A stretch of DNA of 64,000 nucleotides from Catajapyx aquilonaris. Taxonomy: Eukaryota. Position numbers and translations under genes: made by a program. The DNA lies in the NCBI GenBank assembly GCA_000934665.2, contig KZ538062.1, forward strand, positions 1 through 64,000, read 5' to 3'. Shown here piece after piece: positions 1 through 64,000 of the stretch (position 1 is the first letter of the stretch; each line of letters begins with the position of its first letter). The notes below the pieces were generated by a model that did not search any database, was not told where the DNA came from, and was given only the letters and a program-made list of their open reading frames with translations.

Positions 1-1009
1 TTGCTCTAATGAGTGTCACTACCTTCAGGTGGAAGGACATCATTATCAGCCCGCGCCATCTACCTTAGGCTCAGAACTTATTGGACGACCCTCGTACAAT
101 CGCGGGGTGTTCTTTGTTAATAGACATAACGTCAGCTCAAATGCTTTGCCCAAATGGCTTCAGCATTAGTGGCATTTACTGTGCATTTTGATGGAATATT
201 AAGAAGCCGGTTTTACGAAAGCTAATTAAGATAAATTTCCGATTAAGCATTCGCAATGCATAAACCGATGTAATCGGGAATTTCCTTCTTCATCTGCGTT
301 CCTTCAGTGACCCGTCATGTATTACGCTTTACGCACATGCTGACCATAGAACGCACTTCATCGCCTATACATGCATTCCTGCACGTGTCGAGGCTGGGAT
401 TCCCCCACCAAACCTGATTTTGACCAGTTTTAATTCCCCAGTCCACGAAGAAACCTAGCATGGCCCCTCAGATGCGCAGCGCAAAGAAAAACTGCGCTCT
501 TTGCGACTCTTTTATTGCCCTGCACACTGTATCTTCTGCCAATTTTTTGCACTGATGGGAAGAACAATAAAAACGAGTCATTCATATAGCCACATAAACC
601 TGTCCTCTGGGCGGGCAAAAAACCAATTGAAGGCAATTAAAGTGAGGCATTCAAGGCAAAATTAGAGCCATGCCCCGTGAAAATGAGTGTGACTACGAAC
701 CTTGAAGTCAATCCAGGCATCACCAACCGTATCCATAATTTTGTATTAATATTGTAACGATTGCAGTCTGTTGGTTGTTCTAGTGTCTAGTCTATATATG
801 CATTTGTATTTAAAATTCATAAGGAAATAGAATTACGTCTGGTCACCTAGATGCAGTTATGTAATGTTCCGGTTTTTTTGAAATTTATTGCTTTATGGAT
901 GTCGTTATACTAATTCTTGTCCCTGGGAACGAAACACAGTTTCTTTCTCTAAAGTTATTATAGTCTAGGTAACTCTCCGTCACTATATGACGCCATCACA
1001 TGTCCCTAC

Positions 1010-1010
<1 letters not shown>

Positions 1011-1086
<76 letters not shown>
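1011..1086. repeat. (TTA)n microsatellite
   Basis: Uninterrupted TTA run, about 25 units. Confidence 0.97.
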
Positions 1087-3170
1087 GGGGATGATAATGA
1101 TGAAAAAGTTGGTCCATCATGCAAGCTTTGTCATCGCATTAATTTATACACATTGATGATATAAAATAATACTGTCACAAAGTGAGCAAAATGCTGAAGA
1201 TCAAAAATTTATACAAGACTTTCCTAGCTGCTTCTGAACACATATTTTAGTAATCAACTTTATTGACTTGAGTTTGCTATCACCTGAGCCTATTTACTTA
1301 AAGATAATATCAAATTAATATATTTAATTAGGAAACATCAATTAAGAAGCTTGCTACTTATCCACAGTACCGTACGCCTGTAGTCTGTACTGTTTATCAT
1401 ATAGCAAATAGAGCCTCCCCATCCGAGGTAAAAATGCATTCTTGTATCATCGGAGATACATAATAATTATAGTGTACAACCTTAATCTCACATTGAATCT
1501 AATACGACCAATAACAATGATGTAAATGAAATATTATTATCAAAGAAAGATGCAGCACTGCATTCATAATAAGATTTTAAAAAGCTTTTTTCCCCCTGGA
1601 CGTCACAAGGAGAGCATATTAATGAGCCTTGCCTTCGAAAAGAATATAATTATAAAACCGGTGGTAAGCTGACTAATGCACCTTATGTAATGAATCGATG
1701 TGTAATCAGGCGTACCTGTGAAAAAATAATATGACACTGACACGCTGTGGATTTTCCATGAACTTGGCGAGCACATTAACATTCAAGCCATGCTTTCTGC
1801 AATGACGAGTCTTACATTTGTTGGTAGTGGTCAGTGATGCAAGCATACATCTTCCGGAAACTCTAATGAGAGGATATGTCCGGAACATATATTACATGCA
1901 TGTGGACAAATTTTTCTCACAAAAATGTGTGCCGACAATGCATTTTTGAATAGTGTAGTGCACTACTCCTCTACAGTATAACACACAGCCCATTCATGAA
2001 GAAAGTATGATTCGCGAATTTTCACACCTTATTTATAATTAGTAAAAGTCAATATGTATACTAGAAAGAGAAAAAATATTCTCACCGTCAATCCGATGTA
2101 ACGTAACCTGGTCATGATGACGATGTGGTCTCCTCGAACTTCGTAGGTCGTGTGGCTCGTCCAACAGGTTCGAAGAGTCCCCTAGGTGTAGTAACCTTGA
2201 GGGTACTGGATACGTCAGTACTTATCTGCCCCTACAATAGAGGCAGCAGCATCTTCCCAAAAGAAAAAAATCCCGGCTCTTCCACAATTACTCACTCCCT
2301 TTTGTTCAAGATCGGGAAAAACTACCAGGTCACCTTAGGGTGTCATGATGGATTAAAAAAAACCCGGTTGACATAAAAAATGATATTACTTGACGCGTTA
2401 AGCGATAATTTCCTGTTGATGAAAACTAAAGCACAGCATGATACCAATTTTAGCAAATTATAGGCTTTGTAGTGAGCTATTATTAGTGAAATTGCGTGCA
2501 CGCACTTATGCTGGTTATATTAACGTAAATTAGAAAACAAATCGCTGCTTATATGTGTTGTGAATAACCTACCTATACATAAGCGGAAATATTTTAAAAA
2601 TAATCCGACCTTACATAAATTCTTTGCAAAAATGCGACTAATTAAAATTTTTTAAAAGGTTTGATTGCAATGTTGGGTGATTTCATGAATTTATTCAGAA
2701 CAATTGCAGTCACAGTGAGTGCAGGGTTGATGAGTACTCTAAAAATTAATCAACATGAACATCTTGCATTATCCATTGCTTAGAAAAATTCGATCGCATG
2801 GCAGGAAAAGCAGGTTTTTTCTACGAGTATTTCATAAAATCTGAAGGGAGTGAATGAACTCGGAGATACTTATAAGAGGGCACCTTGAGAAAGACTCATG
2901 TGAAATAACTAGTAAGGTAGGCTCCAATCATGTGTTCTGACCTCGGGCAAGACCCTTTTTTTCTTCGCAGTTTCTTAGCTAAAACTATTATTTTCTAGGA
3001 AGCGAATCTCACCATTTTCATTGTTCTTGGGGGTATTTGCGGGAGTTTAAAAATGACACAGTGAATTTTTTTTACGACTCAGCACTTATTCTGAGAAGGT
3101 GAGGGAGTTTTTCCAAATATTGTGTCTGACTTGTGAGAAAACCAAATTATACAGGAATCTTCTGAGGTTC

Positions 3171-3265
3171 AAGTGGAGACCGATGTAATAATGGGATGCT
3201 AATTAATTAACATCTTTTTGTTACATCAGTCTCCACTTTCTGATGTAACAATTAAGATGTTAATT
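3171..3265. repeat. Imperfect palindrome (~68 bp) plus a partial third arm, MITE-like
   Basis: aagtggagaccgatgtaa (3171) is the near reverse complement of ttacatcagtctccactt (ends 3238); tgatgtaacaattaagatgttaatt repeats the arm at 3241-3265. Confidence 0.6.
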
Positions 3266-3564
3266 GATGTTGAATACGTAATTGACTGAATTTTTTGTTG
3301 TACACGTAATTGTTCAATAGACGTTCGGAGACTGCAGGAACAATTCTGCAACCCGATTAATTTGCAAAAGAGTGATGTAATAAGTTTGTATGTAAAAGTT
3401 ATATTTTCACAGCATTTTAAACAATCGTAACAGTAGCATCATAAATATCTGGTTACATAAACCTTGTCTTCTCTTGAACAATAAGTTTTAAAGGCCATTT
3501 GAACTTATTTTGAGCATTGATTGAATGTACTGTATTGAAAAGAAACCATATCACGCTTTCTTTA

Positions 3565-4799
3565 CTACTTTATGTTCGATTTATTTTCTTCCGGAGATGA
3601 TCCAATGTAGACGGACATTTTATCGAACCTGGAAAAGAGTACGAAAAGGAATAGATGCATGTGAACAACGTTTAGATTTAATATTTAAAATGATTAAATA
3701 GGGGGGGGGGGGGGAAATCTCTCATTGTGTGTTTGTATATCGCAAATACAAAATCAGAGATCCAATCGTATTAATATTTGAGTTCATGCAATAAGGCGTA
3801 TTATTGACTTACCCAATGAACATTGATGCAATGCTCATCGTGGTGAGAATTAAAGAATATATACCGATTGTTACTACTACCATGATGTACGTGCTGGACC
3901 ACGCTGCAAAATAAAATAAAATAAAAGACAAATTTATTGTGGCAGTAGCTACTGGTATGCACATGCACTAACCCTATAAAAATATTTAGACTTTAGAAGC
4001 ATCTCATATCTTAAAAGCAGACGCATCAGCTAATTTATGGGCATTAATAAAAACGTTTTTTCTCTTTTTTTTGGCACTCTTGTCACTAACATTTATTTGC
4101 GATAGATACATAATTTATTGTGTTTTACTTTTTGAGAAAAGGCTCCCAATAATTTACTGGCATTAAATGTGCCATATTCAGAATGAGGTAATATACATAG
4201 TTGTGGGAAGGATTTATTCAACATTATTATGACACCAAATTCTATACTCCACATGCTTTTTAAAATGCGGGGAAGTATCTTATACGTTGTTGACTGCTAT
4301 CAATTATTGTTCAGTCTTATCCACTTGCGTCATTGGGTCGATTTTATTTGGTATTAAGGAAAAACCTGATCTTATATGCATTCTCGTCCTACCACTTTTT
4401 ATTCTGATAATTCTCTGCACAAAATTGTGTAGATTCTGTACGAACGCTATGAATACAAAGCAAGTTTTGCAAACTTGTTTTGTTGTACAGTATGCCATAA
4501 CAACAACTGGAGTTTCAAAGCTTCCTTGTGACTAGGTGCCCATATGATATGTAACAAACATTCATTACATAATATAAGTGTTAATGTTCAATAGCTTTAA
4601 TACAATCAATGCCCATTTTGTTATGTTAGTTTGTTACCTCCATGCACTTACCATCAAGAAGCATTTCTTTCTCCGAGGAAGGGACCCTAGGAAGCTTCTC
4701 TTGGATGGCCTCCTTGAATCTAAAGGCGACCTCATTGTCCAAGTCCGTGACTTTACTTAACAGATAAGCAGCGAAGGCAACCTGAAGAGCCACTAAAAC
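3565..4799 (-). CDS. Array gene Z (5' exon unresolved): 2-TM membrane protein, paralog of gene A
   Basis: Exons 4799-4652 (148 nt, VLVALQVAFAAYLLSKVTDLD...EKEMLLD), 3903-3813 (91 nt, WSSTYIMVVVTIGIYSLILTTMSIASMFIG), 3628-3565 (FDKMSVYIGSSPEENKSNIK*). All AG/GT bounded. The 148- and 91-nt exon sizes and phases match gene A. Confidence 0.7.
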
Positions 4800-7208
4800 C
4801 TGTTAAAAATCAGATCATTGAGGGTATAGCTTTCTAAGGAATGGTGGTGATGTTTTAGGGTTGAGCTACATGCCAAATATTAGCAGGAAAGTTCTGCGAA
4901 CAGTGAAAATTTATCATTTTGATTCAGTGCACAATATGCATGTGAATATGAAAAAAATGTATAACTGTGCTCTTGTAGGGGCCTTGGCATGAAATGAACA
5001 GTTTTTGGCTAACTGTAACTATAACCTTGTACAACTTCATCCCAGTGTGAATGACGATAATTATATTGTATAACTAATGTGTATTTTAGGCCTCATTTGA
5101 TTAGGCTAATATAGAATCATGCGAAAAAAGTGTGAGAGTGCATGTCTGCCTTAGGCCATGTGCGTGTGGATCTAATTATTGCAGTCAAGGTTACATTCAA
5201 TTGTACTTTTGTGAATGAAACTTATGTCAGTTGAGTCTCAGACATTTTCGTGGCACATTATTTGCAATCTTGCGACTAAAAAATTAGACGCCATCTTCTA
5301 CTATATTTCCACAACAATTACATTATTTTTAGAATAGTATGTGTCCAATTTTTGTAAATATTTTTGTAGGTAGATTTTGTGTGTTCCACTGACTTGTACT
5401 TATAATGAAAAGTGTCACCTCTTTCTGAAATCTCAATTTAGGTAAATATAAGTAATAATTTGGCCTACATCACAATGCTGCTGGTGCAATGCCTTGGAAA
5501 TTCCGTTGGCAAATAAAATATATATATTTTAAAAAAAAGAGTCGGTGTGATGAAAAGCGTCATAAATGCACTGTACATGTGAAGATAGTCCTCGAAGCGT
5601 TGCAAACTGCAGAGAGCATTGCTCAATATGTTTCTTATTATACTCATGAATATTTTAGGGGTTTTTCCCCATTTCCGGATGGCATTGGGCGTTGATCCTT
5701 CTAGGAAAACGGCGAAGGACGATTGAGAATGTCAACCTGAATGGCGCCCTACAAGGTGAACTCGCAACCTTGCAAGGTTAATATTGCTGTGTACTAATTT
5801 GGACACTGTTTCCGGATTTTTAGTATCATGTTGTACTTGTTAAATGTCTATAATATTTCCTCCCTCTTACAACCCTGGTCATTTGCGTCTTGCACATTCA
5901 GAATGAGTGGCTTTACAGTTTCAAATGATTGGAAAGATGCAAATGACACTTACCATTACTTTGGGATCGTAAACCTTCATTTCAGTGGAGCGGAATCACC
6001 TGCCGCACTACCATATATCACCTATCCACTCACCACAATGCTCATGAAAATGTTTCTCAACTGAACATATTTATTCTGGCTTTCTCCTGCGCAGTTCTTC
6101 TGGAGGTTCTCAGGCAATTTGATACAGGTTAAACGAATCGGCGAGAGCTTTCGAGATAACAACAGGTTTCAAAATTACTGTGCAGTTTAAGTCATGCTAT
6201 TTTTGCATGCAAGGAACACATTGTTTGTTGCTCTAACCTAGTAAATAGACATGTGTGAGGTTTTGCATTATTATGGACAATGTGTATAGGTTGCTCAGAG
6301 AAAACCGTTAGGAACTGATCCACTTATGACAAGGTGTAAAAAAAATCACCATGGAAACTAATTGTCACACACGTCACGTAGAGCTGCTTATTTTCACACA
6401 TCTATTTTTTGTCACCTTTTATGAGCCAACCTAATTAGACTGTACAATGCTGTGTCATGGAGGAAGCAAGAGTGTCATGTTACGGGAATATCCAAAGTGT
6501 TGGAAAAATCTTACCGAAGCCTTGATCCAAGTAGCCTTGGTGGCATGGAATCCCATACTCGTTGCACAACCACTGGGGACCAGGGGGAAAAAAATAAACC
6601 TTCCAACCCAAGAAGAGTTCCAGGAAATCACTGGCTGTCCAAAAATCTGCGTAGCGTTAATAAGGGGTACACGGTCTGGGGACTTTGAACTTTCCAAACC
6701 TGCTGGTTATCCTGTAGAACGCGACTGGGGCCCCTTTCAGTGTTGCATTTTCCAAGAAGGACGACCGGTTTCCAGTGTTGCCTGTAAATGTGTGTTAAGG
6801 TCAGAATATATAATTACTGGGCATCGTCCCCCTCCGGCAATATTATAAACAACTAAGTATATGGATGTTGCGTGCATGTACATTGCCCACGCATTTCATC
6901 ACACGCTAGGTATTGTATACTGTACGATATGTGGACAATAGCATGTTATTGCACAATTGTTGCGAATATTGATCTGGAGGTTGATTGTAAAATTATTCTG
7001 TAGCCTGCTGTATAATACAATCCATTTGCGCAACTAGTGAGAATTTAGAGGTGACAATTGGGCGTGCAAACTGGTTGGAAGGGGTTGGGGGTTGGCTGGA
7101 GGTGCACATCAGGAAGAGTTGAAATGAAAAACTGCAACGCCATCTACGGTACAATATGTAGTGAGAAGTCAGGTAAGAAGGAGACGAAGTGCTCGAAGAA
7201 TTAACTAG

Positions 7209-7210
<2 letters not shown>

Positions 7211-7249
<39 letters not shown>
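7211..7249. repeat. (AG)n microsatellite
   Basis: Direct AG run. Confidence 0.97.
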
Positions 7250-7252
<3 letters not shown>

Positions 7253-7887
7253 ATGACTGGTTCACTCCAAGATCAGTTTAAACTATTAAAGAAAAGAAAG
7301 AATCATGACGACATTCACTTGCCATGATTTTTCAGCACTTTTAAAACTGATTGCTGGAGTCAACGATCCGTATAACTTCTTTCCCTATAGTCTACACCTT
7401 CTGAAGGAAGGAGCTAGTTTTAAAAGCTTGCTATGAATTATTAAATTATTGCAAGCTCTTCTAAAGTTAGCATCTAAATTTTTTTAAAAAGTGGCTGTGT
7501 CAACAGACTATTAAAGTGGGTGCGCATAATGAGTATGCTTAATCTGATATTTCCATCAATTTAAGCTGATACACTCTCGATAGTGACACAATTGGAGGAG
7601 GAATAAGCAGTAGCAGTAATTATTTCCCAATTAATTTGTCAAACAATAATGAACAGCACTTTCTAAAGGACTCTCATTCCGGAAAAGGTATTCCGACTTT
7701 CATATTCAACCTATTCTTATCGTTGAATATCTATTTATAAATCCCTACATGTAAGTGACATATGAGTTCATTATCCCAATACCGATAAATGAGTCACATT
7801 AATATTTTGAGATCTTAAAAATGTAAGTAAATTTTATTGTCCATACATGCTCCATTAGTCAATTAATGTCTTCTTACGAAGCCTTGA

Positions 7888-8714
7888 TTAACATGAGGGT
7901 CGGCAGGACTTGTCCTTGAGGAGGTATTCTTCAAGAGCAGGGCCTACCTTTGGTATTCTGAAACAAAACAGGGATAATAAATTGCATAATCTTCATCAAA
8001 CTAATGTGTACTTACCCTCGGGCGATTGTAACTCCATAAGCTCCAGTAAAAAGGAGGCTGTAGATGGCCAACACTCCTAAAGAGGCCATGTATGTACTGT
8101 ACGCCCCTATAAATATAAAATAACCGGTTAAAAGTGCTCATCAATATCTGGATCTAAGTAGCTTAAACTGGAACTTATAAGATGCTAATGAACTTTTCTA
8201 AAATTACTAAACACCAATCAACTTTTAACATTCTGTATTGAAATGAAAGCCTTAAAACGTATCTAGCTGAAGGCCTTCTTACAAGTACATTGTAAGCAAT
8301 AATATGCAGGAGACTTGTCTTATGTAACCCCCACGGTTGTCGAGATGTCCTTCGACAGTAACAAAGGAACTGAAGGTCACTAATGAAATGAGCTTCCATG
8401 CCCGATTTTCTCCATTGATTATCTATACAAAACTGAGCTTACCATTCATGATAACTTCCTCCTCATGGGGTCGAATCCCAGGCTGCTTAGCCCTTATGGA
8501 CAGCCTCATCTTATGGGATGCGCTGAATTCCCAGTCGGACACCAGTGTCCAGATGAAATACAGGCAGGCCACCTCACCAACCAGCAGAGCCTGTCACATC
8601 CATCTCACATTATGTAATCATCCCATGATGGACACCACAATGCGACAAACTCACCCCAAAAATGGCGATTCGGATGCTGTGCTTCATCTCGGCCATTCCT
8701 ATCTTGGTGACCAT
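7888..8714 (-). CDS. Array gene A: ~122 aa 2-TM membrane protein (derived, truncated member)
   Basis: Exons 8714-8655, 8590-8443, 8106-8016, 7957-7888; GT-AG introns, phases 0,1,2. Protein MVTKIGMAEMKHSIRIAIFG|ALLVGEVACLYFIW...|AYSTYMASLGVLAIYSLLFTGAYGVTIAR|GIPKVGPALEEYLLKDKSCRPSC*. Confidence 0.72.
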
Positions 8715-9047
8715 CGCGACCACATTGAGTTCCTTACCGAACGAATAGCGTCACTGGAAACTTTCCCTCGAACGTAAGGAGGCTGTGTATGTATATAAAA
8801 AAAAGGGTGTAGAAAATAAAAACAGGCGACCCTTCTTCTTTGACAGTCTTTCAGTCACAAGTGATGGTGCGCTCAACGTCACTGATGGTGTTTGCATCTT
8901 CATGGTGGTATGAACCTCATTGCGTGTATATGCCATTTTAAAGTAAAAATTCGCAAAAAATGGCAATGACAAGGTGGTGTAAACATCAAAACATGGCATA
9001 AGTGACAGCAGCACATACATTCAGCACATGCATTCAGTTTTTGACAA

Positions 9048-9088
9048 TGGGATATTGTCAAAGTTGTCACAACTTTGACAATATCCCA
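9048..9088. repeat. Perfect hairpin, 19-bp arms and 3-nt loop
   Basis: tgggatattgtcaaagttg-tca-caactttgacaatatccca. Confidence 0.85.
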
Positions 9089-11027
9089 GCATAAAATCTA
9101 CAACAATGTAGATTTTATGCTGGTGCTTTTTTTGCAAAGAAATTTATTATTTAGATCGGTTTGCTTGCCTTGAAAAATAATTGCTGCGAATGGCGGGTAA
9201 AACCGTGTTTTTTTTGCTGACAGTTTTTGCGACTTTAAGGCGTAGTTACCAAGTGTGGGTGTGACGTCGAAACGTGCCAATTTGCTGTGCTGGGAGGTGT
9301 AAATGGTGTATAGTAGGTGTAATTATGAGGTAAAAGTAGATCACATATTCCTTGGCTAGTGTTGTCATAAAGTTGCATTAGTAAGGTGTATAAATATGTT
9401 TTAATAAAATATGGAGGTGAAAGGGAATAATAATGCTATAAAGAATACAAAACGTATTTATTGTCTCCCAAGTTTTAATGAAACATGTATTTTTTTTTGA
9501 AAGTTCAATTTAGCGTTCAGAACAGTTGTGAGTATATTCAATTTTTTATGAAAGATTTTTCTTAATCGCACTCGTGGCAGTGGCAAGAGGAATAAATGCC
9601 TTATATTTCTGAATCCGCCGTCGCGGAGAAAAAGTCTCTTAGAAAATACACAGCAAGCCACAAACTACATTCTCAACAAATGTGAATTATTATTCATATT
9701 TTCTTTTTCAACAATTATATCCAAGTCCTGATGACAAAATAAATGCGAGTCTGCATCAATGGTCACCTTAATTATTTTTATCCGTGTATTTCGCATATTA
9801 TCAATCTGAAGTAAAATACTCGTGTGTAAATTAGTGATCCATTGGATAACATGATCGAAATTTTTTAGGCAGCATTTTGGTCCATTTTCAAATGCCAAGT
9901 AGTTATTGGCAAAATGTAACACGTGATATAATTTTTCTCTCTTTGCGTTCTCATTCAGCATATCGGATAAATTTTTTTCAAACATTTACGTTACACCACC
10001 GAAATTGTTACAAACCTATGGAACTATCGAAATGCACAAAAAAAGCACAACGGTACTTCATATAGCAGTTACATCGAAGGAGATTCGTTGACCTTCACCC
10101 CATCGGCAAAAAATGCCAAAAATTTCGCAAGAAGACAGGTACAAGGCGAGGCTAATAGGAAACGTCGGTTTTCAAACCCCTGCATGCAGATTATTCTGCA
10201 AATGCGAGAACAGATAGGCATTAATATAATTATAGGCACGTCACCATTCCTTTTTACGAAATCGTCAGCGAAAGACAGTTTTCACCTCATTTTCACGAAT
10301 TTTAAATCCCTGTCGATTATCACACTGTGCCCCACTCTTTCATGTCGTCCCAATATGTGGGACTATTATGAGGTTTTAAAATCTCCGCGTGGAATACAAA
10401 AAAATGTAATGGATGAATAAGTGAAAAATGAGGTCAAAGAGTACACAGTTTTGAAATATTCGCGGGGGTAAGGAACAATAGGCCTGTGAACAAATTACTA
10501 ATAGTAACTGGGTGCACAGTAACTAACGGTGTTGGTTCAAACTGACGCCTTTTCATGCATCAAAGTTTGGTACCAGAATCTTCTCACTCATTTAAGAACC
10601 TCTGTAACCCGATACTGTACTGTTAAATACAGTAACATTACTATGTGAAATATGTGACGTTTAGTTAGAAAACAGCGTTTAGCGACTGCTTTCTGTGATG
10701 TTGTAGTCGACATTTTATAGACTACGTTTATATCACAAAACACGGAAGAAGGAACTGGAGTACATACATTACCAAAAAAACCTACGTAATTATTGAAATG
10801 GCTACAATGTAAGAAAATTACAGTTACAAAAAAACTGCCAGTCCCCTATCAACACCTATATCAAACAACTATCGGCAAGGTGTAGACAACTATTGACGGA
10901 ACCTTGGAAGTGCTTGTCTCAATAACAATACAGCCTATTATAGTTTGTCTAAATAATTACGAAGCAAATTATGTCAAAGGCTGCTGCATTGTAATACAAA
11001 CCCAGGCCTTGACCAGTGACAAGCCCT

Positions 11028-12510
11028 TCAGGCGACAATGGTTGTGATGTAAACGCGTCTGTCGTAGTGGAACATGTTTCGCATGTGGTTGTAGACTATG
11101 GCCGTGGCCAGAGCCCATAGAGCGTAGACCACCACGTAGACTAGGAATAAGTACTGGTTTCCAACCCCCTTGACAGCCCTGAATATGACTCCTAAGCAGC
11201 CCAGTTGGACTATCACCACGGAGAACACGATCCATGGCCAGAGTAACGCTCGACGTTCCTGGAAAATACAGATTTCATGAATATTTTGGTGGGGAGAGGA
11301 AAGTTTTTTTCTCGCTTTTTTGGAGAGGGAGGGAGGGAGGAAAGGGCATGAGAGGAATGCAATATCCGATTCGAATCTAAAACAGATGCGCTTACAGTGC
11401 ATGAGGAGAGTAGATCATTGCTATTTAATAAGCAGGGCTTTTAAAGCAGCAGCCTGCTTTAAATTTTTTGGTGAATTTTCTTAAAAATGGTGCAAATTGT
11501 ACAGGAAAGAGAATCAAACCTTATGTAATCCGTAGAAAAGTAGGAAGCTGACCACAAAGTACATCAGGTCGACAAAAATTCCAACGATGTAAATTGTACG
11601 TAGGACTGCAAAAAAAACACACACACACAATAATATTACACCAGTCGATATAAAAGTTAGTGTTAAAACCGCATTTTCCAGTATATTACTGGCATTCCGA
11701 TTCTCCACTTCCTCTCCCAGATGCCACTTGTTGTTCCGCACATCCTGCAGGATGATCTTCTGCCGCTGGTCAGAAGTCGCCAGCTGAGCAGAAGTGGCCG
11801 TCAAATCGGCCACAACTACCACCTGCCAACAACAATACGCTAACAATAGTACATGCAGAAGTTTCAGCTAGCAATTTTTTAATCCGTCATCATGCTTTTT
11901 ATAGCAATTATTTTGGAATATTATTATTAGCATGGAATATTATAGCTGCTAATATGAATTTGGATTTGAAATTGCAATGCTTTAAAAAAAATGATGCATC
12001 GACTTTTGCTTCCTGAGTTTCTGGGGGTAGACATATTGTTGCCTCCCTGGGTCATTGGTTGTAATCCCCTCCCACCACACAATATTATTTTAGCATCTCT
12101 TTAGGTTTTTCCACCTTTGGTGGCGCCCAACTGTCCCGCTCGATAAAAAAAATGGCCCCTTACACGAAAAACGAATGTGTCGAGTTTGCGACCTCATTCT
12201 TTTATTATGCTCGTCAAACTTTCACTAATGGACATCAAGAAACTACTCGGTCATCAAAAAAGAACATGATTGTTACCTACAATTGAAGTTAAAAATTAAC
12301 TCAAAAAACCAGGTCAATACTCATGGCTTTTTGATCCAGGTCAAAAACCAGATCGCGCTTTGTAAGCCTCAGGCCCACTGCAGCAGATAGGAATAATTTA
12401 CAAACGCAACACGTCACACACACACACACACACCCTACAGTCTATCGTACCAGGGAATAGACTCCAGCGATGGTGGCCCATCTCTTGGTGTCGTAGTCAT
12501 GATAGCACAT
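11028..12510 (-). CDS. Array gene B: ~169 aa four-TM LAPTM4/DUF4728-like protein
   Basis: Exons 12510-12451 (MCYHDYDTKRWATIAGVYSL), 11822-11690, 11605-11520 (..VSFLLFYGLHK), 11258-11028 (ERRALLWPWIVFS...IVYNH); phases 0,1,0. Confidence 0.82.
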
Positions 12511-12796
12511 CGCGACTCCTCGCTATCAGGCCGCCCTACATTGTTGACCAGACGCCATTGTCACTCTTCAGCAGACGTGTCTGGTCGTCTCGTGTCCCGC
12601 CTAAGATTGGCCCTACTGGCCAAAAGCGGGGGAGGGAATAAACAAAATCCTATCGATTCACTCTCCAAGCGGCGCAGGCGTCGTCACGTGTCCACATCAC
12701 ATAGTAACAAACAAAATAATAAATAAATAAAATATGTAAAGAACCAAAAAAAACGGGCGTTATTTATTAACTGAAATAACGCAACACAAATAACAT

Positions 12797-13653
12797 TCAT
12801 TGAAGGTTGATGACCACCACCTTCTTCCTGATGACCCTCCAGTAGCCGAAGATGCAGGCGGTCAGTAGGAAACTTCCGAGGTCGAAGATTCCAGTGTTGA
12901 TGGCTAGGTCTCTAGCCCTGTAGCTGGCCACGTTGTCATTGTCGCATTTTATCTCGCAGGCTTGCCGGAATGTTTCCAAGTCGCCGTACATGCGCTTGCA
13001 CATGCTCTCGCACTCCAGCAGTAGGAACATGATCCCGTGGAAAGCAGCAGATAACGTGATGTTCAGGCATTCCAAGATCACAAAGTACGGCAGGTAGTCT
13101 CCCTCATCTCTCTGCAAAAAGTGATACCACGAAATAACTTTTAGGTTGGTACTACTGGACATATCAACCACAAAGTGTCCGCGCTTAGGATATGGTATGT
13201 GACGATTACTCACGGTGATGATCTTGTACATGATGAGAAGACAGTAAGTGGTTACTGCTATGGCATTCAAAGACAGACACCAGTTGACCAGGTACATTTC
13301 TGTGTCAAAATTATTGATCAGGGATCCCCATTTTTTTAAATGTAAAATGGAACAACTGTTTTGATAGAAGCTCACCGTGAGTCAGGAACTTGTCGTACCG
13401 GATTCCTTCAGTGTATTGTATTGTATTGTTTTTGATCTCGAGATGGTCGACGAGACTCTTTTTGATGTTCGGGATGTCCATTAGTTGAAGGTAAGCCAAG
13501 GCGCACTGACCCCAAAGCGCCGCCTTTGACCAAATCAAGCAGGAGTTAAGTATACATTAATCATAAATTAATCATAATTGGGAGCAATTAAGAGTCGGTA
13601 CTCACGATGATGCACATGAACAACAGGAAGATGAGCCATCGCACAGCACCCAT
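12797..13653 (-). CDS. Array gene C: ~192 aa four-TM protein with Cys-rich TM3-TM4 loop
   Basis: Exons 13653-13606, 13505-13376 (weak acceptor), 13299-13214, 13111-12797 (RDEGDYLPYFVIL...CESMC...CEIKC...); phases 0,1,0. Confidence 0.75.
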
Positions 13654-14950
13654 TTTGGAATCTCGGATTTTGAGGTGTGGAACATTTGATGTCAACAGGT
13701 CCCTGGGGCCATGACAACCAGATGAGAAACACTTGTATCTTGCTTTTGTTGGCACCACTGATCACTGAAAATTGATGCTTTTCCCCCCTCTGGACATGCC
13801 TGGATATTTCAACCTCCAGTTGTGACTGGGTTCAGTCACATAAATGCCTTAATATTTTGTGACGAGTTCATTAGACGTCACCAACAAGCGGTTAAATGCT
13901 ATACTCTTCTAAGGTATGCGTTCATATGATGTTACAGTATGATGTGATTTTTTCCCCTTCAAATTGGCGTAGTCTTTTGACCCATGTATTACATAAGACC
14001 ATAAACTCCATATATCATGGAATAGCGGAACATGCAGTAATCTACGTACTTTGTACTACAAGTGCAAGCGTTTTTTGACGTATGTACTTCGCCATTTAAA
14101 CTTGTGGGGACTCGACATGTATCAGTGAGGTATAGGTCAGATATTAATACATATTTTTGACACAACAATAAACGTCAGGAGATACTGAAACGTATGATAA
14201 TTTTATGTCGAATAATGTTGCACTATCTAAGAATGAGTTATTAAAATTTTCCTCTATGGGCCTTTCGTTCCTCTCTCTCAGGTGCTAACTTGAGCCAGTG
14301 TTAAGCACAACTTATAAATCACATCAATATGGAGTAACTCTCTGATTCACCTTGTATCCACCATAACGTGGCTCCATACAAGCCTGTCAGGATTTGAGCA
14401 GCTGCCTGCACTGTACTTCTGCTTACAGAAAAACGAGCCCTGGTTCTCTGATAAAGCATACCTAATGACGAAGTACAGGCACTGTAAGTATGCAGAAGCA
14501 CGACTCGCTGAACATAGCTCACCGCCATGCCTTAATTTTATCATGATCAGACAATGACCACGTAATGCAAGCACCCGGTCAGTCTTAACCAACTTTGTAA
14601 ATAAAATACTAAAATTTTGACTGTCGGAAAAACCGGGGTGAAAGAGAGTTTGAGGGAAAATGTTTAAAGATATTTTCCGGGTCTATGGGACAAATGAAGA
14701 AAAAAAAACGAACTTTCATCGGGGGAAAAAAACCCGAACATCATCATGCATCATCCAATTGGCCTTTACAAATATAGTCTTAACATGAGAACCTTACGTA
14801 AATATTGTAAATAATATCGTCAAATACCGCAAATATCGTTCCCTATTTTAACCGGTACTTTCCTTGCATAAACTGAAAATTAAACGCACTTTTCTTTAAA
14901 AATTTTAATACTTGTTGCAAAACTGACGGTGCCTGGTCCGAAAATTAAAA

Positions 14951-16213
14951 TCATTGGTCATCCGGTTGGGCAGATATCTTCCGAGATGACTTCTTGACAA
15001 TAAACCATTGTAGGATCAGAGGGATCATTGCCAGGATAGGACCTACGCTGCACACGACCAAGTTGATTATTAGGTGTATGAGAGTGTCGTCCATCTCTTT
15101 GCATTTCGTCAAGCAAGCGTTCTTGTCACCAATTGCTTTCTCCTCGGCCTGCGTGTTGTTCAGGTATTTGTTGGCCACGCGCGAGCACAACATCCCATCA
15201 TCGTCGCATATGTTTCTGAACCGGATGTAGAGGACTAGGTGGCACAGGCTGTTGACGAATCCAGTCCAGAGGCAAAGGGTGATGAAGAACGGCAAGTAGT
15301 GGCCATGGCGACCCTGAAAACCGTCTTACTGTACCATATACAAGCACAAAACGAACCATCTAAATTCACGCCCAGACTTGGATCATTGTGTCCCGTCTTC
15401 TAAACGGGACAGCGATTACAAATTCCGGCTTGGAGACGGAACATTAGCGACGCTTATTTAGACAAGAAAAATCAACACATCACTAAGTGTGTATTGCAAT
15501 ACGAGCTTCCAATGGAAATCTCAACAATATAACCTCCAAGTCGGGAAGTCAGGAGACGATACAAAGAGTGACCAAGTCAAGGTATGACTTACTGTGAATA
15601 GAGGCTCTCATATACTCACATGTACGGCCATACAAATGACGAACACGGCGAATGATGATACTGCTAAGGTATTCATCAAGATGGTTGCGTATATGATGGT
15701 GAACTCTGCGACATGAAATAATTCGCACTTGCGGTTAGTACAACATACTGCGTGCATAGAGTGATATAGTAATTACTGTATGGTAGGCCTACATAATTTC
15801 TCAGTGGTTAGCATTTTTTGTATTAAGCAGCTTATTTTAAAGCTGTTTTGTACAGAGGTTACATCAGTTCGAATAGGAGCATTCGTTGGTATAGGAATAG
15901 GACCAATTAAAGTCACTAACCATGTGACTGTGCATGACAGTAGGCTACTTTTCAATATTCTGACAATGGGTAAAATACCTTACCTAATCCTCGGACATTT
16001 CCTAAGTATTGCCGATCTTGATACATTTGAACTTCTGTCTTGTCATGATCGGAGTATTCTTGTCTCTTAAACTCGATTAATGCGAACTGCGTCAAAACGG
16101 CTACCTGATGACAAGTGTGTTAATGCCTGATATATGCAAACAAAAAAAAGTGTGTGCGGCATACTCACAGCTATGTATAAAGCTATTATGACCGTTAAGA
16201 CTCTCCAAAGCAT
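14951..16213 (-). CDS. Array gene D: ~204 aa four-TM protein with Cys-rich TM3-TM4 loop
   Basis: Exons 16213-16169 (MLWRVLTVIIALYIA), 16104-15984, 15705-15620, 15313-14951 (GRHGHYLPFFITLCLW...CDDDGMLC...CLTKC); phases 0,1,0. Confidence 0.8.
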
Positions 16214-16613
16214 GATGGAGGAGATTTCTGGCTGATTCGGCCAAGTTCTTCGGCAATAATCAGTATCTTTCCATGACGACCAGTGAAAATTTCATCGTTT
16301 CGTAAACAATGATATTGACTCTTTATTTGATGACATGATTTGCTGTACATTTTCTGCCATACGATTGCGGTAAAATACTTATTCCTAGTGATATCACAAT
16401 ATTTCATGGAGGACTGGCAGGTCACCCTTCGTCAGAAGATGCGCCTCGTAACCAACAACAAACGGCTATTTAAAAACTCTCATAAAATCTGCATAAAATA
16501 TATAAACTGCATATGTGCTTGGAAGGAATAGATGAATTTGACTAGACTTAGCGCATTCAACTGGAATTGGGCCGATGCTGATCGGCAGTTTAAAAAAATA
16601 ATTGTCAACTCTT

Positions 16614-18145
16614 TTAAGGAATAATGTTGTTTCGGGCCAACTTCCTGAGATAGTGCAGGTCCCTGAGCTCCTGATAGTGCCTGAGCACCACCAGAATAAA
16701 GGCAATTTGAACCACAAAGTCCAATCCGATGACCACAGTGGCCACCACCTCCAGACCAGCCGTCAGGCCCAGGATGTAGAAAAGAGCAGCCACAGTGATA
16801 CAGCTGGACTTGACCGTTGTCCAGACCAGCAGCATGTGACGCCATCCCTGAAAAATACACAATTTTGAGAAAACACTATGCATTATGGTGGTGAATTATA
16901 TATTCACGTTAATGGCGGCGCTTATTAGGAGACAGGAGGCTAGAAGGTCCAAGATTCCCATGGCCAGGGCTACTCTGCTGACTGCTTTTGGTCCAGCCTG
17001 GTCCTGAGGTACATCGCAGTCACGCCAGCTGACCACCTTGGCCAGGATCAAAGAGCAGTACACCACGATCCCGATGGAATGAAGCTGAAGTGGAGGACAT
17101 TATTACTTCAACTGTATTCAAATATGATTAGGAAGTACTGGACCAGTGAGCATGTGGCTGTTTACACAAATGCACAATGGGTTGAGGAAAGTGATTGCGG
17201 TTTGTGTTACGCCTCAGAAAATGTAACCATATCGATTGTAACTTATGGAACACAGGTATAGTGACGTCACTTGTATTTAACTTATTGTTTACATTGTTGA
17301 CGTCTCATGTTGCCACGTGCAAACAACCTGACGTAAAAGTAGGTGAATCATTCTTTTAAAAAGGCTTATGCGACCTACGCAGCACTCCTTTTGAACGGGC
17401 CATGTCCATGACCTCTGGCCAGCGTGTGTTGCCAGGTACTTGTAATGCTGCAGTACGGTAGTTCGAACGTTAGTTTGCGCTTTACTACGCCAACTGTTGG
17501 TCACAGCCAAATCAGCTTGGGTTGGCATTGGCAAGCCCTAATACATACTTTAGGCCTCTGCAAAAATCATGCTCGTACCCCGTACTGTATTATTCAGTTG
17601 AAGGTTTCATTTGCACACTCCAAAAACCAGAATTTTTGAACAGACTTCCCCCATCGTGCACTGTATATTTTTTCGGACAAGTAAAGCTTTTGAAGCCGTT
17701 TATAATAAATTAAAGGCCCTCTCTCACAAGCAGGTTAAAACATTCAGCATGTCCCTAACTCCTCTCTGTGTGAACCGAGAAACGTTCCTATCCATTAATG
17801 CCAATGAAAACTTTAAAAGCCAGGTGGTGTGGAACTAGTATGCAAATTTATTTATAGGTACCGGACGTCTATTTCCGTGTCAGTACATCTAAGCAGCTGC
17901 AATAAGTGTATGACTACGTGACTATTTTCTCACTATATTCAATTTGGCTTTCATCCATTTCGCACTTTGAACCAATATTGAAGTTGTTTGAACCCCCCCC
18001 CCCCCCCATTCTGTGTAAGTCGCAATTGTTCATTGTTGCTTGTAACCCCTGCTTTGAGGTCATAATAGTAATAATAATGACTTACCAGACACAAGAATGC
18101 GATGACAATGGCTCCCCTTCGAGTGGCACAACCACATATGTTCAT
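16614..18145 (-). CDS. Array gene E: ~156 aa four-TM LAPTM4/DUF4728-like protein (3 coding exons)
   Basis: Exons 18145-18086 (MNICGCATRRGAIVIAFLCL), 17084-16908 (..ILDLLASCLLISAAIN), 16847-16614 (GWRHMLLVW...LVVLRHYQEL). Confidence 0.85.
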
Positions 18146-21100
18146 CTTGGTCGCCTCCTTTCTCCAACTATCCTACGGAAAAACGACAGCTCGATACACA
18201 AACAAGTCATGGTGAAAAGTGAAAGCAGCACTTAAAACAACCTGTTCACAAAATCCTAGTCATAAGCCATGCCACATAATTACATAAATATCTCACCGCA
18301 TACATGTCACCATGTTTGAATAACCCTTCCGAATATGATTTGAATCCGACATTTTTCGAGCAAAATATTTGCAGCACACCCGTTACATCGACGTCCTTGC
18401 GTTTTTCTGACTTAAAAAAATCTTGAGCACCTGAGATGTTCCCCATGTGCTTGTTTACTATCCGCGCTATTTCAAGAGTAAAGTTGCGGGTGCTTGAGCC
18501 CAGAGGGCGCCTGCATGCATGAACTACTTTTACAGAGAAAAAAAATACAGAATATTCTAAAAACGTACAGGGTGACCCGAACACACTGGTAGCACACCAA
18601 TTACTCAGGTTTGCAGCGATTCCATTACTTATCACATGAACTGATTAGATAATATTTTTTACCTGGTTCTCAGCTAGTGGCCACCTTTGCAACAAGGCCT
18701 CGGCAGCATGCAGGCTCAGAAGGTATATCCTTGAAAAGAGCCGTGAAATGCGCGGAAATTTCTCAACATGCAGGATACACGCTGTTACTTTTTTATATAT
18801 TTAAATTAACTGCTAATTGCATACGTGAATATTTCAGCTCTGGTCAAATCCTAAGCTTGAAATCAGGCCTAGCCATAAACAAACACCGGATGGGGTAAAC
18901 ACAATGCTTGAATTCCGGTTGCGACATTCCCAACACTAGGCACGACAACACACACAAAAATGTCAACTCACTTACTTGCTAAGTAACACTGCACTGGTCC
19001 ATTGCTTGAAGACGGATATGTGTGTGTGTGTTTGTTTTTTATCCTTTCCTGGTATTTTTTCCTGCGTGATAAGCAGGCTTCTGCTCAGGATGTTATGGAG
19101 AAAGAGTGTGTAGAGAGGAGGAGCCTCTTTTCGAGAGAGGGTATGACGCCACCGATGACGAGTTTTCTGGAGGTCACTTGCTAGGTGTTTTGCTACGTGC
19201 AGGTGGTGGTTTGAACACCATGCAGGTCCACCTGTTGATGAGCGGTACTCTCCGCCAATATTATCCTGGCAACCTGGCTTGAAAGTGAGAGGCGGCCAAA
19301 ATGATTCAGGTCATTGGTCTCCCTGGGCGTATAAAGAGAAAGGTGACCCCTCCAAACACTTTCCACATTCAAATAGGACCTCTGGTCAGACACATGGTGG
19401 GGGACAATGGCCTGATGTAATATATTCGAGGGATGGTAATACGGTTTGGGAATTGCGTACGGTATGGTACGTAACGGTAAATTGGAGAGGGTTGATGGAA
19501 CATGCAATGTGGAAGTATTATTACGAGGCAATTAAGTGGAACGTTTCAATTTTACTGTTACTTTTTTTTGTAAAAATTTTTTTCGCTCGGGATGTATGTC
19601 CATGGTTGCCGGAGTTTGCTGACTTGTGCTGGGCAATCTTATCAGCTGTACTGTTCTCTAAAAATAGAAGGGTGTGTTCTAGAAACTGTGTACACATCAC
19701 TATAGCTTATTGTGTGATTATAGTGCAGTTTCTTAAAGGCTGCAAACGACGTCATAATTGTTGTCATTACTTAACCAGTCGTAATAACAATAGGAACAAA
19801 TGTGACGTAATTTGGACCTTCACATTGTGCAAGTATTTATTCAGCAACATCATTGCCTTTAATATTATTAGTTGCATTGTTGATATTAATTGTACTGTTC
19901 TCATACCGAATGCAATGTGCTAAAATATGTGTGATTGTGAAGGCAGGTGCTGTGTAAATACCATACAAGTAGTTTGAATTATGGGCTCTGATTGGGACTA
20001 GCACTTTATTTCCAGGTAATAATACTGCAACGCATCGTTAAGTACAACAATCACAATCGAAGGTAATTTTTACGGCATTTTAGATTTCCGCAAAGAAACA
20101 CGAGGAAGCATTTAGAGAATTACGTATAGGCAAGGTTATGTCATGTTGCATGTGCACTGCTGGTCTTAGAATTTATTAGTGTAGCAGCATGCAGAATTTT
20201 GTATTGTACAGTACAAATCTTGTACTTCCAACATGTTAAAAAGTATTGCACCAAGTGAAACATACATGATACTCCCCAGAATAAATAACAATGGCAAATC
20301 CAAGCCACGCATAGTATCATCATTGAATTGTTCGAATAATTATTACACACTCTTCTAAATAAATTTACCTGCAAAGACAAGCGTTATGGATGTGCCTGAA
20401 ATACCGGTATAAAGTGTCCGTATTATAAAGCTTGTGGAGTTATCGAGGATCACAATCATGGTGTGGTCATGTTATTATCTATCCCATTGCAAAAGGTATT
20501 ACAACAGTGTGAGGTAACCAAACTCGGATTGTTTGCAAGGGTCGCATATATTGGAAGAAAAATCCCTAATAGTAATGAAGTTCTTGTAGGATTTTTCAAA
20601 ATCTTGGGAATTCACCCGCTGCGCAATCCTGTTTTTGTGAAATAACTATGGAAGAATTTGAACACAGCAGAATGCGAAAGTTATCAGCCATCCAATTATT
20701 TCACGAACTTGCTAAAAATCCGCAAGCACCAATCTGGGCTAACTAACGAGCTGAAAGAGCACATCAAACGTGATAGTGCAGTAATTCGTCTAGTCGTGTG
20801 CTTCAGCGAATTTTTTTCCCAACATGTCGCGTCACGTCCTGTATGTGCCTGGGAACTCATTCCGGACATTTTCCGCATCACATCTAATGCAAATTACTTA
20901 CTATGAAGTAATGCATCATATCCACTCTGCATGTAATACACTATATGGTAGTACTTGCTACGTATGATTTGCACCAAACACTGATTGTTGTCCTGGTTAA
21001 ATGTACAGTTTAGGGTGGAAAAAGATAGGGAATCATTGTATTGAATAATTGGATGTACAACATATGAATCATGCTCACATGGCTTAATATGTGTGTCCAT

Positions 21101-21387
21101 TTCGCACATAGCTGGACAACCACTGGTAAAACAGACTTACCCTAGACACAAAGCACTGATGCCTCTACCGAACTGTATTGTCTCCTGTTCATAAATCCTG
21201 GTGAACACCACCGTCCAAAAAATAATCACATCTAACTGACAAGACCAACATGCTGATTGCAGTATTTGGCACAAGGCGCGGACTCAGCACTGCATGTCCT
21301 TGTTCGATTGGTGCAACCTCTGTGCAATTACAACAATTAAGCGCATATGGAGATGACGCCATAGAGTGTGCCCAGCTCAGAGGGAGG

Positions 21388-24300
21388 TCAAGGCGGAGAC
21401 CCCTTGAAGGGGAAAGAGCAGTCTGAGTATGAGGGCGGAGGCGTCTCTGTCACCAGCCCGTGGCTTCGACGCCTTCCAGCCACAATGTGCAGAGTCCTCA
21501 TGGCCCTGGAGCACTCGGAGGGCTCCACCAGGCAGTCCTCGTAGGAAGGTGGGAGGTCAGACAAGGGTCGTCTGACCACAGACAAGGTGCTGCTGCCGGT
21601 TATGCTGCTGAGTCTCCCTCGACGAGAGGAGCGCCGAATCATGGAGACGCATCTGGCAGAGACGCAGACCATCAGGTAGAGCTGGATCACAAAGATGGCC
21701 CCTAGGGTCATCCGGAACCGGGTCTTGGCGCTGCTCTTCTCCGCGGGGCTGTCCTCTGACCAGGTGTTCTCAGGGTCTTCCTGCCACCCTTTGCACATCA
21801 GGAAACCCACGATGGACTCGTAGGCTATGTACAGTATCAGCCATGGAAGAAGAAGTTGGACTTGCTCCTTGGAACAGAGATGGGACAATATTAGACACCC
21901 TATATAAGATAGTCTGAATTATTACGAAATCACTGCATTGAGAAAAAATGTGCAAACTCTGAGAGAGTATATTTCAAAAGTAATGAATGAGGATAATGCA
22001 ATGCTTGATAGTAAACCAAACTTATTTTTCAAAGAATTCCTGGCATTACAGTATGCCTTGTATGTGACACAATAGCTTATATTGCGACCTTTTGGCTTAT
22101 TGCCCAAGTGTTCTTTTCTATTTGATGACGATTATGGATATGGAACAACTTTGAACATTACATCCAGGGAACAAAACTCGTAATGAGTTATTAAAATTTC
22201 CGTTTTAATTCTGCCTGTGCAATCACCATAAATGTAATGAACTGCCACTCGTACACTGTATATCAAAATTCATATCGCACTAGGTTTTCATTACCTGCCG
22301 TTGACTTTTGCCATTTTCTGTTTTTCATTTCTCTCTGGCTTGGATATTGACTTATTCTAGCTGGCTAGACACCCCGACGCTGTTCTCTTTATGCAGGAGA
22401 GTTAGAAAACTTTTTCAATTTTCTTTATGGCCGCCGCGAGAACAATACAGTCCGTCGGGGTGTAACGAAAGCAACCTTGCCAAGGTAATGGAGACACACT
22501 GCCCCTGTAACTTTATTACACAAAAGTGTAGGAGGATTCCAACTTGTCTAAAACGTTGCGTCGTAAAAATGAGAAATAAAAATAATAAGCTGGCCTCAGC
22601 TCAAATTTTCGTGAAAGGCACGAAAGATAGCAGAGCCAATCAGCAAAACAGGCATTGAAGATATCTTTCTCGGATGGACATCATCAAAATCTGTCCTTTT
22701 AATAAACTTAGAATATATTGCTCCCGTAGATCATTTACATTCATTTATTCATACTTGTTTGTACCTTACCTATTATTACATTGGTAAGGCATTGTTATGC
22801 ATAAAATTTGCTTTTACCGCTGCTGATTGGACAACTGAACACTTTCAAATGTCACACAGTACATCTTACTTATATACAAATGTCATAGGTTATACCGTGT
22901 TGAGTCCAGATATGAGCAGGGGTGCCATGAACATCTCGGCGACACTCAGGACCAGTAACATCGTTAACAGCACTGGATCAACTGAAAAAAATTAAAAATC
23001 TCATTATATTCGTGTTACACACAATCAGCATTGCTTTTATACTTTTAATAGTGCTATTCTGAAAACTTCGTCATACATTTTAATATTATTAACTGCTAAT
23101 ACTGTAGTTTAGTGAAAAGTATGACGAAAAACCAATTGATACAGTATAGATGAAAGTTGTATTATGCATGCTTCCTAAGTGTAAATGATATCTTCAAGGC
23201 TGACTTGAAAGGAAAATTCTCGAAACTTACACCAAGCAGAGAGTTACGACGTGATCCAATGTGTTTCGTAGATCATTAAAGTTTCTCGCGCTTGTTACGC
23301 TCAATAAACTTCAAGAGTTAAGCACACTTGTTTGTTAAAAAAGATGGCTCGTTCGCAAAGGCTGTAAATTTATTCGAGCGAATTTTTAGTTGTCTTCCTT
23401 TCCCGTTTACCAGTATAGGTTACAATTCATCCTCAGAAGATAGCCTTCAGGCCTTGTCATTCGGGGAATTGCGGAATTCTGAACATCAGAGAACTTTGCC
23501 GATGTTGAATTTTTAGCCGGACTGGCTCGTGTTACTTGCAAATGGTCGACAACAACAGGATTTTGGAAAAATAGGCACACATCTTTGATTCTCCCAGAGT
23601 GTTGAAAAATGTGCTGAATCAGAAAATGTACATAGGCAACACTTGATTGCATATTTTCATTAGCCATGTTGTTAACTGCATATTATTTACTGCCTGACGT
23701 ATTTCTTTGCCAAAGACTAAACCCGTCGGTAAAAAACTTAGCTAAAGAGCGTTCTTGAAGTACAGGATTGGAATTGTATGTCTATAAATTCATAATTACG
23801 TAATATTCCAGACGCTATCGGCCTAGCTCTTCAACAGAATATAATTGGCAATTAAATAAGAATATTCATTTGCAATGCAGCCTGCAATAAGGAAGTGCAG
23901 CGTACTCCATTTATGGCAAAGTGAAAAATCAGCTATGTTAAAATCCTGGTGCTAAATTCTACGAACAGTATCGCAGTATTGACAGCCGTCACCCTACAAC
24001 ACCAATGTGGTTGGTGTTAGTTATCGGATTCCCATTGATGCATTGAACTCTACTGAACAATACATCCCCTTTTTGTGCCACAATAGAGCAGAGAGGATAT
24101 ATTGAAGTCACATTGGCAACAGCGGCTTTTTAAAATGTCAATAACTAATCAGTGATGTCAGTGCTCAAGTTTCATTATCGGGCTTCTAAAGTATGTTGTT
24201 TTTGAGATCGGCACTTTTTTGTAACAATCCAGCTGCTTCTAGTTTTCCAATATTGCACGGTATCAACGCATCAGAGTGTTGAAGATAATGATTTAACAAC

Positions 24301-24888
24301 AGTGTATACTTTGAGTTTAATAAACTCAGAAATATGAACGGTGTTATCTGCACTCATTACGTAATATATGAAGATACCATAAAATATGGCATCAAAAGAG
24401 TACCATCAGCGTAAGAAGTGCATGGGTAATAACTAATGTTATATTATGCGGAACTGTTTAGTCAGCGGGATGTCTGGACGTTGTCGCAATGCCAATTCGG
24501 AAAAGGCCAGCATGCGAAGGGCAAACTCTATTCAGGTTCATTGTTCAGCTAGATTTTCGCAAGCATACATATGCGAATTCACCGAGCGAGAAAATAAATA
24601 GTCGATTCATGTAAAGGTCACGGTCGTAAACCGCACAGTTGCACACGAGGAGACTCGCTTTCAAGTTTGAGCATACCTGTCACATTGGACTTGTAGATCA
24701 TAATTGTCGATTCCTCCATACTGGCCATTATCAGCAAGATGAACACCACGCAGAAGACCGCCTTCGTCTGCAAACAAGTGTCTATAGTTAACAACAATCA
24801 AACACAACCGAATTTACAAACTTGCCAGGGACAAATATCCCGTGACGTAGCACACCACGCAGTTTCCGTTGCACTCCTGGTTGCTCAT
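21388..24888 (-). CDS. Array gene F: ~239 aa four-TM protein with two PPSY motifs in a long tail
   Basis: Exons 24888-24826 (GC donor), 24767-24677, 22981-22896 (..APLLISGLNT), 21867-21388 (EQVQLLLPWL...LPPSYEDC...PPPSYSDC); phases 0,1,0. Confidence 0.82.
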
Positions 24889-26401
24889 TGTTGACCGGAC
24901 CACACTATTATTATTATTTTTTTCCAGATATGGTGTAAACCGGTACAGGAAACCTCAACCGCTCGAGTAGCTTCCTCGAACTAGTCCTTGGGCTCTCTTG
25001 CGGACCGCCATATCACATCCTGCTGCAGCTCAATTTTTCTCCAGAACTAGTTTGTCACTATTAATTGCGCACTGTGCAAAAACCCATATAAACAGTGGAA
25101 GGATGTTCACTTAATTGCTTGGGTACTGGCACAATTCCATCCGAGGAGCCCACTTGTTGTATGGCTAGGCCTTGGGAAGAGGTTGGTTCAAGGGCGAGTC
25201 AAAGTCCACTTGTCACTCGATTTTTTTTTTTTTTTGCACTAGTATCCGATATTGCGAGTGTTTTAGTTGCACTAAACGGCTGTAGGATTCCGAACTGAAT
25301 GCCGCAATTATGTATATCCCGGACTCTGCAGAGACGTCATGGCCAAGCAGTAGACCGTTGCATAATTCATCTTCTGCACGCTATTCCTGCATTTTCGGTC
25401 TGTAAAGCAAAATAATACAAAACTAGAGCAATGTTACGGATATTAAATTCGGGTCAGGTGTAAGCTATAAATGACGCACTTGAGACATTAAAAAAAATAA
25501 CGTACCTTGGTTCTGACACGTCCGGCTTGGAGACGGGACATTTTGTGAGCCCATTCACGAGCTGTCACCTTTTTCCAAGCAAGTTTTAGAAGCTTCTTAG
25601 CTTAAAATGGGCTTTTAAAAGCTCAACATTTATAACAATACTGGGAAATATAAATTTATCATTTATTTTTCGCATAATTTCCCCTCTCCAAGCCAGGATT
25701 TGAAACCGCGGAACTTTTTTTTCCGCTCTCTCCTAATTTTACAAGTCAAAGCATGAGTTACAGTGTAAGCAAAGTGCACTTTCTGATGTCGATTTGTCAC
25801 GCACTTTGAGCAAATCGAAGTTGGCATCGGGAAACCGCGAAATTGCTACCGTGCTTGCATTACAGTACCTGCTGGGTTGTTATGCAACGTAGTACTTCGA
25901 AGCAGCCTATACACAATGATAGTATCTCATATCATCAGAATTCAGGTCTCGTCTTCTCCTCTCTTGGTTCCAAGGAAAATCTGTGTCAAATATAACTTAC
26001 CTGTTGAGACGGGATGTAAATGAGTTGAAGACGGATCCGGGGATTTACTGTATATAGGTTGCTTCATTCAAAATATTTTATGAGGTTTGGGTGTCTAGCA
26101 CATCGTTATATTAAAATTGTTTTCGCTTTTTAACATTGATCATGAGTGCTATCGAGTCTAGACTCTGGCCAGTCGAAGCCAAAAAAAACAGCATTTAGGA
26201 AGGTGATTAATGACCTAAACTTCGCCAAAATTGTAAACACTTGAGGGGTTAACGCCTTTTTGTATAGGACATACTGGTGGTCTTCAGCAACCTACAGACG
26301 CAACATGTTCATATTTCGTACATTTTCTAAACATGCAAAATTGTACTTACTAGTCTCCTGCAAGTGCGTGCAAGTTCTGTTCTCCAGGTTGTCCTAATGA
26401 G

Positions 26402-28805
26402 CTACGACACGCATTCTGTGTATGAAGGTGGCGGTACCGCGTTCAGTCTCTCGATCTCGCTTTCTGATCGCATCAAAACTGGGCGCGTCTGAGACGAACG
26501 AGGTGTCCCAGCCCCTTGTTGGCACTGGTCGTAACTAGGCGGAGAATCAGCTGTTTGTGGTTCATCCACAACTAGTGTCGGGTTGACCACTCCGATGACC
26601 TCTGGTCCGGTGTTGACTGGCGGTACGATGGTTGGGGTCACTGAGAAATACTTCTCTCTCCTGGCGTACGCGACCAGGGCTGATGTGAAGCACAGGTCAG
26701 AGGTGAAAAACAGGCTTTGCATGACCTGAGGTACTGTTTGGTGGTAGCCTATTCCGTTCATGATAAGCATCGCCATGAAGAGAGAGTGGACGATGTATAT
26801 GACCAGCCATAGCTTGACGCACTGAGCTTTATGCTGAAAAAGATAAGAATGATATCGAGAGGTCGCTGGTTCTTCAATATGGCAGGGGGATTTTTATACG
26901 TACAAGGCCGTCACGACGGATTATGTAAAAGTTGACTATGAATTCGCCAAGGTTTAGGGCGGAGAATAACCCTGCGGGAGTGATGCTTTCTGGAAAGATA
27001 CTCGAGATTAGATTCGGTCGGACAGGAAAATTGATGGAGAACTGAAATGGAAATCTATCAGCGTCACATTTGGAGTGGTTTGAAGTTTGGGATCTTTTTT
27101 TCCTTGCAAAAATATTCCTAAGATAATTAATTGTTCGTAAGAAAACTTACGACCATCTTAAACAATGCCAGTCTCGATAAAAATATGATTCTGTCTATTA
27201 TACTACGAACTAGATCGTCTGATAATATTTACCACAATTCACTTTCGATCCATCCATAGCTTTTGTCCAGGATTTACTATAGGAATTCGTGAGATTATTT
27301 TACCCCCCTAAACATGAGAGATTCGTGCACCCCACAAACCAACAGAAAATAATGAGCATAATTATCGCACATTTGCATACATTGCGAAAATGTAGGTATA
27401 GCATGAACATAATCATCGTTTCCTTGTTCGGCAAGTTGAGAAAAGTAAATAATAATCATTGCTATAAGGAAGTTGGTAAGGAGCAATGTTGCTCTGAGCA
27501 ATCATGTTCATTCTCTTGTGGGACAACGATTGCCGACAAAGTCATACACCGTATCCTGCATACACTGAATGTATCTTTTATGTATTGATAGCATTTTTTT
27601 TTGTCTGACTTGGATTAATAACTGGTCTGGAACGTATGGGGATTCCGTACTGGACTATCTGCTAGATCCGAAAGACATGCGAGAACTTCCTGTCTACGAG
27701 AATCGATCAGTGTGTTGCAACATATGTGATCGATCTGAAGTGTAGTAATATTGTAATGGGAGGAGAGAAGAGACGAAATTCCCACAGGTGCCAGTAAACT
27801 TTATGGTCAAAGCTCTCACACACTTTCAAATAAACTCTAAGCATACAGTACATCTTGCACCGAAGTAACTTATCATGCAGTATTGACGTACTGCCGGACA
27901 GTTACAATAATGCTACCAGATGCGGGGCGAAAATTGGTCATACAGTATTATATAATAATCAACTCAGAACTTACTGCGGTGTGATAAATCCGGAATGAAA
28001 TAATAATAGTCTAATAATGCACCTAATTTTGTCATAAATATGTCATATGCAATTACTTTTACGACACCAGAGTGGGAATGTTTTTTTTTCATTGCCATAA
28101 CTACTTATGTTGAAATTAACTGCATGACGTACTTTGCGAAGAAAACATTTCATTTGCTTGTCAGGAAACTCCTATATAGCCTATACTTAACCAACCCAGG
28201 CAAAAACAAGCCACTCTACAGAAAAAACCAATAAGGCGATGTCAATCACCGTAATATCCAGATCCCTGATATTGCATAATACTACCTCCAAAAGTGAAGT
28301 AAATGATCCAATTCTTCTAAATAATTGAGACGTCCAGGAAAGATAGTCATCGCGCACAATTTCTCAAACTGCATTAGCCTTATTAGGCAACATTTATGCA
28401 GCCATCAGCATCACTAATGTATATTTATTGCATCAAAAGAATTGGCACGTGACATTTTAATTATGCACTATGGCATGTGGAGTTTATTTTTATGTATGTC
28501 ATGACATATTGTTGAGATGGCCATTTGTTCTATCGGGCTATACAATATATTCCATCTACTTCAATTTATTCTGCCTTACCTTCTCCATATCCTATGATCA
28601 AATCCCATTTGGATCGAGTCGGTAGTTCAAAAGTGACGAACGTGATGGTCAGCAGCATCGTGATGAAAATTCCTCTGAGCTGTAAAAGACACACATCAGA
28701 CACAATCCGTCTACAAAAACGTGACAATGGATTTACCACCAGCACAACACAGATCCAATAGCATACTCTTTCCAGAGACATCCCTGGTACGATGATGCCT
28801 GCCAT
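26402..28805 (-). CDS. Array gene G: ~228 aa four-TM protein with two PPSY motifs
   Basis: Exons 28805-28737 (MAGIIVPGMSLERVCYWICVVLV), 28679-28580, 26989-26904, 26833-26402 (HKAQCVKLWL...PPSYDQC...PPPSYTECVS*); phases 0,1,0. Confidence 0.85.
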
Positions 28806-29737
28806 CCGAGACACAACATTATGCGAAAAATCATCAGGGTCCCAACTCTTTGCAAAGTCAAGCCTCACTGCTCAGGATGTGAACCTACGCCAAAAAAAAC
28901 TTGCCAAACTGGTCCGGGCTTTGAACCTCCTGTTGCCAAACTGGCGCGAAACTTCTGTAGAAAGTTTTGCAAAGAAAACGATATGAGTTGCAATTTCAAC
29001 GCAATTGGTATTCAGAAAATGTTCATGTGTATGCAAACTGCTTCAATGCCCCTGCCAAAATGAGTTCTTGAAAAGTTACGTACAGTGTAAAGTTCACAAA
29101 AAAACTTACCTTTTTTTTGTTGCAACAATTGCGCTGCATGAGTAAGCTGACTTTTGTTGACTACATTAATAAGGCTACTAGCAGGATACGCCCGATGGGA
29201 TTTTCTTTTTCTTTGCCTGGATTATGTCGTCATTGGGCCTCCTTTTTGCTTCAGTAGGCAGGCCTTGGTATGCATATAACTTTCCCATAAAGGACTGTAG
29301 ATGGCAGAGGTGGTAAAGGGATAGGTCTGTGGTGCAAAATATGAGCTGCATGGCACCATTTTTGTGCCATATACGTGTGGATATTATATAATGCACGCCG
29401 CAGGATATGTGAAATATGATCAAAAAGTAACATTACATAATACAATGCAGTAACATTTATTTTTGACTAATTACATCCCCCAGCTCCGTTTATTACAAGG
29501 CATCAGGTACATTGGTAGTACAATAATTATGCATAATATAAAACTTAATTGATTTTTTTAAAACGTCACATAGTGCAAAATGAGAAAGCTATTTACATCT
29601 ACCGTGTAATTACGAGCATTTCCACATTAAAACTAATTAAGTTTCCACATGCAACATCACTGCAAAAAAAATCCTCGTAATGATCACCACTCAGCCGACT
29701 GACTAGCCATTTTCCCGTGTGTCTAATAAGCATCCCA

Positions 29738-31003
29738 CTATCTACCTCCGACAACACATTCGTTATACGAAGGCGGCGGATTAATTCTGTCTATCTCACT
29801 CTGAGATCTGGTCAGAACTTTCTTGTCCGCACACTGGTCATAACTCGGAGGCAGGTCTCTGCTGGTGTCTGGCTCATCTGTAACTAGGACCGGATTCTCA
29901 ATTCCTTCGATTCCCGGACCCTGCTCGACATTGGTTTGTTCAGTAAGGTGCTGCTGGTTTTTGCATATGTTCCTGTACTGTATGGTGAATACTGCCATAA
30001 ACACGATTTGCGTCATGAGCATGAATCCTTGCAGTATATGTGGTCCTCGGCCTTCTCCTGACCGGAACACTCGTAGCAACCACCACAGAAGAAACAGGGT
30101 GTAGATGATGTACTCGCAAAGCCATAGCAGCAGAAAGTGTCTTTTGGTCTGAAAAATAATATATAAATGCCGTGCGCATTGACCTTGGCTCAAGGTGATG
30201 TGTGTAATAAAAAAATAGCCCTGTATGTTGACCCCTATTCCCAGCCTGCTGCGTCACATCCCTTGTTATGCTACTTGCCCTTTACAACACAAAAAGAATT
30301 ATTTTATTCGTCTAAGGTGTGGTCGTATTTGATTCAAAAGGAGATTATGCTCCGTAAAGGAGATGCCGATATTTAAAATATTAGTATGACGTCATCATAA
30401 CAATTCAATGGCAATATAAATAAACAAACAATGACTAATAACATATTAATAAATAAGTAAGTAAAATACCTGTCTATAACGGAATCGATCAGTTCAGCAA
30501 AAATCGCACTCAATAAAAATTTTGCTTATAATTTTGTGCCAAATTCTGCTGAACTTAAAGAGTCCGTTACAGACGGGTTGCATTTCATTGTTCAGAGCAA
30601 TACCTGTCCATTTTTCCTTATGATGAAGTAATTTACGACAAATTCCAAGACGGTCAGTGCGGCAAAAATCACCGCCGGTGCTTCCGGGTCTGAAATACAC
30701 AAACAATATTTGCGGTGATTTTTTTCATGCCCTCGCTTCCAAATCAAGCGTATTGTTACCTTGCCCTAAAGCCAACAGAAAGTTCCACTCCAAAGCACTC
30801 TTTCTCAGCGTCACGAAAGTGACAAACAGCATCAGCATAAGTGCCAGTCCTCTAACCTATACACGCAACAATATTTTTAGACACAACATTTAATTATAAA
30901 AAAAACGGTGCCGATTCCCACGTCTCAACACACTTACCACCAGAATGAATGAGATGATAACGCATCCTCTCTCCAACGATATTCCAGGTAGACACGTAGA
31001 CAT
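29738..31003 (-). CDS. Array gene H: ~219 aa four-TM protein with two PPSY motifs, close paralog of G
   Basis: Exons 31003-30938 (MSTCLPGISLERGCVIISFILV), 30856-30760, 30689-30604, 30148-29738 (TKRHFLLLWL...LPPSYDQC...PPPSYNECVVGGR*). Confidence 0.87.
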
Positions 31004-31313
31004 TGTTAATCACACTATACCCTTAACCTCATCCCCAAGAGTATCACCTTAGCATACTTTATACACGTCCCTATCGCAACATACACACACACGACAATGC
31101 ACGAAAAATATGTGAGACCGGATGATCCTCTGGGTAGACTTCTCATGCAATCCGACGTCACAAGGTGGCTCATTGGAGGCCATCCATGATTACGTGTACA
31201 CAACTCATGACGGAATGCCCCACCACCTGACCGGTTAGTTGCCCTTCTTGGAAAGACGGGATGGGGAAAAAAATTAGGGTTTAACTTCCTTGTATACTGT
31301 GGATACATTGAGC

Positions 31314-32333
31314 TCATATGAAGTACGAGGTGGTTCTGGTAAGCCTCTGGTACTGGGCGTAGTAAGTTGCCATGAATGCCATTTGGGTGAGGAGCATGAC
31401 TGCTTGGAGTACTCTGACGGTGTAGTACAGTCGGGGCAGTGTGACGAATCCGACCACCAGGATGCTGTACAATGTGGCCACTCCTAGCCACAGGACCACT
31501 TTGTGCGCCTGCTTCTGCAATTATTGTAGGGATGGTTTTATTTATATTTAGATTTATTTATTTTGAGAGAAGAGGGTCCCCCGGTTGTGCAGTACCTATA
31601 CATTCATTACAACTGTACAGTACAAGACATTATCTCTGTAATGGGTAGTAAGAGATGATGAAGTAGTTGTGAACTAGAAATGACGCATTAATTGCAATAA
31701 ACAAGTATAGTAAAGTATAAAAATAACAACTGGGGAAAATCCAAGTAATAAAATCGATTGCGAAACCTGTCACCAGACATGCCTGCGCATAATCAGAGAT
31801 TTTTTTCTTTATTTGCGACGCGACTCAAATGAAGAGAAACTCTAACAACTGAAGCAAAAATTTTGGAAAAATATCTGACTTCCAATAACTATTAGTTGTA
31901 ATGTTAGTGCGTACCTGCCCGGCGTTTCTGAGTATTAGAAAGCAGGTGGCGAATTCGAATAAGGTGACCAAGAGGAACATTATGAAGGGCGCATCATCTG
32001 GAAAGAAGCCAGCATAATATTTCAGTGAGAATTACCTGAATTATTACGGTTTTTTTTTGGGGGGGGGGGGTGTCCAATGAGTTTTACCTCGAACGAAGTA
32101 GTTGAACAAGTCGACGCTCATTATTCCGAAGAAGTTGACCAGGGCGCAGATGCATACGAATAAAATGACGTACAGGCTTCTAAACTAAAATATGTGTACA
32201 AAATTGAATTGGAATATAATGCACTTATTTGCAGATAATTAAAACGAAATATGGTGCTTACCAGTACTATGTAGGATATAATTCGACAAGCGCCTTCTAA
32301 CGAGAAATTTGGTTTGCAGTAAGGCTCGGACAT
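31314..32333 (-). CDS. Array gene I: ~150 aa four-TM protein, G/H subfamily, short tail
   Basis: Exons 32333-32262 (MSEPYCKPNFSLEGACRIISYIVL), 32184-32088, 31997-31915, 31514-31314 (KQAHKVVLWLGV...); phases 0,1,0. Confidence 0.82.
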
Positions 32334-35263
32334 TCTGACTGCTGGAAAATGCATTTTACAATGCATACAAAATGAAGGTGCAATTTACGCCGCGAAAACA
32401 AAGCTCATTACCTGCAATATTGGAGAGAGGTGGAAAATTTTTTATAGGTCCCGAAGTCAGTTAACAATGAATACACGGTTGCTAGGAGAACATGAACGCG
32501 AATAAATAAAAGTGTAGTATTGTACTGTACATAACGTGGAAATAATTTTGAATGTTGCACACATGATTTTTTTTGCTTAATTCTTTATTCAAAAAGTTCT
32601 TGAGGTGATGTCAAATAATATACACTTATCACGCGATTACATTTTCACAGTAAGAACGAAAAAAAAATCATTTGCAAAACATGTACGGTCCATATGATGA
32701 TTACATGCAACTGGTTCGTCCTTCACAAGTACCGGTATCTAAATAAAAACCCCGACCCGAATCGATTCGTGCTACATATGTCTGCATACCTCGAAACGAA
32801 TCGTCCAAAAACGAACCGTGCTAATCATTAGGATTGGTTCAGGTCAATCGCAATGAATAATCCACCTCATCCCATAGCACACCTAAAATATTCCCAAGCC
32901 CTGGGATGTAACATGAATTGCCAAAAAAAAAAAAAAAAGTTTGAACCAGTGTTTGGCTGTTTCGTCAAAACACTCGGGGCGAACCTTCGGGCGTTATTAG
33001 CAGAGAAATTCAATAAGTGCGGTCAATATTTACGGCATGCCGGCAAAACTCTGACACCTATAACATTTTCCGATCCCCATGGAAAACCCAGGGTACGGAC
33101 CACTAAAATTTTCTCACTAATATTTTACTAGTGCAGGTAATGAGCATAATTCGGAATAATGGACAGGAAATGCCCTTGAACAGCATGGGGGCTATATTTG
33201 TGCATCCGTCATTTAATTCAAGGGTAACTATATAGGAGAAGGAAAATTGATGCTGTTACGAGGTCGCAACTAGTGGTCGTTACTTGCAAAAATGTCTCCA
33301 CTGTTTGGCCGACTGACAGACTGTCTGGAGGAGCTTCCCTCAAGATGATTATTAGTCTGGACCGGGTTATGTGTCCAATGCCTTTGCATGCCAATGGCTT
33401 CATCTCTTTTGCAACTTTGACCTCTCAACTATGCGGTTGCAGCATAATCGTATCTGTGACGCAAATTACACAGTTCAATAAGCAGTTCTTCCACTGTAAA
33501 CTCTTACAGTTCATTCGATTAAATTCAGTGCTCAAATTGACGGAAAAAATTGCGTTAGAAATTGATTGGCGGAGGTCTCAAAAAAACTCGAGCAGAAAAC
33601 TACCTGCTTTCAATGATGTCGTTTAAATATAGAAAATCGCCTCTAGTTCAAACCTGCTAGCATTTTGCCAGTTAATTATTCCCGATTCACCAGTCAAAAG
33701 CAATGGAAGTTGTAACCGACTGCCATGACGACACACTGTAAATGCGGTCGCTCCCAGTAATTAGTTTCCATCCAATTCGAGATGGAACCCACTTCTTCAA
33801 TATTCTTGCTAGAAAAAAAAAATTGTCACCGCTGTACTGGCCGCGTTTTCTGTAAAGAAAATTTGGCGGCTACTTGCTGTGCAGTTTGGGACCAACCTCA
33901 ATATTGCACCTGCTTGAGGAGATAAGGGTAAACAAGACGAGAGCACTGTACAAAAGAGACTATAGTGTAGATGTCGTATTCACGTCGGGTGTTGGACAAA
34001 AAAAAGAGTAGGTGACGAGCCAAGATGCAGCTTGCCAAAATTCATAGGAATCTGGGGACAGTCGATAGGGCCTGGAAAATTGGCGAGTTTCCTAGAAGGT
34101 AATTGTCGCATAAAAGGTGTAATTTTTTTACATAGAAAAAAAACCCATCAGAGTGGATTGGTCTATCCTACTTTAATGATAACGTAATGTTACAATACGC
34201 AGTACAGTTCAGTTGGGTCTTCGGACTGAAACATGGTGCGCCTGTAACACGCAGTCGATTTTGCGACGAGAAAGAGAGATGACATTTTTTATGGCAACTA
34301 GAGTATACACACACATAATTATGTCATTGGGCGGTTTGATGCACCTACAAACTCTACTATATAGAGGTAAATGACTATCAGTACGTTATTTATTTATTAT
34401 TTGGTCTATATGTATAATACGCTTGCCACGATGACTTTAGGAATGGTTAACCAGTCGATCGACACGTGTTAGCAGAACGATCCTTACAAGCTATTGATAT
34501 CACTTTACCTCAGATCACATCACTTCTAGCCTACAATATTATCATCGTATGATCGACGTGGTGCCAAGGAAAAATAGGTCATGTCGAGAAAAAGTTATAT
34601 TATAATATAATATCGTCTAAGAAGCAAAATATATTATTATTCACAGTGCTTGGAAATTTTTCGTTGTACCAACCATTCACTACACGTATTATATTGCTTC
34701 ATCCTTAGCACCATTCGCAACTTTGAGTTATTTTATATATTTTTCCAAAATATCCAAGCGTCGGTTGAAAAGAGGCAATTTCCGATTGTGATTGGAGTGA
34801 ACGTGTATTGTGACGTATGTACAGCAGGCAAAAAACGAGAGAGAGAAGAGCACCACGTCATTATACCGTAACTGGCAGTGTGTTGGAAAAAAATGAACCG
34901 ATTCATCCTTTATTTAGATAAAACCACGGAGTGCACTCAAAAACGTACCTCTCGTAAAGTGAACGTGACAATAACACGCGTCTCCAATTTAATTTTTTTT
35001 CGAGTATATAATAATTATTATATTATGTATAGATAGAACTAAAAACTCTTTCTTCTTCTTCTTTTTTTTTTTTAAACCATTCATTAAACTTCTCAAGATT
35101 GGTTACCAGGTACTATGTTTTATCACTTGGCTAGTACAAGCAAGTGGCCCTTACGTACTCTGCTTGAGATTGGAGAGAAACACGGGGAATATGAGCAGAA
35201 CTTGATATAGGCGCTACCGAGAAAAATATGGACTTTAGACAAGTAGTCGCAGGCATTAGGGGG

Positions 35264-38200
35264 TCACTTGGAAGGAGGATCCTGCGGGGGATTTACCCAT
35301 ATGGATTGGAAATTGGCGTTTTTGGAGGCCGATTGAGCCTGCTTCAGAATACTGAAGTGCGAGTAGACCACGAAGAAAGAGTAGAGCTTGATCACCACGT
35401 CGCCGGTGTAGGTCGCGACGTCGTGAATGTCCGTCGTGCTCATCAGGATGGCCGTCGTGATCACGGTGCCGATGGTCACAATGTCGCATATCAGCCAAGG
35501 GAGAAGAAAGTGTCGCTTTTCCTGCATAGACGACAGTGTGTCGAAATAATGTATACACAGCAGGTCATGCAATGTCCCCCAGGCGATTCTTTTTCTTTTG
35601 TGAAACACCCTACTGTCAATATTGTTGGAAGAGAAACGCGTTGGAAGTCAACTTTTAAAGGTGCCAGGGGATATTTTTTCAAACGGTACATAGCACCAAA
35701 AGGTGCTGCATATAATTAAATTCGGCTGAGTTAAGCGCCATATGCACGGCAGCAGTGCAAAAATTAATTCCCAAAATTTTAAAACAACTTTCAACTTTCA
35801 GGTCCTGATGTATACGTAAAAAGTTAAGCCAAAAACAGGCTTAACTGTGACAATAAGCAGTTTTCTTCACGCAACTGAGTTAAAATATTCAAAACCACTC
35901 AATATGAGTGGGTTGGGCATGGAAAGTGCACGGGGGGGCTCAAATTGAGCTGGTTCAATTTAGGCTCCCACTATGAGTGATTTTCACTCAAATTATTTAT
36001 GAGCAAGACCGGGATGAATAACAGTCGACTGGGGCTGCCCTCACTTTAATACTGTCGCATAAATATTTGTGTAGTTTTTTTTCAGCTAAAATTTATAAAG
36101 CATGACAACGCTACTTACATTTTACAATGCAGCATGGCTTAATTTTTCAGTAGGCTCTGAGATGAGGTCGATACGCATTTGCGTCATCATGTTCAACGCA
36201 CTAAGTACAGTAATGGAAAGTTGGGATTCGTACTATCATTTTAAACCTATAATGAACACGACGCAGTTTCACCATTGCAAAAACTGCACGGTCAAGGCTA
36301 CCTAGTAACAATGGCAGTCAAATGAGACCATCGATCATGAAAGGACTGTCAAAAAGCTCTTTTTTTCAGACTGATTCATCACAGATATTACATTTTTTTC
36401 TTCAGAATTTCGCGATTGATCACAGCCATAGTAGAGTAAAAATTGCAGTTAACTGTACGAATCGTTCAGTGAACCCCAGGAGGTGATCGAAAATCCAACT
36501 TTGGATTCCAGGAAGTTCACAGGGAAGTAATAACTGATTCACTGCTGTGCCAGGCACCACTCAGCATTGGTTTACGACGGTTCAAAGGAGAGCTCTACCC
36601 GCCAAGGAGACACATCTTTATGCCCAGTGATGCCCAAACTTTGGCCAGACCAACTGCCAAAAAAATCCAAGAGGATTCACTCCAAACTCCAGACAGACTG
36701 CTCTTGAAGTTTGGAAATAATCATGAGAAAGTAATCTGTCTGTAACTGGCACTGAAGACGACTTAAAACTTGTCAATTACTGAAGATTTGTTCAGTGACC
36801 ACGGATTTGTGGCAAGCGACAAATAAAAAAAGTGCGCAAGAAGAGGCTCGCTTTCAAAATGAATGCTCCTTTAAACCGATTTCCGATTTCATTTCTCACG
36901 GCCTCGTCAGGTGCTAACCAATCAGGAAATTCAAGTGGTCCGAACGAATGAGGAGTTCAGACCGAAAGGAAGGGCCAATTGGAAGCCGAGCAAATTGACT
37001 TGAATGATTGGTATTGGTTTGGTACAGCCTCCCAGTGCCTTCAATTACACCCTCGATTCTTGGCGTATCAATTGAAGTGTATAGTATTTCTCTATTGGAA
37101 CCGAGCCTTTGTCAATTATTCATGCATGTGATGCTTTAAACCGAAGAGGAACCGTTTGGAAATTCAGATCAAATTGTTTACAACGCTGGATTCTATTATT
37201 TTTCCGTTTTTTTTCGAATTTCTGCTTTTCAGTTTATTGATTTGGCAGACTTGAGAAAGTACCGATGAATGATCGGGTTTCTCAAGCGTGTAAGGCCGTT
37301 ACGCATGAGCGGAAATTGCGGCTTCAATGTCGATACATTTGTCAACCTATAGGACCTGAAGCAGTGGATGTTGGGTCCTGATCTTACAATTTGCAACAAT
37401 GACTTTAACTAACAAGAATGAATGCTCCCGGCAATAATGAATGGTATATGTATTTTAAAAAAATTCTCCATGCAGTATTGAAATGAATAGTACTGTACAC
37501 ACACCCATCGCGCCAGATTGTTAATTACAGGACGTGTGTGAATGGAGTTCGTTTAAATCAATTCGGTTGAAATTGCTCTTCACTTTCGAGGAAAAGCGTG
37601 TGTGTGAATCGCGTTCTCTCGAACTAATTCAGTCCGTCCAAATTGCTTTCGTTTTTTTTTTGGAACCCTCATTTGAGAGCTATATTCCAGGAATCCACAC
37701 TGCAGCATCACCCTCTGAATTGTGCTGGAAAACCAGTCTTCCTTTGTGTCTCCGTATTTCCCCGGAAAAAGAGACCGCCATGGGGAACCCTGAATGAGTC
37801 ACCGTTACGTAACAATGTCCGGAACACATGTGTTTTCCGACTTACCATCATAGCTCCGTAGATAAGGAGACAAGAGGCGAGAATGTTGGCCACATACACC
37901 GCAGATGCGACATAGGTGCTTGCTGCAAATTAGGAAATTGTCACAATGCACTAATTGCGTATTTCCAAACTAATTTCTGGAACGTGGACATTCACATGCT
38001 TCGTACACACCTATCTCAAATGTTTTTTTTAAAAAATGAAACGGCATCACGTCCATTTTGAAACAGATTGATTCATGTGAAATCGCACTTTCATTCATAC
38101 TGAGAGCACATGTTCATCTCAGACTCTCCCACAATGAAAGCTACACTTACTTGGATATTGCTCCGAGTTGTTGGCGTTGGGTACTCCAGGATAATATTTT

Positions 38201-38404
38201 TGCGGGTTATGGAAAAGCAGACAGTTGAGGATTCCGCTGATTACCTGCAAAGGCGAAAATCCTTGAACTCTTGCAAGGATGCTGCAGCTTCTGGACCACA
38301 CTGGATTCAAAGGCAAAACTCACGGCCTGCATGATTCCTATAAGGATGCATCCGTTGCAAGTTGAGATGCAAAAGCAGCAGCTAGTTGTGCGTAAGCTGA
38401 CCAT
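35264..38404 (-). CDS. Array gene J: ~169 aa four-TM LAPTM4/DUF4728-like protein
   Basis: Exons 38404-38324 (MVSLRTTSCCFCISTCNGCILIGIMQA), 38244-38151, 37922-37846 (..LASCLLIYGAMM), 35521-35264 (EKRHFLLPWL...FFVVYSHF). Confidence 0.9.
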
Positions 38405-39821
38405 GACTGCACCCGACTTGCTATCCGAGCAGACTCTCTCTCATCCAGACCAGAGCATCTTCCCACACACACGGCTATCGATAGTAGGACAAACCCTGGA
38501 AAACCCCGATGGTGCTGCCCTTTCGGAAGTGGCGGCCCACCAGAGTTATTAAACATCCCCCCCACTAGTTCCTGCTGGAGTCTGAGCCTGGACAAAGCTA
38601 TGCCTTACTAGCTCCAACCTGCAGCATGTGAAATCAATTATCGCCTGCTTTTGTACGACCTGTCGAGAGGGATTAGGCCGTTACCTATAAGTGAACAATG
38701 CCTTGGATTTAAATCCCCCCAAAAAAGCAATAAATTTGGTAGGAAAATCAGCCATGAATGGAACAGGTCTGGCATTATTAGTAATTTACAGTGATAATGT
38801 TGCTGACGTGAAAATTTTGCATAGAGCGTCGAAATCAATACGGTTCACATATTCATACATTTGCACATTATTTATTCGACGAGACTGGTACAGACAATTA
38901 TTGTTACAAGCACTGTTCACAATGTGATATTGTACTGATATTATTCTGGTAGTACTATTATTTGGCTGAAGGAATAATTCATACAATACCGTCATAATAT
39001 GTGTTTGAAAAGTAAAAAAATTAATTATTAGCAAATACTATCCGTAACAAAACGGTGTGCTTTCATGTTGTGAATTACACAGTATTACAAACTGTTATAT
39101 TAATAAAAATGATCATTAATGCAAGTTCTACCAAATTTTGTAACATGAGCTGTCATGTACTTAGTAATTGGCACCATCCTCATTATCCTGCATTGGACAC
39201 GTGTAAATTACTCTTGGCAACACAATACAACCTTCACAAACAGAACTGGCACAAACATGGGATCCAATAGCAAGTAACTTTGCCGATTGCTCTTTTTTTG
39301 TGTGTCCACTCCCTCTGGTATTTGCGCAGGTTACATAACATTGTACCCGCCATTCAGTTTTTCTCTGTCAGCCACCATGAATTTCTCCTGACGCATGCGA
39401 CACTGTCCTGGAACCGAAGCAAACCAAAAGAAACTTTTTAAAAAAATCAGAGCAAAAACCGTCTGTTGATTTGGTCCTTTTTATTACTGCAGCCTGCTGG
39501 AAGACGATAGACACAGTGAGCCCTTATACCAATGCGCTAAATGTTGGAATCGTTTGGCAATTGCGCAAAGGCAATCCTCGGACGACCCAGAGAATCGATC
39601 TCTCAGGGAGAGGCGACTCCCCATTTCTCATGGGCGCTATCTGAACACAAAAAAGATATGGTGGGGGGGGGGGGNATGTAAAGTTTCACGAACACAAACA
39701 TTTTTTTTTTTTTGATCCCACGTTGTTTACACTTTGGACACACTTTGTACTTGTAAGAGGTCGCGACGGTGCTAGGACATCGAAGAGACACATAAAAATA
39801 CAAATGGTTTTTTTTTCTTCT

Positions 39822-41090
39822 TCAGACAGCGTGTAGGTCACCTCCTTGGGCAGCTTGTTGGGCTTCCCTGAGGATGAAGAAGTGGGACCAGACCACCAGG
39901 AAGAAGTATATGCCATAAAAGACGTCCATGACGGTGGAGAAGATGCCTTTATAGTGGGGTCTGTTGGTGTTGGTGACTGTTGTTATCACCAGGATGGGGA
40001 TGACGAAGAGGACGGTGAAGAACAACCAGGGGAGCAGGCACCACTTCAGGTTCTGATAAGAGTACAGAGCTTTTTGTTTAGAATTAAACAACGAGTGGGT
40101 ACCATGCGTGTATGTAAAAATATCATGTGACAGAGTGACAGAATGTCCGAAACTTTGTTTGGCATCGTAACGTAATGATTATTTGAAAACATCCAGATTG
40201 GACGTGAAAAATATTGTGAGGACAGCACGGCATTGCGACTAATTACAGTTCTACAATAGGACGCTAAAAATAGTAATTTTTCAGTAGCGATGGGGGTAAT
40301 GAACCCCTAATTACCTGCATGGCGCCGTAGACGAGCAGGCACGAGGCAAGAACCATTGTCAGGTGAATGGTCAATGCAATGTACGTCAGGCCTGCGAATA
40401 TTTAAAAAAAAGATCTCCAATACTAACACTCACTGCAACAGGTCAGGCTATAGTACACGGTGGAGTAGAGCCCACACACGAAATGTGGATAATATGAGCG
40501 AAAAATGATATGCACCAAAATTAATAAAATATTGAATTTATGTGTTGCATGTAGTAGTTAACCTCATAATAATGCAGCTGCTAGCATGATAAGAGACCAG
40601 GACAATAACCATGGAAGAGTTATCCGATTGAGTAAATATTTAGTAATAATTACACTGTTATGACACAACTTTAAATTTTATGTCAACGGAGTCGTTGGCC
40701 TTTTTAGGCCGAAATTAATGTCTAGTGCACTGACCTTTTTTTTCTCATATTCTCCACAAGTTCTGGCAAATTTGTGTGAGTAATTATCAGGTTAATGAAA
40801 TTACTAATTTACACAATAATCTTTATTGCTGAATTTTTGCACATTGTACTGGACAAAAATACTTACTCGGATAATCCCTGGAGCTAGCTTCGGTGTCCTC
40901 CGGCTTGAAGAACAGCAGGAAGAGCATGGCAAAGCTTCGAAACTGCAACCCAAAACATGCAACCAACATTAAACCAAGGCCACATACATCGTAATAGAAA
41001 CCAACTCACTGCTCTAAAGATCCCAATAATGATGCACCCTGTGCGTGTCGAGAAACAACAGCAGCAACTCCTGGTGTAAATGAGCGACAT
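39822..41090 (-). CDS. Array gene K: ~154 aa four-TM LAPTM4/DUF4728-like protein
   Basis: Exons 41090-41010 (MSLIYTRSCCCCFSTRTGCIIIGIFRA), 40942-40867, 40391-40315 (..LASCLLVYGAMQ), 40052-39822 (NLKWCLLPWL...FFLVVWSHF). Confidence 0.9.
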
Positions 41091-41357
41091 TCCTTATTAA
41101 CTATGACCCCGAAAATATTGTATTGACCCAACCGGCAGGGGGGTCCTTCGAAGGTCCACCTGTTTGACCTATCGTGGGAATTGGAAAGTACCATGCAAAT
41201 ATTTTATGGAAGGAAACCCCCCCTCAACTCACACGCTTTGATGGTATCCTCCTTGTAAGGCAGCGACGCTGGCGACAGTCGATAAAACTAGCTTCGTTGT
41301 CTATTGATTCACAAGGCCCAACGACCAACTACCTTGTGCACAATAAGTGAGCCATTT

Positions 41358-41380
41358 NNNNNNNNNNNNNNNNNNNNNNN
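41358..41380. other. Assembly gap (N run) between genes K and L
   Basis: 23 consecutive N next to a poly-C run; a single N also at 39675. Confidence 0.98.
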
Positions 41381-41929
41381 CCCCCCCCCCCCCAAAAAAT
41401 ATACCCAATGAAAAGGAAAACGCATTTTTGCTAAAATTTTGCTCAATTATAGGCTGAAATGGGTGGGAATGTTTCGAAAAAAATGTGGGGATTAATTGGC
41501 AAAAACACATTGTTATTGTCGACATTGAATTTGCAAACAAGCACATGTGCAGCGTGGCACGTTAATAACAAACTTGAAATGCAAAATATTTGTCAACTTC
41601 GCAGCTCGCGTAAGGCACGTACAGCAAAAGAAATGTGCATCAATATATATTACAGGGTGTCTCGTAATAATTCGGACCTACTTTTAGGGGGAACTCCTCT
41701 CATACACCTTATGACACTTCCATCGTCTCAGGTTAATTTTTTAAAAATGATCCTGCCCAGGAGATCGCCCTAGAAGTATGTCTGCATCATTATGAGACAC
41801 CCAGTGTGTTACTACTCTGTATGACGAGGAGTCATTGGAATGCTGGCGGTATAAAGAACAATAACGACATTTCGCAACAATGCGTTTCGTGTGTTGAGAA
41901 GAAAGGTCGAAAGAATGCTTTTTTTTGTC

Positions 41930-43748
41930 TTAAATAGAGTGAAGAGATGGCTTAGGGCTGATGTCCTCAGTCTCTTTGAGTATGTGAAAGTGCGAGTAAA
42001 CCACCACGAAGAAGTAAATGTTGAAGAGGACGTCCATCGACGACGCCACCACGTCCCTCGTGCTAAATCTGACCACACAGCTCTCCACAGTGACCATTAT
42101 CACCACAAAGAAGGTCTGGAAGACTGTGGCTGCCAACCACGGTATCAGGAAGTACCTCTTGCCCTGCAGAATTACAGGATACAAATTGATGTAAAAATGG
42201 TCACTTGGTACGTGGGTCATGACCTCTCACCGTAATAGTGCCGTAGTAGAGAAAGAATATGAAGATGAACAGCAAGATGTTGATGGCCATCACCACACTG
42301 TACAGGCCTGCAAATGGCAGAGGTTAGCAAGGGACTACTTACATGTTAGAGAGGGGCTTTATTGGATTGCGTCATGGAAGAGTCGTGGGAAAAGGTTAGA
42401 TACGATAGGGGTATGCAACCAACAGAGCATTAACCTCTTGAGAGGCGGAGGGAGTTTCTTTTTGTATACTGAAATCCCGGTGGTACCCGCGGAAAAACCA
42501 ATAATCATTTTTAATGTATCAAATTTTTGCAACATTTCAGCTTCATACTGACATTACGGTTATTTACGTATTGTTTACACTTTTTTTTAAATAGAAATCA
42601 CTTCAGGATAAGACAAGAAGCAGGCTTGCCGGCTTTAGGTCCAATTAAAAGACTCTTTTTAGAAGGCTGTCTGCCAAAAATAATGCCCTCTTAGTGAAAG
42701 GGGGGAGCTATAGGAACAGAAAATTGGCTGAGACACGACAGGAGCAATGATAGGCTCAGACCGTGACATACCTATATTCTCTACCAGGTTATTTTCGATC
42801 GGGGATCACTATTATGAGGCTCTATTACTGGTTAAATGTGCGGGTAAGGAAAGGGTTAACTCAGGTTAAATCTATGAGTACTGAGTTACCGCCTGCACCG
42901 GTACCTTTTTTAAAAAACGTCAGTGTACTTGTGTGCGGTTTATCCTAAATGTTAATTGGTGTTGTAGCCAATGTTTTTAATTATACATATACAATACGAC
43001 GTATACCACAAAATGTGAATTTCCACAGGGAAATTACTGCATGAATGTGCCCTACTCATTTGCACAAATTCGGATAATTGCTCACATAAATATTCCACAA
43101 TTTGTTACAAACCCATAAATCATGCATAATTCGACGTAATCATTCCGAAATTGCCCAAAATTCCCATGTGTCCTTCATAATTCATCGTGAATCAATGAAT
43201 AATCATAATAAATTCTGTGTACACCTAATCAAGATATTGCTTCCGCCCCTGCCGTGAGAAAGGACAAACCCAACAGTGCCCAAATGCAATGTTAATGTGC
43301 CAATAGTGTGTACAGTATAATATACACAACAAGCAACTACCTCACCTGTATTTTCCTCCAACTTGGACAGACCCTTGTCCGGCTGGTACAATACGATGGC
43401 AACCAGAAGGCTGCCGATCACCTGTGAAAAAAAGGCACCGCACCTAACAACACCTTCGTAAGCATTTACACAAGTGAAAATGATTTGATTATGAGTGGAA
43501 GGGTTGCATTGTGAATAATTTGGCTTCTTAGGGCATGTTACATGTTTTGTATGAAAGCCAATGAGATTTTGAACACCTGTATGATTTTTTTTTTCTTCAT
43601 AATTTTCTTTCGCACTGGTTTTAAGTTGTCGTGTCACTTTGCTGTTAATTGCATAAACCGTGCAACTCACAAGTTCAAATGCACCAATGATGATGCATCC
43701 AGCCCTGGTGGAGCAACAGCAGCACTTGGTGGTGAGGATGTGTGTCAT
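41930..43748 (-). CDS. Array gene L: ~154 aa four-TM LAPTM4/DUF4728-like protein
   Basis: Exons 43748-43671 (MTHILTTKCCCCSTRAGCIIIGAFEL), 43421-43346, 42307-42231 (..FFLYYGTIT), 42163-41930 (GKRYFLIPWL...FFVVVYSHF). Confidence 0.9.
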
Positions 43749-45757
43749 GATGTCCTGTGATGATGCTTCAGGATGGTGGTGCAACAAACAGGAGCGTGTC
43801 CAGTATCGGACTGCATGTGGCCAGGACGAAACACGCTGCTTTTTGGTCTTGGGTCGGTGGGTCTGGCGCAGACGTAGTTAGACTCCACTACTAGTCTACT
43901 ACACTACTAATCGAGGGGGCTTTTGCTTGGCCGACGCGGCGACGCCTCAAGACAAGACTGGGCTGCATTGCGGGAGTGAAGGGGGTGGGGGGGGGGGGTG
44001 GAACCGACGGCACACTTAACGGGTTACTGCCAAAATATAACGCATGTATAGTTGCCAAGTTGGGTTGCCTGATGGGTAGGATGCGGACACCATGCGGTAC
44101 AATGGACGTGGGCGAACCACTTGTTGGAACGGGTTACAGTCTGGTGATGTAACAGGATGTCTCTGCAGGTGTCATCGAAATGGTGAGAAAATGCCCCTAG
44201 ACACATCGCACATGATGTCAACACGGACCTACTTTCAGACTCAAACATAAAATTCTGAATAAAATATTGGTATAGCACAGTGCACCAATTACTGTTTGAT
44301 TAACTGCCTTCGATAATAGCCAATTATTGCTTGGATCATATAAGGATGGCCATAAAAATGTTATGACCCGTCAGTAAAAGTGATTTCGGACTAGTGTCAT
44401 ATAGAAGACCAGAAGCCAATAGCTTCGCATAAAACTCATCAACTTATATTCGTGTATGTCTAATCACGACTTTCTTATTTGGGCAATGTCACGGGGTTAT
44501 TTCAAACCAATTTTCTGGGAAAAGGTCAGTGTCAAGCTTGATTCTGAGAAGGCGAGTCCACCTTCCTTTATGATACAATGCTTGCAAAAACGCAGATCGT
44601 ATTTTAGACATGTATGATAACAACGGTGGACTGCGTGATCGTTACTTTTTATAGTTACACCGGATGTCATGGTATATACTAGTGGTTTTAGACCCTTCGA
44701 TGCATGTTTCTAGCAGCAAATTTAGGGCCAAAGGAACTGCTCATTTATTATGAAGTGCAATTCTAAAGGGGTGTTGTCAGTCATATCACCGAGTTTACCT
44801 AAAGTTGAGGAAGTGTAATCGATAAGAGAGTTTGCCAAAACTGACATCGTATCTGACATCAGAGAGGTTTCTTGTAAACGTATACTAGGCTGACATACAC
44901 GCCTAAATTACTATGAAGCATGATATGTTAATACTGTCTGTGATTTTATTGATCTTGTACTATAACCAGAAAAGCATGAAAATATTATTGGATTGTTACT
45001 GACATACTTTCTTAGAATGAAACTTCACTTTCTATACATTTTCCCCACTTCATTTTATTAGCTTTGTTACAGTGCAACCCCAACATGGTAATTACATTAG
45101 GCGTTTGCCACAGTATTACGTGCATCCGAACGAAAGCTTTTCGACTTTTCTACTTGCACTCCGGTAGCTTAAGTGTTTCCTATGCAGGTGGAATCAAAGT
45201 GTTGGTCATGCTCTAGGGGCCTTTCATAAATAATGTAGTGTTTGCAGATTTCTACAGTTCAGCTAGCCGGATAGCCATTACTCTATTGCCTTGGCTCCTT
45301 CCCAATCAAACCACCCACGGTGTCTGCTCACGCATAATTATTTGTATGAGACCCCTAGATTTCAATACTCACTTCAATTTCAAGATTATCGTTACCGAGG
45401 TAGGATATCAGTGAAATGATTGTTGCTTATTGCTTCACAACACATTAATTCAAAGCAAGCTAAGTGAAAAAAAGGAATCTCACTGAAAACTCAAAAGCAC
45501 AAAAATATTAATAGGTGAATGACGGGCAAATGAAAATGGTGCAGTGTGAATAACATATCAATGGTAAATATCTGCATTTCTTGCGACATTGTTATTCCCC
45601 AATAGAAGTTATTTTATTAACGCTGCACCCTCTTTCTTTGCCAATCCAAAAAAATCATGCACCCTGTAATATTGTTACACGTTTATAGTTTTCAGTGCAG
45701 ATGCAAAAAAAAAGCTGGCTGCCGGTGTGCCCAGGAATGACTATAAATGTGTAGAAT

Positions 45758-47225
45758 TTAAAACTTAGTTGGATGAGGATTAGGGAGAGTCTTTTCTCCA
45801 GTTTGATTAGGCTTCTTCTGATATGGCACGTCGATCTGAATCCCATACAGATCAATGTTCGGGAAGATCTGATTGTTGTTCTTGTTGAGGAGGGGATTGG
45901 CAGCTGCGTTGGGGTTGTTTCGGTTGATTACGTTCTTCCTGTTGAAGGCAGTGATTCTGTTGTGAGCGGCCAGCAGGAGTGCTCGCTGGTGACGTCTGCG
46001 GGTCTCACGGGTCACCAGAGCAGTGAAGTGCGAGAAGACGATCAGGAAGAAGTACAACTCCAGGAAGAGGTCGATGGTGGCGATGTTGACCCCTGCGATG
46101 CGGTACACGTGCATCCTCTTCAGGATGTTGCTCATGATCAAGGCGCTCATGTTAGCGAAGATGGCGTAGAGCCAAGGCAGCATGAAGTATCGGTTCTCCT
46201 GTAATATGAGAAACTCATTATTTACTCATTAAACTGAGCTATTGTTAATACGTATGCTCCCAGTACTTTTGCACTCTGGATGTTGCAACTTGATAAGGAG
46301 AAGTCGACAACACAGTACATCAAAAATATGCGCATTGAATTCACAGGAACAGATAACAATAGGCATTTCTCTTCTTCGGAGGAACAACAACAAGACAGTT
46401 GCATAACGGGCATTCCAGTCTGCGTGTTTTGGCTATTCAAGATGGCGAATGTGCCACGCATACTTTCTCAATCTGCCGGCATCTGCTCCTATCACTAACC
46501 CTCAAAATGGCTTCCTATACATGTTGGTGGCTTCACAGAACTACTTGATTTACCCTGATATTCCAGACAGATTATTAAATTTGCTAAAATTGCTGCACTG
46601 TGCATTCACCCCGAAGTGAGTCATGACATTATGACCGCGCCTGCATAAAAACAGGTCAAAGTGCGCGTCCATTTACGAGCGTTGCTGGTTGTCACAATTA
46701 CCGAACGTATCGAGTGACAATACTATCTCGAAACATGAGCTGTCTGCACACGTACCAAGCAAAAGACAAGATTTAATTACTGAAATGACCTTTAAAATTC
46801 GCAACGTCCACGTCTAATTCACTAATCAAGGAGGTAGTCCATAGGGAATAGTCAGGAAGGTCAACTGTCACAATACTTACCTTAATGGCACCACAGATCA
46901 GCATCAGACAAGCCAAGATGTAAGCCGAGTGGGCAGTAACCATCACCAGAGTCAAATCTGAATCAGAACCAAAAATAAGTCCAATTGACCCACCCTATCA
47001 TAACCCGAACTATTTTGTAGTAATTACCATGACTTTCGTAATGAAAGACCTGGTTTGGAGAGGCACAGAAGAGGACCTTGATGTACAGGGTACACAGAGC
47101 CTAAGGAGAAACACTCGTCACTTCTTGCACTGTCGTCGATTGAAGATACTCACAATTTCGATGAGCCCGACGAGGACGCAACCGATGCGGGTTGACATGC
47201 CGAAGTTCAAACCAGGAGAAGGCAT
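45758..47225 (-). CDS. Array gene M: ~220 aa four-TM protein with basic/Asn-rich C-terminal extension
   Basis: Exons 47225-47154 (MPSPGLNFGMSTRIGCVLVGLIEI), 47100-47028, 46957-46881 (..LACLMLICGAIK), 46198-45758 (ENRYFMLPWL...FFLIVFSHF...). Confidence 0.88.
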
Positions 47226-48292
47226 ATTGGCACTGGCGTAGCACAGAGAAGAAGCACTGGATGATGCGACTCTGGAGGCGACAACAGGGACAATGGACGC
47301 CGAGTTGGAAGGAAGTGGGGAGGAAATGGGGGGGGGAAGGAGGAACACTTTGCCACGTATCGCATTTGCATGGTCTTGTAAGTAATGCGAGATGATTAGC
47401 TGCAGATGCAAACACTGGATTCTTATAGCTTGTCCAGGACGCGATGTTATTTCCAGGGATAGCACATTGCAATGTTGTTTTGCAAAATTCCAGAAAATTT
47501 GTGCATAACTAAGTATAAATTTTTGCAGCAGGACTTGTACATTCTGGCAGCACTTTTGGAAGGCAGTGTATTTACTAAAATACAAGCATCTTGAAACTAC
47601 CATCTGGTGGAAACAATTTGTGACCATTACACCGTGGCAGTTACAGATGGGGTCAAAGCAATGATTGGAATTTAGTTGTTTATAAAAAGTACATTTAATG
47701 CTCATAAGAGGTTAAATAATTTTTGATTCAATTATCTGATGTTGATGCATTTGAGGAAATTGGCCAAACTTATTTCTGCTCGATGCTTAGTGGTGATCTC
47801 TTGCGTAATATGCTTGAAACAGTACCTACGAGTATACGGTAGTGTGTTTTCTTCGTCAGACAAAGGGTTAAATTATGCTTCCTACATGATAACGGTTTTA
47901 TTACAAAAGGGACATGCAGGTACATGCTTTTGATATTCAACATCATATATACAGTACATTAAAAATAATGCTTATTTGGCAAGTTATTAGAGCAGACCCA
48001 TGTGCAACATTTAAATCACTTCATCAGTCCATGACACTCAACTGTACATATATATATTTTTAAACTATTGAAACATGCACCTGTTATATTCACTTACGTA
48101 AATGTTGAAATTCTACAAGCCTGTTAACTTGTTAAATGCTTGCATAATTAGTGCATGACCAGAGCAGTATTAGGCACAGTATGTGTGTCTACAGCGATAT
48201 GATTTTCACAGTTTCCGTTATTGCTAGCCTGCCATGCATAATACTATACATAGTCCATTATTGTTGACAATCACTCTTATCTAGACTTCCAG

Positions 48293-49258
48293 TCAGACAT
48301 GATGAGTTGACTCTAACGGGTGATGTGATGAAACTTGCATGGCTTTGAGTATGTAGTAATGAGAATAGACAACCACAAATGAATAGACGAAGAGATGAAG
48401 GAAGGCCACATTAAGACACATAGAGAGCCAACGTGACTCCCTAATGCTCATAATGAATGCCACGCCTGAAAAGATGATGCTCAGGATGGTGAAGAGCAGC
48501 CATGGCAACAACCAGGGTTCTTTGCTCTGAAACGCAAGTTGAAAATTCATTGTTTATCATAGAAATGTGCGAAATTTTACATTAATGTTTCACTTACTTT
48601 GATAGCTCCATATATGAGAAGGAAGCAGGTTGCAGCGTAGACGGCATACCAGCTAATGGTAAAGTACTTCACACCTGGAGGCAGAAATCATAATAAGTTT
48701 TTTTTTCCAATAGTAAAATAGGCTGTATGGTTACACCACTATATCGCTATCTTGCCTAACGAGGTGTCCCCATATTCTTCTTGATGGTGGAGCCTGTAAC
48801 TCAGGAGAGCTGTTGAGACAATGTTGCTGACCTGCAAGAAAAATAGGCTATTGATTCGGAACAGACTGTCTCGGAAGTTCAAACAGCACAAAATTATGAC
48901 CAAAAAAGTGGGTCAAAATCGTTGCTTTTTATGGGCTATCCAAAAGACAAGCAGCTGAAGATGGAGCTGAAGTGTATGTAGGCTACAAGGTTTATGGTCA
49001 AACTTGGCTGTGCACACACCGCAGTATAGTCTATACTCTATAGGTTCATGAATAATGGACATTGCGCATCAGTTTTTTTTGCGATTTCTTACTAAAAATT
49101 AATTGCAGATTTACATGTAGATATTTCATGACAGTATTTCAGGCGGGAGGAGTACTTACGATTCCCAAGACGCCCACAACAATGCATCCTATTCTAGTCG
49201 AGACACAAAAGCAGCAGGAAGTTGTGATGATCCTCCCCATCCTTGTCTTTTTCACCAT
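48293..49258 (-). CDS. Array gene N: ~161 aa four-TM LAPTM4/DUF4728-like protein
   Basis: Exons 49258-49160 (..TTSCCFCVSTRIGCIVVGVLGI), 48831-48756 (GC donor), 48674-48598 (..ATCFLLIYGAIK), 48526-48293 (SKEPWLLPWL...FVVVYSHY). Confidence 0.87.
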
Positions 49259-51024
49259 TTGATGCGCAAGTGCCTGCTACGTGCATGCCGACAAAACAGG
49301 TCTGCTATACCTTCAGGGTAGGTTTTTCCAAAAAAAGAATCAGGCGTATCCAAATGATACAAGCTCAAGGCGGCTTCGTCTTTGTTAAAACAGGTAGGAT
49401 TCCTATTACATTAAAAATAGAGCTTATATAATTTCATGGCACAGCAAATCTATTCTAATAGCTAAATACGCAGAACTTTACGCAATTCTTTTCATGAAAA
49501 TTTTCATATTGGTCTATTTGTAACTGGAATAAATCATGCTGGAAAATTCGAGTAAATTCCTTTATATAGATATGATGTGGCTTATATTCAATTTTTCTGC
49601 ATAAGTACGGCATATTTAGTTTGAAGGCAGCGTGAATTTTGGAGAATAAACCTTATGACGACACATTTATCTTATCATGTTTTACAGCCTGCCAGTCACC
49701 TAGATGTGCGATAATCACTTTGATTGAAATACTCTTGTTTGCATTAGTTTTAACAGGGCGTATCTCGATGAAATTCGGTTATGATACGAGGGGGACAGGG
49801 GCAACCTGTACTCCGCTGGCTACCCCTCTATGGGATTATTTTGCCGTGAAGTAAATGATGATGATGATGATAAAACCTTGGCTTGAACAAGTGTTCAACT
49901 GTATAACTTCCTGGATGTTTAAGTTCAAGGACGGTTTGTCTCAGCATTGTTTCCGCCCAAAATGGACCGATTATTTTAAACTAATATGTGGCATGTGACC
50001 AATGAAACACGCAATATCATGGTGCCCCTTTCTCGGTCTGATAATAATAATAATTTTCTGCTATTTACAATTAAATATATGCTCAAATGTTTAAATGTTC
50101 GTGTAGCCTACGTGCAATACCGGTATAACGTGTACTTTATTGCACCTGCCCTTCTTCAAATACTGCAGACGCCTCGTAACATCAAACAAGTTGATATGCT
50201 ATCTGAATTATTTGCTAATCAGTAAGCTTAATCGCATTAGATTCGTGTTGAAATTTGTGTCGAAATTACCTCTATGCACCTGTACCTCAATACAGTTTAC
50301 TTCAATTACATCCCATAAAGGGGTCTCACATTTTAGTGAATTACTGCACTGACTCAGTAAAAAAAATTAAAAACCTTGTGAGGTCACCACTGGCATAATT
50401 TCTTGTAGCACTGTTGTGCAAAATTATGTTCAGTAGTACTTGGTAGTACTATGCACACAAATGGGCAATCTCAAGACGCTCTCTAGAGTCTAGACAAAAT
50501 CAAAGTTGTAGTGGGCGTGATAAGGAAGAAGGCGCCACATCATTGTGTGTTCAGCAGGGTGTACTTGAATATTTTTGGGGACGGTAAACTCGTTGTTATA
50601 GTATAGACATTCATTTTCTAATCAGGTGTTATATCGAGCCTTCCCAGAATGATCATAGACCACCAATCACACAAAAAGTTTTCCTATACGTAGTAAAAAG
50701 CACCCTGCACATTTGTCCTCACGATAAAATTGGTGCAGCAGGACATCTCGAGTGCAAGTTAACTTTGTAGTTTTCATACGTTATCTGCTAGGTACTGCAT
50801 GACAACGTGTCACTGTTTATCCTGTGCTTATATAATTCGCAAGGTGATCCATCTGCTCTCCTGATGACCTTACTCTTGGACAGGACTTAATTGATGGGGG
50901 TAATATATAGAGAGAAAAGGCAGTGGTGTGTTTTTACTTATTATTGTACCATTAAATATACATGTAACAAATACTGACTTATACAAGTAAAAAAGGAGAA
51001 GTGGTTGACAAAAATGGATTTTTT

Positions 51025-52156
51025 TTACACTTTGGGGTAGGCTGGTGGGCCACCTCCTGGCGATTGGATGGAACCGGGGCTTCCCTTCAACTCTATGTAA
51101 TAGGAGTAGACCACAATCACAAAGTAGATGCTGAGTGCTAACTCGCAAAGGTACAGCCCGAATGCTGGCCAGAAGAGAACGACGCCCATTGCAATGATAT
51201 TGATGAAGGAAAACACGATTCCGATGCACTGGACAACCATCCATGGCACCATGAATCCAGGTCGACCCTGACAAAAAAAAATTAGTATTTCAAGAGAGGA
51301 ACAATAATGTATATAACAATATTAATTCAATGAATTATTCACTCCAGAAACAATAATTATTGTTTCTAGAGTGAACAATCCATAACTTCTTCATTGAATT
51401 GGGGAATTGGGCAGTGTATCACCCTTTATATTAAACCATGCCTGACTAAATTGCGAACGAAATATGTCCCTATTTATTCCACGTCTCAATTATACTCTTT
51501 CATGTTCTAAGAGCCCAAGTCACATGTTTTGTCAGTGGCACTTGGGGAATATGCAAAATTCAAGAGTGTTCTTACCTGGTTGATCCCTGCAATCAGAAAA
51601 GAGCAGACTACAATGTATCCGACGTAGAGCAGAAGTCCAATAATGAACATTGCCAGGATCACTACGGGGCAGGAATGACAAAAGTGTTAGTTTATATTAC
51701 AACTGGCAGTGGGCATAATTACCTTACCGTTTAATGTGGTTTCAACTGCAGCTTCCCCAGCGGGAGTAGAAAAGTTGGGGTCTGATGAAGCATGATGGTA
51801 AGCGTCATCTATTATGGAAAATTCTGCCAGTATGATGACAAGGGTTATGGTGGCAAGGATGGACATCACCTGTAAGTGATAGTATAATTAAATATAATAT
51901 ACACTGTAAAATATAATAATAAATGCAGTAGGTCTATATGGCAACTTAGTCTTCCTAAGGGGTTAACGCGTTAACCAAAAGTTAACTTGACACGTCTAAT
52001 TTCGATTGTTATTAATTGCCGACAATTATTGGATCCAGGTCAGGTCATTATTACACGATCGACCCTTGAATTACTACTGACCAGGTAAAATATGGCAATG
52101 GCTTTGCTGCCACTCTTCAAGTCGCAGCAGCCGCAGCAACCGTTGACGGTCAACAT
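51025..52156 (-). CDS. Array gene O: ~181 aa four-TM protein, most canonical LAPTM4/DUF4728-like member, ends PPAYPKV
   Basis: Exons 52156-52082 (MLTVNGCCGCCDLKSGSKAIAIFYL), 51869-51728, 51661-51576 (..CSFLIAGINQ), 51267-51025 (GRPGFMVPWMVV...YFVIVVYSYYIEL...GGGPPAYPKV*); phases 0,1,0. Confidence 0.92.
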
Positions 52157-54001
52157 CGTGGTGGAGGTTAACGACGAATGTGAGACGACGACGAAGGTAG
52201 GACGAAGGTTCAGGTGAGAATGGCCTTGTTCCTGTGGCGTCCTGCGGGATTATAACAGGTGGTCGCCCACCTGTCCATGACGTCAAAGATAGGAAAGGCG
52301 ACATCTTCAGATCATTGCTGTTATCTCAATAGTGTCGTAATCGCAATAAACGTCCTCATGGTTGCAGCGGAAACTGTTGCGCAATTGAAGAAGAATGTGT
52401 CATGTCGGAGATTTGAACTTATAGGGGCCATGAAATTATTTTTATCTGTAACGATAAGTGGAAAATCCTGAAGATCGGACTGATTTGGAATGGCAGAAAA
52501 GTGTTCAAAAGTGGGACAAAATTTTTACTACCTGTTCTACGTTTACGATATAAGATAAAGCAGAATTTTTTTCAGTGTGCTGTACTACATCTTCGACGGC
52601 ATCATGTACAAGATAATGAACGAGCGGGGAATACCCTGACAATTCAAGATTGTTTCCTGGCTCACATACGGCACGTATAAGTCACGTAAGCCTGTGTCAA
52701 AAGTTCAGGCATAATACTGTACCATATTTTAGGAGCCAAGATATTTAAAGTATTGTGCCAAATGTCTTGAAACATTGTAAAACATCCACTCAGAAAATAT
52801 GTCGTCATTACTCAAATGCAGTGATTTTTATGGGAAAACCCTGAGACTTCAACGAACTAAAGACTGAAACAGACTGCAGAATGAAACAAGGATAACAAGA
52901 AAAGGTTGTGCGAATGAGCCTTGAGCTAATAATATGGCCTTTATGTAACAGGTGTAACGCGACTAATGTGCATGAAGCACAAACTCACAATCAATTAGTT
53001 ATTCACTGTATGCTGGCATTATTATCCGCTCCATAAGAACATGCCTCCTGTATTTACTTCATATTATAAGAAATAAAATAATTGTTCCCCCCTATTTCCT
53101 TTTCCCCTGCCTTTATCTATGGTTCCGTCGACCTTCCTGCGTCTTCCTGAGATAACTTGTTATCCTCAGATCACTTTTTTCTCAGCCCAATGAATCAACA
53201 CGTACCTTTGCCCTGTATAGCGCCTGGTAGGTGTACCGGTACTTGTTGTAAAGTTATCGCGATAATAATATAAAGCATTTAGGCCTACTCATGATATTTC
53301 ATGATAGCAATATGACGAGATCGGTGCCACTGGAATGTAGGAATCATCTGTGGTAGGAATGTTGAACAGTAGCCTACAATGTTACAGAACAAACATAAAC
53401 TTGCGATTAGAGTTAACATACTTAACTGTACTACGACAAATTGTTGTGTTATTCTAAAAACACATATTTAACTACAAAAAAGTCACACAAAACAGGAACT
53501 TGTCAAAAAAATATTTATTTTCACGGTACAAATAAAAAGATACTATTACGGAGCTTGTCTCATGATCGTAATGATATTCCTCCGTCCTTCATGTCCATTG
53601 TTAAACAAAGATTGAAATGAAATTATCTCCATAATTAAACCGAAATTTCTGTAATCAAAGAAACTGACGCCATAATTTTGAAAGGGATCTGAAACAAGAG
53701 GGACTGAATAATAAAAATAGGATTTCACATCATGCAATTAAAGAATGTTTAATACACTTTTACATTTTGTCATGGCTGACTGCTTAGTAATTAACTTTCA
53801 CGGCCCATATTTCATCAGTGTAACAACAATCACTGAACTACAATACAGCAAAACCTCAAAATAGTGCACTAAAAGGCGAAACCATGGATTTTTTTTGTTT
53901 ATATTATTGACGATCTCATTTTATTTGACTTTGTGAATTCTACAGGACGTCACTGTAATCCTTCGGCTATTTCAAAATTCTGTGCCCCAAAAAATACAAA
54001 C

Positions 54002-56577
54002 ATGGCCAATTTCCTACATGTAAGTACTGTATAGCTGTTGTATCAGTTCACCATTCAAATGCATGCTTCGGTGCATCATAAAGCTTGGGATTTGTTTGGG
54101 TTCAAGCACATTCTGCAAGACTATTTATAAAGAGAAAAACGGACAGGACATTGTTGTGAATGAAACTGACAACAATCAAAGTCGCCAACTGAAAATTATA
54201 GTCCAATCACAACACTTGACCATTTGGGCCTGTTACACTGGTGTCATAAAAATTGATAGCTATTGCTTTCTCCCTTTCTTGTCAGAGGACTGCCCAGACT
54301 AATAGATTTTTTTTGCAATAATAATTAAATCTGAATTTCTTACAGGACGTATGCGACAAAAAGTATTGCCCGTGCCTGGTGCCCCTCGATTCAGTGACCA
54401 GAGTTGACCGTCCACATGCCTCGTTTCTACTGCAAGGTCTGCCCCAGTTCAATGTCAGACTGCAAGAATCGCCCATGCTGTACGTCATATATCAACATCT
54501 TATGCAGGGTGTTTTAAAGTGATTCAACCAAACTTATAGAGTAGGCCAAACTGGGCACCAAATAATGATCACTTTAGGTAAAGGTGTCCATTGATCTCAG
54601 CAGCCTCGTTACTGAAAGAAAAAAATGTAGTAAATATAGAGAGTTGAATGGTTTGATTTCTTAGGTTAAAGCTTTATGTTACTTATTTATTATTAAAATC
54701 ACCAACTGTTAATGTTTGTCTGAATAGAAGCATCTTTTTGAATCACTTAGCACTGATGCCACATCAGTTGGCATGAACCACGTATTCCTTCTGAGCAAGA
54801 AACTCCGCGGTTTACGACTTTAAATCTTTCATATTTCTCAGGGGCCCCCTGCAGGAGTACCCCATGTGCAGAGAAAACAGGTTCAACGAAGTGACCGGAT
54901 ATGTGAACCCAGATCAACGATTACTGAGTTATTCCCACCCTCGATACTGCCCACCTGACCGGCATCAAAACGTAATCAACCAGGATCGATACTCATCTAA
55001 TGCCATCACGATCTCTCAAGAAATGCGCAAAGTTGCCATTGCCAGCAAAAAGTAAAAAAAAAATGACAACATGGACACGTATACTTCAGCCAGAATCTCC
55101 AACCGAATCGCAGTTGCATGTGTGTAAATTTTTATTTTCAGGTCAAAAGACATCGAATACGACCACAAGAATACGACTAGGATGTTAAAGCTTCGGATCT
55201 GCGAAACCCAGCAGTGGAAAGACGAGTTGACCAACATACTGCCTGTCCTGGTGGACGCCACGGAGCGTCTGGAGGGCATGAAGGCTGCTCTTCAGCGGGC
55301 AGTGAAAGAGCTAGATGTGCCAATGTGCATCACCAGAAAAATCCTCAACAAGCGTCGCTATCGGGAAGGTCAGAATAGCCCCCGAACGACAACTGTATAT
55401 GTTGCTGAAACTCTGCTTTCTTACGCAGGTATCGACGACGTGCAGGATGTGGCGGAGGTGAGGATGCTGGAAGAGATGGAGATCTACGAAAAGAGCAAGT
55501 CCCAGCTCTGTTGCTTGATTCAGAAAAGCAGCTCTATTGTGAGTTTGGGTCGGATCTTGATATAGAACCTGTTTTTTTGACTGTGACACTAACTGGTTGC
55601 AGTTCGATCTCCTGCACTCAGCTCGCAGAGAAATTGAGCGCGAAATATCCCAGAAGGACCATTCACTTATTCTGGACACCATGGCCAAAGACATTAGCTT
55701 CGACAAGTCCCTCGACCTGTGCTGGGGAATCGAGCGAATAGATACATCGTACAGTATAATATTATCTGTCACATAAATGTTGGTGGGCATTACTGAGTGA
55801 AATTCCAAGCATTGTACACTTGCATTACCAGAATAAGCACCAAGGACCAGTGGGTGGCTCTGACGAAGAAGAACCTCGCCCTGGCCAAGTGCGCCATCCA
55901 GAAGGTGAAAACCTTCTGCACGGAGGCTGAGCAGGTCATCAGGTCTACCTCTGAGGAGATGAGGGATGCCTGGAACAGGACCCAGCAGGCCTTGAAGGAT
56001 AACATCAGGGAGAGCGAACAGGCCAAGGCAGCTCTGTTGGCCAGCCTGCACAAAATCAGAGTGGAGATGTTGAAGCTCCAGGCGGAAGTCCAGGACCACA
56101 AGGCCTTCGTGCATAGGAAGGATGACCTGAGGATCGTCCACAGCCAGATTCAGACTCGGAACCCACGTCCTTGCCTGGAGAGGACTCACGACGACGTGCA
56201 AATAAGGTACTTCATGGACCAACATCACATTTGTTGTAGTAACATGCTTAGCATTGACAACACGAACGATTATTCGCAAGCGTTAACACTAAGAAAATTA
56301 CTCTGTGTGTCCTTGTAACATTGCATGAATTATTATGAAACACCTTGTACTATGATGTTTCAGCCTGACGAACGAGGCGTACGACGTGAACTTCATGTTA
56401 AGCGACGTGCAGAATAACATTCGCAGACTGGGGACGGCATTGCAGGGCCTGGTTCAGACTCAGCTCAACCTGGAGCACGACATCCAGGTGAAGAGCCGCA
56501 CTTTGATCATCGACAGGGAGTGCCTCGAGAAGAGGAGCTTCTACATCCCAGAGGCCCTCCGCAATTTCCTCTCCTAA
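54002..56577 (+). CDS. Tektin (divergent; tektin-3/4/5-like axonemal coiled-coil filament protein)
   Basis: Core exons 54842-55051, 55142-55368, 55429-55538, 55603-55748, 55832-56206, 56364-56577 splice in frame (419 aa from ATG 54864). In-frame upstream exons 54002-54019 and 54346-54479 are less certain. Tektin motifs: LRICETQQWKDEL, RRYREGIDDVQDVAE, STKDQWVALTKKN, RPCLERTHD (signature-loop position), LEHDIQVKSRTLIIDREC. Confidence 0.88.
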
Positions 56578-57319
56578 GAAGCAACAAACTACATTAGGAA
56601 ACAGTCAACGTGCCAATATGTTTGGTAAAAAAAAATATTATGTGTAAGAATAAGACATAAAAAAATAAATTAAGTAATGAAACTACCGAATATGCATTTG
56701 CCAATCAGTGACTATGAATTATGTTAGATTATTTTATTGCATGCAGGGGACAACCTTTCTGAATTCCAGCATTCATTTTGCACAGTATGGCACGTCCTCG
56801 CTGTTGTTTTTCTATTGAGCTTTTACGTCATGCTACTATGTAGTCATTGTTTTGTTGTGTTTGTATTAGTCAAGTACTGTTTGCTCGCCCATTCCGTTGG
56901 CATTATTTTAAATGTAATTTTTGTACTTTCCAATCGCTTATTGGGGCGGGGGAATGTGAAAACTTATAATTTTTCGATTTTTAAATTAAACCCTTAATTT
57001 ACACCATACAGTGGACAGAAAGGCCCATGAAAAAAGTGTTGTCTAAATATTTGCACAAAATTTACTTTGATCACGGGTTATGCCGTGATACACCACTGCA
57101 GTGGTCATTCGATGTCGAATTGCCCTTCTCATATGCTGCATATTACTTATTTCATTGTCGATGTGCACAAGATTTTCATTGCTGATCTATTTTTGATTCA
57201 ACCAGAGAAAACTAGTACTGACGTTACAATTTCATTTATTGCTAGTGTTGATCAGGTGTTGATGCTGCTGCAAGTCATTTGTTGCTGTGGGTACGTTAGT
57301 ACCACTCTATGACTTAAAC

Positions 57320-58284
57320 GTTTCTTCGCAGTTTCCCCAGCACTTCTTCAGAGGTGTTGGAGGAGCAGCGAAGAGGGGGGGGGAGAGGGGGAGAGAGGGG
57401 GAGGAAAGGGGGCGAGAGGGGAGTAATTATTTTGGAAATTTTTAGGCGAGTGGTCACCTCCTTGGGGTCATCCGGACGGACATGCGGCATCACTGTTTCG
57501 TGGCATTTCTCTATGGATTATTAAAATAATAAATTCCAACCCGCTTCTGCTGTGCGTGGAGATGCGCATATCGTCGACGCAGTTTTAGATAGGCAAATTT
57601 TGGTGTAGGCTTGGTCGCCTTCCTGTCTCTTTGACCTTACATATTCGATATTCCCCCCTTTCCACCCCCGCCCCGCTACCCACAAGGACAGGCGGACTGC
57701 TACGTACTGTACATTCGGCTAGCAGGCTATAGGGGCATACTACCTCACATCGAGAGATGTACTGTATATCTAAGTAGGGCCTACTGTGCTCTGTACAGTT
57801 CATTACGAAAGCTCCGACAGATGGAGACCGAGGTAGGGCCTGACCACAGACCAAAAACCTAATATTAGGGCCTTTCAGGTCAAAGGCCAGGCTGAAACAA
57901 ACCATTAGAAATGCCCTAAAAATTGTGCCGATTCATTTGCATGTGCTGGTGATTTTATTGGACCTATAGTTTAAATTGTAGACTTAAATATTTGGAGGAG
58001 TGATAGGTTTGAGAATGGAACTCCCTGGTGTAAGACAAATGTAGGGACTATGGGGTGCGTAGGGTGGGGGTTGCTGGGATGGACAACACAAGCGAAGCCA
58101 CTTGATCATTCAATTGACTTTTAATTCAAAAAAAAGTGACCGCCCCCTCCCATTAAGCAGGTGTCTTAAACATTAAATAAATTTTCTCCCCTCCCCCCCC
58201 TTCCTCTCCCTCTCCACCCCTCTCCCCCCTATTCGCTGCTCCTCTAACACCTCTGAAGAAGTGTTGGGGAAACTGAGAAGGAAC
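57320..58284. mobile_element. Non-autonomous element with ~110-bp terminal inverted repeats (MITE/foldback-like)
   Basis: cagtttccccagcacttcttcagaggtgttggaggagcagcgaa plus a G-rich tract (57329-57432) is mirrored by a C-rich tract plus ttcgctgctcctctaacacctctgaagaagtgttggggaaactg (58176-58275). No transposase ORF and no clear TSD. Confidence 0.75.
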
Positions 58285-58340
58285 AGTCGCCATCTTGGCC
58301 AGAGATGTCGGCTGCAAAGTTTTTTTTTCTGACTCTCAAC

Positions 58341-58413
58341 CAAGGAGACACGGGATTTGAACCTACATCTCCCGATTGAGAGTCTGATGCGTTACCACAC
58401 AGCCACGCTATGC
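58341..58413 (-). pseudogene. tRNA-like relic or SINE head (CTC in the anticodon position)
   Basis: Minus strand reads tggctgtgtggtaa (A box) ... tcagactctcaatcggg ... ggttcaaatcccg (B box); no good acceptor stem. Confidence 0.55.
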
Positions 58414-59230
58414 TGCAACGAGTGTGTGAGTGTTGGAAGGGTCTAGCCTATTTACCAGATGCACTTCAAAGAGAAATAAATGTGAAATGAGAGATGAAGT
58501 AACAGCGGGAAAGGTACATAGCGACAAAAAGAAACGACGTCTTTCTTTCAGGATCCGATCCTTCAACCTTCAGGTTACGAAGAGAGAGTCTTAACTACTT
58601 CGATACTGACACTCTCTCCAGCATGTACTTATTGTAAAGAAAGGGCGCCACAAAATTCAACAATCACCATAAAATATTTGATTTAGGTTACATTTTTTAG
58701 CCTTATTAGTTAGTGTGTTAATAAGTAAAAAAATTGTGTTTCAGTTATATCAAGTAAAAAATGTATATATATTCATTATACAGTATGTTATCAGAAACCC
58801 TTATTTTCGCGGCTTTTCCAGTTTTCCCCGCCACTTCTTCCACCCTTTTCTCCCAGTCTCACAGTCTGATATCTTTTCTCCAACTGAACCTGCGCTACTG
58901 AGCTAGTCAGGGTGTGACCCGAGGTCATGGGTCACACAATGTATTGTACTGTATAAAACATATACGATATACCTACCAGCTGTGTACTTCTTTCTGAAGA
59001 TTTGGAAATGGCCACCCTATACCTGCTACAGAAGGCCTAAAAAGGGACATGTCCACTAAAAGAAAATAATAGATTCCCACACATGAAGAGCATCGACTCT
59101 CACACTCGTCAAAAACAAACAAATCATAAGAAACTGCGCATGTTCCCAAATTATTGTCTGCAGTACGCCACCCCCATCATCACATGATGTTACTCTCGAA
59201 CTGATACTTCAAGGGGTACTCTCTCAAAAG

Positions 59231-59359
59231 CAACGTGTATCCATGGTACACAGCGTTGCGATTTTTTTAAAAATGCACATTGTGTACTGCATTATGTAGC
59301 CTACATGAGTTAGTACAATGCAGTACACAATTTGCTGTGTATACCATGCATACACATTG
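59231..59359. repeat. Nested palindromic (foldback) repeat, MITE-like
   Basis: Outer arms aacgtgtatccatggtacacagc / gctgtgtataccatgcatacacatt; inner perfect 15-bp arms attgtgtactgcatt / aatgcagtacacaat. Confidence 0.65.
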
Positions 59360-60610
59360 TTTTTAGGGCGCTTAAAACTTGTCATAAATAAAATCCTGCT
59401 CTATTTAAAAAATACTTGTGGATCGCTGCGTGAGCCAATAATAAATTGATATGAAGAAATTAATATGAAGAAAAGATAACTAACTCTGCTCGAGTATATG
59501 TGCAGGAAGCGCTCACCTACAATCCTGTAGTCTTGACGAGTACAAAATGAAGGATTAAAAATTGTCAAAAAAAATTATCTCAAAATATGAACGTGGATCA
59601 GTTAAAAGAAAACATAATAACTTAATAATCCCGACTGTTTGAAACATTTATTATGCACATTTAATGGGAGGTTCCTGGTTACAATTAAGCATTGCGAATG
59701 GTCCAACGAGATTGATAGTACCTGATGCAGTTGTGAACTGGGTTGTCTGAAAATCAGGTATGACGCACATTATCTAGATTCAATTTTTTTTGCCATTATT
59801 AGCTCCATATTAGCCACTAGACCAATGAAACACATGACAAATATCTACTGCATATGCGGGTAATTAGCTAGTACTGTAATACAGGCCAATGTTTAACTCG
59901 AACAAATACTTGAGTAACGGATTTTAATGTTTAGATGCAATGACATGCTATAAAATTGAAGCCTTTTTTATTCTAAATTTCCTTAATACTAATATACTGT
60001 ACTTGCCTCCCTGAAGACCTGGCACCCGAAGACCTGGCACACCGAAATTACTCAGTAATTGACCTGGAATCTCAACGAGGAAGAATTGATTGAGACATAA
60101 TTAAGGTTCTTTATTAGCAAGCTTGTTTTTGTTTTTTCCGATCCCCAGATACGGGCACAACACGCATTATATGAAAAAGTTAATCTGTTTAATCGCACGT
60201 ACGTATAGATGTAGATTCTGCTAGGTATGACGGTGCTTCAATATTCCTTCGAGCGTTCCTCTCTGCATTTCTTGCTACTTCTCCTCCAGGGGGTTTATGT
60301 GAACAGGAGCTCTGTCCTGCATCTGAGGAAGAGAACAGATAGTTGTGAAACTATTGGTCATCACTCACTTTAGAGAGACAGACATTAAATAGGACGTTTG
60401 AAATCGTAGATTCGGTTATGCTGAAGTAAAAAAGGCGCATTTATTAGTATAATATAGTGTGTATTGTACACAGCCTATACAGAGCATCTATGCCCTTCTT
60501 TTGGAGATTTGGACATGGTGTCACCCTACATGAAATTATGTTCAATATTATGTGTTATGAACATGTTCATATAGGTCTCCTCGTAATGAAGTAATAACAT
60601 CCTACGAAGT

Positions 60611-60682
60611 GGGGGTGTATCTCAGTGGTAGAGCGTTCGCTTTGCATGTGAAAGGTCCCGGGTTCGATCCCCGGCACCATTT
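60611..60682 (+). tRNA. tRNA-Ala(TGC)-like gene, probably a pseudogene
   Basis: GGGGGTGTATCTCAGTGGTAGAGCGTTCGCTT-TGC-ATGTGAAAGGTCCCGGGTTCGATCCCCGGCACC then ATTTTTT. Anticodon arm (TGC at 60643-60645) and T arm are intact. There is a D-stem mismatch at position 10, and the 3' acceptor strand is CACCATT instead of CACCTCC. Confidence 0.75.
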
Positions 60683-60760
60683 TTTAAGCCCCTTGGGATT
60701 GGAAGCACGACAGGAGCGGGAAAAGCTCCCGAAGTTAGAGGCATATTTGTTTATTGTCTG

Positions 60761-60856
60761 GGAGCACCAGGGAGTACCAAGGAGTACCGAAGAGTACCAA
60801 AGAGTACCAAAGAGTACCACTGCAGGTGTACACCGGAGTACCGAAGTGAGTACCCC
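60761..60856. repeat. 10-bp minisatellite (RGAGTACCAA)
   Basis: Six tandem units 60761-60820 (ggagcaccag ggagtaccaa ggagtaccga agagtaccaa agagtaccaa agagtaccac) plus two degenerate units. Confidence 0.9.
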
Positions 60857-61498
60857 CTTGGCCAGGACAAACGAATATGCAGGGTGGGGTCATGTTATTT
60901 TTTATCAGGAAGTCCCTGACTACGCGTGAGGTGTGTGCAGGCGGCATTGTCATGGTGCAGCAACCAGTCTATATGTTCTTCCACATCTCTGGCCATTTGA
61001 CCCTAAATCGTCTCAAACCATCCCAGTAGGTCCTAAAACTTGCCGTTGACAGTTTTACCAGAGAGGGAGAAACTCCATATGCTTAATTCCTAAAATGTCA
61101 AAGAAAATGATCAGCATTGAGTTGATTTTGCTGCAAACTTGACGCGCCACCTTCGCAGCTGTTAACCCACTCATATATGTTATTGCTTGTCTTACAACTT
61201 GCTTATCAAAAGCCTTGTTCAGCATTCGGTTGGTTGCATCCGAAGTTTTGTTGAGCTGGAAGCAAAATTTACAAATCTTTTGCTCCCTAACATAAGCGAT
61301 TTCGAAAAATCGCAGAAGCACAAGAACACGGTGTCAAGAAAACTGCCGAAACTCGGAAACATGTGCACCTATGAAGACGAAATTTTTCAGACTAATAGAT
61401 GAAAGGTGTACCTAGCGCCCCCTAACGTCACAAGTTCGTACCTCCACTGGATTTCACGGTATATCGACAGTCCAGGAACTTTTTGATCACACATCATC
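60857..61498 (-). mobile_element. Internally deleted, frameshifted mariner (Tc1/mariner) transposon relic
   Basis: Minus-strand peptides: EQKICKFCFQLNKTSDATNRMLNKAF (HTH start) joined to ARQVCSKINSMLIIFFDILGIKHMEFLP, GKTVNGKF, WLLHHDNA, AHTSRVVRDFLIKNNM, PHPAYS (YSPDLAP-like). TIR-like gtgtgatcaaaaagttcctggact at ~61469-61498. Confidence 0.88.
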
Positions 61499-61828
61499 CA
61501 CCTTTAAATTATTTCCGTAGTTTCCATCGATGTGTGGAAGCCGCAAAGAAAGCATACATTCTCTCAAGGGTTCCAAAAAATTTCACACATCACTTTGAGG
61601 GTGGCGCCCGGTGCGGTCCGCACCCCCCGCACCTGCCTAGCGACGCCACTGCCTATATTGCACCATTCACTAGTGATCAGGACAGCACAGGCAGTCATTT
61701 GGAAAGTGCAAGTACTACCATATCTATTATACACAGGCCAATTATTGAAAAAACCTGCCAACAGATGGGAGGATTTTACTGATTTGGATGTCCTTCTGCT
61801 CAAACAGTACATCCCAATGATGGGATAA

Positions 61829-62090
61829 TTGCCCACCAGAAGCAGGCCACTATTACTGCTGACGTTACATACACAACAGGACTCCCAACAATGTCAAGAG
61901 CACAACTACCCCAAGGCTTGTGACTTCAGTGCTTCATTTTATGAACAGGCGAGAATTTTTGAAAGCAATCCCTTGTTGCCCTCACTCAAGTTCAGATTCA
62001 GCTGCCATGTTTAATGTCACCACGTCTTATGCAGTGCAAAATAATCCAGAGAAATGCTCACCAGATAATAATGGTTGTGTCCGAAGACCA
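61829..62090 (+). mobile_element. Possible degenerate PIF/Harbinger transposase fragment
   Basis: RPLLLLT...EHNY...LKFRFSC then, shifted, NPEKCS/QIIMV resemble the recalled HARBI1-type RPWLLTP..YN..LKxRFRCL..PEKC..II. Motif recall only. Confidence 0.3.
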
Positions 62091-62489
62091 TCGAGATGCT
62101 GGATGCTGCGATGAAAGACCAATGATCATGTAGTTATTGTAGAGGATGCTTGCTTAGGGCTGTGAAGGTGGCAGCAGCATGGTAATGTAGACCTGTCAGG
62201 CCATAATCTCAAGGCTGCACCTGCATAAAAGAAAGCATTTTGTAAAATAACGCATGTCAAACCCCAATTACTCAAGTACAAATTTTGATATATTATATCG
62301 TAATTTCATAATTATTATGAATGTCTGCAGAAAACAACTGTCCTACAGTATGTTCAACTCAGCCCATCAGCCAACAATCGATTCAACTTTAATGTCCCCA
62401 AACAGACAAATTAGTGCTGTAAAAAGGTACCACTACCATTGCTGGTGATCTAAATTTGAATGGATCCAAGAAACGAACACTATGCATTA

Positions 62490-62825
62490 TAAATAAATAA
62501 ATAAATAAATTGGTTGGGTAATGCTTTCACCCTATCAGGGTTTATCGCATGGACCTTTATTTGTTGTACACATTGGAGCCTTTATACGTATCGCCCGGGC
62601 CCACGGGCAGGATGACAGGTGGGGATGTGCAAGTGCAGTGCATCTGACGTGTGGTCATTTTTAGTGAGCTCCCCCGGGTGGTTAAGTCTGTGGAAATACC
62701 ACCCGAGACGAAGCCAGAGGTGACCGACCTCTGCACGAGATGAAGGGGGTGTCCCCGGGCTGGGATCGAACCCGGTACCTTAACATCCGTGGGCGCGCGC
62801 GTTACCGCGGCGCCACTCCGTCTCC
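62490..62825 (-). mobile_element. Full-length tRNA-derived SINE (~336 bp) with 12-bp target-site duplication
   Basis: Minus strand: A box tggcgccgcgg, B box ggttcgatccc, unique body, 3' stem-loop, (TTTA)n tail. cactatgcatta flanks both ends (62478-62489 and 62826-62837). Confidence 0.9.
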
Positions 62826-63648
62826 CACTATGCATTAAAATATGAAATATTGCTATTTGCAAACAGGGATTTTGAAGGGAATTAAATTTTTGTAAAATAG
62901 GGCAATATAGGACTGATTTTCTAAATGGCCAACAATTCAGCTTATCAAAATCTGTACCAACATGTAGCAAATGCCAGGTAACAATGCAAATTTACCAACC
63001 GCCGCCATTATATGTCAGTGATCGTCTTTGGCGTAAAATGGCGTACTTAGTGCCTCAGGAGTAGCACAGCAAGGTCAAAGCAAATTGGGCAATATCGCAA
63101 TTTTCTAGTGGTTTTTCTTTTAATTGCTATTACATTGTGGAGACTAGGCATGATTGAGGTAATTTGACTGATCGGTGCTCTATAGGAAGTCATCTCATTC
63201 GGCATAGTCATGATTGCACTTTTTTAAACATCTTTACATGAACCACTTTAATTCATTTAGTGGCATTTAACAGACCATGATGCAGTGCTGCTATTGAATG
63301 GCGTCCCAGCATTTCAATGAGCCAAGGTCAAGTGTCATTCGTCCAGCCCCATTTTATTACACAAATTAATCCAGTATTTCTAATGGAGCTAGTCGCCAAG
63401 CAATTATTGGTTTTTCTTCCCATTGCAATTGCGTTTTTTGCTTATACTGTTCTTGCTGCATTATGTCTGTTAACTCATTCTTACCCGACCAAATTATTTG
63501 ACAGTTTAGGGCAATGTTTTTCATGCCAATAATACAGATTTTAGTTGGCAAGAATCCGATATTATCTGACCTGGTACAACTGACCCTTAATTGCTGCGTG
63601 ATATAAATCTGTAAATGACGGATTTTGAATCGCTGCTGTACTCACCAT

Positions 63649-64000
63649 TCATGCATTCCAGGCGTCTAGTGCTAGGTGTGCGTGGCTTAACCCGATGTCC
63701 AACTTGACCCCACTTGACGGATGACGAAACATCAAAATTCGGTCCACGAAGTGCTGCATCGCTGGTGCCTCATTATCCCCTGTAAACGGAGTTAATTAAA
63801 ATATTGCTTTGCACTTTTAAAAAATTTAATAAGTGTCTGCCTGTATATAACTCGGGCCTTTTTCGTGTCTAAATGAATGAACCTCTGTGCTTTTGTAGTA
63901 TACAGCTTTCGCAAGTAACCCCCACCGAAATGGTGTGCACATACCTGTACTCGTATTGCAGTTGTCTGTAGACCTGGCGAGAATAAGCACGTCCGCCTTC
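63649..64000 (-). CDS. Possible last two coding exons of a gene extending beyond the window, product unknown
   Basis: 64000-63945 (KADVLILARSTDNCNTST, cag|gtatgt) splices in phase 1 to 63779-63649 (DNEAPAMQHFVDRILMFRHP...DAWNA*). No recognisable motif. Confidence 0.25.

Follow-up and report, generated by a model that had tools for sequence, protein, structure and literature searches.

The stretch between positions 3565 and 52156 of contig KZ538062.1 of Catajapyx aquilonaris (GCA_000934665.2; the window analyzed is the whole stretch from 1 to 64,000, in forward-strand numbering) had been read in a first-pass annotation as a tandem array of 16 LAPTM4/DUF4728-like membrane-protein genes, and it raises the question of whether such an array is a new kind of system or an extension of a known one. 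Our analysis indicates that the array is real but old and consists mostly of new members of a known family, so that no new kind of system is involved. We consider it probable that small tetraspan genes of the pasiflora/fire-exit family (DUF4728 and DUF7027), a family grouped near LAPTM4 (Mtp) in published work, form an old tandem cluster here, with products that would act as scaffolds.

Spliced models rebuilt 16 co-oriented minus-strand genes over ~49 kb (Table 1), and both end points fell exactly where they had been placed before, 3565 being the start of the gene A stop codon and 52156 the ATG of gene O; the gene letters used here may be offset from the earlier ones. The described plan was also reproduced, with four exons in phases 0-1-0 in 13 of the 16 genes and an exon 3 of 86 nt in seven (C, D, E, F, G, H, and O), 83 nt in I, and 77 nt in five (J-N). 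The exceptions are X16, where exons 2 and 3 are fused, and A and B, with phases 0-1-2 and exons of 42/148/91 nt followed by a short tail. Exon 3 of the core genes encodes the predicted TM2, and exon 4 encodes the predicted TM3 and TM4 and the tail. The modelled frames had been claimed to be open, and all 16 spliced frames are, with no internal stop or frameshift in any model; their introns comprise 44 GT-AG and 3 GC-AG. The last exons of 14 genes are open over 66-159 codons, and a random minus-strand stretch is open with P 0.038 at 77 codons and P 0.008 at 143 codons, so the openness of the exons goes beyond chance. When a profile of 12 models was searched against all ORFs of both strands, 44 matches were found at i-E < 1, all of them falling within 11529-52156 of the minus strand, with zero on the plus strand. 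The absence of any other recognizable gene inside the array held as well, since Pfam gave no family for 9 plus-strand ORFs within it or for 81 minus-strand ORFs at 3.4-10.8 kb. A plus-strand tektin gene at ~55.1-56.3 kb bounds the array.

Table 1. Rebuilt genes of the array. Exon coordinates run in the direction of transcription, and the length of exon 3 stands in brackets where given; the E value is that of the profile of outside proteins.
Gene	Span	Strand	Length (aa)	Exons	E value	Features
A	3565..6556	(-)	114	6556-6515, 4799-4652, 3903-3813, 3628-3565		2 predicted TM helices; exons 42/148/91/64 nt, phases 0-1-2
B	7887..8696	(-)	116	8696-8655, 8590-8443, 8106-8016, 7957-7887		2 predicted TM helices; 42/148/91 layout as A
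C	11028..12034	(-)	167	12034-11981, 11822-11690, 11605-11520 (86), 11258-11028	5e-18	4 predicted TM helices; WPW motif
D	12797..13653	(-)	198	13653-13606, 13523-13376, 13299-13214 (86), 13111-12797		4 predicted TM helices
E	14951..16213	(-)	204	16213-16169, 16104-15984, 15705-15620 (86), 15313-14951		4 predicted TM helices; cysteine-rich TM3-TM4 loop
X16	16614..18145	(-)	156	18145-18086, 17084-16908, 16847-16614	1.3e-12	3 exons (2+3 fused)
F	21388..24888	(-)	239	24888-24826 (GC donor), 24767-24677, 22981-22896 (86), 21867-21388	3.2e-11	LPW; two PPSY in tail
G	26402..28805	(-)	228	28805-28737, 28679-28580, 26989-26904 (86), 26833-26402	1e-3 only	two PPSY in tail
H	29738..31003	(-)	219	31003-30938, 30856-30760, 30689-30604 (86), 30148-29738	4.3e-15	two PPSY in tail
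I	31314..32333	(-)	150	32333-32262, 32184-32088, 31997-31915 (83), 31514-31314	no match	short tail
J	35264..38404	(-)	169	38404-38324, 38244-38151, 37922-37846 (77), 35521-35264	2.1e-25	
K	39822..41090	(-)	154	41090-41010, 40942-40867, 40391-40315 (77), 40052-39822		
L	41930..43748	(-)	154	43748-43671, 43421-43346, 42307-42231 (77), 42163-41930	2.4e-23	
M	45758..47225	(-)	220	47225-47154, 47100-47028, 46957-46881 (77), 46198-45758	2.2e-17	long Asn-rich tail
N	48293..49240	(-)	155	49240-49160, 48831-48756 (GC donor, GCAAGA), 48674-48598 (77), 48526-48293	4.7e-27	
O	51025..52156	(-)	181	52156-52082, 51869-51728, 51661-51576 (86), 51267-51025	5.5e-34 (array's best)	PPAY near C-terminus

Splicing was checked in run X5, which holds transcript-type contigs, with the DNA run X1 as a contrast. 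Nine joints, each refining to GT..AG, and a single loose end in the X5 contigs fit ten junctions in five genes (A, B, D, X16, and F), and the X5 joints were absent when sought in X1; these five genes are spliced. Gene A joints 4797->6513 and 3626->3811 refine to introns 4800-6514 and 3629-3812, while its exon 2/3 joint, at a masked repeat, is not reported among the X5 joints and is fitted by depth arithmetic. All three introns of gene B (8591-8654, 8107-8442, and 7958-8015) appear as GT..AG joints in one X5 contig (depth 41.6), as do both introns of X16 (17085-18085 and 16848-16907) in a contig of 770 nt (depth 38.1). The exon 3/4 junction of gene D corresponds exactly to joint 13111->13214, and that of gene F is given by joint 21866->22895; the exon 2/3 junction of gene F (22981|24677) follows from a loose end at 22984 that continues at 24680, and its 3′ UTR reaches about 19998, where a 3,144-nt X5 contig covers 19998-21866. 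The junctions of genes C, E, and G-O are predicted ones, and on those of K the 1,057-nt Logan contig of P0002 also bears, a 122-aa protein from outside that is 82% identical to K residues 33-154 straight across the exon 2/3/4 junctions. The genes are real and spliced as described, and they encode small, apparently multi-pass membrane proteins, in line with the first-pass annotation.

The family was found through exon 4, whose profile (A1) gave 28 matches at E <= 1e-3 against 1.84 billion representatives. DUF4728 was recognized at E <= 0.01 in 26 of these 28 and above its cut-off in 21, many also match DUF7027, and a few weakly match Mtp. Of these outside proteins, 21, which Pfam assigns mostly to DUF4728, were combined into a second profile that recovered 10 of the 16 spliced models nearly over their full length (E 5.5e-34 to 3.2e-11); as the outside proteins had been found via exon 4, agreement there is partly circular, and that of the N-terminal halves is independent. 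Gene I, unmatched by this profile, and gene G, matched at E 1e-3 only, are tied to the family through H, gene I by BLASTP clusters, 28% identity, and the tree, in which the clade of G, H, and I has an SH-aLRT of 95 (G and H are 39% identical). The Pfam cut-off is rarely reached by single exons (1 of 11 window ORFs scanned); J exon 4 alone reaches 27.5 bits for DUF4728, with a cut-off of 26.7. By these comparisons, 12 copies (C, X16, F, G, H, I, and J-O) are demonstrable family members. The DUF4728 half of the proposed LAPTM4/DUF4728-like identity therefore holds for most genes, and the LAPTM4 half is carried by the literature. The Mtp cut-off of 25.2 bits was not reached by the 11 window ORFs, which had no Mtp match, or by the outside relatives (16-22 bits). 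An Atlas lead to LAPTM5 scored 0.78. A preprint (10.1101/2024.04.13.589362) describes CG15098/ikebana as bearing both Mtp and DUF4728 and has the family reach as far as LAPTM4A/B.

The closest known system is Pasiflora/Fire exit (DUF4728, PF15860; Pasiflora1, Pasiflora2, Fire exit, CG15098/ikebana, and five others in Drosophila), whose Pfam domains, DUF4728 and DUF7027, are those matched by the outside relatives of the array. In the published family description, the nine Drosophila members carry a PW at the start of TM3, the end of TM4 reads VxSQYQ in Pasiflora1 and VxS in Pasiflora2, and the PW is the only feature given as common to the wider family (PMC4582180). Family members have four TM helices and both termini in the cytosol. 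Both sets comprise proteins of ~150-240 aa, with four helices predicted in the array, and they share the PW, while J-O carry a motif resembling the V-x-S-aromatic one. PW opens TM3 in 8 of the 14 four-TM genes (C, F, J, K, L, M, N, and O), and X16, G, H, and I have the W without the P. All 12 sequences of the exon 4 alignment have the W; in the outside consensus (...LLLPW...IYFxLVVYSxY...), too, the W is invariant and the P nearly so, matching the array. A V/I-x-Y/W/F-S-H/Y-F/Y motif ends TM4 in J-O (6 of 14), with AQYQ in I, IQY in H, and no motif in the rest. The array may differ from the fly family in placing 12-16 copies in one head-to-tail 49-kb cluster, and it differs in the four copies lacking the P and in having some members with PPxY tails, a cysteine-rich second loop (D and E), or two predicted helices (A and B).

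A hydropathy scan predicted four segments in C, D, E, F, K, L, N, and O, three in G, I, J, and M, five in X16 and H, and two in A and B, and the 12 core genes align over the same four TM blocks. An outside relative, P0017, was modelled as a four-helix bundle with four long helices (pLDDT 85.1, pTM 0.75), and no solved structure matched it at Foldseek E <= 1e-3. Its best solved look-alikes are tetraspanins (CD9, CD53, and Tspan15), with Z of 11.2-12.3 over 153-155 residues, a range that helical bundles reach without kinship, as Z below ~13 may reflect a common helical-bundle arrangement only. The Fc-epsilon-RI beta chain (MS4A2) gave a weak Foldseek match to P0017 (E 0.5-2, TM 0.34-0.40). Tandem clustering is common to MS4A genes and the array; the array, however, lacks both sequence similarity to tetraspanins or MS4A and the large, cysteine-rich EC2 domain that bears CCG, and CD20 was not among the listed Pfam matches of the window ORFs and outside relatives. 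The MS4A analogy drawn earlier thus comes down to a generic four-helix bundle (E 0.5, TM 0.37-0.40).

The annotation had treated all 16 genes as a single family, yet sequence statistics back 12, and D, E, A, and B score within the range of their own shuffles against the family profile (E 9.0 bits with a top shuffle of 9.7, D 1.3 with 6.3, A 5.5 with 5.6, and B 0.1 with 3.3). Alignments of these four to the family by hhalign gave P of 0.09-0.15, A, B, and D have no Pfam match, and the Atlas look-up of D exon 4 returned unrelated leads only (<= 0.80). These results could suggest that two or three unrelated small-membrane-protein families lie side by side, namely DUF4728 genes (C and X16 to O), four-TM genes with a cysteine loop (D and E), and two-TM genes (A and B). 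We consider this unlikely, as D and E follow the exact family plan (four exons in phases 0-1-0, with the 86-nt exon 3 that five proven members also have) and carry an L-P-aromatic motif (LPY/LPF) just after the exon 3/4 junction, where others have LPW, a site on which the best, non-significant hhalign alignment also falls. For gene D, with its non-significant sequence score, kinship is suggested by gene structure and by the LPYF with which exon 4 starts. Furthermore, exon 2 measures 148 nt in A, B, and D alike, all three start with phases 0-1, and strand and spacing are the same throughout the array. Most likely, D and E belong to the pasiflora/fire-exit family as strongly diverged copies with a disulfide-rich second outer loop, which in D contains CX3C...CX3C, and A and B would be expressed two-helix derivatives or neighbors.

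The functional set could also be smaller than 16 if several copies (A, B, C, and N being candidates) were transcribed pseudogenes or decaying duplicates. The gene B transcript ends 22 codons past exon 3 with no TM3 or TM4 downstream in any frame, exon 1 of gene C is doubtful, having a weak GC donor and no GT donor, and three introns need GC donors. However, A and B have identical exon sizes and open frames at a dS of about 2, which speaks for conservation of the short form, both are covered by spliced X5 contigs, and the intact frames extend to every model. The donor of gene N, GCAAGA after AG, presumably fits the usual GC-donor consensus. Decay of these copies is therefore distinctly unlikely in our judgment.

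Divergence within the array is deep, with pairwise identities of 8-39%, and between the closest pairs dS amounts to 1.45-2.6 where it can be computed (dN 0.58-0.98); because dS is saturated, evolutionary rates cannot be read, and the description of the array as fast-diversifying is not supported. The duplications themselves are old, since K is 82% identical to its relative P0002 in another data set and 36% to its closest paralog. The claim that the array is lineage-specific fared no better: a tree that includes outside proteins, though weakly supported, splits the window copies into several groups interleaved with these proteins, sets O and C beside outside proteins, and needs 6 changes of the window label. 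We therefore think it very unlikely that the array forms a receptor-like repertoire of the MS4A or chemoreceptor type that is lineage-specific and diversifies rapidly, with loops and tails under positive selection for varied ligands or partners; the low identities, an exon 2 (first outer loop) conserved at 10.9% as opposed to 17-30% in other parts, the wide differences in tail lengths and motifs, the gain of a cysteine-rich outer loop in D and E, and the openness of every copy would suit it, but age explains the low identity, and the tree and the Fc-epsilon-RI beta comparison also speak against it.

The tails vary as had been claimed, and the PY motifs attributed to them are found in 4 of the 16, with two PPSY each in F, G, and H and one PPAY in O, the other 12 lacking this short motif. 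LAPTM tails bind Nedd4 ligases via PY motifs. LAPTM4A, LAPTM4B, and LAPTM5 (Mtp, PF03821) resemble the array in having four TM helices, as predicted for the array, and in the PPxY-type tails of F, G, H, and O, and differ from it in that 12 of the 16 copies have no PPxY. By analogy with pasiflora proteins and LAPTMs, the array proteins may serve as membrane scaffolds that have no enzymatic activity and bind other membrane proteins in cis. Those of the J-O type, which have short tails and cysteines clustered ahead of TM1, would be most like organizers of junctions or microdomains, and F, G, H, and O are predicted recruiters of Nedd4-type WW-domain ubiquitin ligases that could thereby act in cargo sorting in the endolysosomal path, as LAPTM4/5 do. 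Pasiflora/DUF4728 proteins are barely studied: two fly members, Pasiflora1 and Pasiflora2, belong to the core of septate junctions (PMC4582180), another has been tied to cell competition, and no function is known for the others (PMC4582180, 10.1101/2024.04.13.589362).

A bolder reading, which we regard as a long shot, is that the cluster forms a modular membrane recognition-and-removal system, in which the A and B half-proteins, co-expressed with the full-length tetraspans, would pair with or block them, the cysteine loops of D and E would bind outward, and the PPxY motifs of F, G, H, and O would lead to ubiquitin-dependent turnover. If true, such a system derived from one ancient scaffold would be undescribed for the pasiflora/LAPTM superfamily. 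As a compact cluster of old subfamilies with differing tails and loops, the array offers a natural series for loop and tail function, as well as a way to test whether pasiflora proteins are linked, as proposed, to ubiquitin-ligase adaptors of the LAPTM type. Gene callers can easily overlook or fuse genes built of 40-150-nt exons. Among the outside proteins, one of 899 aa with five DUF4728 stretches looks like a gene-caller fusion.

The window has the composition of eukaryotic DNA (GC ~0.40, short GT-AG introns, 24 N's), and pieces of its minus-strand ORFs form repeated exon classes in BLASTP clusters. In 12 terminal exons, a stretch of the form x-K/R-x-x-L-L-P-W-L lies directly after a pyrimidine-rich phase-0 acceptor, and the W is invariant in their alignment (A1). 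By enumerating AG...GT exons under phase constraints, combined with direct reading of the sequence, we built 16 gene models (A, B, C, D, E, X16 and F to O, in order of position), all with open frames and encoding proteins of 114-239 aa. Thirteen genes have four exons with phases 0-1-0, and their exon 3 takes one of three lengths: 86 nt (C, D, E, F, G, H and O), 77 nt (J-N) or, in I alone, 83 nt. This reproduces exactly the layout and exon sizes described in the first-pass annotation, whose end points were also confirmed. The 16 models contain 44 GT-AG and 3 GC-AG introns, the latter including those that follow F exon 1 and N exon 2, and the exon 1 donor of C is doubtful. The chance that a random minus-strand stretch is open is P 0.038 for 77 codons and P 0.008 for 143 codons. 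When a profile of 12 models was run against all ORFs of 12 aa or longer in either orientation, 44 matches were found at i-E < 1. All of them are minus-strand and lie within 11529-52156; the plus strand and the DNA beyond the array yielded none. Iterated exon 2 profiles did not converge.

Coordinates of the array and of features within and around it
Feature	Position	Strand	Description	Joints in X5
Array	3565-52156	minus	first stop codon to last ATG	
Genes A and B		minus	exons of 42/148/91 nt plus short tail	A 2, B 3
Gene D		minus		1
Gene X16	16614-18145	minus	exons 2 and 3 fused	2
Gene F, 3' UTR	19998-21387	minus	~1.4 kb, from X5 contigs	1 (gene F)
Unspliced contigs	9529-10923		between B and C	
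N's	41357-41379		23 N's between K and L	
Single N	39674		downstream of K	
Tektin ORFs	55128-56318	plus	two ORFs	
Inverted duplication	57263-57521 and 58156-58391	opposite	~200 nt, ~700 nt apart	
Trinucleotide repeat	~1009-1138		long	
Self-matching ORFs	60561-60968	both	overlapping	

The junctions were compared with X5, a run with spliced transcript-type contigs whose type is unrecorded, no run being on record as RNA; it contains 15% of the words of 11000-18200. The comparison covered 3600-23599; gene E, most of C and exons 1-2 of D are without X5 cover, and for these parts the run is uninformative either way. Over this interval, X5 contigs have nine joints that are absent from the DNA run X1, and 9/9 refine to minus-strand GT..AG introns. 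The joint in D is exactly the predicted exon 3/4 junction, and those in X16 confirm its fused exon. The letters continuing from a loose X5 end at 22984 match the window at 24680-24709 only, which fixes exon 2 of F and the junction 22981|24677, so that ten junctions in five genes are supported. An exon 1 candidate of F at ~23582 was dropped, since the loose end put exon 2 at 24677-24767, and both a 74-nt exon 3 of B and a five-exon model of A were superseded by the RNA-defined 91-nt exon. The three unspliced, low-depth contigs between B and C (depth 3.7-5.8) could belong to C as an extended 3' UTR comparable to that of F. K aligns uninterrupted across exons 2-4, at 82% identity, with the outside protein P0002 (122 aa, encoded on a Logan contig of 1057 nt), which gives independent support in a relative for the exon 2-4 junctions of K.

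Exon 4 of J alone matched Pfam DUF4728 at 27.5 bits (cut-off 26.7), with weak matches for C, K and M; the same exon gave no match in a homologous-protein search, and none of the Atlas leads reached 0.9. Searching profile A1 against 1.84 billion representatives retrieved only 28 proteins at E <= 1e-3. Of these, 21 exceed the DUF4728 cut-off and 26 reach E <= 0.01 against that family; DUF7027 is a further match for most, and Mtp, the LAPTM4 family, a weak one for a few. We then ran a profile built solely from 21 of these 28 outside proteins on the 16 spliced models. It matched O, N, J, K, L, C, M, H, X16 and F over nearly the whole length (E 5.5e-34 to 3.2e-11), with weaker E-values for G (1e-3), E (0.014), A (0.016), B (0.55) and D (2) and no match for I. 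G and I are linked to H by BLASTP exon clusters, by identity (39% and 28%) and by a G-H-I clade with SH-aLRT 95%; together with the profile matches, these ties make 12 genes family members by sequence. The LAPTM4/DUF4728-like family proposed at first holds for 12 copies, but extending it to all 16 overreached, as the scores of D, E, A and B do not exceed those of their shuffled versions (hhalign P 0.09-0.15). Gene structure makes D and E probable members, as they have the same phases, an 86-nt exon 3 and L-P-Y/F immediately following the exon 3/4 boundary. A and B encode two-helix proteins, and what they have in common with the family is limited to the opening half of the exon plan.

DUF4728 is the pasiflora/fire-exit tetraspan family. 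According to Deligiannaki et al. 2015 (PMC4582180), it is defined by the motif PW where TM3 begins, with VxSQYQ at the end of TM4 in Pasiflora1 orthologs and VxS in Pasiflora2, ranges over arthropods, molluscs, echinoderms and hemichordates with nine Drosophila members, and includes Pasiflora1/2 as core septate-junction components. PW is present in 8/14 four-TM genes of the array and W alone in 4/14, and J-O carry V-x-S-H/Y-F/Y, whereas D and E have LPY/LPF in place of PW; the outside relatives share the consensus of the array. The cluster represents new members of a known, little-studied family. A narrow literature search turned up no description of tandemly expanded pasiflora genes; in the literature searched, three papers mention DUF4728 and none mentions DUF7027. 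One outside protein, P0003 (899 aa), has five DUF4728 and four DUF7027 stretches and is probably a gene call fusing neighbouring tandem copies in another organism, suggesting that clusters of the family exist elsewhere.

Using 20 aligned outside proteins, we modelled the fold of P0017, an outside relative with 33% identity to O over 175 residues, and obtained a four-helix bundle (pLDDT 85.1, pTM 0.75). Foldseek found no solved structure in the PDB at E <= 1e-3, its weak rows including Kei1, the Fc-epsilon-RI beta chain and CD9, and VIA-align placed tetraspanins at the top with Z 11.2-12.3 over 153-155 residues, values that a similar arrangement of helices is enough to produce in such bundles.

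The variable tails proposed earlier were borne out: F, G and H each have two PPSY motifs and O one PPAY, and PPxY is absent from the other 12. In J, K, L, N and O, the protein opens with clustered cysteines ahead of TM1, which may be sites of S-acylation, and the TM3-TM4 loops of D and E contain four extra cysteines, arranged as CX3C...CX3C and CX6C...CX3C, respectively.

Pairwise identity among the array proteins is 8-39%, and conservation is lowest in exon 2, the exon for loop 1 (10.9%). For the closest pairs, dN is 0.58-0.98 and dS is 1.45-2.6 or not computable; with dS saturated, dN/dS is unreadable and was dropped as uninformative, so describing the genes as fast-diversifying overreached, and the duplications are old. 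In a quick tree of the window copies and the 28 outside rows, most forks are open, with K+P0002 well supported alongside G-H-I. The window label needs six changes, at least two of them forced by starred branches, and O groups with P0015/P0016 (SH-aLRT 86) and C with P0010/P0028 (85). The tree thus speaks weakly against a single recent lineage-specific burst, and calling the array lineage-specific went too far.

No meaningful Pfam family was found for nine plus-strand ORFs inside the array or for 81 minus-strand ORFs at 3.4-10.8 kb. The N's between K and L are an assembly gap, intergenic and outside every exon. Beyond the array, two ORFs score 45.5 and 63.7 bits with Pfam Tektin and also match tektins of solved structure (best E 3.5e-6), indicating that a multi-exon tektin gene flanks it on the opposite strand, and a homologous-protein search with a tektin exon gave no match. 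The inverted duplication, whose translated pieces match mutually in BLASTP clusters, may represent the ends of a mobile element. The mutually matching ORFs further on are a low-complexity or internally repeated stretch, and the minus-strand frames of the trinucleotide repeat read poly-Asn or poly-Ile.
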